From NCBI RefSeq assembly GCF_004010195.1, contig NC_057757.1:5816532-5879844 (forward strand): a stretch of DNA of 63,313 nucleotides. The letters run 5' to 3'. This DNA comes from Chiloscyllium plagiosum (taxonomy: Eukaryota). This document shows, piece by piece, positions 1-63,313 of the stretch. The notes below the pieces were generated by a model. It made no database searches and was not told where the DNA came from. It was given only the letters and a program-made list of their open reading frames with translations. A program made the position numbers and the translations under genes. The first letter of the stretch is position 1. The number at the start of each line of letters is the position of its first letter.

Positions 1-1289
1 CTGTTGCAGTGCATCCTTCTCCGCCCCTGGAAGATGGGGATGGTTTTCTGCAAATTCAGCTGAAAACGGGAAAAACAGGTGAATTAGTGTTTAAGTACAC
101 CGACAGATGGTTTCCTGCTGTGCCTTGGCATTCGCTTTCAGCTCCCCTCCCAGCCCACCTCAAAAAAAAACTCGCGCAGGATGCTCGCAACAGTACTTCA
201 ACCCTCTTGGTTGTTCTCAGTCAGATTTCAACAAAGGAGGTTAATTCTGCAGGAGGTTCAATTCCAGATCTGTTGAAATTCCATTCTATCTGGAGAGCGT
301 TTGTTTGAGGTTGCAGGTGAAATGCTGATGGCTGTAGGTCTGTTGCACGGCGGTGCACAGCATTGGGTTCAAACTGCACAATAGGTGAGGAACAAGCTCC
401 AAAACTTCACTTCAACATCACTTCCCCTGGGGCTGTGCGACTCCACCCAGTTCAGATGCTTTCGTTTTATGAGCGGTGTTCCTCTCGCTTAATGTAAATT
501 TATATCAAAGTGCTCCCTTTTTTTTCCTTATGGTTGAAAAAGGAATCGAAAAATAGCCGTTTTATTTCTGGATTCACACTTTCGACTGAGTGCAAGATGG
601 TCTGTACGTCGGGAGGAAGAGTGTGTGTGTGAGAGAGTAACTGTGTCATATGTAAACACTTCCTGTGCTGATCAATTAGCTTACAATTCCTGTTGTAAAA
701 GTCAGCCGGGACCGTTGCAGAGGGAGCAGCTGTTCTGCTGAAGCAGCCTGTTGATTCAGTCCAGATCTGGGTTTCGTTTTTTGTCGAAAGGGAGCGGCTG
801 TTTTTAAGTGTCTTTTTAAAAAGTAGGAAGTGGACCATACTACTTAGGGTGGTGCCCGTCAGCTCCTTGATAGCTGTACCTCCTGTTAGCCCTGGCTCCA
901 CGGGTCGCAGGCTCTCTTCTGGGTCACTGGTTTGTGGCATCGAGTCCCAGTCCAAATCCACATTCCTACTGAGGGTGTTGCATTGTCGGAAGTGCTATTT
1001 CTGGGTGAAATTTCAAATTGTAGCCCCATATGTACCTTTTGAGTGGAGTTCAAAAGGTCCCTGGCAGTGCTGGTAGAAGAAGCATTTGGTGTAAATTCTG
1101 TTGTAGTTCAGATACAATGTGTTCAGGTCATGGACATAAACTGGTGATTCACATGAGCTTCTGTGAATGGGAATTGACTAAAACCTGATTAAACGTTTGG
1201 AGATGCATGTTTGCAATCTGTATTTCTGTCAATAAAGGCTGATGAGATTTGGGTACACTTTCACCCCAGCTTTCTGGAATAAAATTCTG

Positions 1290-1415
1290 GAACAACTTCC
1301 CATGTGCAAGTTAGCTGCTGCATTTCCTATGTTATAACAGAAACACACTTCATTGGCTACGAAGTGCTTTAAGGTGTCTTGAGATGATGTAAGATGCCAC
1401 AGAAATGAAAGCTTT
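1290..1415 (+). mobile_element. Deu-domain SINE (SacSINE1/AmnSINE-like) 3' fragment
   Basis: gtgcaagttagctgctgcatttcct...cttcattggct...gtgcttt resembles the recalled DeuSINE 3' part; a related body fragment lies at ~2345-2620. Confidence 0.5.
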
Positions 1416-1572
1416 CACTGGTTAACGTAAAGCTCTGCTGCTGTGAGTTCGGCGTCCCTTCTTGTGCTCGGACGGGTGCTAATCTGCATTTTTCTTTTGG
1501 TTTCCTGTTCTTGACAGGTTTCTGATTGGCCGAGTCGAAGTGGGCTAGAGGTGTTAGCTTTGACCGGAGACC

Positions 1573-1629
1573 ATGAGTGAGCTCGAGCAGTTGCGCCAAG
1601 AGGCAGAGCAGCTACGGAGCCAAATACGG
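1573..1629 (+). CDS. GNB2: G-protein beta-2 subunit, first coding exon (MSELEQLRQEAEQLRSQIR); exon probably begins at 1518 with 5'UTR
   Basis: ACCATGA start context at 1573; 57 nt followed by GTGAG donor at 1630; upstream polypyrimidine tract and acceptor ttgacAG at 1516-1517; matches the G-beta N-terminal coiled coil. Confidence 0.95.
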
Positions 1630-3034
1630 GTGAGCAAACCAAGAATATAAAGTGTTTTATTGGGAGCTGGCCGAAGCGCTGAGCTGTGAAACCATCATCA
1701 ATTGTTACACCCCTTCGAAAGTCATTTACTTGACTAATGAGAGGGGCTACTGCTTGCACCTTTGCCTTTCCTCCCCCCTCCTGAAGAAGGGAGGGAGTTG
1801 GCAGACGAGGCAGGGAGTGGAATATTAATGGAGAAGTCGGGCAGGCATGTTGGGAACACCTACTGTTGAAGGCAATAGGCACTGAGCAAGCTGCAGGATG
1901 AAAGTGGTATCCCACAGTGTCAGATGTCTTGATTTTAAACCTGCAGTGCCAGAACCTAAATGTTCCCTGGCATTGTCAATCAAGTCTGGAATTAAAGACA
2001 GCTCGAAATTTTTGAAGAGTAGCAGCTATTCTTTTTTTATGGCGTTTCATTGTCTCAAAATATTACCATGTACTTTAAATTTACTCACCTTAAAAAGTCA
2101 TTGGGAAGAATACCACGATCTCCTCCTGATCAATGCTTTGCAAAGTGCAGTGCTGGCTAAGTGTGGTATGAATGCCACTCATTCAGTGATGGACCCAGCC
2201 CAGAGTGGCACAGAGCAGTAATAACTCAGAATCAAATGAATTAGACTGTGTTTTTTCCCTCTGTCCCTGTGGGGATTGAGTCCACAGCTCAGATCCATAC
2301 ACAGTCTTGCCTGGAGTTTCATTCACTAATATTGTTGGATGTCAGCCATGGCTCAGTGTGTCAGCCCGCTTGAGTCGAAGGTTCCAAGTTTTGTCTCGCT
2401 TGAGCATTGAAATCTAGTCTGACATACACTGACCATCCCTCCCCAACAAAAAAAAAAATCATACTGAAGGAGCGCTGTACTGTCTGAGAGGCCGTCTAGA
2501 GGGTGAGATGTTAAACTAGAAGACCTCATGCACAACACATGTGGAGGTAAAAGAAACCATGGATCTAGGTATTGCTCCCTGGTGTCTGAAGGCTGAAATT
2601 CATCCTTCAATTAGCATAAAGAAAGCCAAGCGTCTGGTTCTTTATCACATTGCAATTGGTATAAACATGCTTCAGAATTGCTTCATTGGCAGTGACATAC
2701 AATTGTGGAAGAACTCTTGTATAAATGCTCTTTTTTTTTACAGGCATAAGTAGAAAGTTACTTTGAAGGACAGGAGCTCCTTGCTGTTGACAGCAACAGA
2801 GGCAACTTGACTTAGATCTATTCCCTACCAGGGCCTTGTGTGCATATGAATGTATCAAAAGGAGCAGATGTAGGACACTTGGTCCCTTGAATCTGCTTTG
2901 ACATTTCAGAAGATCATGGTTGATTTTTGTTTGTGGTTTGAATTCCACATTCAGATCTGCCCTAACAATCTTTAGATTGCATTACTCTACTGCAATCTAT
3001 CTACCACTGCCTTAAAAAATGTTCTAGAACCTTA

Positions 3035-3880
3035 TCAGACAAGAGGCTGGAAGAACACAGCATGCCAGGCAGCATCAGGAGGTGGAGAAGTCAGCGTTTC
3101 GGGTGTAACCCTTCTTCATGACTAGGGGCGGGTGTAGGGCGGGCTGCAGATAAAGGGGAAGGTGGGTACGGTGAAGACAGGTAGACTGTACAATCTAGTT
3201 GGTCAATGGGAAGAATGAATCCTGGCAGGGAGGAGAAGGAGCTGGAAAGGGGTTTGGGGATTGGAGAAGAAGGTGATTTGAAATTGGAGAACTCCATGTT
3301 GAGTCCTCTGGGCTGTAGGGTGCAAAGATGGAAGATAAGGTATTGTTCCTCCAAATAGGTGCTGTAGTTTGTTTTGGCAATGGAGGAGGCCAAGGGTGGT
3401 CGTGTCAGAAAGGGAGCAGTTGGGGGAATTAAAATGGTCAGCCCCTGCGGACCTGGCTGAGATGCTAGGTGAGCTGTTCCCTACGTTAACGTTCAGTGTC
3501 CCCCGATGTAGAGAAGGCCACATTGGGAGCACCCATTGCAGTAAGCTTGGTTGGAGGAGAGGCAGGTGAACCTCTGTCTCACCTGGAAGGACTGTCTGGG
3601 GCCTTGGATGGAGGTGACTGAAGTGGTGTACTGGCAGGTTTTGCATTTTTTTTTTCCCCCCCTTGCCTTGTGTTGGGAGGGGAGGGGTTTAGAATGGGGA
3701 AGGTGCGGCAGAGGGCTGTCTGGGTGACAGAGGGAGGAAAGGCATGTTGTTGATTTCATTTGGATCCCAGCATCTGCAGCTTTTTCCTCAGTTGACTTCT
3801 CCACCTGGTGATGCCTGGTGTGTTGTGTTCTTCCAGCCCTCTGCCTGTCTACTTTTGGATTTCAGCATCTGCAGTTCTGT
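3035..3880 (-). mobile_element. Truncated Penelope-like element (GIY-YIG remnant) with an inverted terminal copy
   Basis: Minus-strand frames give CKTCQY...FQVRQRFTC...CSQCGLLYIG and LEEQYLIFHL..LQPRGLNMEFSNFK; 3' end carries a decayed hammerhead motif (~3090-3122); ~3790-3880 is an inverted copy of that end. Confidence 0.75.
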
Positions 3881-4644
3881 CGTCATCAAAACCCTGCTCA
3901 AGCAGATTTGCAAAGTCTCAACCTTCTGAGAGAAAAGGATTCTCCTTGTTACTGTCCTTTAAAAGGCCACCCCTAATTTAAAAACAATGCCTCTTCGATC
4001 TGAACTCGTGCCCGAGAGGAAATATCCTTTCTTCATCCAACTTGTCAAGACCATTCACTATCTTCATATAAAAACCGAAAGAACTACAGGTGCTGTAAAT
4101 CCGAAACAAAAACTGAAGTTGCTGGAAAAGCTCAGCAGGTCTGGCAGCATCTGTGAAGCAATATCAAAGTTAACCTTTCAGGTTCAGTGACCCTTCATCA
4201 GAACTCCATACGTGCTGAGCTCTTCCAGGTCTTTATATGTTTGAGGACTGGGTTGCAAGAATTACTTTCCCCACACTTAAAGTTTCAACCACTGAAGATA
4301 AATGTTTTAATGTCACAAGAAAAACTAATTTGAAATGCTGCGAATGTGCCTTCAGCCAGATGTCATGCTGTGGTGCTGTTCCTGTAGCTATTAGGAACCA
4401 GAGATGGTCTTTTGCTCCTTCTAGCGTGTTCTGAGACTGTAGCTGATCTGCGACTTAGTGCTGTTTATACTTCTCTGTCTCATTTCTCTCAACATCCCAG
4501 GTTAACAGTCTATCAATCTGACATATAAAATTGAGTTGATTTAGCTGAAACAAGTTCCATACACTCTTTAAAATAAAAGCATGCATTCCTGGAATGTGGG
4601 TGTCATTGGTAAAGTTATCCCTAATTAACCTTGAGATGATTTGG

Positions 4645-6065
4645 AAATGCTGGTGTTGGACTGGGGTGTACAAAGTTTAAAAAATCACAACACCAGGCTA
4701 TAGTCCAACAGGTTTAATTGGCAGCACTAGCTCCTTCAGGTGGGTGTGGAGTATAAGATCATGAGACGCAGGATTTATAGCAAAGGTTGACAGTGTGATG
4801 TAACTGAAATTATATATTGAAAAAGCCTGGATTGTTTTAAGACTCATCTTTAAGACTTGAACATGTTTATTTCAGTTCGTTCATATGTAAATCGGAGAAA
4901 TTTTTAAAAGTTGCAATCTCAAGTGAACTTTAACAATTGGTGTCATGTCGGTCCAGATAATGTATTGAAGGTGTTAGCTCCCTGTGTGAGACTGTCTGTC
5001 TGTGCTACAATGGTCAGACTGATTCTAATCTAACAACCAGATTTACAGAAACTTACATGGATTCATGCAGTTTTTGAGCAAAATAAAATGGAATTCTGCA
5101 AGTACAAATTCACCCCACAAACGTGTGTGTGTGTGTGTCCATGTGGTTTTGTGTGTGCTCTAAGACATGGTACATTTGCGAGACTGAGCAGAGGCTACGA
5201 CATCAGATGAATGGACACCGCACAGAATCGACAGACAGGAGTGTTCCCTCCCAGTTGGAGAGCACTTCAGCGTTCCAGGACATTCAACCTCAGACCTTTG
5301 GGTGACCGTCCTTCAAGGCGAAGTTCGGGCAATTTGCATTGTTACCTGTTCTGTACAGATGCTGATAGCCAAGTTCGGTACCCATGGGGATGGCCTCAAC
5401 CGGGACCTTGGGTTCATATCCCACTACAGGTGACCCCACTGCACTACACATACACAGATGTGCACGTGCGCAAGCTCCCACACTCTCATGTACCTGCTCA
5501 CAGAATTATTACCCTTTAGACAAACGCGCGCACATTCTCACAGACACTCGTAACCCACCCACGTGTGTGCATGTGCATGCATACATATAAGTTTTTTTTT
5601 GTGAGGGGAATTTGTACTTGCAGAATTCCATTTTATTTTGCTCAAAAACTACATGAATCCAAGTAAGATTCTGTAAATCCATTTTTTAGATTAGAATCAG
5701 TCTGAACATTGTGGTACAGACAGTCTCTCACACAGGGCACCTCACACCTTCAATGCATTATCTGGGCCGACGTGACACTGTTAGCATTCACTTGAGAATG
5801 TAACTTTAAAAATGGTCTGCGATTTATATATGAAAGAACTGAAACCAACATGCTCATTCTAAAAGATGAGTGATTTTACAAATAATCCAGGTCTTTTTCA
5901 ATACATAATTTCACTTACGTTACACTGTAAACGTTTGCTATAAATTCTGTCTTATGATCTCATACTCCACAACCACCTGATGAAGGAGCAGTGCTCCGAA
6001 AGCTAATGCTTCCAAATAAACCTGTTGGATATCACCTAATGTTGTGAATTTTAACTTTGTACCCC
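4645..6065 (+). mobile_element. Penelope-like element: inverted pLTR (4645-5120), GIY-YIG C-terminal remnant (5165-5440) and pLTR (5590-6065)
   Basis: WYICETEQRLRHQMNGHR, LPVGEHFS and AKFGTHGDGLNRDLGF remnants; ~470-bp arms are diverged reverse complements; hammerhead motif at 5974-6008. Confidence 0.8.
5974..6008 (+). ncRNA. Minimal hammerhead ribozyme motif (PLE-type), stem I mismatched
   Basis: cac-CTGATGA-A-GGAGC-agt-GCTCC-GAAA-GCTA-atg. Confidence 0.65.
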
Positions 6066-6279
6066 TTGCGAAGCTGCTTTCTTGAATAGCTGCAATCCAT
6101 GTGGTGTAGGGATTCTTATCGTGCTATTAGGGAATGAATTCCAGGACTTTGAGCCAGAGACAGTGAGGAAAGAACAATACAGGATGGTGAGTGGCTTGAA
6201 GGAAGACTCCTACCATTCTGTGGGAGTTTTTCCAAATTTCACTCCTGGATGTAATTTGAGTCTGTGCTCACCATCGCCA

Positions 6280-6630
6280 AACCATTACCACCCAATGTCT
6301 GGAGGAAGAATGCCTCATCTTTCACCTTGGGACCCTGCAACCATACAGGGTCGATGTGGATTTCAACAGTTTCCTTATTTCCCCTCCCCCCACATTATCC
6401 CAGTCCCAAGCCTCCAACTCGACACTGCCCTCCTGACCTGTCTTTCTGCTCCACTCTCCTCTCTGACCTATCATCTTCTTCCCCCCCCCCCCACTTCACC
6501 CCTCTCCCATTTATCTCTCAGCAACCCACGGCCCAAAAACCTCATTCCTGATGAAGGGCCCGAAATGTCGATTCTCCTGTTGCTCGGATGCTGCCTGATC
6601 GGCTGTGCTTTTCCAGCACCAGACACTCAA
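6280..6630 (+). mobile_element. Penelope-like 3' fragment whose hammerhead motif has lost most of stem II
   Basis: EECLIFHLGTLQP remnant, then CCTGATGAAGGGCCCGAAATGTCGATT and the ctgcctga...cttttccagca tail. Confidence 0.65.
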
Positions 6631-7184
6631 TTCTGTAGTTTCTCCAGATTTTCTTCATTGCTTTGTGATGGCCTTAAATGCTTGAAAACTTTAATCAATG
6701 ACCCCTTCAACCACCTAAAGTATTGGAATGGCACCCCTAGTTTGTATAGTTATGCTCAGAATTTCCACCTTAGAGTCCAGGTGGTGCTGTTTGGAGAAGT
6801 CTCCACTACTTCAAGGCCAAAATATCCTTCAAATTGATTACAAGATGCACTGACCCAAGCTGAATCTCTACTGATGACCTTACTTGGCTGTTCAGTGGAA
6901 AAGATGGGTGTGCTTATCAAGTGAAGTGAAGACTGGATGCTCCCAGCTTTTGAATCACTGAATGCTTTCCTTTTTGAAAGGCTGGCTTCAAATTTACTTC
7001 ATCATTGCCCACGTTTCAATGGACAATCGGATTGGAGCAGTGTAAAACTGTTCTCTGTGGGGAATGCTAAATATAGTTTTTATTTCAAATTGAGGGCTGA
7101 TGTTTGATGGTACGGCGAAAGGTACGATGAGCCGGCGCTGACTTGGCCTCGTCCCTTTTTTAACTGTAACTTTGTTTGTTTCAG

Positions 7185-7223
7185 GATGCCAGGAAAGCAT
7201 GTGGGGACTCCACACTGACCCAG
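7185..7223 (+). CDS. GNB2: GNB2 coding exon 2 (DARKACGDSTLTQ)
   Basis: tttcAG acceptor, 39 nt, GTGAG donor; GDSTLTQ is the GNB2-type sequence (GNB1 has ADATLSQ). Confidence 0.95.
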
Positions 7224-7399
7224 GTGAGTGCTTTAACTGATCTGCGAGCAAAATGGACAGCTTTTCTTCCATCCTGGTCTGCCCTCAGTTTTTTTTTTGG
7301 GTTGATTTGAGATATCTATGCAACAAGATGTTGCAGCAAATTCGGGGGTTAATTGCACAGACCGCCGCAGTCCAGTCTAAATTCGTCAAGGCTGAGTTA

Positions 7400-7600
7400 T
7401 GATGTGGAGGAGCCGATTGGACTGGGGTGTACAAAGGATAAAAGCCACACGATGCCAGGTTATAGTCCCAACAGGTTTAATTGGAAGTACTAGCTTTCGG
7501 AGCGTCGCTCCTTCATCTGATTGGAGGTAGTTGTGATGAAAGCTAGTGCTTCTAAATAAATCTGTTGGACTATAACCTGGTGTTGTGTGGGTTTTAACTA
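7400..7600. repeat. Palindromic Penelope pLTR-end pair (hairpin)
   Basis: ccaggttatagtcc...ctagctttc followed by its reverse complement gaaagctag...ggactataacctgg. Confidence 0.7.
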
Positions 7601-8142
7601 AGGCTGAGGTAGTTAGACAAAAGAGCAGAGGGTATGGAGAGAAGGCAGGAACATGGAGTTGAGATGCCAAACTGAGCAACTGTGGTCCTATTCAATGGTG
7701 AAGCATCCTATTACTAGCAATGTGAGTTATAGGAGCAGAATTAGGCCATTCGACCCATTGAGTCTGCTCTGCTATTTGATTGTGTTTCTCAACCCATTCT
7801 CTTGCCTTCTGACTGTAACCCTTGTTTCCCTTGCTGATCTCTATCTCTATCTTATATACGCATTGACTTGGCCTCCCAGCCCATTGCGAATTCCACAGAT
7901 TCGCCACCCCCTGGCTGTAGAAATTCCTCCTCAAACCAGTTCTAAAGGGGTTGTCCCTACACTCGGAGGCTGTGCCTTCGGATCCTAGTCACTCCTACAA
8001 GTGGAAGCATCTTCGCCAAGTTCACTTTTTCCAGGAGTCTCTGTATTCTGTAAGTTTTCAATCAGATTCCGCCACCCCTTATCTTTCTAACTCTATTGAG
8101 TACAGAACCAGAGTCCTCAAGTGCTCTTCCTATGACAAGATT

Positions 8143-8345
8143 CGGAGATGCCGGTGTTGGACTGGGGTGTACAAAGTTAAAAATCGCACTACACCAGGTT
8201 GTAGTCCAACAGGTTTAATTGGAAGCACTAGCTTTCGGAGCGATGCTCCTTCATCAGGTGATTGTTGAAGGAGCGTCGCTCCGAAAGATGGTGCTTCCAA
8301 TTAAACCTGTTGGACTATAACCTGGTGTTGTGTGATTTTTAACTT
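8143..8345. repeat. Palindromic Penelope pLTR-end pair inserted in a minus-strand CR1 fragment (~7720-8450)
   Basis: 8175-8253 and 8266-8345 are near-perfect reverse complements; ttcctatgaca occurs on both flanks (~8127 and ~8345), TSD-like. Confidence 0.75.
8226..8260 (-). ncRNA. Intact minimal hammerhead ribozyme motif (PLE-type)
   Basis: Minus strand reads CAC-CTGATGA-A-GGAGC-atc-GCTCC-GAAA-GCTA-GTG: core intact, 5-bp stem II, palindromic AGCT stem III, CAC/GTG stem I. Confidence 0.75.
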
Positions 8346-10528
8346 CCTATGACACGGTCTTCATCCATGGGATCATTCTTGTAAATCTCCTCTGGACCCT
8401 CTCCAAGGCCAGTATATCATTTATTAGATACAGGACTCAAAACGGCCCACGTATGATCATGACTGGTCATATAGCTCAATTTCACTTTCATGTACTATTA
8501 TAGGAATAACTCTCCAGTCTAATGACAAGGTCTTGGTCTTGAATACATGCGACGCTGGGCAATATCCAACTCTCTGGAGAGAATTCCAAAGATTTTAAAC
8601 TCTGAAGGAGTTTCTTGCTCAACTCCTTCTTAAATTTTTAGCCGGGGTCGTAACCTGCTGTACCCCCGAGACTTTTGTTCGTCAACTCTATTGGAAACTT
8701 TGCCAATTAAAAATAATTTTTCACTCTTGATGGTATTGCTTCACAGGATCACATAAATAATGGTTGAAGCAATTGTTTTTGATCCTTGCTCCGGCTACCA
8801 ATTCCTTCATCCTTTTCCCTGGCACTTCAGACTAAACAGGCCTGTGTGGAACCCCAGTGTCATATTAGGCTTTAAGTTGAGCTAATGGCTGCATTTTGAC
8901 ACCAATGTTGAGATGACTTAAGTCAACCTCTGTTATGTTACCCCAGTTTTCCCATGCTTCTGCTCATCTGCTGAAACTTTCATCCGTACCTGCATAACTG
9001 CTGGATCTGATTGTTCTAACCGGTCTCCCACAATCTATCCTTCGTAAAACGTTGATGTAATTCGAGCGAGTGTTGCCTGCGTTTTAACCGACAGCAAGTC
9101 CCATTCCTCTGTCACCTGACCAGTTCCCACTCACCTACGTTGGCTCCTGGTCGAGCAGTGTCTTCGTTTTCAGGATTTCCTTCTTGTTTTCCAACCCTTC
9201 GCCCTTCCCTATCATTTTCAAGGGTCCCTGCCCACACCACCTTCCAAGATCTGTGCTTATATAATTCAAATCTAACTTGACCATCCATTGCCCTGCCTTC
9301 AGTGGCCACGCCTTCACTAGCTTGTCCATAATTTCTGGAATTCCAACCATGCACCACACAGGCTCTCTAACCTACTTTCCTCTTTGAAGGGCTCATGCCC
9401 GAAACGTCAATTCTCCTGCTCCTCGGATGCTGCCTGACCTGCTGTGCTTTTCCAGCACCGCACTCACTCTCAACACTAATCTCTTAGTGTTCTCCCCTGC
9501 CCTTTACATCACAAATCAATACATCATTGGAGTCAGAAAACAGTCCCGATCTGCTCCGTTTGTGAGAGCCCAAGCGAACTGTTTTAGTCCAGCTTCATTT
9601 GGTGCTAATGTCACTGAACTAGTGATCCTGAGGTGCACTCAGGAGCTCAGCAAAGCTCTTGGGATGCCTGTTCAAATCCCCAGAGTTTAAGTGAAGTTAA
9701 TAAATCTGGCAGGAAAGCTAGTCCCATCGATAGTGACCACGACAGTCACCATTGATTGTTATAACAAACTTACCTGGTTCACCCATGCTTTTGAGAAAGA
9801 AATCTCGTAACCTTACCCAGGCAGGCAATAGTTGCTGGCCATATGATATCCACATAGAGTCATACATGATATCCACATACATCATGGAAACACACCCTTC
9901 AGTCAAACTTGTCCACGCCGACCAGATATCTCGACCCAATCTAGTCCTATCTGCCAGCACCCGGCCCATATCCCTCCAAACCCCTTCCTATTCATATACC
10001 CATCCAAATGCTTTTTAAATGTTGCAATTGTACCAGCATGAAAGTACGCCCAACCCAGCATAGAGGAGGAATTAGACCCTGAATTTTTCTGTTCTCTACA
10101 ACATAATGAAATTTTTTATTACTCAACCATCAACGGGGTTGTATAGGCTGGTTTGTAACTCAGCTTTAATGCAGCCTTCTCACTGCAGGGCCCTTGCTAT
10201 TTTTCAATAACCTGCAGCATGGATTTATGTCCCCACTTTGTGTGATTTGTTGTGTGAATGTGTATTGGGAGAATTCTCTAGGGTTGAAAGGCAGGGAATA
10301 GCAACCCCTGTACATTTAATGTTCGTTGGTAACGATCTTGTGTTCAGGAGATTCCTCTTTTCATTAGAATCTGCTCCAAGTGCACACCTCTCTCAATAAT
10401 GGACGTATCCCTGATCTCCGGAATAGGAAAACCAGGCAGAGTTCTCCCTTTTTGATCTCAGTCGATCCGAACATGTATCGGAACAGGGTTAACCTCTATG
10501 CATTCAATACTGTGCTTGTCTCTTATAG

Positions 10529-10660
<132 letters not shown>

Positions 10661-10920
10661 TAGCATGTTTAATGCAGTGGAGATTGTGTATTGGGAAGGT
10701 GGTGGCTAGTGGTGTCACTGGATTAGCAATCCAGAGATCCTGGTTTATCTTCTGTAGATATGGATTCAAACTGTGGCAAATAGTGAAGTTTGAATTCAGT
10801 AAAAAGCTAGTTTAATGACGACTGCATAACCACTGTCAATTTGTTGCAAAAGCTCATCTAATTCAGTAATGTCCTTTTTTAGAGAAGGAAATCTGCTGTC
10901 TTTGTCTCGTTTTGCAAACA

Positions 10921-11218
10921 TACGGTGGCACAGTTACTCAGCAGTTAGCACTGCTGCCTCAGCGCCTGGGTCTAGGGTTTGATTCCAGCCTCGAGTGACT
11001 GTGTCTGTATGGTGTTCGCATGTTCTCCCTCTGTCTGTGTTGGTTTTCTTCGGGTGCACCAGTTTCTTCCCACAGTCCAAAGATGTGCAGGTTTGGTGGA
11101 TTGGCCGTGGCATATGTGTGATACAGGGAAAGGGTAGGGGGCTGGGACGATCTTTGGAAGGTTGGTGCAGATGCGATGGGTCGAATGGCCTCCTTTTGCG
11201 TGCTTGAGATTCTATGAT
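10921..11218 (+). mobile_element. HE1-type V-SINE inserted into an older tRNA-headed SINE (~10700-11335)
   Basis: tRNA-like head (tggcacag...gttagcactgctgcctca, ggtttgattcc), V-domain, CR1-like tail ending attctatgatt; the host SINE resumes at tgactccagac. Confidence 0.75.
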
Positions 11219-11584
11219 TGTGACTCCAGACACCCAGCAGTGTGGTTAACTCTTGACTGCCCTTGAGCAACTAGGGATGGACAATAAGTTCTGGCCCAGC
11301 CAGCAATATCGTCGTTCCCATGAATGAATTAACAAAAAAAAAAATCCAGAAGTGTCCTTAGCAGGTCTTTGGAGAGGATTTGACACTGAGCTTCACGGGA
11401 TTTTGAGAGTTGTGTTGAAAGCTTGGTGAAGGAGGTAGGTTTTGAGGAGAGAAGAGAAAGGCAACCAAAGAGGGAATTGCAAAACTTGGAGCTCAGGCTG
11501 CTGAAGGCAGGGCTGTCGATGATTGAATGATGAAGACTGGGAATGCTTTGGAGGGCACAAGTGGAGCAGTATCGAAATATTCGA

Positions 11585-11741
11585 GGAGAAAGTGAGGACT
11601 GCAGATGCTGGAGATCAGAGCTGAAAATGTGTTGCTGGAAAAGCGCAGCAGTGTCAGGCAGCATCCAGGGAACAGGGGAATCGACGTTTCGGGCATGAGC
11701 CTTTCTTCAGGAATCCTGAAGAAAGGGCTCATGCCCGAAAC
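11585..11741. mobile_element. Penelope pLTR-end palindrome with head-to-head hammerhead motifs, running into an N-gap
   Basis: gtttcgggcatgagcctttcttcagga-a-tcctgaagaaagggctcatgcccgaaac. Confidence 0.75.
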
Positions 11742-12269
11742 NNNNNNNNNNNNNNNNNNNNNNNNNNNNNNNNNNNNNNNNNNNNNNNNNNNNNNNNNNN
11801 NNNNNNNNNNNNNNNNNNNNNNNNNNNNNNNNNNNNNNNNNNNNNNNNNNNNNNNNNNNNNNNNNNNNNNNNNNNNNNNNNNNNNNNNNNNNNNNNNNNN
11901 NNNNNNNNNNNNNNNNNNNNNNNNNNNNNNNNNNNNNNNNNNNNNNNNNNNNNNNNNNNNNNNNNNNNNNNNNNNNNNNNNNNNNNNNNNNNNNNNNNNN
12001 NNNNNNNNNNNNNNNNNNNNNNNNNNNNNNNNNNNNNNNNNNNNNNNNNNNNNNNNNNNNNNNNNNNNNNNNNNNNNNNNNNNNNNNNNNNNNNNNNNNN
12101 NNNNNNNNNNNNNNNNNNNNNNNNNNNNNNNNNNNNNNNNNNNNNNNNNNNNNNNNNNNNNNNNNNNNNNNNNNNNNNNNNNNNNNNNNNNNNNNNNNNN
12201 NNNNNNNNNNNNNNNNNNNNNNNNNNNNNNNNNNNNNNNNNCAGCAGTGCTAACCACTGTGCCACCGTT

Positions 12270-12645
12270 GTGGGGTGACCTCCATAGCGGTTTACAAAAT
12301 CATGAGGGTGCAGATAAGGTGAATGGCAAGGGGCCTTTTCCTTAGCGTTGGGAAGTTCAAACTAGGGGGCATATTATTAAGGTGAAAGGAGAAAAATTTA
12401 ACAAGGACATGATGAGCAACTTTTCTACACAGTGGTTCATGCGTGGAATGAGTTTCCAGAGGAAGTCGTGTATGCAGGTACAGTTACAATGTTTAAAAGA
12501 CATTTGGATTAGTAGATAAATAGGAAAGGTTTGGTGGGATATGGGCTACGCACAGGGAAGTGGGACTAGCTTAGTTTAGGAGCACGGTTAGCATGGACTA
12601 GTTGCACTGAAGAGTCTGTTTCCATGCTATGTGACTCTATGACTA
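12270..12645 (+). mobile_element. CR1 LINE 3' fragment
   Basis: ggggtgacct...gtttacaaaatcatgagggt...ctgtttccatgctatgtgactctatgact tail. Confidence 0.75.
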
Positions 12646-12816
12646 GTGATTGCAATGTATGATGTGACTCTGAATTGGTTTGAGAGGTTCTGCGGATGTA
12701 AAAGGTGCTATATAAATGTAATCTGTCTTTGATCGTGATACTGCATGGTGTGATGGGGAGGCAGGAAGAAAGGGTTGAGGCTAGCTCTGTTTCAAAAATG
12801 TCTTCACTGCTCTTGA

Positions 12817-12921
<105 letters not shown>

Positions 12922-14005
12922 TGAAATGCTGCAAAAGCTTTCTCTTAATTATTCTGACAAAGGTATGTGAGCGTGTAGGTAGGAGAAACTGTTACCTCTT
13001 GTGAAAGGAGCCAAATTGAATGGGCATAAGTTTAAACTAATGTACAAAAGAAACCAGGATGATGTGAGGAAAGGTTTTCTCAAAACCTGGGGAGTTAGGA
13101 TCTGGAATGTGCTGCCTGGAAATGTGGAGGCAGGTTCAGTTGACGCATTCCAGAGGGTATTGAACGGTCATCTGGGTGAAAGTCATGTACAAGCCTCTGA
13201 GGGGAAAGGCAGGAGATTGGCACTAGGTGCTTGTTTAAAGAGCCAGTGTAGGCAAGATGAGCCATACGGCTGTCTTCCTTGATTCTAAAAGTCTCCTGTG
13301 CAATGCAGACAAACTTGCTGCACTTTTGTATCCGTTTCCGATGAACCAGACCAGATTTCTGACCTCTCTTTCGGTCGGTGTGGCTGCAGCAACAGAATTA
13401 GCTGGAATGCTTATGTGCGCCCTTCGGGATACTGAAGTGAAGGGTCTCTGTTGTCCTGAGCTGGTGTTGTTTCACAATGGGAACGCTTCTTAGGAAGTGC
13501 TTGGCTCACCAATCTTGCCCCACAATGGGATCTTTATCTCGGTTTTGTTTTGTTAGATCGCATGCTACAGTGTGATCTCTCTTGAATCATACGCAGTGTG
13601 CCTCACTTAGCCTCATTTTTAGACCTCCATTAGATTGTCACTCAAGTGAAGGGGATAATTGCACTGAAATAACTTGGGGTTTTCTGACAGGAAAGGGGAC
13701 AGACTACCAGCATATACATACCTGACAATTATTAGGGCTAGGCTTTCTTTTGAAATATTCTGGTGACATGCGCTACATCAGGGGTAGTGATGTAATGGCA
13801 TGGGGAAGCTAGAGGCCTTAAGGTGTGGTATCATGGGTTTAAATCCTACCGCCACAATGGGCTTTAAATTCAATTTGTAAAGCTAGTGATGTAGTTATGA
13901 GACTATATTGTCAATTCCTGTGAAAACCCATCTAGTTCACTAATGTACTTTTGGGATGTCATTGCCTGCTCTGGCCTACATGTGACTTCAAACCCACAGC
14001 AATGT

Positions 14006-14533
14006 ATGGCCACACTTGGTGTATTGTGTACAGTTCTGGTCACCGCAGTATAAGAAGGATGTGGAAGCTTTGGAAAGGGTGCAGAGGAGATTTACTAGGA
14101 TGTTGCCTGGTATGGAAGGAAGGTCTTACGAGGAAAGGCTGAGGGCCTTGAGGCTGTTCTTGTTAGAGAGAAGAAGGTTGAGAGGTGACTTAATAGAGAC
14201 ATATAAGATAATCAGAGGGTTAGATAGGATGGATAGGGAGAGCCTTTTTCCAAGTATGGGGACGGCAAACACGAGGGGACACAACTTTAAAGTGAGGGGA
14301 GACAGGTATAAGACAGATGTCAGAGGTAGTTTCTTTACTCAGAGTAGTAAGGGTATGGAATGCTTTGCCTTCAACGGTAGTAGATTCGCCAAGTTTAAGT
14401 GCATTTAAGTTGTCATTGGATAGGCATATGGACGTATATGGAATAGTGTAGGTGGGATGGGCTTCAGATGAGTATGACAGGGCGGTGCAACATCGAGGGC
14501 TGAAGGGCCTGTACTGCGCTGTAATGTTCTATG
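14006..14533 (+). mobile_element. CR1 LINE 3' fragment inserted in a tRNA-headed SINE (13780-14640)
   Basis: ORF 14016..14408 YCVQFWSPQYKKDVEALERVQRRFTRMLPG...RRLRGDLIETYKI is the CR1 ORF2 C-terminus; gttctatgtt tail. Confidence 0.85.
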
Positions 14534-16751
14534 TTGTTGACTCTTAACTGTCCTATAAAATGGCTGAGCAAGCCACTCAGTTCAGGGACAATTAGAGATG
14601 GGTAAGAAATGTTGGTCTTGCCAGTGATGCCCACCTTTTGTAAGTGAAATATATATACAAATAGAATGTGGCTTTAAAACCAGATGAGAATCTGGGGAGA
14701 GCTTTACCAAGCTGCAGCACTGCTAACTTCTGTGTCTTGTGTAGGACAGGCACACAAGATTCCCAAGCAGTTTGCATCTTTTTTTGTTTGCTGTCCTGCA
14801 GCCCTCACTCCCAATCTGTATCCAACAACATACTGCATGATACTGAAGTTAGTGTTTTAGCAAGGGATACCAATTGGATTTAAGAAACAGCATTAAATGC
14901 TATTTGTTATTTCAGATCTTGAGTATTGCTGGAAAAAAGGCACATTTTTGTCAAAGCTTTATGATTTATAATGTTTTAATGATTTATGAGAAAAATATTT
15001 GAGAGGATAATATTTTATACTGTTCAAGAAGAAAGCATTGATTGACAAGTGAGCTTCGGTTCAAATGTTGCTGTGGAGAATGTACCAGTTAGGTGCTGAC
15101 TGATCGTTAACTACCAAAGTTTCCTTTAAATTTAAACCAGGTTGATTCTGATTGGTCAAGACATTCTCTAAGGAGACTGCACTTGCTAACTACCCCCTTC
15201 CTGTACAGTATGAAGTGTTGGTTCCCTTTATGTTGGTGATGTATGTCCTGATGAGGGCAAGGTAAAGAGCTTCAACAAAATGCAGCTTTCTTCAGCAATA
15301 TCAGCAGGAAATTGACAAGTGGACCGAGTTTATCTTTTTCCAAACCCAGCAATGGTTGGAAGAGGTGAGGTGGGGAAGTATGTTGATCCCATGGGATAAT
15401 GGAGAAAGGTATAGCAGGATATCATGTTGGGGTGCGATACAGTAGGGGATGGGAGCAGACTGGTGTGTATAATAAATGCTGACATAGACCCATTGGCCTA
15501 GTGGCCCTTGCTTTGTGATGTGTGTTCTATGTTTTGAAGACTTGCGAGTAGAAAAAAAGCATCAAAACCATAGTTGCAGAGTTGCATTGTCTGGAGTAAG
15601 GACTGTATCAGTAGATGGGATGTGGGGGCATTGAGGTATGTCAGTGGTCTTGTCAAAACAGGAACTCCGGTCTAATGTTCTGGCACGTGTTCGAATCCTC
15701 CCTATGGCAGATAGAAAAAAAAATGTAAATGCTCTTTAGGGAAGGAAATCTGTTCATCTTTACCTGGTCAGGCCTACAGGTGACTTCAGACCCACAGCAG
15801 TACGGTTGACTCAGATTTGTCTCTGGGCAGTTAGGGATGGACAATAAATGTTTGTGCATCCAGTGATACCCACATCCCCGTGAATGACCCAAAGCACCAA
15901 TGCATTTCATCATGCAATGCCAAACAGTGTCTGCCCCCTCACATTTCCATGTGGGACACCAAGAGCTGTGATTGTCAAAGCAGTAAAATGCTATTTCCCC
16001 CTTCCTTCTCGCTCTTGCATCTAATGCCCTGTAAATGCCTTCTGGAGCAGCTCATTCCTCCCTCTTGGGCTTGCAGGGGATTTTGGGAATTGACTGTCAC
16101 TTATTTGTAATGTTCAGTGAAAAGGAGCATGTACAGGAGGAGTGCCTTAATCATAAAATCGTAGAATCCCTACATAGTGGAAGCAGACTGTTCGGCCCAT
16201 TAAGTTGGAGGAAACCCACACAAACACAGGAAGAATGTGCAAACTCCACACATGGTCACCCAAGGGTGGAATTGAATCTGGGGCTGAGAGGTTCATCCTT
16301 GCCTTCTCATGCACAATGCAATCTATTTTGATGACTTGTAAATCAAGAATCAAAACATGGGGGCACAGTCTTGGGATAAGGGGATGAACTTTTTAAGACT
16401 GAGATGTGAAGTTGGCTCACTTGGAGGGTTGTGAATACTTTGGAATTCTCTTCCCCCACCAAGAATTGCGAATGCTTCATTGTTGAAGTTGAGCTCTTAA
16501 TTTCAGATGAGTGGTGGCTCCAATCTTTTGGTATCCTTGTGTTTCCAGCCCAGTCTGCGTTGAGAATATCCATCCTTCCATGAAGGCACTTGGTCATTAT
16601 AAGAGTGTCGGTGATGAGTATTGGTGGGTTGTTTATCCGGAGTGGATATCACATCAGAAACCAAATAAATCTTGCTTTCTTTTTTCAACATTCACATGCT
16701 CAGTCCTGCTGAATGTTGGTACTGTAATTGGCTGAATGATGTAAATTGTAG

Positions 16752-17078
<327 letters not shown>

Positions 17079-17699
17079 TAAAAGCTGTAACTTGTTCAAC
17101 AGTGGCACTCCATTGTGGTCACTGCAGCATCAAGGGGGGGGACCGTTCAGACTTGGGAGGCAACTCTAGGGATTAGAAATAGGGCTGACCTCAAACGTAG
17201 GTTACAGGAGGCACACTCTAATTGATCTTTTGAGGAACAACAGCAATTTCCACTTGACATAGTGACGTCAGCGTAGCAACTTTGGGGAATTTCCCAGAGC
17301 TGGAATGGGGACGGAGCCATCATGAGCAGAAATATGGTCAGCAGCGTTAGTCAGAAAAGAAACTGACAGGGGTTAGGAAGGGGCCATACAGGACTGCATG
17401 ACAACCAATCACACTGGGGAGGTGGCTGTTCTGAAATTGTAGTACAGGATAGTAGAGGAGAGGTAGTGGTATAATGGTAATAGTTATAACCTAGAGGTCT
17501 AGGCTGCATCAGTGGGGGTATCAGTTCAAATCTCACACAGCAGCTGGTGGAATTTAGATTCACTTCATAAAACTTCGATTTGAAAGCTAGCCCTGGTGGC
17601 CCTGACTGTTTGTTTGTTTTTTAAAATAAAGTCAACATGTAAGCAAGGTCAGAACGCTGCAGTTCTTACTGTGTGTGACTTCAGATCTTGACCCTTTCA

Positions 17700-18128
17700 C
17701 AGAATCCCTACACCGACCGTCCAGAGTATCCCACCCAGCCCCATTCCCCTATTACTTTACATTTCTCTGACTAATGCATCTAACCTACACATCCCTGAGC
17801 ACTATGGGCAATTTAGTATGGCCAGTTCACCTGACCTGCACACCTTTGGATTGTGGGAGGAAACCCACGCAGACGCTAAATTGAATTCTGTCTGCTACCA
17901 GCTTGCCCCATTGCTAGCCACCTGCAGCCTTTTCCACTGGTCAGTTCAACTTGCTGTTTAGTAAATCTTTGATTATTTCTATTGCCATCCAACCTTCTTT
18001 CTTCCTAAGTTCTGATGTTTTAAATGTTCTGATGAAACTCCACACAGACGGTTGCCCGAGGCTGGAATCGAACCCAGGTCCTTGGCGTTGTGAGGCAGTA
18101 GTGCTAACCACTGAACCGCCGTGCTGCC
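17700..18128 (-). mobile_element. HE1-type V-SINE interrupted by a 160-bp copy of nearby intronic DNA
   Basis: SINE head at ~18035-18128, V-domain and tail at 17700-17874; 17875-18034 is foreign sequence. Confidence 0.8.
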
Positions 18129-18479
18129 CTGACCTCCCTCTGAAATGGCAGAGCAAACTACTGGGGTAATTGCGGATGGACAACAATGCTTACCTAGCCA
18201 GTATTGCGCATGTCCCGTTAAAGAAAAAAAATGGACCTCCATAAAAAGCAGCCAGAAGGACATTGGGTTGAATTCTTTGGGGCCATTTGGAATTTCTTGA
18301 CGCAGAAGATGAGCGAGATTGTTAGGAGAGCTGACGATGGGCCATTTAACAAACTATTCCCTGCAGGTGGTTAGTTTGTATTCTGGTGTAATGAGACCTC
18401 CCCGGCAGCAGGTGGTAGTGTGAGAGTGAGCAGCTGGGACGGTCGAATGGACTAGTGCTGACAGGAAGGATGCCTTTAG

Positions 18480-18945
18480 AGAGAGACAGTCCAGAGAAGG
18501 TTCACCAGCCTGACACTGGGTATGGAAAGACCTTCAGTCTTATGAGGAGAGGTTGAGTAGATTGTTCTAAATTCGAATGAGTATAGGCCCAAACAAGGGG
18601 TGACCTTATTGAAACGTATAAGATTTTTAGGGGACTTGACAGGGGCGATGCAGATTGTTTTTGCCCTTGTGGAAGAGCTGAAGACCAGAGGGCATAATTT
18701 GAGTAAGGTATCACTCATTTAAGAGAGAGATGAGGAGGAATATCTTCTGAGGGTGATGAATTTGTGGAGTTCTTCACTGTAGAGGGTTGTTGAGGCGGAG
18801 TGGTGGTTAAGCATAATCAAGGCTGAGAGAGATTTTTAATCGGTAAGGGAATCCAGGGTTATAGGAAAGGGGAATTGAGGAGTATCAGATCAGCTATGAT
18901 CTCATTGAATTGTTAGCTGACTTGATGGGCTGAATGGCCTATTGT
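18480..18945 (+). mobile_element. CR1 LINE 3' fragment (older subfamily)
   Basis: VQRRFTSL and GDLIETYKIFRGLD remnants; gatcagctatgatctcattgaat...ggctgaatggcct tail. Confidence 0.7.
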
Positions 18946-19534
18946 ATCGGTGGAGGGTTTTAAGTTTACTAGCAATTTTCTGACGATTTGATTTTCACCT
19001 TTCCACAAGAGAGAACACACATTCAGCATAACTTTGCTTTTGTACTTTATGACCTCCAGATATAAAATCAGATCCCAATGTCCATTTATTATTTGTCAAG
19101 AGATACTAAATGGAACTTAATTGATCTAGATATTTGATCCATTTTAATGGTGCTATTCACCTCTACTGCCACATTTTAATGCCTGTACATTAAAAAAGAA
19201 AGCTCTGCTCCTGTATTCAGATGTTTCACATGTGGGCTAAATTGAATTCTGTCTGCTACCAGCTTGCCCCATTGCTAGCCACCTGCAGCCTTTTCCACTG
19301 GTCAGTTCAACTTGCTGTTTAGTAAATCTTTGATTATTTCTATTGCCATCCAACCTTCTTTCTTCCCAAGTTCTGATGTTTTAAATGTTCTGATGTACAT
19401 AAATTTAAGTCCTACCCAACAGAACATTGCTTGTCATCACAGGTACATCCTGTCAAATTGCTTCCAGCCCCCTCTGCCTGCTGTGGTTTAGCCCTGTGGT
19501 GTCATTATGAAAGTAGGGTGTTAGTTATCTAATA

Positions 19535-19860
19535 GATTAGATTCCCTACAGTATGGAGACAGGCCCTTCGACCCAACAAGTCCACACCAACCCTCCAAAG
19601 AGTAACCCACTCAGACCCATTCCCCTACCCTAGATTTACTCCTGACGAATGCACCTAACACTAAAGGCAATTTAGCATGACCAGTTCACCTGACCTGCAC
19701 ATCTTTGGATAGTGGGAGGAAACTGGAGCAGCCAGAGGAAACCCACGCAGACACTGGGAGAATGTGCAAACTTCACACGGATAGTCGCCCGAGACAGGAA
19801 TTGAACCTGGGTCCCTAGCGCTGTGAGGCAGCAGTGCTAACCACCAAACCACCGTGCCGC
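19535..19860 (-). mobile_element. HE1-type V-SINE
   Basis: Full-length reverse complement: ggcggcacggtgg...gttagcactgctgcctcacagcgc to aatctaatct tail. Confidence 0.85.
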
Positions 19861-20352
19861 CTGCAGCATAGCAAAACAAGCTTGGTGAACATAAAGGTCT
19901 AATACTGTTCCAGTCTCTCTCCCCGATTTCCTAAATGGAGAAAGTGACAAAATCTTGTCATAATGACCTAGTTCAGGAGCAGATTAAGCATCTTCACATT
20001 AAGAACAATGTCGAGTTCACCAATAGCTGCACAGGAGAATCAGTTCATCTTAGATTGCGGAATTGATGATGTTCACGCAGTGGAAGCAAAAGGGACATGT
20101 GCCTTTTTTGTTTTGAGTTCCCAGGAATTTGGGAAGCCTACATTATCCCATTATTTTCTTCATTGCATTGCCTCAACCAATCAATGGCTGTTTGCCAACC
20201 AAGCAGCACTCATTTCTCCTGTAGTATAAATTGTTATGATTGTTTGTTTGAAATCTGTCATTCTCGCATTTTGTCCTGATGAGTACAAGATGCAAAAAGC
20301 TTCAGCAACATGTCTGTTTTTCGGCGATATTCAATGCAGAAAACATTAGTCT

Positions 20353-21200
20353 TCTCCCTCCCCTCCTTCCCCTCCCCTCCCCTCCTTCCCCTCCCTCCCC
20401 TCCCCTCCTTCCCCNNNNNNNNNNNNNNNNNNNNNNNNNNNNNNNNNNNNNNNNNNNNNNNNNNNNNNNNNNNNNNNNNNNNNNNNNNNNNNNNNNNNNN
20501 NNNNNNNNNNNNNNNNNNNNNNNNNNNNNNNNNNNNNNNNNNNNNNNNNNNNNNNNNNNNNNNNNNNNNNNNNNNNNNNNNNNNNNNNNNNNNNNNNNNN
20601 NNNNNNNNNNNNNNNNNNNNNNNNNNNNNNNNNNNNNNNNNNNNNNNNNNNNNNNNNNNNNNNNNNNNNNNNNNNNNNNNNNNNNNNNNNNNNNNNNNNN
20701 NNNNNNNNNNNNNNNNNNNNNNNNNNNNNNNNNNNNNNNNNNNNNNNNNNNNNNNNNNNNNNNNNNNNNNNNNNNNNNNNNNNNNNNNNNNNNNNNNNNN
20801 NNNNNNNNNNNNNNNNNNNNNNNNNNNNNNNNNNNNNNNNNNNNNNNNNNNNNNNNNNNNNNNNNNNNNNNNNNNNNNNNNNNNNNNNNNNNNNNNNNNN
20901 NNNNNNNNNNNNNNNNNNNNNNNNNNNNNNNNNNNNNNNNNNNNNNNNNNNNNNNNNNNNNNNNNNNNNNNNNNNNNNNNNNNNNNNNNNNNNNNNNNNN
21001 NNNNNNNNNNNNNNNNNNNNNNNNNNNNNNNNNNNNNNNNNNNNNNNNNNNNNNNNNNNNNNNNNNNNNNNNNNNNNNNNNNNNNNNNNNNNNNNNNNNN
21101 NNNNNNNNNNNNNNNNNNNNNNNNNNNNNNNNNNNNNNNNNNNNNNNNNNNNNNNNNNNNNNNNNNNNNNNNNNNNNNNNTCCCTATCCTCTCTACTCCC
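20353..21200. repeat. (CCCT/CCCCT)n polypyrimidine tract on both sides of a 766-N gap
   Basis: ctccctccctccttcccctcccctcccct before the gap; tccctatcctct after it. Confidence 0.7.
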
Positions 21201-21292
21201 ACCCCCTGTAAGGTTTGTCCTAACTAGCAGCTACCTCCTTCCATGAATGGTGGTGAGGAACTGTTTGACCCTCCTGCTCACCTCGGGAGTAA

Positions 21293-21400
<108 letters not shown>

Positions 21401-21682
21401 TGAGTTCATTGCGTCCCCACCTCAAGTAACCAATGTTGGCGTTGAGCTGGTGCTGTCTCTTAATCTCACCTTCCCTCCCAAAACGAGAGAACAGTTTGAT
21501 TTGTTCATTGAAAGTCCAACCCGAGGATGTTTGTGGGCGAAGGAACCAACCAACTGAAGTATTGTTTGGTCAGACAGTGGACTGACCAGTGGCTGGATGT
21601 TAACACACAGCAAACCCACAAAATGATTGAACTGCAAAGTGCAAAAGCAGCACTCACTTATCAGGTAGCAAAATGGTGCTTG

Positions 21683-22010
21683 ATTAGATTAGATTACTTG
21701 CAGTGTGGAAACAGGCCCTTCGGCCCAACAAGTCCACACTGACCCGCCAAAGCGTAACCCACCCATTCCCCTACATTTACCCCTTTACCTAACACTACGG
21801 GCAATTTAACACGGCCAATTCACCTGCATATCTTTGGACTGTGGGAGGAAGCCAGAGCACCCGGAGGAAACCCACGCAGACACGGGGAGAACGTGCAAAC
21901 TCCACACAGTCAGTCAGTCGCCTGAGTCGGGAATTGAACCCGGGTCTCTGTCGCTGTGAGGCAGCAGTGCTAACCACCGTGCCGCCCCCACTGTGCCACC
22001 GTGCCGCCCG
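21683..22010 (-). mobile_element. HE1-type V-SINE, young, with a short duplication of its 5' end
   Basis: Closely matches the 42431 copy; ggcggcacggtgg occurs twice at the head. Confidence 0.85.
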
Positions 22011-23281
22011 GTTTGGATTCCAGTCATCAGTTTGGCTAAGGAAGGTGGTTGAAGGAGTAGATTTGAAGGTGAAAAGAAATTGAGGTTTGCGTGTGTGCAG
22101 TGCATTTTGCAATCCCTGGAGCTTTGTACCCAGCGAAGCACTTTATAACAGTGACTCCATTTCAATATTGCAGAAAATGCAGCAACTGATTTGCACATGG
22201 CAAGCTCCTACGAATAGCAAAATAACTTTTTTTTAAAAAAAAGTTGTTAGCTGGGAGGCATAAATGTTGGCCCAGGGACAAGAGAGGTCTGCCTTGCCTG
22301 TCATCTTGGAAACAGCACCCCAGGATCTTTTCTATGCAGCAATGAGAGCAGACAGGACCTTTTTTAGACCTGGCAAGCCAGAGGTTTAGGGCTGCATCGA
22401 TGTCTTAACGCCCCATTTGGGTCCAGTGGGCCTTGGCCCAAACTTGGACTCATGGGCCAAACTGCACCATGAGGCTGGTGGAATCTTCAACCAAAGCACT
22501 TCGGATTCTCCCTACTCTGGCCCATTTTTGTAGCAGTCAGTCGTGATGTGGTTAAGGGGCTGGAGTAGTAGCCTTAGCACTGAATCCACATCCTGCCACC
22601 CAAGTTTAAATTCAGCCATACTTTCTCCATCTCTGGTGTGCGCCACCAGAATATAAAGGAAAGAACAAACACAAGCTGCAAATTTATCAAAAAGCTGACT
22701 CGGTAATGTTTGAGGAGAGTAATCTGTCAAGCCCTGCCAATTCTGAGCTCTGCAACATCCAAAGCAATCTGACCTTTTGAGCTCCATCATTATAATATAG
22801 AAGGAGCAGTCTCTGGCAGCTTGTCAGGGCATTTCCTGATAAATGGATCCGTAGCTGGTTGGTTAAGTACGAATGCCAATCCTTGTGGCTTTATCTATAG
22901 TTTGCCTCATATGTTTGCCTCCAACCGATGAGCCCAATGGCCCAGCAGTTTGTCTTTGCACATGCTCCAGGTTCTCCACTTGCTTATCCTTAATTTTAAC
23001 ACAGCAATTGATGCAACAGTTACACTTGAAGGGTAGTAAATGTGGCTTTGCCCACATTGCCAAAGCCCTGAGGGCAAACACATCCCCCAGCTCTTACACG
23101 ATGAGTGTTTGAGATTGTCACTACGCTTGTCTAACTTTCTGGAGTGCAAGGATTCTTGTTACTCCGGAGCAAAAAATGCTATTGTAATTTGCTTCCAGTA
23201 GGTATTAACTTTCAGAAAAAAGACATCTGTGGCTTTATGACCTTTCTGCCATGTAAACAACTTCACCTTCTGTTTTCACAG

Positions 23282-23483
23282 TGCCCTGTGGGATATTGAA
23301 ACTGGGCAGCAGACGACCACATTCACAGGCCACAGTGGAGATGTCATGAGCCTCTCCCTCTCGCCAGACTTCAAGACCTTTGTGTCAGGAGCCTGTGACG
23401 CGTCAGTCAAGCTGTGGGACGTGCGCGACAGCATGTGCCGGCAGACTTTCACTGGCCATGAGTCTGACATCAATGCTGTTTGT
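23282..23483 (+). CDS. GNB2: GNB2 coding exon 7 ([67 protein letters not shown])
   Basis: tcacAG acceptor, 202 nt, GTAAG donor; VRDSMCRQ is GNB2-type. Confidence 0.97.
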
Positions 23484-24738
23484 GTAAGTTGCCAGGGCGT
23501 CTCTCTCTGAGCCCAACTGTTCTGGGGACGTCAGTCTAGGAGAAAGCATTGGGGTGGGAGAGAGCTATTGGGGATGGCCCTTAATGCAGAACAGAGAGAG
23601 AGAAAAACATAACTGGGCAAATAATGGTTTGAATCGAATGCGGCATCAACTCGTAAAAAGCACCATCAACCTATCAAAACTTGCCAAGGTTTTATAACCG
23701 AAAGGTGTGTCTTCTAAGGCACTATTAGTGAACAAAAGGTGAGTTTGTGAGGTAGATTTTAAGGAACTCTTCCAAAGGAAGTAAGTGGAAATAGTTGCAG
23801 GTTAAGAGAGGAAGAGAAAGTGGCCAGAAGTTGGCGTGAATAAGGTGGCGAATTGATCATCACTGCACTGACTGAGAAAGGAAAAGTGTGTAGGGCAGGC
23901 TAATGATACCTGACGATTGAGTGCTGTCAGCAAGAGCCTCATTCCCTGAAATGCTTGTGACACAATGCTGATCACCACACCACCTCAGGTAAAGGTTGTA
24001 CTTTACCTTGAGTGAGTGGAGCAGTGACCAGAATGATACCCGAGCTAAACAGGTTACATTATGAGGTGAAGAGTGCAGATGTGTTTGCTGAAGAGGAATA
24101 AGAGGGCGATGAATCAAGGTGTTAAAGAGAGAAAAGGGGATTAATCTTTCTTTGCATGTGTGTTTGTTTTCATACACATGGGAGCAGGGACATTAGTATA
24201 TAAGGAGTCCAGAGCATAACCATAAAATTAGAACCGCACTGAGGATGTTGTAAACAAAAAAACAGTCCCTCTCATAAAGGGGTTTGGAAAATTGGAATGC
24301 ACTCTTCCAGAAAAGCTGCTGAGGTGAGGGGTTAGTTTAAAATGTCCAAGTGTGCAAATTAAGTTTTAATCAGGTAAGGGTGTGAAGGCATTCGGAGCAA
24401 AGGTGGGTAGATGGAGTCGAGGCACGATCTCTCGGAATTGTGGAACAGATTTGGGCTGATTGGCCGATTTCTGTTCCTGTCAAGGAACGATGCAGAGGGA
24501 AATTGGAAGGAGAGAGGGTTAGTTAATATGGGGTGATTATGATATGCTGCTGCTCCCATGGAAATGCCAATGGTGAGGAGTGGAAGAAAGCTGTGTAATT
24601 GATGTGCTGATCTCTCTTTCTCTCCCTTTCTCCTTCCCCCACTCCCCCCTTCCTCACTGTACTGTTTACTTTCCATGCCGTCTTCCTGCCTGCCTCTGCA
24701 TTTTCCCCTTTGCGCTCGCTCCCTGTCTGTCTCTCTAG

Positions 24739-25029
<291 letters not shown>

Positions 25030-25159
25030 TGATGGCTTTGGAAGAAGTCCATTTTAAAAAAAAAAGAGTCTCTTCAAACTGTAGCAATCTGAGCTTGTGA
25101 CTGGAACTGCAGCAAGGTCTCCTGATTAAAAGTTGGCTTACTTTCGCTGGTAGAATACA

Positions 25160-25655
25160 ATTGGTGCTTGAGAATTGCCTGGAAAGGTGCAGTTCTAACA
25201 GTACCCAAGATGCTCAGCACCATACAGGGCAAAGCATACTGCTTGGTTGGCACTCTATCCAACATCTTCCATGTTCACTCCTGTCACTACCAACGCACAG
25301 TAGTGACAGTGAGTACCATCTACAAGGTGCATTGCAGCAACTCCCCATGGTCTCCTTAGACAGCACCTTTCAAACTTGCGGGTCCTAACACCTAGAAGGA
25401 TGAGGGCAGCAGATCTGTGGGAATACCACCTCCTGCAAATTCCTCTTTGAGCCACCTACTATCCTGACTTGGAAATGTACTGCTGTTCCTTCAGTGTCAC
25501 TGGGTCAAAATCCTGGAACTCCTTCCCAAACAACACACTGGCTGCCCTACTGATCACACACTTAAGGGAGGTTACTGCCTTTTGAAGGGCAGTTAGGATT
25601 GGGCAGCAAATGCTGGCCTTGCCTGCAGAGCCCACATCCCCAAATTAATAAAATT
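25160..25655 (+). mobile_element. CR1/L2-clade LINE 3' fragment (second LINE family)
   Basis: STIQGKAYCLVG remnant, actgggtcaaaatcctggaactcc, tail gggcagttaggattgggcagcaaatgctggcc; related copies at ~26690-27180, 33410-34020 and 35940-36700 (minus strand). Confidence 0.65.
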
Positions 25656-25924
25656 AAATGTAGACATTTAGCTCGATGTCTAATAGTCTCTGTCATAAAG
25701 GAAGGAAAAGAATCAAGTTGCATCATGTGTAAAATTGATCACATCCTACAATCTGGTCTGCAGATGTGATGTTAGAGAAATTAGAGCTTGTGCTGTCATA
25801 GACACACCTATCTTTGTCTCATAAGTCAATGCCGCAATCTGCTCCATGACTCCCTCTACCAACCTGAGCCTGCAACTACAGAGGTACGTGCATAAGAGCA
25901 GGAGTAGGCCATGTGTCCTTGAGC

Positions 25925-26260
25925 GATAGTTGTGTAATGGTAATGTCACTGGATTGATCCAGAGGCCCAGCCTGTTCCTCTGGAGGAAACGTAGGTTCAA
26001 ATCCCACCAAAGTGCCTCAGTAGAGTTTGATCAAATCTGGAAGTCTCAGTGGTGACCACAAAACTATTATTGATTGTTGTAAAAGGCCCATCTGCATTTT
26101 AGGGAAGGAAATCCACTGTCCTTACCTGGTCTGGCTTACGTGTGACTTCAGGTCTACAGCAATGTGGCTGACTGTTAATCTGAAATGCCTGAGCAAGCCA
26201 AGTTCAGGTCAAGGGTGATTAGGGGCAGGTAGCAAGTGCTGGCCTTGCCCAGTAACAACA
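25925..26260 (+). mobile_element. tRNA-headed SINE family B
   Basis: tggtaatgtcactggatt...ggttcaaatcccacc (B-box-like)...tttagggaaggaaatc...gtgacttcag; other copies at ~10700, 13780, 15640, 17460, 54775 (-) and 55345 (+). Confidence 0.65.
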
Positions 26261-28400
26261 ACCCAGGAAAGAATAAGGAAAAATAGTCCGGTTGTAACCT
26301 TCCCCAAAAAGCTTCGCAAGTTTATTTCCATCAAGGGCCTGCCTTATTTCCCTCTTGAGATCATCCATCATCTCTGCTTCCCTCTTTCCCCCTTTCAAAG
26401 GCAGCACTCTGGAAATCTGGCACTCCTTTCCGAGAAAGGTCTGGAGCATGAGTTTAAAAAAATACCAAAACCGAAATTGACACATTGCTGTTGCATGAGG
26501 GCACAGGAATGTTACAGAATCGAGGCAGGTAAATTTGAGTTAACAGACTGATATAAATGAAAATGGAAATTGATGGGATTGTGCTTTCTTTTTTGTGTTT
26601 CACTTTTTAAAAAAAAAACTTATTCCTGTTCATACCCCAACTATGCCATGCTATGCTAACTGGGCAAGAATTTATAAATAATCTCTATTGCCCTCTTGAG
26701 AAGGTGATGGCAAGCTGCATTCTTGAACCTCTATATCCTGAATGGTGTAGAGACACTCAGTGGTGCTAGGGAGGGGGTTTCCAGGATTTTACCTGCAATA
26801 CTGAAACAACAATATACATTCACCTCTGGATGGTTTGTGGCTTGGAGGGGATCTTACAGGCAGCTGTAATCCCACGTATCTGCTACCCTCCTCCTTCCGC
26901 ATAGAGGAGTTCACGGGTTTGGAAAGTGCTGTCTCAGGAGCTTTGCAGCTTGTACGTAGTGCACACTGCAGCCACTGTACAAAAGTACTGAAATGGGGTG
27001 CCAGTCAAGCAGGCTGCTTTGTTCGGATGGTGCAGAGCTCCCCGAGTATTGTTGTAGATGCCCTCATCCGGGTAAGTGGGAAGTATTCCATCACACTCCT
27101 GATTTCTGCTTTGTAGACAGTAGACAGGCTTTGAGTTGGGAAGTGAGTTGCTTGCTACAGAATTCCCAACCTTTGACGTAAGTGGGATTTGATCTCCTAT
27201 CCTCAGGATTGCTAGACCAGTAAGTAGCTTTCAACCAATCTGGGTTTCTATTGAAATGTTTACATGGGCAGTTTCATTGTTAAGCATTGACATAAATCAT
27301 GACCAGAGGAGCTATGAAACCTGTTATGACATGGCAGTGAACCCTTCTGCTCATTAAACCAAACACACAGGCTCGCCTCGCAATCTGTTAAAGCAGAAGT
27401 GTCAGAGAACTATGCAAATTCCACTATTTAACAAAAATATCAATTTTATTCTTTAACTCTAAAAGTGAACATTAAACAATAACCATTTACATCTCCTTTC
27501 TCTCAAAGATTTATTACCTCCCACTCTATATAACAATCTACTAATCCAATAAAGTCCCTATTAAATTTACAGCAACTTAATTTTCAAAACCAGACAGCAC
27601 TCATCTCCAGTGTCGGTCTTCCTGTTTATATATCTCCCTGGGTCGTCATCGATCTTCTGCAAAGTTGTTTCATATGAAAAATGTACTTTTGACAGAGTGT
27701 GTGGTAAATAGCAGTGACTGTTGGTGCTCTTTCTGGCTAACTGTCCAAAATACCTCCGTTTTTTTTAATACGTCAAATATTGGATCGTCTCATTAGTTCG
27801 ATGTTGTCAAAGCAGTAAAATTCAAATTTGATTGGGTTTTAGGATCTTGGCTAAAAAATGTGTTACTGGAAAAGCGCAGCAGGTCAGNNNNNNNNNNNNN
27901 NNNNNNNNNNNNNNNNNNNNNNNNNNNNNNNNNNNNNNNNNNNNNNNNNNNNNNNNNNNNNNNNNNNNNNNNNNNNNNNNNNNNNNNNNNNNNNNNNNNN
28001 NNNNNNNNNNNNNNNNNNNNNNNNNNNNNNNNNNNNNNNNNNNNNNNNNNNNNNNNNNNNNNNNNNNNNNNNNNNNNNNNNNNNNNNNNNNNNNNNNNNN
28101 NNNNNNNNNNNNNNNNNNNNNNNNNNNNNNNNNNNNNNNNNNNNNNNNNNNNNNNNNNNNNNNNNNNNNNNNNNNNNNNNNNNNNNNNNNNNNNNNNNNN
28201 NNNNNNNNNNNNNNNNNNNNNNNNNNNNNNNNNNNNNNNNNNNNNNNNNNNNNNNNNNNNNNNNNNNNNNNNNNNNNNNNNNNNNNNNNNNNNNNNNNNN
28301 NNNNNNNNNNNNNNNNNNNNNNNNNNNNNNNNNNNNNNNNNNNNNNNNNNNNNNNNNNNNNNNNNNNNNNNNNNNNNNNNNNNNNNNGAACCGTTGCTAA

Positions 28401-28538
<138 letters not shown>

Positions 28539-31500
28539 CCATAACATGAAGTGGGTGTCATCGATGCAAAAGAGAAAAGATTTCTAAAAAAAGCCTGATT
28601 ATTTAGATTCTGAAAACTATATGCCCTCCCTCCCCTCCCTCCCTCCCTCCCTCCCTTCCTGCCCTCCCACCTTCCCTCCTTTCCACCCTCCCCCTCAAGA
28701 AGAATCTACAGGGTACGGGAGGCAAGGAAGAAGAGGAAGATGTGCCTGTGACAAATGGGTCTTACCCCCTCTGCTCCCCCCCAAAAAAAAGAGGGGGGAG
28801 AGAAAAAGTACCCCCGTAACAAAAAAGGAATCCCACAGTTGTGACCTATTGAGGGTGAAATTTTATTTGTTACAGTAACAAAGCAAAAGGCTTGAAAAGA
28901 AAATGGTTTGCACAAGGCTTTTTGTGGAGGTAGAAAACCATAAGTGGATGGAAAGACTGCAATCAATTTTTTTTAAAAGAAAAAAGAGGAAAAACTTAAA
29001 TTGACCCAGAATTCTTGTGAGCTGCTGGTGTCAGTCTAAGCCTTTGTCACCAGAATTTATGTTGTTTATGTACCTGGCTCCAGTTTTGTTCAGATTTTGC
29101 GTGTGAATGAACGAGTGTGTGTGTTTCTTTCAAAAACATATTGTGACTGATGTCTCCTTTGACCACTTCTACCCTTTGTCCTCTTCTGCCCCCATCCTTC
29201 CAAAAATACCAGTGCCCTTCCTCTCAGTGAGTGAGATGTGTGAAATTTTTACAAAAATAAATGGCCCACTTGCAGCAAAGGACCACAACTATTGGTCAGT
29301 GCTAGGTGAGGATGACACTCGTGCTGTTGTCTGTATTTCCCCCCTCCACCCTATCCCTGAGTCTCACTCACCTTCACTTTCAACTTCTGTTCCCACCCCA
29401 CCTCTGGCTTTTTCTTCTTTACTTTAATATCAGCCAAATCCTGACTTATGTTTCCGCTTAATAGCTTGCTCCCACTGTGCAAACATCGGAGGTCTGTGCA
29501 TGGCAGCAGCTTCTGAAACCAGAATTCCGTGCGTTGGTTTGTTGATTGTTGTGTGTGGGGAACCCTTGAGAAGTCATGCAGCTTGGAGGCAGCACTAGTC
29601 CTGATTGGTCCTTGCCTTGCTACATCTGTGTCATCTCTTCATCAACCACAGAAGCGAAGCCCTTTTTGCCATTATTCATCAGTGCATTGTGGATAACAAG
29701 ACATTTCTAACCATTATGGCTCCTTATGAGCCTACCTATGATGACAATATAGTCCAAAGGATTTTCAGGAAGAAACTCTGTTCTTTTTCTGGTATTGGGC
29801 AAATTGGCGAGGGCTAGGGCAGGGACCTCTGTGATGGTATTGGTCTTGCCTGGCCTGGTACTGTCTTTTACTTTTGCGACTTCCATTGTGGGACCATTTA
29901 AAGGAGGCAAACGCAGTGATGAAGAGGCTGACGTCAGCATTACCCTATGCCCTTAGAATCAGACTACAACTTGTGCCATATGACTCGAGCTGATACAACA
30001 GGGTATTATTTTCTGGGGCTCAAAAGTCCTGCACTGGTGCCAACCCCACACAACCTCTCTTCCCCAAAATAAAAGTCACTATAGTTACTCCCTCCATTCC
30101 ATCATACTCGGATATTTTCCGATGTTGGTAAAAAGCAGTTGTCTCTTAAAGAACCTTTTTTGTGTTAGCAAACTATTGGAAGAGGAGAGATGCTACCTGG
30201 ACTGTTGGCGACTGTGGACAGTCATTGTTTCCTGCTGTCCCAGGTTCATGTCCTGACCATCTTTAACATGCCATAGGCAAGGGAGGAAACATCTAGGGAG
30301 GTATTTAGTTAATATGCGCAGTGGTTATAATAATCTGTCTCCATTTCCCCCATTCCCACATTTACCCTCCACCCAAATAGCTGTGAAGTTGTCATTTGTC
30401 TCTGTTGGGAGGCACAACTGCCACCTGCCCTCTCCCAAGTCTGTATGTATGTGCGTGTGTGGCGCAGCATTTATAAAGTTGGTATACACTCCACACCTTC
30501 CCTCCCTTGCTGCAGTGCTTGTGAACTGTGATGACTCTGATAGTACACTGGCAGCAGGACAGTTATTCACCAAAACCAGCTGATGTGCTTCTCGTAACCT
30601 GAATGTCATGGCCCCAGACCTTTTCAGGTAGATGTGATGTTGAGATAAGAGTCTTTTGAAAGCTTGTAAATCTGTCAAGTATTAAAGGAGTATTGAAGTA
30701 CAAGAGAGGGTTTAGTGCAATTTGTTCCATGGTAATTTTGCTTTGGTGTCTCACTGGTCAATCAGATGTCTGCTTTAATGCCAGTATTGATTTCCTTGCC
30801 TTTCTGACTGCTCCTGTTCACGCACTGAGCCAAAGCGTGGTGCTATTCCAGTTAACAGACACTGTTATTTCTTTGCTCCTTTTGGTGATGAGTCAAGGAG
30901 ATTTTAAAGCAGGGATGTAATCCCAGAATAAGAGCCAAGCCATTTAGGACTGATGAGCAGAGGTTTTTTTTTGCACTCGGTTGTGAATCTTTGGAATTCT
31001 CTATCGCAGAGGGGTGTGTAGCCACTCATTGAGTGTATTCAAGACAGAGATTTAATGCAATTAAAACTTTCAAGGGATATGGGGATAATGTGGGAAAGTG
31101 ACTTAGATGTTGAAGATCTGCCATGATCCAGTTGACTGATGGACCAGATCCTATTTCCTATATTTTCGTGCTCTTTAGGAAAAGCTCACCTGTTCTGTTA
31201 TCAACCAAGAACATTTAAGCAAACTGAGCCTCCTTAGAACGGAGGCCTGAGTGAAGATGCTGAAAGGTTAAGATCGAGTGGATACAGCAGAATAATTCTG
31301 CTTTTTCCACAAAAGAAAACAAAGACTTTAGGATAAAAGGCAAGAAATCCTACTGAGTATTCCAGGAGAAACTCCTCTCTCTCTAAAGAGTGGTGAGAAC
31401 TCCTACAGACTGTGTTTGAGGTGTGAATGCATTTAAGGGGTAATGTGAGGGAGAAAGGGATAGAGAGACTTGTACTGATTGTTCAATTTGGAAGGGTGGG

Positions 31501-33409
31501 AGGAAGAAAGTCTAAAACCAGAGGCTGGTTTGGGTCAAATGGCCTGTTTCTATGCGGTGCAACTGTTCCTCTTTGTCAGCTCTTTGAGCTTGGGGTGAGT
31601 GGTTAATTAGGTAGGCTTCCTGGTTGTATTGATCATCCTTAGAGAGAGCACGGGCAAACTGGGTGAGTGCACTGGTTCTCTCTGATCGTTGGTGACAGAA
31701 TCTCAACTTATTGAGTTTCCAGAGGGCATGCTATTGTTTGGAAGATCCAACCTGCTTGAGGAACCTTCATTATTATTACTTCTCCAACCCAGTGCCAAAC
31801 GTCCCTTTTTTTTTAAAAAAGTAGGAACACTTGAGGAGTTGACAAACTGCGTCTTTGTGTCATTGGGAGATCTTTCTGTTGCCTGTCAGGAAGATGCAAG
31901 TCATGCCTTGCATGTTTGATTTCTTCCCCTTAATCGGGAAATACTGCCAATGTGTTATGTTTGAAAGAGGGGTTCAGGAGGGGGGCTTGGTGAAAACTGC
32001 ACCCAGATGCTGGTGAATCTGCATATTATCTGTTTTCCCGATTTTTAATTTACTTTTGAGAGCCCTTGCATTCCCGTTCTTGCCCAGCCAATATTTCTCT
32101 CTCAAACTAACTTCAAAAGAAAAATCTGGCCAGTGTCACATTGCTGTCGAGGGGACCTTGCTGTACTCTAATCCAATGCTGCATCTCCGACAATGCAAAA
32201 GTACTTGACTGGCTGTAAAGAGCACCCCCCCCCTTGCTGTCCCTGGTCCATCTGAGAAAGGCACTGCCATCTCTGTTTGCAGAGTGATAGGAAACCGGTT
32301 TTCTGCTGGTCACCTGATGGTCTGCATATCAATTGTGTAAGAATGCTTTACCTTTCTCCTAAAAGTATAATTTTTTGAAGGTTCCACCTCTGGTGAGAAT
32401 CCTATAAAGCACGGTTGCTGTAATTGGACTACCGAATCTATTAATGTTTCTGCTATCTTTTCAAGTGAATCAATTTTGTTCATTATGTTGTCGGGCGAAT
32501 TTACTCCTCATTCAACAGATCCCCTCCTTGCATTCACTAACTGTGGCCTATCTTGAGAGGTGGGGCCTGTGATTTGCAAGTATTATACTTCATGTTATGT
32601 TGTCCTTTGCCAATTCTCATGTTCTTTCTTCCTCTGTCTCTCCTGCCCACCATCACAGCATCCTGCTTTGATTGGGCAAGGAATCTGTCTAGAGAGAGGC
32701 CACCCCACCTTGTCGACAAGGTTAGTGGATTGCATGCTCGGCCTGTTGACTACAGACTGCAGTAAGCATTTGGTGGGTTTACTGAATGCAAACCACCTCT
32801 TTTTTCCTCCTCCTACCCTCTCCTTCATTCTGAGCCCAGCCCATTTGCATGGTTGGTGAGGGATATGTCGTAATGACTTGATGCTGTGTAATGTAGCTGA
32901 CACAGTGGTGGTAAGGTTGGCTGAATTGCTAAGTTGTCAAGGATCTAATGCATAATATGCACAGTTGATATTGTGGTGCATCACTGTCGTTGAATATGGA
33001 GATAAATTAGTTAGTTTAATAAGCCTTGCCTTGACAACAGATTTGGCATAAATGATCCACTCAGATATGTTTGATACGAGCTGTAAATAATGAGTGAGAG
33101 AGGTCCCAACTCTTGTTCCAGTTGGAATGTCCTCACCTCGAACCTTAAAAGTAATCGAGCGAAAGTTTGGGTCAAGGGAGTCTCCTGGGTTTAACGTCCC
33201 AGTGAAAATTTGATTTTTCCTCCCAGTGCGAACATTTTGCTAACTGTTGTTATGTTCACTGGACTAAACACTGGAGACTGAGGGGCAGGGCTTGATAATC
33301 TACTGCAGGGTGGAGTGTATGTGGGACAAGGATAATTTGAGGGAGCCAGTGATGTTTTATTTCTTTGAGGGGAGCTGAGGAACAGTGACTAGGTCAGCGT
33401 TTAGTACCC

Positions 33410-34025
33410 ATTCTTGCTACTTGCGAAGATACTGGTGAGCCACCACCTTGAGCTGCTGCAATCCATATGGTGCTAATACAGTGCTGTTAGGGAATTCCAA
33501 TATTTTGATCCCGTGATTGTAAAGAAACAGCAAGATATTTCCAAATAAGGATTGTATGTTACCTGGAAGGGAACTTGCAGGAGCTAGTGTTTCCATATAT
33601 CTGCTGCCCTTGAACTTTGAGATGATAAAGGTCATGGGTTTGTACAGTGCTTTCCCAAGCCTCAATGAGTTGTTGCAATGCATCTTGTAGATAGTACACA
33701 GTGTTGCCATTGTGTGCCAGTGGTGGAGGGAATGAAGGTTGAAGATGGTGAATGTGGTGCCAACAAGGCTGGAACTGCTTTGTCCTGGATAATGTCGAGC
33801 TTCTTGAGTATTGGAGTTGCACAGATCCGGGCTAGTGGAGAGTATTTTATCACACTCCTGACTTGTGCCATGTAGATGGACAGGATTTTGAGGAGTCATG
33901 AGGTGAGTTGCTTGATAAAGAATTCCCAATCTTTGACGTGCTATTGTAGGCACTATCACTAAATGGCTTTTGGTCAGTGATGGTGTTCAAGATGGTGGGG
34001 GATTAAGGAATGGGATTGGCATTGA
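33410..34025 (-). mobile_element. CR1/L2-clade LINE 3' fragment inside the putative 3'UTR
   Basis: ORF 33662..33871 MAQVRSVIKYSPLA...LKKLDIIQDKA, a remnant of the region downstream of RT. Confidence 0.7.
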
Positions 34026-34919
34026 ATTTTAAATAGCCGTGAAAGGAGAATGTGCCAGGACAAAAATCTTAGAACTCCCTCATGTGACAAGTCTGTGAGC
34101 CTGCATTATAATAAAAATTCTCCCTTAATAAAGGTCATTGTGTTTGTTGAAGACCTGAATATAATTTACAGTTCCCATACATTTCTCTCTTTCCAACCTC
34201 CTTCCACTTTTGAGTAGGGAAAACCCAGCACTTCATCAGAATTTTAAAAGCATTGTTTTAATAACTTCTGCAGCACGCGTCAGCATAACCAAGCTCATTA
34301 CTGAGACAAGTCGCTTGTGTTAAAAAGGAAGAGAGGGAAGCATTTTTCTTTTTTTAAAAAAAAAGCCCGCTATTGTATGTTGCTGACTTTAACTTTGTAT
34401 ATATTATATATAGAAAAAAAATAATGTGCACAGTGTAACCACTGGGCTGCAGAAACAAATGTTAGTGTTGTGTTGAAGGATAATGAAACCTTTTTAAAAT
34501 GGGAAAAAAAAAGTGTTTTTAGAGACTGTATTTATCTGTAGCTAATCTTGTTGGTGGATTTGTATTGTGTAATTTCTTGAAGAAAATGTCAATGAATGAT
34601 AAGTATGTGTTTTGATTTTAGATATTTTGGGGAGGGAGGGGTGAGAATGTAAACTCCGTCCAGATGGGCCAGTTTTTTTTTAATACAATTTTTTTTTTAA
34701 AACCCCAAGCACTCCACCTTTATCAATTTTCCTTGCATTGAATGGGGTTGTTTTCTTGACCACCCCGTTCCTTTACGGAGGCTGGTGATGGTGCAGTATA
34801 AATATATATAAAATTATATATACTTTTTTGGGTTAATTTTGTTCTGGCACCATTTCAGCGAAGGCAAAGTGGAGACAAAAAAATGTTTGAATTTTTCACT
34901 TTCTCTGCTCTTTGATTTG

Positions 34920-34925
34920 AATAAA
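34920..34925 (+). terminator. Candidate distal polyadenylation signal AATAAA
   Basis: AATAAA followed by gttctgtgttctgtattctttttg (GU/U-rich downstream element); repeat density rises right after it. Confidence 0.55.
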
Positions 34926-36693
34926 GCAATGTTCTGTGTTCTGTATTCTTTTTGACTGGTTTCAATCTCCATCAGTCACCTTTTCTTGTTTGAGGTCGTC
35001 CAAATCCCTCTTTCTCTCTTGTGTGCGCTGCTTCCCACTCTCGGGTGATCACGAGTTGATCTCTTGATTACAGATTTGAGCCACTTGCTCAGTTATTTCA
35101 GACTATTAAGAGTAAACCCTATTGCTGTGGGTCTGGAGTCATCATCAAATTTAGTTAATAAACAATTTATGTTGCTCAGCAGATAATGCTTTGGCCCTAG
35201 TGGTAAAGTCAAGGGGGCGGCTAATCCACAGGCCCAGGTTAAGGCTCTGGGCATACGTTGGCAGCTGAAATTTACATTCACAGCATCAACAGGCTATATG
35301 GCTTCTCTTCTGAGGAGAGCTAGAAAGGGGACCTAATGGAAGTCTTTAAAAACTAATTAAAGGCTTTGCCACCCAGACAGATGAAAATGTGGACCTCACT
35401 CCAACGAAAGGGGTTGAAGGAAATAAAGATACATTTAAGGGAAATGAGAACTGCATGAGGGAGAAGGGGCTGGAAGGTTACAAAGAAAAGCTTAAATTTA
35501 AACACAAATGGTGGAGGCTCAAGTCGAGCATCATCGCCAGCACAGATCAGTTGGACTGCATGGCTTATTTGTGATGTGTATATAACCCTGACCAAATGTT
35601 TCACAACTTCCAACAGTTGCACGTGTAACTCAGTCAAGGTTTGAGGCCCATCCTGAGACACTTGGGCTCAGAATCCAAAATAGCAAACCCCTGCACAGCA
35701 CTAAGAGAGGGTTGCACTGTCTTGTGTTTCGGATGAGACATTAAACCAAGGACCCTGTTGCTTAATTTGGTGGATTTTACTGGAAGAAAGCCCCCTCCAT
35801 ATCCTTGGGCGCAAAAAATTAATTAGTCATTTGTGGAAGCTTGTGTGTACATTGGAATACATCCTAATCCATAAAATAGTGAAAATACTTAAAATAGTAC
35901 AGGTATGAAATGTGTAGTGATGTCCTCGGGTGTTTTTGTTATTATTCACTAATAGGACATGGGCACCGCTGGCTGGGGAAGCATTTATTGTCCATCTCTA
36001 GTTGTTCTTGGTGGTGGTGAGCTACTGCTTAGGTAGGACCCACGGTTCTGTTCGGAAGGGAATTCCAGGATTTTGACCCATCACCAGTGAAGGAACAACA
36101 TATTTCCAAGTCGGGATAGTGAGTGACTTGGAGAGAAACTTGCAGGTGATGGTGTTCCCATGTACCTTTGCTGCTGTCCTTCTAGATGGTTGAGTTCATG
36201 AGTTTGGAAAGTGCTATCTCAGGATCGTCGGTGAATTTCTACAGTGTATAGAACATAGAACAATACAGCACAGAACAGGCCCTTCGGCCCACGATGTTGT
36301 GCCGAACTTCTAACCTAGATTAAGTACCCAATAAAAAAACACCGCTGCCCGCTACAGGTAAGTAATTTTGAAACAGGTAAGTATCTTGCAAAGGGTAAAC
36401 ACTGATGTGACTGTGGCAGTGGTGGAGGCAATGCACACTTGTGGTTGTGATGCCAAAGCTGCCTTGTCCTGGATGGTGTCAAACTTATGGTGTTAGAGCT
36501 GCACTCATCCAGGCAATTGGGGAGTATCCTGACTTGTGCCTCGTAGGTGGACAGGTTTTAGGAGGTCAGGAGGTGAGTTAGTCATTGCAGTATTCATAGC
36601 CTCTGCTCTTATAGCCACTATTTTTCATCTGGCAGATCCAGTTCAATTTCTGATCAATAATAACTCCTGGGATGATGATAGTCAGGGATTCAG

Positions 36694-37281
36694 TGATGGA
36701 CCAGGCCAGACCCCCTCAAAATATTTGAAGAGGAGAGCCTACATTTTCTAATTTTTTTAAAAGGTAGATGTGAAGTGGGTGTACCAGGTGTGACGCAACT
36801 GGTCAAACCACTTGTCTTTAAGCAAAACACAATTTGTTTAAACACTACAATTAAAACTAAAGAAAGCAGAATTTAGAATAACTGCACTATTGGAAAACAT
36901 AACCAAATATTTGACACAATAACATAATTAATTGTTCCAATATAGTAACATTCCATAAACACCCTTCGGTAAAAAGATAAATTCATACACTGACTCTGAC
37001 GAGCAAGATTCCAACCCAGGGAAGAACAACCACAGATTTCAGAGGAAGTCATTTACTGAAACTAACAACCCTTCTGATACTCTCACCTCTTGTGACTGCC
37101 ACAACTTCAAAAAAAAACTAGACAAATCTAAACTGGGAGAACTGGCCACTCCCCTTCCATTGCTAAACCGTTTTAGCTTTCTAGCTCCCTAGACTCTTGG
37201 GCACCTCTGCCTTTACAATCTCTCTTTTTTAAAAAAAAACCCAGGACAAAATAACCTTCTTAAAGTGACAGCATCGTCACA
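36694..37281. mobile_element. Possible solo-LTR-like insertion
   Basis: Starts tgatgg and ends catcgtcaca (TG...CA with a weak terminal inverted match); interrupts a LINE fragment; TSD unclear. Confidence 0.3.
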
Positions 37282-37709
37282 CAGTGACACTAAATATCCC
37301 ATGAAATAACAGTGAAAAAGTTACCATGTATTCACAGGTAATGAGAAGTCATATGTAGATATAGGTTCTTCCATATCTCTAAACTGGCAATGATTTATGT
37401 TGGAGTAAATTTGCTTGGAATTGCAGCAATAATAGGATACCCTTGTTCCATTTTGTCTGTAACCCTATAAATTTCTTTCTGAAGCCCTTATTCAACTCGC
37501 TTTTCAAATGTAGCTGCAGTCCCCTCCAACCAGCTGTACAGGTAATACATTTGCAACTCTGAAAGGAGACAGATTCTCTTCCTCTCTCTTAGAAATTTTG
37601 TCTGACAAATTATTTAACGTTATTGTATAAAATGGGTAACTGATTACTGAGCTTAAAAATGTGTTGCTGGAAAAGCGCAGCAGGTCAGGCAGCATCCAAG
37701 GAGCAGGAG

Positions 37710-37745
37710 AATCGACGTTTCGGGCATGAGCCCTTCTTCAGGAAT
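37710..37745 (-). ncRNA. Intact minimal hammerhead motif of a second Penelope family
   Basis: Minus strand reads attc-CTGAAGA-A-GGGC-tcat-GCCC-GAAA-CGTC-gatt; lies in pLTR fragment 37650-37745. Confidence 0.7.
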
Positions 37746-37904
37746 AACTGAAGAATACTGAGCCATAGAAGGAGGTGAAGAAGGTTTGAGGGAGGAAGGA
37801 TGTTACTGAACTTGGGCCCGAGGCTGCCAGTACTGGAGATGAGGGAATTTGAGAGTTGAAGTTATTGGAGCAGTGGCATAGGATGGAAAAGGCAGTTGTA
37901 CATA

Positions 37905-38500
37905 TAGTCCTAGAGATGTACAGCATGGAAACGGACCATTTGGTTTAATCTGTCCATGCCGACCAGATATCCCAACCCATTTTAGTCCCACCTGCCAGCA
38001 CCCAGCCCATATCCCTCCAAACCCTTCCTATTCATACACCCATCCAAATGCCTCTTAAATGTTGCAATTGTACCAGCCTCCACCACATTCCATACACGTA
38101 CCACCCTCTGCTTTCAAGTTTCATAACATCCAATAGGAAGGAGACCAGAATTGCACGCAATATTCCAACAGTGGCCTAACCAATGGTCCTGCACAGCCGT
38201 AACATGACCTCCCAACTCCTGTAGTCAATACTCTGACCAATAAAGGAAAGCATACCAAACACCTTCTTCACTATCCTATCTACCTGCAACTCGACGTTCA
38301 AGGAGCTATGAACTTCCAAGGTCTCTTTGTTCAGCAACACTCCCACCTTAGCAGGACTTGTACACTTAATGGTAAGATTTGCTTTCCCACAATGCAGCAC
38401 CTTGCATTTATCTGAATTAAACTCCCTCTGCCACTTCTCAGCCCATCTGGTCCAGTTCCTGTTGTAATCTGAGGTAACCTTCTTTGCTGGCCACTACTTC
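37905..38500 (-). mobile_element. CR1 LINE 3' fragment with internal deletions
   Basis: ORF 38176..38400 (LHCGKAN...QVDRIVKKVFGMLSFIGQSIDYRSWEVML) plus CR1 tail. Confidence 0.8.
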
Positions 38501-40938
38501 TGGGCTAGGACTTCAAGATGGAGCAATGGACGGGACAAGAATCTGTGAAGGTCAGAGTAAACAGGATCTGGTGGAAGGATACAGGAAGCACCAGACTTCT
38601 AAGTGACACTATTTCAAAAGTCTTCAATGGGATGTCAGCATTGATGACAAGGCCAGCATTTATTGCCCCATCCATAATTGCTCATGAACCAAACAACTTG
38701 TTTGGCCAGTGCAGAGAGCAGTTGACTGACTCTACTGAAAGTCGAGAGTCACTTGTAGGACAATGATCGAGGACAGCAGGTTTTATTCCCAAATGAATAT
38801 GAATGGACTAGCTGGGTTTTTACAATGATTGGAATGTTAAGTCAGAATAACTGAGAGCAGCTTTCAGTTCCACATGTAGCAATTGAATTTGCTGCTGTAG
38901 TAGGATTTGAATTCATGTCCTCGGAGCATTAGCCTGAGGCTCTGGATTATTAGTCCAGGAATGTTACCATAACGTCATTGTCTCTGTCCCTGTTCAAGAC
39001 CAGAGAGAGAATTGGGACAGTGAAGGCGGTAGTTAAAATTGTGGATAAGGAAGACCGTAGCAACTAAACTGAGGGAAGGGCAATATCTCAGAGGGGGAGA
39101 TAAGTAATCTTAGTGAAAGTTGATAAAGCATGGAGCTGAAAAAGGCACAGCAGCTCAGACAGCATTTGAGGAGCAAGATACTGGCTCTGCTTCGGGCAGG
39201 ATACTTTCCACCGAGCTACCACCACCACCCACCAATTGCCTAGCTTTCCCCCTAGCCCCACTCCCGCTTCTCCCCCCATTTATCTCTCAACCCTCTTTGC
39301 CCTCCCTAATCCTAAAGGAGGGTCAGCATGGGCAGCTGAACATTAAACAATGGCGAGAGCAGCAGGACTGAGGCTGAAGGTGTCCGCATTCTCCACTAGA
39401 GGGCAGATTATGCATATTACAAGTTGGTTCTTAGGCTATTTGGCTGCAATGCTGATTAATCCACTGTCCTGCTTGGNNNNNNNNNNNNNNNNNNNNNNNN
39501 NNNNNNNNNNNNNNNNNNNNNNNNNNNNNNNNNNNNNNNNNNNNNNNNNNNNNNNNNNNNNNNNNNNNNNNNNNNNNNNNNNNNNNNNNNNNNNNNNNNN
39601 NNNNNNNNNNNNNNNNNNNNNNNNNNNNNNNNNNNNNNNNNNNNNNNNNNNNNNNNNNNNNNNNNNNNNNNNNNNNNNNNNNNNNNNNNNNNNNNNNNNN
39701 NNNNNNNNNNNNNNNNNNNNNNNNNNNNNNNNNNNNNNNNNNNNNNNNNNNNNNNNNNNNNNNNNNNNNNNNNNNNNNNNNNNNNNNNNNNNNNNNNNNN
39801 NNNNNNNNNNNNNNNNNNNNNNNNNNNNNNNNNNNNNNNNNNNNNNNNNNNNNNNNNNNNNNNNNNNNNNNNNNNNNNNNNNNNNNNNNNNNNNNNNNNN
39901 NNNNNNNNNNNNNNNNNNNNNNNNNNNNNNAAGCTAGTGTGCTTCCAATTAAACCTGTTGGACTATAACCTGGCGTTGTGTGATTTTTAACTTCATCGTT
40001 TTAAGAATCCCCATCAGATTTCTTGTGCTTTCCTGCTGAAAGGAGAACAGCTTTTATAGTCGAAGAGCATGGAAACAAACCCTTCGGTCCAACTCGTCCA
40101 CTTTGACCATGTTCCCAAATTAAACTACTCCCACCTGCCTATGCTTGGCCCATATCCCTTTAAATCTTACCTATTCATGTAGCTATCCAAATATCTTTTA
40201 AGCATTGTAGCTGTATCTGTATCCACCACTTCCTCTACCAGTTCATTCCACACACGAAACTATCTCTGTATTCTTAAAAACAAAAGTTGCCCCTCCTGTC
40301 CTTTCTAAATCTTTTTCTTCCCACCTTTAAAAGTATGCCCCACCTTATGGAAAAGACCATGGCTATTCATCTTATCTATGCCTCTCATGATTTTGTAAAC
40401 TTCAATGAAGTCACCCCTCAACCTCCCATGCTCCAGTGAGAAGAGCCCCAGCCTATCTTTACAAGTTAAATCCTCTATTCCTGGCAACATCCTGGTAAGT
40501 TTTTGCTGACCATAGACAATAGGTGCAGGAGTAGGTCAGTTGGCTCTTCGAGCCAGCACCACCATTCATTATGATCATGGCTGATCATCCACAATCAGTA
40601 TCTTGTTCCAGCCTTAACCCTTGCTTCCACTATCTTTAATAGCTCTATCCATCTCTTTCTTTAAAGTATCCAGAGACTTGGCCTCCCCTGCCTTCTGGGG
40701 CAGAGCATTCCATATAACCACCCCTCTCTGGGTGAAGACGTTTCTCCTCAACTCTTTCTAAATGGCCTACCCCTTATTTTTAAGCTGTGTCCTCTGGTTC
40801 GGGACTCGCCCAGCAGCGGAAACATGTTTCCTGCCTCCAGAGTGTCCAATCCTTTAATAATCTTATATGTCTCAATCAGATCCCCTCTCAGTCTTCGAAA
40901 CTCAAGGGTATACAAGCCCAGTTGCTCAGATCTTTCCT

Positions 40939-41381
40939 TTTGAGCTATAGGGAGAGGCTGAACAGGCTGGGGCTGTTTTCCCTGGAGCGTCGGAGGCTGA
41001 GGGGTGACCTTATAGAGGTTTACAAAATTATGAGGGACATGGATAGGATAAATAGGCAAAGTCTTTTCCCTGGGGTTGGGGAGTCCAGAACTAGAGGGTA
41101 TAGGTTTTGGGTGAGAGAGGAAAGATAAAAGAGAAACCTACAGGGCACCTGTTTCATGTAGAGGGTGGTACGTGTATGGAATGTGCTGCCAGACCAAGTA
41201 GTGGAGGCTGGTACAATTACAACATTTACGAGGCATTTGGATGGATACGTGAACAGGAAAGGTTTGGAGGGATATGGGCCGGGTGCTGGCAGATGGGACC
41301 AGATTGGGTTAGGATATCTGGTCGGCCTAGATGGTTGGACCCAAGGGTCTGTTTCCGTGCTGTACACCTCTATGACTCTAT
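40939..41381 (+). mobile_element. CR1 3' fragment inserted antisense into a CR1
   Basis: LSYRERLNRLGLFSLERRRLRGDLIEVYKIM...; ctctatgactcta tail; host resumes at tatgatagtcc. Confidence 0.85.
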
Positions 41382-42430
41382 ATGATAGTCCTACCATTCT
41401 GGGAATTGACCTCGTGAACCTACGCTGCACTCCCTCAATAGCTAGAATGTCCTTCCTCAAATTTGGAGACCAGAACTACACACAATACTCCAGGTATGGT
41501 CTCACCAGGGCCCTGCACAGTTGCAGGAGGACCTCTGCTCCTATACTTAATTCCTCTTGTTATGAAGGCCAGCATGCTATTAGCTTTCTTCACTACCTGC
41601 TGTATCTCCCTGCAAAGCTTGCTTTCATTGGTGTACAAGAACACTGAGATCTTGTTGTACTTCCCCTTTACCTAACTTGACTCCATTTACATAGTAATCA
41701 GCTTCCTGTTCTTGCCACCAAAGTGGATACCCATCCATTTATCCACATTAACTGCATCTGCCTTGTATTCGTCCACTTACCTAGCCTGTCCAAGTCACCC
41801 TGTATTCTCATAACTTCCTCCTCACATGTCACCCTGCCACCCAGCTTTGTGTCATCAGCAAATTTGCTAATATTACTTTTAATGCCTTCAACTGTATCAT
41901 GAATGTATATTGTAAACCTCTCCAGTCCCAGCACCAAATCCTGCAGTACCCCACTGGTCACCGCCTGCCATTCCATAAAGGACCTGTTTATCACTACTCT
42001 TTGCTTCCTGTCAGCCAGCCAATTATCAATCCAAGTCAGTATTTTGCCCCTAATACCATGTGCCCTAATTTTGCTCACTAATCTCCTATGTGGGACTTTA
42101 TCAAAGGCTTTCTGAAAGTCCAGGTACACTACATCCCCTGGCTCTCTCTTGTCCATCTTCATAGTTACATCCTCAAAAAATTCCAGAAGATTAGTCAAGC
42201 ATGATTTCCTCTTTGTAAATCCATGCTGACTCTGACCTATCCTGTTACAGCTATCCAAATGAGTCATAATTTCATCTTTTATAATGACTCCAGCACCTTT
42301 CCCACTACTGACGTCAGGCTAACCGGTCTGTAATTCCCTGTTTTCTCTCTCCCTCCTTTCTTGAAAAGTGGGACAACATTAGCTACCCTTCAATCCGCAG
42401 GAACTGATCCTGAATCTATAGAACATTATA

Positions 42431-42741
42431 TGGGCGGCACGGTGGCACAGTGGTTAGCACTGCTGCCTCACAGCGCCAGAGACCCGGGTTCAATTCCCGC
42501 CTCAGGCGACTGACTGTGTGGAGTTTGCACGTTCTCCCCGTGTCTGCGTGGGTTTCCTCCGGGTGCTCCGGTTTCCTCCCACAGTCCAAAGATGTGCAGG
42601 TCAGGTGAATTGGCCATGCTAAATTGCCCGTAGTGTTAGGTAAGGGGTAGATGTAGGAGTATGGTGGGTTATGCTTCGGCGGGGCGGTGTGGACTTGTTG
42701 GGCCGAAGGGCCTGTTTCCACACTGTAAGTAATCTAATCTA
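42431..42741 (+). mobile_element. Full-length young HE1-type V-SINE with ATTATA target-site duplication
   Basis: A-box/B-box tRNA head, V-domain, (AATCT)n tail; attata at 42425-42430 and 42742-42747. Confidence 0.9.
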
Positions 42742-43192
42742 ATTATAATCATTTTTCAATGCATCCACGATTTCTTGAGCCACCTCCTTCAGTACCCTGG
42801 GATGCAGACCATCAGGTCCTGGGGACTTATCAGCCTTCAGACCTAACAGTCTATCCAACACCACTTCCTGCCTAATATAAATTCCCTACAGTTCATCCTT
42901 TACCCTAGGTCCTTCAGCCACTATTACATCTGGGAGATTGCCGAATCCTCTCCAGTTTAGTAATATCCTTCCTATAACGGTGACCATAACTGCACCAGTA
43001 ATCCAGAAGAGGCCTGACCAACATTCCAACTTCTATACTCTAAACCTTTTTTAGGCCACTTTTGGAATACTGTGGGCAATTCTGGTCTCCTTCCTATCGG
43101 AAGGATGTTGTGAAACTTGAAAGGGTTCAGAAAGGATTGACAAGGACGTTGCCAGGGTTGGAGGATTTGAGCTACAGGGAGTGCCTGAATAG

Positions 43193-43645
43193 ATTGATTA
43201 GAATCCCTACTGTATGGAAATAGGCCCTTCGGCCCAACAAGTCTACACTGACCCTCCGAAAAGTAACCCATCCAGACCCATTCCCCTACATTTACCCCTG
43301 ACTAATGCACCTGACATTATTTAGCATGTCCTGCACATCTTTGGACTCTGGGAGGAAACCGGAGCCCCCGGAGGAAACCCACTGAGACGTAGGGAGAATG
43401 TGCAAACTCCACACAGACAGCCACCCAAGGCAGGAATTGAACCTGGGTCCCTGGTGCTGTGAGGCAGCAGTGCACCTGACCTGCACATCTTTGGACTCTG
43501 GGAGGAAACCGGAGCCCCCGGAGGAAACCCACTGAGACATAGGGAGAATGTGCAAACTCCACACAGACAGCCACCCATGGCAGGAATTGAACCTGGGTCC
43601 CTGGTGCTGTGAGGCAGCAGTGCTAACCTCTGAGCCACCCTGCCC
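43193..43645 (-). mobile_element. HE1-type V-SINE with an internal ~150-bp tandem duplication, inserted in a + strand CR1 fragment (43050-43780)
   Basis: cctgcacatctttggactctgg...gaggcagcagtg present twice (43330 and 43480). Confidence 0.85.
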
Positions 43646-43929
43646 TAAAGGGCTGGGTTGGCACTGTTTTCCCTGGAGGCTGAGGGGTGACCTTATAGAG
43701 GTTTATACAATCATGAGGGGTGTGGATAGGGTAAATAGACAACATCTTTTCCTTGGGGTAGGGGAGCCTAGAACTTTAGGGTGGGGGGGGGGGGGGAATG
43801 ATCTTATTTTTCAGTCAACGTCACTCTAACAGATTATCTGGCTTTTACGATGTTGCTGTTTGTGGGGTCCTGTTGTATACAAATTAGCTGCTCAGTTCCA
43901 ACATTAGAAAAGCAAACTGCACTGTGAAG

Positions 43930-44830
43930 TGCTTTAGAAGATCCTGCAACCTAACAAGGTAGGTTTTTCTATTTTCTTTTTAAACTGATGGTCCTTATCT
44001 GACCCTTTTCCTTGGTACCTGTCAACACTCTTAATACTATCCGGGGGTTCTTGCGATAGGTTGGTGTTAGCTGATTTCACTTTCTGGTGCCAGTTCCCCA
44101 TTAATCCAAATATATTTTGAGCCATGCAATTAATTCTTGAATCATTTTAACCTTACACCAACTGGCATGTAACAGTGTTAACAATCCCTGGATAATTACC
44201 TTTGCGGCTGTGAACTTGAATTCCTGAAACTCTCATTGCCACATCTTCCTGTGTTGAGGTTCCTGTGTGGATGGAATCCTTCCCCTTCTCCAATCCTCTC
44301 CAGCTGAGAGGTCTTTGACCCTTCGAGATGGGCAGGCAACACAAACCTTGGATTCCCAGTTATGGCTGGAGAGAATGTTGTGTATTTCCCTAGCTCTATA
44401 TTCCTTCATCACTACCATGTTCCTTTCCCCTGCCCCCTGCCCCCTGCCATTGTCCTGGTTTCCTGCATGTTTCTTCTCAACCGCACAGGTAGCAATCATC
44501 ACGTATCTGTAGGGCAAAGTCAGGGACTGAGGCTGCTCCGTCACATTATGGGTCCCCAATACCTGTCTGATTTCCATTCGGGGTTTCATCTCCCTGTCCC
44601 TGGACGTTAGCCACCTTACCCTGAGAGTGTTTGTGAAACAAGGCGCCCCTCGAACAAAGGAGACCAATAACCCCATCAAACCTACTCCAAGTACCTCCCC
44701 CACTCCATTTTGTGTCTGCAACTCAGACTCTAGCTCAGCAATTCTGAGCCAACGTTGCTGAAAGATCAACCACAGACATGACCAGGGACTGAGTCGTCCC
44801 TTTGACTGCTCCGATCTGATTTTCACAACG
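43930..44830 (-). mobile_element. CR1 ORF1 remnant (coiled coil and esterase-like domain)
   Basis: WLRIAELESELQT, and CCLP...IHTGT resembling the CR1 ORF1 VCCLPGA...HIGTND motif. Confidence 0.6.
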
Positions 44831-45686
44831 TCCTTTTAATGCCACATTCCATCAGTAGGGTGTTGAGGCTGATAACACTCACCTGTCTTCTGGAAATAAT
44901 TCCTCAAACGTGCCGAGCTGACGGCTATTCGGTTACTGTAGGCGCCTCAATTTGAGCCAACCTTAACTCGGTTGCGTGTAGCTTAAAATCTGTCTCTCAA
45001 ATGAAGTCGCTTGAGATGCTAATAAACTCTAATAAGGGGGTGGCCTCGGTGGTTAGCATTGCTGCCTCTCAGTACTGGGGACCAAAGTTCAATTCTGGTG
45101 ACTCACTGTGTGGAGGTTAGGTGGATTGGCTGTGCTAAATTGCTCATAATGCCCAGGGATGTGTAGGCCAGATGGATTAGCCGTGGGAAATGCAGGGTTA
45201 CAGGAATAAGGTAGGGGCGTGGCTCTAGGTGGGATGCTCTTTGAAGGGTTGGTATGGACCTGATGGACCAAATGGCCACACTACAGGCATTCTATATATT
45301 TTTTTACAAACTCCAATAAGTCCAAGCCTCACAAACCCAAGGGATCAGTACTGAATGGAGTGTGGAAGTTTGGTAAGTGGGGCAGGGAGGTTTTTCCTTA
45401 TTTCTGCTGTTTTGCTTTCCTTCCGTTCAAACAGCAGCAACTCAAGGCCCAAGAGTTAGGAGATTATTAAGGGATTAACTGAGAATCACAAGGGGTAAGT
45501 AAAACTCCAGAGAGAAAGTGAAGAAGATTAGAGTTAAGGTAAAGGGAGTATCTTTGAGAAAATGGAAAGGTTTAGCAAGCAAGTTAAAGTCAGAGCAGAT
45601 GGGGTCAGCCGAGTGGAATGTGTCACCTGTCATACATGGGAAATCTACATGTAGCTGAGATGACCGTTTGAGCAAGAAGTGCCTCC

Positions 45687-45982
45687 AGTGGTTAGCACTG
45701 CTGCCTCACAGCGCCAGGGACCCTGGTTCGATTCCAGCCTCGGGTGACTGGCTGTGTGGAGTTTGCACATTCTCCCCCGTGTCTGCGTGGGTTTCCTCCC
45801 ACAATCCAAAGATGTGCAAGGTGAGTTGGCCATGCTAAATTGCCCTTAGTGTTCAGGGATGTGTAGGTTCGGGGAAATGTAGAGTAATAGGGTTAGGGGA
45901 ATGGGTCTGGATGGGATACTCCTTGGAGGGTTGGTGTGGACGTGTTGGGCCGAATGGCCTGTTTCCATACTGTATGATTCTA
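45687..45982 (+). mobile_element. HE1-type V-SINE inserted in decayed + strand CR1 5'/endonuclease fragments (~45330-47070)
   Basis: gtggttagcactgctgcctcacagcgccagg...ggcctgtttccatactgtatgattcta; a second truncated copy at ~45045-45295. Confidence 0.8.
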
Positions 45983-47095
45983 ACTGCAGAAACTTAAGCT
46001 CTGGGTTTCAGCTGGGTGGCATATTTGTGAGGCAGAGATATGTGGATAGGATGATTAAAGGTGGTCGCGTTGCAGCAGTAGGTATGTAGACAATTCACTG
46101 AGGTGTGTAAAAACAGTAGTAGGGTTTATAAGGGAATATCTCCAACATGAGATTTCAACATTCTCAACTTCAATGTAAAGAATTTAGAGGGGCAGATTTC
46201 TTGAAACATATTCAGTAGAGGTTTCTATATCAACGTGTAGGTCTAACAAAGGACAGTGCAGTACTTGACCCAATTTTGGGAAACAATACTATGACAGGAG
46301 CATTTAGTGATAGTAACCACAACACCATAGGTTTAAGTTTGTTTAAGTATGGAAAAGAGAAAAGATAGTCTGCAATTAGATTGGGGTATGGTAGATTTTA
46401 TTAAAATAAGGTGGGATCTGTCCAATGTAGAGGGGGAACAGCTAAATACTGAGTAAACCTTCAGCAGAACAGTAGTGGGCATTTAAAAAGGCACTGGCAA
46501 GAATACATGCCCATTATGTACCCTTTGGGCTTAATTCCCCTACATTTTACCCTAGAGAACCCTGGAGAATACTCAGGACTGGTATAAAGGAGAAGAGAGG
46601 TACGAAAACATCAAATCAATGGAGGTCCTAGTGACGTATAGAGTACAGCGATGAACTTAAAACAGTTAGGACAGCATGAGAATACAGTAATGGGTAAGAA
46701 TTCCAAAGATATAACAAAGGAAAGAAGATTTGATTGTGTAAGATTGAAGGGCGGGACAGGGTGGATAAGAAGCAGTTGTTCCTAAGCTGAAAGTCTTTGA
46801 GGTGAAAGGTAGGTGGTTTTGAGGGGATTTGGGGAAATCTTTTTTTCCACCCAGAAGGTGGTGAGAATCTGAAATGGACTGCCTGAGAGAGTATGTTGAA
46901 GAAGAGAACCTCGAAAGTACTTGGATGGGCACTTGCAAATGTCACAACATTCAAAGGTGTGGCTAAGTGCGGGAAAGTGTTACTAGTGTAGATTTATTTT
47001 AGATTATTCTATTTTATTTTAATCCATGCAGACTCGATGGGCTAAAGGGCCTCTTTTGTATTGCACAATTCCGTATTCAACCTCTCATAAGATAT

Positions 47096-47398
47096 GGGTG
47101 GCACGGTGGTTAGCACTGCTGCCTCACAGCGCCAGAGACCCGGGTTCAATTCCCGCCTCAGGCGACTGGCTGTGTGGAGTTTGCACACTCTCCCCGTGTC
47201 TGCGTGGGTTTCCTCCGGGTGCTCCGGTTTCCTCCCACAGTCCAAAGATGAGAAGGTCAGGTGGCCATGCTAAATTGCCCGTAGTGTTAGGTAAGGGGTA
47301 AATGTAGGGGCGTGGGTGGGTTGCGCTTCGGCGGGTCAGTGTGGACTTGTTGGGCCAAAGGGCCTGTTTCCACGCTGTAATGTAATCTAATCTAATCA
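47096..47398 (+). mobile_element. HE1-type V-SINE
   Basis: Full head, V-domain and aatctaatctaatc tail. Confidence 0.88.
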
Positions 47399-49749
47399 TA
47401 TACGACAGAGAAGGTGGTGAGGAGAAGGAGAGGATTTTCAGTTTCTCCATATTAATTGGAGAGGCTGGGGTTGTGGTAGAATTCTATCTGTAGGTCTCTG
47501 TTTTTGAGCTCATCTGTGGAAAGGTGGGCTTTGAACCCTTGACTGACTTTGAGGTATGAAAGAAAGAGGGTGCTATAAGGCAGTGAACGTCTCATATTTT
47601 TCTTAAAGACCGAGGTTGTCAACCAGATCTCAGTGAGCTAATTTTGGTGCCGGAAATCACCCCACGCAGACTAACCTCTGCACCGTGAACTCCACTATTC
47701 GCTTGTGACCATAAAAATGTGTCAGGCAGTTGTAACTGTTTTGAAGTCCAGCTCACTACAGAAACATGGTAGAATAAAGTGGCTGCCTCCCCCACTCCCA
47801 AAGAACACAACAGCTGTAAACAATGCTTAAAGCCAAGTTTATCTTACTCCATGCGTGTCTCACTACAGTCCACAAAGCTTTCTGAAGAGAAAGGAGGCAT
47901 ATGATGTGTTACCCACCCATACTATTACGGTAAGTGTCCTGTTCCATCTTGGACAGTGTTGAGCACCTTGAATGCTGAGCCTCACTCATTGCCCATGTCC
48001 CCATCTGCTGGGATATGGAGTTGAAAGTTCAGCTTGGAACGCAAGCAAAAATACCTAAGGAAGAAGTCTTGGTGATATCAGTGGGCTGGAACTACATGGA
48101 TGGTAGCTTAACTACAAGTGGATGAGTTATCCAGAACATAGAGCCAGGCAGTAGGATGAGCATTTATTGAATTGTGTCTGTAAGAAGGTTGATCGTGGGG
48201 GGTGGTGTTGCAATTGAACACAGACATACATGCTTGGCAATAATGAGTAGGACCGGGCACTAATGGTGGGTCGACCAAGGAAGCCCCTCCTCCCATCAAC
48301 TGGGGAAAACAAACCAAATTTCTGGCTGAACCGTGCCTCGAATTGAGAGCATTGAACTGAACCATTCTTGAGGCAGCACCGTCCTCTACATTCCATGAGG
48401 GAGACACTATGGAGTGGCTTCATGAGGTGACCGCAGGGATATAGAAGTGGTTAGAGGAAGGGATGACTGACTGAATGGCTCTATAGGGCTGACACTGGGT
48501 TGAATGGCCTTCTGTGCTATAATGACTCCTTACTCCTCGGGGAAGGTGGGGTATGGACTTAGTCCATTATCTTGGTGACACACTGGTCAAACTGTTTAGA
48601 AATGTCAGCTTTCCTTCCCTAGATGGCATCACTGAGCTAGTTAATATTCTGCATTTGTCAACCATAGCTCAACATCTCAAACTACAGAGCTGGAATTTGA
48701 ACTTGTGTCTCCCTTGGGTTTATTATTCACATGCTCAAGAATTATGAGCCCAGTAGCATAACCGCTGCACTGTTTTAACCAGAATAAAGCTTCTATTCTT
48801 AAGTCTGCTTAATCCTCTCAAACATGCCTTGGCAATGATAACACAGCCCTGCAAGAGGGTAAAATGTCCCAAGGATTTTAATGTACTGAATTTTTAAAAA
48901 TCCCCAATGGGATAATTTAAGACCATCCCCTACCGGTGCTGGCTGACCATCAATGGTTTCCGGCTAATAAAAAAAAACCCCTCAATTCTAAAATTTGTGT
49001 TCAAACCTGCAGTTGCTGGGTCAAAATCCTGGAACCTTTTCTCTAACGGCATTGTGGGAATACCTAAAGCACATGGATTGCGCTGGTGGCTTATCGCCAC
49101 CTTTAGCAGGGTAATTAGGAAGGGTTTTATAAATATAAACCGAAAGAACTGCGGAATCTGTTAGTCAGCAACAAAAATTCTGAGGAAGGTTCAGACCTAA
49201 AACGTCAACTCTGATTTCTCTTCACAGATGCTGCCAGGCCTGCTGAACTTTTCCAGCAACTTCAGTTTTTGTTTCGGGTTTCATGAATGCTGGCTTAACC
49301 AAAGCCACTGTTGCTTCTTAAAAAAAAAATTAATGAAAAAAATGCCTCTGTGCCCTCACCTTCCCCTATTTCTGTAACCTCCTCTACTCCCTAAAACCTA
49401 CCCTATGTCTAACCCCCTGTAACCCTCCCTGTGAGCATGGCCAGCTTTTACTGCTCATCCAAAATTGTCCACAGCGTGGTTGAAAATCAACCACATTGCT
49501 GTGTCATGCATAAATAATGGCAAGTTTTCTTCTCTAAATTACATTAGTGCACACGGGCTTTTCTGACAATCAACAATGGTGCCCAAAGAATTGCTACTGA
49601 TAAGCTGCGAGGGAGATAAATGCTGAGTAGGGACCTAATGGAGTGTGAATATGGGTTGGGCAGCTAGAGTAACCCATAGAGAATGTGGTATGGGATGGGT
49701 GATGAACTGGAAATTGTTAAACTCAACGTTAAGCCTGGAAGGCTCAATA

Positions 49750-52590
49750 ATACACAGGTGGAGTATTGTGTGTGCATTTTGGAATCCACATTCTGGTAGG
49801 GATGTGATTGCACTAGAGAGTGTGCAGATGAGATTTACCAGGATGTTGAGATTAGAGTGGTGCTGGAAAAGCACTGCAGGCCAGGCAGCATCCGAGGAGC
49901 AGGAAAATCCTCATTCCTGATGAAGGACTTTTGCCCAAAACGTCGATTTTTTTCCTGCTCCTCTGATGCTGCCTGACCTGCTGTGCTTTTCCAGCACCAC
50001 TCTGGTCTTGACTCTCATCTCCAGCGTCTGCAGTCTCACTTTCACCTTTACCAGGATGTTGCCCAGTCTGTCTGGAGAGTTTCAAGATGAAGAGATGTTG
50101 GACAGCCTGGGGTTGGTTTCCTTGGAACAGAGGAGATTGAGACGGGTCAGCTGTGTCCAGTTCGGGTCACCTGGTTACAGGAAGCTGGAGAGGGTTCAGA
50201 AGAGTTTTACCAGAATCTTGCCAGGTATACAAGGTTTGAGTTATAAATAAAGGCTGGATAAGCTCCTACAGGACCGTAGGAGTTGGAGAATTGACCTTGT
50301 AGAAGTTTATAAAATAATGAGGGGTATAGATAGATTTAATGGTAGTTGTCTTTTTCCTACGATGAGGGATTTCAGGACTCGGGGACACATTTTTAAGGTG
50401 AGAAGAGAGAGATTTGAAAAATACATGAGCGGTAAATCTTTTACACTGTGTGTGGAATGAAGTGGTGGATGCGGGAACATGTGCAATGTTTTATAAACAT
50501 TTGGATCAGTACGAGAATAAGAAAAATTTAGAGGTATAGGGACCAGGTGCAGGCAGGTGGGAATAGTTTAGTTGGGAATATGGTCGGCATGGACTCGAAC
50601 TGAAGGGTGTGTTTCCATGCTATATGACTCTGACTATGACATGATTGAGATGTATAGGTAGACATATTGGAAAGGTTTAGAGGGATGGGGATCAAATACA
50701 GGCAATTGGGACTAGTTAAGTTTGGGATACCTAGTTGTCATGGGCTGAGTTGGACCAAAGAGTCTGTATGACTCTACGAGGGGCATAGACAGGAAGCAGC
50801 GTTTCCCCTTGATGGAAGGATCGATGACCAGGGGAATCGATATAAAGTAAGGGCTAGGAAGTTTAGAGGAGATGTGCAGAACAAAGCTTTCATCCAGGGG
50901 GGTGGATGTATCTGGAACTCATTGCCTGTCAGGGTGGTAGAGGCAGAAATCCACATGATGTTAAAGAAGCCGGTATGCTTTTTTCCTTTTTTTTCTTTCA
51001 TGGGAGCTGGGTGTTGCTGACAAGGCGTTTCCAAACCCTTAGCTGGACTTTGAACTGAGTGGCTTGTTCAGCAATTTTAGAAGGCGATTGAGTTCACCAG
51101 TCACACAAAACACTGAGTTGCAATGTTGTGAAAACTTTTAAGGATGTTGTTAGACTTGAGAGGGTTCGTTAAAGATTTGGAAGGATGTTGCCTGGATGAG
51201 AGTGTTTGAGCTATAGCGAGAAGCTGGATAGGTCAGTTTTTTTTCCCCTGGACTGTTGAAAGCAGACCTGATAGAGGTTTATAAATTCATGAGGGGTGTG
51301 GATAGGGTCTTATTTCTTGGGTGGGGGGGAGTTTTAAACTAGAGGGACAAGATTCAGAAAGGACTTGAGGGGTTTAATGTTTTCGCGCAGAGGGTGGTGT
51401 GTGTATGGAATGATCTGCCAGAGGAAATGGTGGAGGTGGGGGACAATAACAAGGTCATGGACAGCAATCCTGCATCACGCCGCCAAGAACTGAGGCAGTC
51501 ACGTGGAGTCTGCGTGGGTTTCCTCTGGGTGCCCCAGTTTCCTCCCACAGTCTAAAGACGTGCAGGTTAGGTTGACTGGCCGTGTTAAATTACCCCATAG
51601 TGTCCAGGGATGTGTAGGCCAGGTGGATTAGCCATGGGAAATGCAGGGTTACAGGGATGGGGTGGATTTGATGGGCTGAATGGCCTACTTCCACACTGTA
51701 CGGATTCTAATCTATGAAATTTAAAAGGTATCTGGATGGGTAAATGAATAAGAAGGATTCGGATGGCTATGGGCCAAATGCTGGTATATGAGAGTAAGCC
51801 AGATTGGGATGACTGGTCGGTGCGGACAATTTGGACTAAAGGATTTGTCTCCGTGCTCTTTGCCACTATAATTATTTAGATGTGCACTTGCAATGCCAAG
51901 ATTATGGGCCGAGTAAGGATGTTGCCGGAGCTGGAGGGTTTGAGCTGTAGGCAGAGGCTGGGGCTGTTTTCCCTGGAGCGTTGGAAGCTGAGGGGCGACC
52001 TTTCTAAAGTTTTTTAAAATAATCAGGGACTTGGAAAGGGTAGATAGCCAAGGTCTTTTTTTCCCCCAGGCTACGGAAGTCCAAAACGAGAGGACACAGG
52101 TTTAAGAGCGGAAAGATATAAAAGGGATCAAAGAGGCAACAGTTTCATGTGGAGTGGATGGAATGAGCTGCCAGAAAAAGTGGTGCAGGCTGCTCCAATT
52201 ACAGCATTTAAAAGGCGTCTGGATGGGTATAGAGTCATAAAGCCGTACAGCATGGAAACAGTCCTTTCGGTCCAACCCGTCCAGATATCCCAACCCAATC
52301 TAGTCCCACCTGCCAGCACCCGGCCCATATCCCTCCAAACCCTTCCTATTCATACACCCATCCAAATGCCTCTTAAATGCTGTAATTGTACCAGCCTCCA
52401 CCACTTCCTCTGGCAGCTCATTCCACACACGTACCACCCTCTGCGTGTCTATTTTATATCTTACCCCTCTCACCCTAAACCTATGAGGAAGGGTTTGGAG
52501 GGATGTGGGCCAAGTGGGACCAGACTGGGTCGGGATATCTGGTCGGCACGGACGGGTCGGGCCGAAGGGTCTGTTTCCGTGCTGTAGGCC
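49750..52590 (+). mobile_element. Dense cluster of CR1 3' fragments with Penelope-end (49850-50045) and HE1 (51500-51715) insertions
   Basis: Repeated ERVQ..FTR.LPG and RRLRGDL remnants with CR1 tails; an antisense CR1 tail at 52230-52480. Confidence 0.7.
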
Positions 52591-52979
52591 TCCACTGGGG
52601 AAATGGGATTTGGACACGAGTGAAAGGGGAGGGGAGGGGGGGCACTTCTGAGGGGATAGGGTGAGGGTGATGGGCCGAAGAGCCTTTTTACCCCTTCGCC
52701 CACCCCCCCCCGCCCCAAAAAACTCTGAGGATCTAAAAATTTGGATTTCGGCTGTTGACAGCAGCAACAACTATCTGTGGACCTCCCGAGGTGGAAGATG
52801 AGCTGATGAAGGGGGAGGTTGTGTCTTCTTCAGGGGGTTGTGGAGGGGGCAGCACTCCGAAAGCTAGTGCTTCCTAATAAACCTGTTGGACTACAACCTG
52901 GTGTCGGGTGACTTTTAAACTTTGAAGATGAGGGTGGGGGGGGGGGGGCGATGGTAATTCCTCCAGTTTTGTGAAAAGA

Positions 52980-53109
52980 AAAAACATCTGTGGGCGATGA
53001 CGGCAGTTGAAATAACTTCCGTTTTGGTTTGTGATTTTGTTTAAACCGGACGGAGGTAGATCTGAATAGACGACGAACAACAATAAATAATAATCCAGCG
53101 GTAAACCCG
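52980..53109. promoter_or_regulatory. CpG-containing promoter-like stretch truncated by an assembly gap
   Basis: Unique sequence with locally high CpG (GGCGATGACGG, ACTTCCGTT ETS-like site, CCGGACGG, GACGACG, CAGCGG, CCCG) in a CpG-poor background. Confidence 0.35.
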
Positions 53110-54220
53110 NNNNNNNNNNNNNNNNNNNNNNNNNNNNNNNNNNNNNNNNNNNNNNNNNNNNNNNNNNNNNNNNNNNNNNNNNNNNNNNNNNNNNNNNNNN
53201 NNNNNNNNNNNNNNNNNNNNNNNNNNNNNNNNNNNNNNNNNNNNNNNNNNNNNNNNNNNNNNNNNNNNNNNNNNNNNNNNNNNNNNNNNNNNNNNNNNNN
53301 NNNNNNNNNNNNNNNNNNNNNNNNNNNNNNNNNNNNNNNNNNNNNNNNNNNNNNNNNNNNNNNNNNNNNNNNNNNNNNNNNNNNNNNNNNNNNNNNNNNN
53401 NNNNNNNNNNNNNNNNNNNNNNNNNNNNNNNNNNNNNNNNNNNNNNNNNNNNNNNNNNNNNNNNNNNNNNNNNNNNNNNNNNNNNNNNNNNNNNNNNNNN
53501 NNNNNNNNNNNNNNNNNNNNNNNNNNNNNNNNNNNNNNNNNNNNNNNNNNNNNNNNNNNNNNNNNNNNNNNNNNNNNNNNNNNNNNNNNNNNNNNNNNNN
53601 NNNNNNNNNCAGATCCCACTGTACCAAAGCATTCTGCAGTCCAGGTTAAAAATCTTTTCGACAGGATAATGCCCTTCATCTATTGTGATATCCTTTGCAT
53701 CACAATATCCATGAACCACACCCCCACTTGCAACTGTGCAATGACTAAGGCAAATTTTAAAAATGGTAAACCCAAGGAACTAAAAAAAAAGATAAATCCC
53801 TCTCCAAACCCATCTCCTCATGGATGGGAAAAGATCCAACCCTTGCATCATCTTAGAAACGTATGTATATCTCAACCAAATCAGCCCCAGGATGACGCTC
53901 CACCTCTGTGTTCTCATTGATCAGGTCTTAGTAGCCCAGGTAGCTATGAAGCAGGGAATGCTATGGGTCTCTTCTGTAGCTTCAGTATCACCTACATAAA
54001 ACGCAGACATGTACAGGTGGAGGAATCCAACGCAATCTCGATAAATTGAGAAGAAACCTACCGAGGGATTTATTTGTTGGTATTAAAGTTGATAGTTGTG
54101 CATTTTGGTATTAAAAAAAATCAAACATTCTGCAGACTCATTTTAAAATTGATGCACTTGTACAGAGACAACTTTCAGAGGGTTGAGAAGGGGAAAAAAA
54201 AGCCAACAATAAAATCTTAC

Positions 54221-54384
54221 CTCCTGAATTGAGGTATCGCTTCCCATTACGGACTGGTGGATACTTATCCGCCAGGGCCTCGTCGGGCCAGATAAATCCT
54301 TCTGCCGCAAAGACCACCTTGTGATTAAACAGTATGAACTTCTTCAGCAGTTCCAGGGGAGAGCCAGCAAAGATGACATCATAA
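54221..54384 (-). CDS. PLOD3: Internal exon of a procollagen-lysine hydroxylase/glycosyltransferase (PLOD family, probably PLOD3): (S)[54 protein letters not shown](G)
   Basis: Minus strand: pyrimidine tract cttctccctccccatcttgccccttcAG, 164 nt open frame, GTAAG donor; clear match to the PLOD N-terminal glycosyltransferase domain. Family is secure; the paralog call rests on GNB2-PLOD3 synteny (both human 7q22). Confidence 0.8.
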
Positions 54385-56199
54385 CTGAAGGGGCAAGATG
54401 GGGAGGGAGAAGTGCATCGATGGTATCATTAGCAGGAGACAAGACAAAACTGTGACAAATATCAAACTTAAATCACAGAAACAAGCCAGTAAGCTCATCT
54501 GTTCCATGCTGGTGTTTAGGCTCCTTCGGAGCCTCTTCCCACACCTTGGTAATCTCACCCTATCAACATATCTTTCTATTCCTTTTCTTCCTCATGCACC
54601 TTTTTCCAAGCATGAACAATAGACCTGGGCGCCAGAGGAAAGGTGAAAGTGGATTCTCTCGACATCAGCAGAGCATTCTGCTGAGTGTGGCATCAAGGAG
54701 CTCTTTGCAAAACTGGGGTCAATAGGAATTGGGAGGGGGGGGAAGCTGTTCAGTGGCTGGAATTTTATTTTGTTCACTCATGTGATATGGGCATCTCTGG
54801 CTAGGCCAACATTTATTGCCCATCCCTACTTGCCCAGAGGGAAGTTAAGAGTTAACCACATTTCTGTGGGTCTGGAGTCACATGTAGGCCAGACCAGGTA
54901 ATGACAGCAGGTTTCCTTCCCTAAAGGACATTAGAGTTGGGTTTTTCCTGACAATTGACAATGGTTTCATGGTTATCATTCGACTCTTAATTCCAGATTC
55001 TTAATAGTCTAGCAATAATACCACTCGGCCATTGTTCTCCCCATTGTCGTTGGACCAATATTTATTCCCCAACACCAAACTAAATTGCAGTCTGTGGAAG
55101 TTTCCTATGTGCAAACATGCTGCTGCCTAACTGAACTTTGCCTATCTGAAAGGTCCCTGATTTAACCTCACAGCTAAAAGGTGGTTCCTCTGATAGTGCA
55201 GCACCCCCTCAAGCATATGGAATGGAATTCAAACCCATGACTTTCGATTCAGAGGGGAGTGTGGCTGCTGGGTGACCATGGGTTGATGTGGTTAACACTC
55301 CTTATGAAGTGCTGAGGCCTAATCCAGAAGAGAATGCTGATATCCACATGGCAACATCACAACTAGTAAACCAGAGGCCTAGGCTAATGCTGTAGGGACC
55401 TGGGTTCAAACCTCTCCATGGCAACTGGTGGGATTCAAATTCAAGTTAAAAACCTCAAGTTAAATGCTACTCTCACAAATGATGATAATGATGACTATCA
55501 TCAATCTCTGTGAAGCCTAATCTGGCTCACTAATGCCCTTTAGGGAAGGAAATCTGCATTACAATACATAGCCTACATGTGACTCCAGACCCACAACAGT
55601 GTGGTTGACTTTTAACCACCTTCTAAAAGGACCAAGAGTGACATTCAGTTCAAAAGCAATTAAGGACAGCCAACAAACATTAGCCTCGTCAGCAAAACAC
55701 ACATCCACAGGAAGAGAAAGATAAAGCTTTCAGCTTATGAGTGGAGAGAGGGAATGTGAAGCAGGACAAGAACCAGTCCCACTTAATTAAGACCAAAGAA
55801 CTGGTGAAGAGGGTTAAATTCCTTCCTTGGCTACAGATGTGAACTCTCCTTGTTCGTGTACCTTGTATCCTATTACAAACCGAGAACAAACTAAACCAAC
55901 CCATTCACTGCTAAACAATCATGGGTACTGGTTCCCATGGTTTCAGAGTCCAGTGTCACAGTTGGGGCAGATGGTATAAGTTTACACAGAAATCTCAATA
56001 AGATTACTAAATAACGACCTTTTCTTTAAAGAAAGATGCACTGTTTTTTTTTCTGACATGAACTGCATGGCCAAGATTCCCCAAGTGTCCCATTCCACTC
56101 TTTCTGCCTGAGGCCTAATCCAGTCAGGGCCCAACTTCCTGCTATCCAGTCTGGGCTTGGACGGTTAATCACAAATTTCTCATCAACAAACCTAGGGCA

Positions 56200-56420
56200 C
56201 TGTAGACAGAGCTTTACTCAGTATCTAACCCTGTGCTGTCCCTGACTTGGTAATGTTTCATGGGGACAGAGCAAAAGGAGCTTCATTTCATTCTGTATCT
56301 AACCCCGTGCTGTCCCTGTGATCAGAGTGCTCCATTGCGACAGAGCTAAAGGAGCTTTACTTTGTATCTAACCCTGTGCTGTACCTGTCCTGGGAGTGGG
56401 GACAATGCAGAGGGAGCTTT
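56200..56420 (-). repeat. ~65-bp minisatellite, 3-4 decayed units
   Basis: gagctttact(c/t)(a/t)gtatctaaccc(c/t)gtgctgtccctg repeated. Confidence 0.75.
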
Positions 56421-56519
56421 AAAGGTACAAAGCGTATTCTTCCACTTGCCTTGTGGCCAATATTAAATCGCTCACTCGATCGCTGTCACAGACTACTTGA
56501 CCGCTGTCGTACTGCTGTT

Positions 56520-56702
56520 TACGAAGTTAAAAATCACACAACAGCAGGTTATAGTCCGACAGGTTTGATCGGAAGCACACTAGCTTTCAGAACGCTGCTC
56601 CTTCATCAAGTGGTTGTGAGCAGCGCTCCGAAAGCTAGTGCTTCCAATCAAACCTGTTGGACTATAACCTGGTGTTGTGTGATTCTTAACTTCGTACACC
56701 CC
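56520..56702. repeat. Palindromic Penelope pLTR-end pair
   Basis: gaagttaaaaatcacacaac...ctagctttc and gaaagctag...gttgtgtgattcttaacttc. Confidence 0.75.
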
Positions 56703-58416
56703 AAAATCATGACTACCATCAGCAGTTTGTGAAAGTGTGCTGTGTTCAAATTGGGCGGCATGTTTCTCATGGTACAACAATGATTATAACAAATCTGCTC
56801 CCCTTCAATCTTTAATGCAAACAATCAAGAAGCGCTAAGTTAAAATGCAGAATTCTTTATTATTTCAAAGAAAAGAGTTTCCCTGTCACCTCTACAAAAT
56901 GATTTTTTTTTTAAAATACAATACCTAAACTGTGGGGCCTCCAAAGCTGGTGAGAACGATTCTATTTCTCACTATGTACCCAAGACCATAACATGTAGAA
57001 GTAAAAGTAGGCCATTCAGCCCATCGAGTCTGCACCACCATTCAATAGCTGATCTGGCCATCCTCAACTCCACTTTCCTGCCTTTGCTCCATAATCCTGG
57101 AATCCCTGACTGGTTTAAAAACCTGTCCGTCTCAGCCTTGACTTTGAGCCGCTGGATTCAGCTAAGCGCGCAATTCAAAAAGACCCTCTCGTCAGTTGTT
57201 GAAAGTCTGGATTCAGGATGCCCACCAGCAGCCCAGACCACAATACACGTCTTGAGCCCAGATTTCCTTTTATTTTTCGATGCCCATTCAGGTACAGACA
57301 TCCTGCTAAACCCGAGGATTTCTAGGAATCAGGAGGTTCTGCCCAACCAGCTACAATGAGTGCTTCTCTCCTGCAGGGAAGAAGAGTCAAAGGTTTCTCC
57401 TTGGTTTCGCCTTGTTGGTGTCAGATTGTGAACTCTTCAGGATTTCCCTGTATCCTCCAGGAATCGAAGATCCTGCACACCTGTTATGTCCAGTTCTTTT
57501 GAAAAATCACAGTTATATTAAAGTGTATTTTTAAAAAAATATTTTCTTTGGACATTGCTTTTTTGTCTTATTGAAAACGAGGGGTCAAAAAAGGCTTTTT
57601 TTTAAACTCTCCATAAAGCATTGTCCAAGTGGGACTTTGCTTTCCTGTCGGTCTGGAAAGGCAATGAATGACGAAGTGGCAATGATTGACTGAAGGACAG
57701 GATAAAAGCTCCAAGAGGGCAACCCTACTTTGGTCTCTTCCACTTTGCACACACCTCATTAAGTTCCTACTTCAACACCTTCCCGAGCAGCAGCCCACCA
57801 CCCACCATTCCCAAGCTTGTTAGCAATCCTGCTGCTCTAGTCCGAACCCACAGCAAGACTCCATCACCTCCTTGCTCTCTGACCTGGATTACTTCCATTC
57901 TGGCAACACTTTGATTTTAAATTCTCGTCCAGTTTCCAAATCCCCAACTACGCCAACCCCCACGCCTACCATCTATGTCTCTGTACCCTCCAATCGCCAT
58001 AACTTTCCATGTCCTGTGCACGGCGGCCCCCCCACCCCCCGACTACCAATGCCATCCTTCCAGCCCCTCAAGAATGTCCCAAATTCTATGCATTCCTGTT
58101 GCAGCAATACTTTCAGCTGTTTGTGGCCCTGGGTTCCAGAATTCCCTCCCTAGCCACCAAGCTGAAGGTCTACATGGATCCAGGACTCTAGCATTGTAAC
58201 CAATTTGTGTGGGTGGAAAAGCAGAGCTTTGGGTCCATGCTCAGTGCCTCCGTGGTGGGCACTTGCAACTTAGCTTCAGAATGTAGTACATTCTAGTCCC
58301 TCTCCAGAGGCCGGAAGACAAAAATCCGAGGTGCCATTTGCAGTGCAGTTGGAGATAACTGCTGCTGAAAGTGGGCACCACTTGATCAGGGCAAACCTGA
58401 GCCTCTCTCTCTTCCT

Positions 58417-58550
58417 ATTCCGGATGAAGGGCTTTTGCCCGAAACGTCGATTTTCCTGCTCCTCGGATGCTGCCTGACCTGCTGTGCTTTCCCAGCACCG
58501 CTCTGATCTAAACTCTAGTTTCCAGCGTCTGCAAGTCCTCACATTTGCCT
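58417..58550 (+). mobile_element. Penelope pLTR end with a hammerhead motif (core mutated to CGGATGA)
   Basis: attc-CGGATGA-A-GGGC-tttt-GCCC-GAAA-CGTC-gatt followed by the family tail. Confidence 0.7.
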
Positions 58551-58864
58551 CTCTCTGCCCGGTCAGGTAGATGTAGAGGATACCATGACCGTTATCTGAA
58601 AAGCAAGGGAAGCCTTCCCAGCATTCTGGTGCAATATTTCTTCTTCAACATCAGCAAAATGTAGAAACTTGAGGGAGCGATCTGATCAAGGTATATAAAA
58701 TGATTAAAGGACTGTATAGGGTCCAGAGAGAAGCTAGATTTGTATCTGCTGCAGATTAGAAGGGCAGGTTCGAGACAGATACTCCTGCTCCTAATTGGTA
58801 TGTTTGGAAATTATTTTATCCACAGATGGGAAGTAGAGCTGGGCCATTCAGGGTGATCTCAGGC

Positions 58865-59335
58865 GATGTTTCCAGTAAGATAGCAGCAGAGTAGGACGCT
58901 CCAGCTGGTGCTCCTCTGCTCCACCTGTTCATCTAATTTTTCTCTCTTTATTCTCTCCTCTCGGTCTCGGGCACACAGGCCTGGCCTCCGAAGCAGGCAC
59001 GCCAATGGACAGAGTGGAAGCATGGCAGCAGCGGCTCAGTGCAAAGCATGGTGAGACCCAGCAGTCAGACCATGTGGAGGTCATCTACGCTGGTCTGCTG
59101 CGAAGAGCCCTTGGGGACAGTCTTTTCATCTTTCCTTCTTGTTTCTCTGACCTACGGTTATACTGTGTATGGCTGCAGCGTACCGTTTTCCCCCTTCGTT
59201 TCTCTACTCTCTAACTCAGGATTGTACCTAGGAAAGTTTGTACCCTAAGATGGCATGGTCAGTGGCAACTTATAAACTTTTCACTGTACTGATTTCCGTA
59301 CGAGTGACAATAAAGCTAATTCGCCCATTCATTCA
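58865..59335 (+). mobile_element. Probable non-autonomous retroelement with a Rex1/Babar-like tail
   Basis: 3' end ttttcactgtact...gtgacaataaagctaattc...(attc)n. Confidence 0.35.
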
Positions 59336-59811
59336 GGAGACATTTCTTTGCAGCAAGGAGAGTGAAGAATCTGGAACTCTTGCCCCACACCCCTTACAAA
59401 AAGCTTGTGAAGCTGGGCAGGGGAGCAGGAGCTGGCACTTTCAAGACTGAGGTTGGTATATATTTCTTCAACAAAGAATGCGGAATCTGTTCTAGAAGGT
59501 AACAGTTCTGGAATCTGCATTAAACCACCCAATCTGATGATACCACACAGTCCTGGAGTGGCGGGGGATATAAAGTAAAGCATCTTAGGACGTTGAGGAA
59601 TGCAGACTTACAGTCACTGATCTCCTCATAACCTTGGTCACAGTGTTATCTTGCAGCTGATTGCTATCGTGCAACAAAACCGTACCCTGTTTAACAGTCT
59701 CTTCTTGCTTCGACTCAGTTGTGATTTTTCTTGCTACCACTATAAACTAAATAGGCTCTTAAACCTGACAGTTTGAGAGAATCAGTCTAGCCAAACTAAA
59801 ATAGCGTAAGA

Positions 59812-59905
59812 GACAGAGTAAGAGAGAGTGTGTGTGTGCGCATGTGCGTGTGAGAGAGAGTGAAAGCGTGTGAGAGAGAGAGAGTGAGTGAGAGACAGAC
59901 AGACA
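59812..59905. repeat. Compound (GA)n/(GT)n microsatellite
   Basis: agagagagtgtgtgtgtgcgcatgtgcgtgtgagagagag... Confidence 0.85.
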
Positions 59906-60549
59906 GTAAGAGAAGATGCACCCATAAAATTGCTTTCTATTAAGTTCTATGAGGGTTGAATGGGGCCATGTGTTCTGTTCCTCAATTACAGCACTCACAT
60001 CTCCAGCTTGGAGAGAGACTTAGGGAACACTCATTTCACCGTTGAATAGGTGCTCGCTTGTGTCGGAGTTGCTGGTGTTCAAACAGATCTATGGAAAAGT
60101 CAACTGAGTTCACTGACGTGAAAGCTAAACTTTGTTTGTACCAGCCCCAGCATCCCCCTTCACACTCTCAACACCCCACCCCCTCAAAAACCTTCTCCTT
60201 CTCGCATTCCATTCCGAGCTAATTGCACAATTTCCGTCTTTCTTTTTTAAAAGTAAGGAAGCCTGCACTTCTATATCGCCTATCACAACATCTTGCAGAC
60301 AAGGCAGCATTATTTTCAAATGCAGTCACGGATTTGGGTTACAAATGCAGCAGCCAATTTACACAACAAGATCCCAAGCAGCAAAGAGAAAATAAAACCC
60401 ATCTGTTTTAGTGATCACGATCTCGGGACAAATATAGGAACCAGCTGCCTAGTCCAGCCCTTCCTTGAAATAGAAGCTGTCAGATCTTTAATATCTTCTA
60501 CAGGAGGAAGACAGTTGCTCTGTTCTAAGATTTGATTTGAAAGACAACA

Positions 60550-60919
60550 CTTCAAAAAAAAAACCCTTGCTCAATTCAATCAATCGTATGTCAATTCAAA
60601 TTAATCCCCCTGCCCTACTCTCTCTCCACGGCCTTGTGTCAATCTAAACGAATTCACTGTCTTGCCCTGTTGTCACGGTCCAATATCAATTCAAACTAAG
60701 GGTCCCTCGACCCGAAACTTTAACTCGGATTTCTCTTCAAAAAAAAAACCCTTGCTCAATTCAATCAATCGTATGTCAATTCAAATTAATCCCCCTGCCC
60801 TACTCTCTCTCCACGGCCTTGTGTCAATCTAAACAAATTCACTGTCTTGCCCTGTTGTCACGGTCCAATATCAATTCAAACTAAGGGTGCCTCGACCCGA
60901 AACTTTAACTCGGATTTCT
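60550..60919 (+). repeat. 185-bp direct tandem duplication
   Basis: 60550-60734 and 60735-60919 differ at about 2 positions. Confidence 0.9.
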
Positions 60920-61494
60920 CTTCACAGATGCTGCGAGACCTGCCGAACTTTTCCAACAGTTTCTGATTTTGTTTCGATTCAAACTAATTCACTGCCCTGC
61001 TCGCTCCCCACAGCCAGTATCAATCCCACTGTGCCACCCTTCCCCTCAGTCAATATCATTTTCTACCTCAGTATCCAATGTAAATTTTTGTTTAAAAGTT
61101 CAAACCAAGGTTACCTCAAAATTTCTGCCAGGGGTTTTCCCTGACTGAGTAAATTCTCTGTGTTAAAAGAGCCCTTGGACCGAGAACAGATGCCACATTT
61201 TGGCACTGGGACCCTAGAGAAAACCAACTGGGCACGGACACAACTGGACACAGCCACTGGGTACCGAACACATGGGTACGGAGTTACATGCCAAGCAGAA
61301 AGTAACGAGATCAAGTTGCACTTAGATGCCGAGATAAGCTGCTCAAAGCAGTCAAACCTGGCAGGAATGCACATCCTGTCACTGATTCAGTATCAAGATT
61401 CTGTGTCATTAACAGTTACTGCTTCTCAATCGGATTTGAAATGCGCGTACAGTTGCACAATAAATTTAGTGCGGGGGTGTGGGAAACATCAATC

Positions 61495-61840
61495 TCCCTC
61501 TACACTGTTCCCATCAACACGTGCAGGACATGTACAGCACAGGGTTAGATACAGTAGATACAGAGTAAAGCTCCAACTACACTGTCCCCATCCAAACTTC
61601 CAGGACATGCACAGCACAAGGTTAGATACAGAGTAAAGACTTCCTCTACACTGTCACCCATCAAACACTCCCAGGGCAGGGACAGCACAGGGTTGGATAC
61701 AGAGTAAAGCTCGCTCTACACTGTCCCCAATAAACACTCTCAAGAGAGATAAAGCACAGCATTCGAGTTAAGCTCCCTCTACACTGTCCCCAGCACAAGG
61801 TTCGTCAGAATACAGCTTCCTCTACACATGCCCAGGATAG
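61495..61840 (+). repeat. ~65-bp minisatellite, about 5 units
   Basis: ctctacactgtccccatcaaacactcccagg..cagcacagggttagatacagagtaaag repeated; reverse complement of the 56200 array. Confidence 0.8.
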
Positions 61841-61844
61841 GTAG

Positions 61845-63313
61845 TGTTTGCGAGATTTTCATACTACATGCTAAATTGTGTCCATGTGTGTCATGATGAA
61901 GGCTTATAAAATATGGTGAGGACAGTGCAGGAGAGAAAGAGAGAGAGAGAGAGAACCTGCACAGTTACCGCCTTTGATGTTTGAATTCGTGTATCGCTGG
62001 ACATCGGAGTGCCTCTGGGGAAATTAACAAACAGTGAAATTCACAACTAATCTTGGAGGAACTGTTGGGCGAAGTTCACAGAACAGAGTCAGATAAGTTA
62101 ATTGTTGTTTTAAGTCTGTCCAAGAGAAAGGCTGCAGTAGTGGGTACAGTGGATTCTTTCTTGATTATATGTTTTTGGAGATAAGTCTCTTGATTAAACT
62201 TAAAATATAAGTCACAGCTATTAATTTAACCTGGGGCAGTGTTTGTAGAGGAATAAGACGGTGTTATTTTCTGGGTCTGTAGATTGTGAAGGAGCAAAAA
62301 TGGACTTTGCAGTGATATGTACTTAGAGTCAGAGATGTACAGCATGGAAACAGACCCTTCGGTCCACCCCGTCCATGCCGACCAGGTATCCCAACCCAAT
62401 CTAGTCCCACCTGCCAGCACCCGGCCCATATCCCTCCAAACCCTTCCTATTCATATAGCCATCCAAATGCCTTTGTTGTAATTGTATCAGCCTCCCCCAC
62501 ATCCTTCGGCAGCTCATTCCACACACGTACCACCCTCTGCATGAAAACGCTGCCCCTTTAGGTCTCTTTTATATCTTCCCCCTCTCACCCTAATCCTATG
62601 CCCTCTAGTACTGGACTCCCCAACCCCAGGGAAAAGACTTTGCCTATCTACCCTATCCATGCCCCTCAATTTTGTAAACCTCTAGAAGGTCACCCCTCAG
62701 CCTCCGGCGCTCCAGGGAAAACAGCCCCAGCCTGTTCAGCCTCTCCCTGTAGCTCAGATCCTCCAATCCTGGCAACATCCTTGTAAATCTTTTCTGAACC
62801 CTTTCAAGTTTCACAACATCTCTCCGAAAGGAAGGAGACCAGAATTGCACGCAATATTCCAACAGTGTATTTAAGATCCAGTCTCAGACAAATGTGTGTG
62901 GAGTTTGCACATTTTCCCCGTGTCTGCTTGTCAGATGTGGGAGTTTAAAGAGAGTTTAAGGGTTACTGCGGATTATATCTGGCATAAATGCTGTTGGATG
63001 CAAATCTTATCAGATCGAGTGGATCAGTTGGAGAGACAAATAGAAAGCGATGAGGAATTTGCAACAGCTACAGTATGTGATGGATGGCAGTTATAGGAAG
63101 GGGGGAAAGTCTCAGATACAGTCACATAGATGGGTTAACTCCAGGAAGGGTAAGAGAGGTAGGCAGCTTGAGCAGGAGTCTTTTGTGGCTATACCCATTT
63201 CAAACAGGTAAGCTGTTTAGGAAAATGTAGAGGGTGATGGATTCTCAGGGGAACGTAGCACAAACAGCCAAGTTTCTGGTATTGAGACTGGCTCTCATGC
63301 AACGAGGAGTACG
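61845..63313 (+). mobile_element. 5' end of a CR1 LINE (5'UTR and ORF1 zinc-finger/coiled coil), interrupted by an antisense CR1 3' fragment (62325-62866) and an HE1 scrap
   Basis: ATG at 62300 MDFAVICT... rejoins CQMWEFKESLRVTADYIWHKCCWMQILSDRVDQLERQIE at ~62928; inserted fragment has ORF 62653..62862 EYCVQFWSP...RRLRGDL. Confidence 0.7.

Follow-up and report, generated by a model that had tools for sequence, protein, structure and literature searches.

The 63,313-nt window analyzed here (Chiloscyllium plagiosum, contig NC_057757.1, positions 5,816,532 to 5,879,844) contains a gene for a G-protein beta subunit together with a series of insertions carrying hammerhead ribozyme sequences or their remnants (Table 1). 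Its designation as GNB2 is putative, based on paralogue residues and a PLOD3-like neighbour. A preliminary description had named 13 hammerhead sites and placed some of them inside GNB2 introns. The intronic location was found for eight of these sites, for a gene tested as G-beta only.

Table 1. Features of the 63,313-nt window (positions relative to its first nucleotide).
Feature	Position	Strand	Remarks
Host G-protein beta subunit gene	1573..28540 (3′ end approximate)	+	Introns contain 8/13 named sites
Old family 4 3′ end	3046..3700	-	Endonuclease remnant, pLTR, damaged hammerhead with GGGT/ACCC stem II
Family 3 stub, GGGTC/GACCC type, decayed	4070..4203	-	
Long family 1 inverted insertion	4632..6065	.	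GIY-YIG remnant 5188-5433(+); pLTR with TATAAAT box; hammerhead 5977-6005(+), first stem I pair broken
Old family 2 3′ end, endonuclease remnant	6271..6621	+	Stem II loop deleted
Family 1 fold-back stub, core damaged	7417..7599	-	9-bp target duplication
Family 1 fold-back insertion	8135..8345	-	Long arm 8271-8135(-), short arm 8263-8345(+); 12-bp target duplication, copies at 8126 and 8343
Minimal hammerhead of family 1 (C3 to A17), all pairs intact	8229..8257	-	Antisense to G-beta gene
Family 2 stub, truncated within ribozyme	9385..9484	+	Similar pieces at 27850, 39112, 39931, 49177, 52843
Family 2 fold-back stub, cut by assembly gap	11580..11741	.	Minus arm begins 32 nt before cut
Family 2 stub	37656..37745	-	5′ end exactly at stem I A, 32 nt before predicted cut
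Intact family 2 hammerhead in the preceding stub	37741-37714	-	Majority U-U in stem I
Family 2 fold-back stub, ribozyme damaged	49845..50042	+	15-bp target duplication
Family 1 fold-back stub, core damaged	56501..56703	-	5′ end 38 nt before cut; between exons of PLOD3-like gene
Family 2 stub, core damaged	58415..58550	+	10-bp target duplication
Family 3 half-ribozyme and tail in 185-bp tandem duplication	60550..60976	+	CUGANGA core absent

Family sequence was present at about the named position at all 13 sites. When CUGANGA, at least 4 bp in stem II and GAAA-NN-UH were all required, only three of them matched: 5977-6005(+), 8229-8257(-) and 37714-37741(-). This strict descriptor gave 0 matches on 100 Markov-1 simulations of the window. 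As the hammerhead at 5977(+) has lost its first stem I pair, only two of the 13 sites are fully paired. These two are also the pair that had been proposed for cleavage assays. The remaining sites show core changes (7490, 56578, 58417 and 3090) or stem II damage (11678, 49915, 6548 and 4170), are interrupted by an assembly gap (11716) or lack the CUGANGA half (60700). The earlier observation of recurring motifs is partly confirmed. Of the stem II variants described, GGGT/ACCC at 3090(-) and GGGTC/GACCC at 4170(-) were recovered, both in damaged or decayed copies.

The intronic position of eight sites could suggest that these copies are domesticated ribozymes regulating the G-beta gene. No named site carries an intact hammerhead on the sense strand of the gene, however, and the intact copy at 8229 is not only antisense but lies inside a long hairpin. 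The tail density of the window is ordinary, with ∼300 tails per Mb genome-wide. Intron placement is no evidence of function, and domestication is the least probable of the readings considered here.

By their predicted structure, the motifs of the window are minimal type-I hammerheads in the pseudo-LTRs (pLTRs) of several Neptune-type Penelope-like element (PLE) families. The core CUGANGA plus GAAA-NN-UH is present in the family majorities, which are tail-defined except for that of family 1, built separately. The extra base after A9, the G10.1-C11.1 pair and a palindromic helix III (AGCU or ACGU, as the preliminary description had it) were all found in the families. Stems I and II and the 3-8 pair covary between families, in agreement with the covariation noted earlier. 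Families 2a and 2c retain one U-U in stem I. In a fifth family, 97/100 copies among the matches listed have a U3-A8 core swap. An Rfam scan (E up to 5) gave zero hammerhead family matches and only chance miRNA-type hairpin matches on fold-backs. Minimum-energy cofolding of dimers did not yield or favour an active dimer. Lunse et al. in 2017 reportedly dealt with dimer cleavage, and that work may already include sharks or larger counts.

This kind of motif has been known since 2014. The main text of Cervera and De la Pena (2014; PMC4209133) describes metazoan PLE pLTRs with type I minimal hammerheads that, as here, have an additional base between A9 and G10.1, the G10.1-C11.1 pair, a short helix I and a palindromic loopless helix III. 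It reports them in fish Neptune, Poseidon and Xena elements, with a U3-A8 variant in Schistosoma, and describes genomes with several families, in which motifs are mostly dispersed singly and opposite-strand pairs occur, again as here.

Both major families are found directly behind ORFs encoding reverse transcriptase (RT) and GIY-YIG endonuclease, which bears out the PLE identity proposed earlier. Family 1 belongs to an endonuclease-bearing PLE (L115, L119) with a single pLTR-flanked ORF that combines an RT having a DKG motif with a C-terminal GIY-YIG domain containing CCHH. L115 has the order ribozyme, tail, ATG, RT-GIY-YIG ORF, second ribozyme; in this pLTR-ORF-pLTR layout the tail ends just before the start codon. 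For family 2, the 3′ part was recovered (Pfam RVT_1 and GIY-YIG); none of the 20 fetched copies was full-length and uninterrupted. Apparent reading frames spanning 600-1,100 aa were discarded, as their sequences held no long PLE ORF and several family 2 frames crossed N gaps. Both lineages have a CX4CxxC linker, which fits the CX2-5CxxC before the endonuclease that marks Neptune and is common to Nematis (PMC8557442). Their proteins are 28-32% identical. Independent families had been suggested before, and at least two unrelated Neptune-type lineages are indeed present.

The insertions show the optional 30-40 bp tail, inverted truncated copies and target duplications of PLEs. Two 3′ ends are preferred, near +55-65 and +91-101, and arms at inverted junctions were counted at 84/154 and 37/63. 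Passages on Adineta vaga Penelope pLTRs likewise describe an inverted truncated pLTR, a tail and target duplications (Arkhipova et al., 2013; PMC3846280). Poseidon of Anolis carolinensis, from a different clade than the shark families, also has two 3′ end positions at the tail, with the ribozyme just upstream (Frangieh et al., 2024; PMC11167929). Its ORF starts inside the ribozyme, whereas that of family 1 starts ∼120 nt downstream.

The families are highly abundant, as had been claimed. Two exact patterns matched 81,617 and 16,290 times genome-wide (sum 97,907; control 0), more than the ∼4,000 in coelacanth and ∼9,000 in Xenopus given in the main text of PMC4209133, and extrapolation gives about a million tails in the genome. 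Intact ribozymes were found in 36 of 314 dispersed copies, and CpG sites, among them that of the catalytic G12, have decayed by 20-26%. Most of the dispersed copies are dead stubs. The ribozyme appears to have been selected in master elements, judging from the covariation of stems I and II and the U3-A8 swap. A lower mismatch of core than of tail (family 2: 2.8% vs 6.6%) was not used as a sign of selection on dispersed copies, since copies must align through the core and subfamilies differ. The family 1 tail mismatch figure is spoiled by an indel.

To locate the 5′ ends of insertions we scored unselected copies of family 2 (n = 221) and family 1 (n = 117), using an 11-nt bin at the ribozyme 5′ edge. 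For family 2, the edge bin held 89 ends and the 22 nt upstream held 9; 17 were within 5 nt of the predicted cut (2 exactly there), 22 lay further downstream and 33 belonged to a long-copy class. For family 1, 41 ends were in the edge bin vs 5 around the predicted cut (none exactly there) and 6 upstream, with two peaks at about -37 and -32. Among copies of at least 94% identity, edge vs cut was 25 vs 6 in family 2 and 11 vs 2 in family 1; the youngest simple insertions alone gave 8 vs 4 (p = 0.39), numbers that are too small. In simple edge copies, 64/71 upstream flanks matched no other flank. Conservation in the tail-defined families drops directly before stem I, which is the stub boundary in families 2-5, and the edge is a pyrimidine-A step whose sequence varies by family (ATT, AGT, AGC, ACA). 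Splicing to a 3′ splice site at stem I was rejected as the cause of the boundary, because the AG is retained in stubs and two families (1 and 2) have none.

In the sample, an estimated 87% or more of the mapped family 2 copies (rough range 80-88%) keep sequence upstream of the predicted cut and were therefore templated by uncut or religated RNA; ∼26/154 start at or after the cut in a random set, and fewer in the flank set. As their ends stop just before the ribozyme and not at the predicted cut, the short copies were likely mostly templated by RNA that the ribozyme had left uncut. The main text of PMC4209133 proposes hammerhead cleavage and circularisation for PLEs, and cuts after GCUA and CGUC are predicted for the two major families. 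A minority of family 2 ends at or after the cut would fit a copied RNA defined by cleavage, and the long-copy class could derive from religated circles. However, the genomic 5′ ends have no peak at the cut, and reads of one RNA run gave no pile-up of ends there. In vitro, moreover, cleavage is not needed for insertion, and catalytic mutants insert (PMC11167929). That the cut sets the start of insertions is thus very improbable, and we reject it for the bulk of copies.

A putative Pol II core promoter lies upstream of this boundary. Among long copies, 43/52 of family 2 have a TATA-like motif whose first base is 36-37 nt upstream of C3, and in 48/58 of family 1 this distance is 38 or 40 nt; the ribozyme edge lies about 30-32 nt behind the box. 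Families 3-5 show the motif in most of their long copies; the box of families 2 and 4 is non-canonical (TTTAT) and absent in 2/4 long family 4 copies. A putative TATA and initiator are likewise noted in passages on the Adineta vaga pLTR (PMC3846280). The Drosophila virilis Penelope promoter also lies within the pLTR in passages of Schostak et al. (2008; PMC2377424), but it has no TATA box and carries an intron whose end is at helix I, unlike here. In one RNA run, read coverage rises in a step at the base that marks the boundary before stem I, and the 65 loose ends there are mixed in sequence. The reads mainly reflect transcribed genomic junctions, and no direct transcription start was seen in them.

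From these observations we consider it probable that, in these PLE families, the stubs of ribozyme plus tail arise by run-off reverse transcription of an uncut transcript starting at the ribozyme 5′ edge. Alternatively, the RNA may extend further 5′, and the boundary would be a structural one, not a start site: the reverse transcriptase would stop or jump just after unwinding the ribozyme, owing to a fold bound by protein, to fold-back of the cDNA or to microhomology at ATT-like sites. The boundary does coincide with stem I in families 2-5, microhomology is seen at 15/26 family 2 junctions with defined target duplication, and the anole enzyme favours ATT (PMC11167929). Nor is a cap-derived G clear. 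The extra base at the family 2 edge is G in 15,481 and A in 9,366 cases genome-wide, and one comparison gave 7/18 vs 4/34 (p = 0.03), with fold-backs inflating the G count; a single extra base at the 26 defined junctions was G in 2 and A in 2, and family 5 has no lean to G (G 22, C 32, A 46 of 100). With such mixed results across families 2 and 5, we did not accept a cap-derived G. Against this, the enzyme would run into a structural block on the fold's 3′ side first, stem I has just 3-5 bp, and the edge sequence varies between families. In family 1 one peak lies 5-6 nt before stem I, at the expected spacing from TATAAAT. A structural stop is hence unlikely, if still with an appreciable chance.

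The stubs could also propagate by themselves, as non-autonomous elements or retrozymes that have separate masters and form circles through the ribozyme, as their extrapolated number and target duplications might suggest. Non-LTR retrozymes, reported in a preprint (bioRxiv 10.64898/2026.07.22.740005) and including one chondrichthyan case, are similarly non-coding, PLE-derived and equipped with a type I hammerhead. They consist of tandem units each with a ribozyme, whereas in the shark the copies occur singly or in head-to-head pairs, and no tandem units with intact ribozymes occur in the window. Each major family 2 loop variant is also found on long pLTR copies, junction positions and fold-back centres differ copy by copy, and the ends differ from the cut site. 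We regard this origin as improbable.

Under run-off copying, the upstream pLTR would contain a core promoter of TATA box and initiator that sets +1 at stem I or a few bases ahead of it. The element protein would nick the target and begin copying within the RNA at the tail, as anole Poseidon does in vitro (PMC11167929), where uncut RNA is the main template and both strands are extended, as proposed here. Copying would run ∼90-135 nt to the RNA 5′ end and give stubs of that length, and copying of both strands would give head-to-head pairs. The ribozyme may cleave slowly, as a helix III dimer or with protein help, ∼30 nt from the transcript 5′ end, and its cut would not set the ends of most insertions.

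Taken together, what is new here is that insertion 5′ ends cluster at the ribozyme 5′ edge rather than at the predicted cut. We found no prior account of this boundary or of shark PLE hammerheads in the main texts searched; the passages of PMC4209133 covered here include neither such mapping nor sharks, and those of PMC11167929 map neither a start site nor genomic 5′ ends. The role of the hammerhead in PLEs is debated, and about a million tails form a fossil record against which proposals can be checked. A boundary this sharp predicts a start site confined to a single base, and bench work has a natural compensatory control in the U3-A8 family. More tentatively, and with somewhat less than an even chance, several independent Neptune lineages may transcribe the hammerhead first, with stem I overlapping an initiator ∼30 nt behind a TATA box. 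If so, hundreds of thousands of solo hammerheads would be complete run-off copies of the uncut 5′ leader and not random truncations, and the ribozyme would serve to cut off a capped leader of ∼30 nt, as a switch for translation or RNP maturation, and not to size the inserted RNA.

The motifs that recur across the window are almost certainly minimal hammerhead ribozymes belonging to Penelope-like elements (PLEs), which is a class already known since PMC4209133. At the recurring sites named in the preliminary description, the family sequence was found in 13/13 cases, but the strict hammerhead descriptor matched only three positions in the window (5977+, 8229- and 37714-); 100 simulated windows gave no match. 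As the first stem I pair is broken at 5977+, only 2/13 sites are fully paired. Long inverted repeats are centred on many of the sites, and an Rfam scan of the window recognised the hairpins of inverted repeats and nothing else. At 11742, 27888 and 39477, assembly gaps begin or end within stubs (short ribozyme-plus-tail insertions) that form fold-backs (head-to-head inverted pairs), as expected if such hairpins break short-read assembly. At 60550-60924 part of a family 3 stub lies in a 185-bp tandem duplication (98% identical).

The G-protein beta gene was confirmed in the window; the suggested link of the ribozymes to its introns is incidental. Later GT-domain exons of the PLOD3-like gene were matched on the unplaced contig C101102, so the assembly is possibly incomplete here. 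Numerous repeats across the window are presumably CR1-like and SINE-like.

Genes and reverse transcriptase remnant in the window
Feature	Coordinates	Strand	Remark
G-protein beta gene	exons 1573 to about 28540	+	
PLOD3-like gene, partial	in window	-	
PLOD3-like exon	54141-54425	-	upstream exons outside window
LINE-type reverse transcriptase remnant	41698-42318	-	

The family 1 locus L115 is arranged as pseudo-LTR (pLTR) with ribozyme, tail, start codon, RT-GIY-YIG ORF (a SINE and a gap interrupt it) and second pLTR. Of the 20 family 2 loci fetched, several have the ribozyme downstream of Pfam-supported RT-GIY-YIG ORFs, though not one is full length. The ORFs of both families carry a CX4CxxC linker, assigned to Neptune and Nematis in PMC8557442. 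They share 32% identity in the RT parts and 28% in the endonuclease parts and are therefore independent lineages; the family 2 tail motif is common to families 3, 4 and 5. A GIY-YIG remnant without the linker zinc finger (L015:1652-2035) is likely of Poseidon type, a third PLE lineage. At L257:4677-4873 and L115:1620-1800, stubs of one family sit within pLTRs of the other. Exact patterns matched 81,617 times genome-wide for family 2, 16,290 for family 1 and 1,472 for family 5, with 0 matches for reversed-pattern controls. The ORFs and their divergence, and the family 1 and 2 counts, thus bear out the proposal of several independent, high-copy ribozyme-bearing PLE families. In 110 stretches taken at arbitrary round coordinates (1,051,993 non-N bases) we found 181 family 2-type, 66 family 1-type and 67 family 3-type tails, about 300 per Mb; extrapolated to the 3.56-Gb genome, this gives roughly a million arms.

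The 5′ ends of insertions were mapped by aligning unselected copies, except those adjoining gaps or locus ends, to long natural copies; positions are counted from the predicted cut (0). For family 2 (n=221), 33 ends lay beyond -60, 9 at -60 to -39, 89 at -38 to -28, 51 at -27 to -6, 17 at -5 to +5 (2 at 0) and 22 beyond +5; the family 1 values (n=117) were 27, 6, 41, 23, 5 (0 at 0) and 15, respectively. The peak at the edge, the 5′ boundary of the ribozyme at stem I, persists at ≥94% identity (25 vs 6 in family 2, 11 vs 2 in family 1) and is non-significant in young simple copies alone (8 vs 4 and 2 vs 0). Upstream flanks are unique in 64/71 simple edge copies. Most simple edge stubs measure about 90 or 130 nt, corresponding to two 3′ ends. 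Reads of the RNA run X19 step up at the edge base, where opposite-strand joints and 65 loose ends with differing sequences occur, and there is no reported pile-up of molecule ends; they confirm the edge junction in other material, not a start site.

The peak base is an A preceded by a pyrimidine. In 43/52 long copies of family 2, a TATA-like motif begins 36-37 nt upstream of core position C3; in 48/58 long copies of family 1 the distance is 38 or 40 nt. The copies in both counts are related and thus non-independent. AT-rich boxes lie about 30 nt upstream of the edge A in 4/4 long copies of family 3, 2/4 of family 4 and at least 3/4 inspected copies of family 5. PMC3846280 notes a putative TATA and initiator in rotifer pLTRs, and PMC2377424 a promoter within the pLTR of a fly element. 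Tests of a cap-derived extra G gave mixed results. At the family 2 edge the base is G in 15,481 and A in 9,366 genome-wide matches, and the extra-G comparison in simple copies gives 7/18 vs 4/34; but fold-backs make up about half of the G loci, a single extra G occurs at 2/26 defined junctions, and family 5 shows no G excess among the 100 matches listed.

We consider it fairly probable that transcripts would start at the ribozyme's 5′ edge and that stubs would arise by run-off from the tail up to the transcript's 5′ end. No earlier report of such a start was found in the literature searched. In the anole element, initiation is internal, at the tail, with both strands extended; the template is uncut RNA and cleavage is protein-assisted (PMC11167929). 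The main rival is that copying halts at stem I, owing to structure or microhomology; it seems rather unlikely. Under either reading, most copies contain sequence upstream of the cut and therefore derive from uncut or religated RNA. Minimal hammerheads are reported to cleave weakly as dimers, and our cofolding, in which the active dimer was not favoured, is in line with low predicted ribozyme activity.

An intact ribozyme remains in 36/314 sampled tails, 14 of the 36 within fold-backs. CpG positions have decayed at 20-26%, including the one that holds G12; dispersed copies are therefore unprotected. Grouping copies of families 2-5 on the tail alone gave majority stem I pairs of AUUC/GAAU in variant 2b, AUUC/GAUU with one U-U in 2a and 2c, AGUU/AACU in family 3, AGUC/GACU in family 4 and AGCU/AGCU in family 5; family 1 has CAC/GUG. 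Stem II occurs as GGGC/GCCC, GGGUC/GACCC, GGGU/ACCC, GGGUC/GACUC or GGAGC/GCUCC, and helix III as ACGU or AGCU. The tail-grouped majorities uphold the between-family covariation and palindromic helix III proposed earlier. Family 5 (L326-L337, G000), absent from the window and overlooked in the preliminary description, has U3 with A8 in 97/100 of the matches listed, a single mismatch in 3 and C3-G8 in 0. This swap is reported in Schistosoma too. The 3-8 pair is formed in the active fold of hammerheads. The swap thus points to selection for catalysis, which would act on the master elements.
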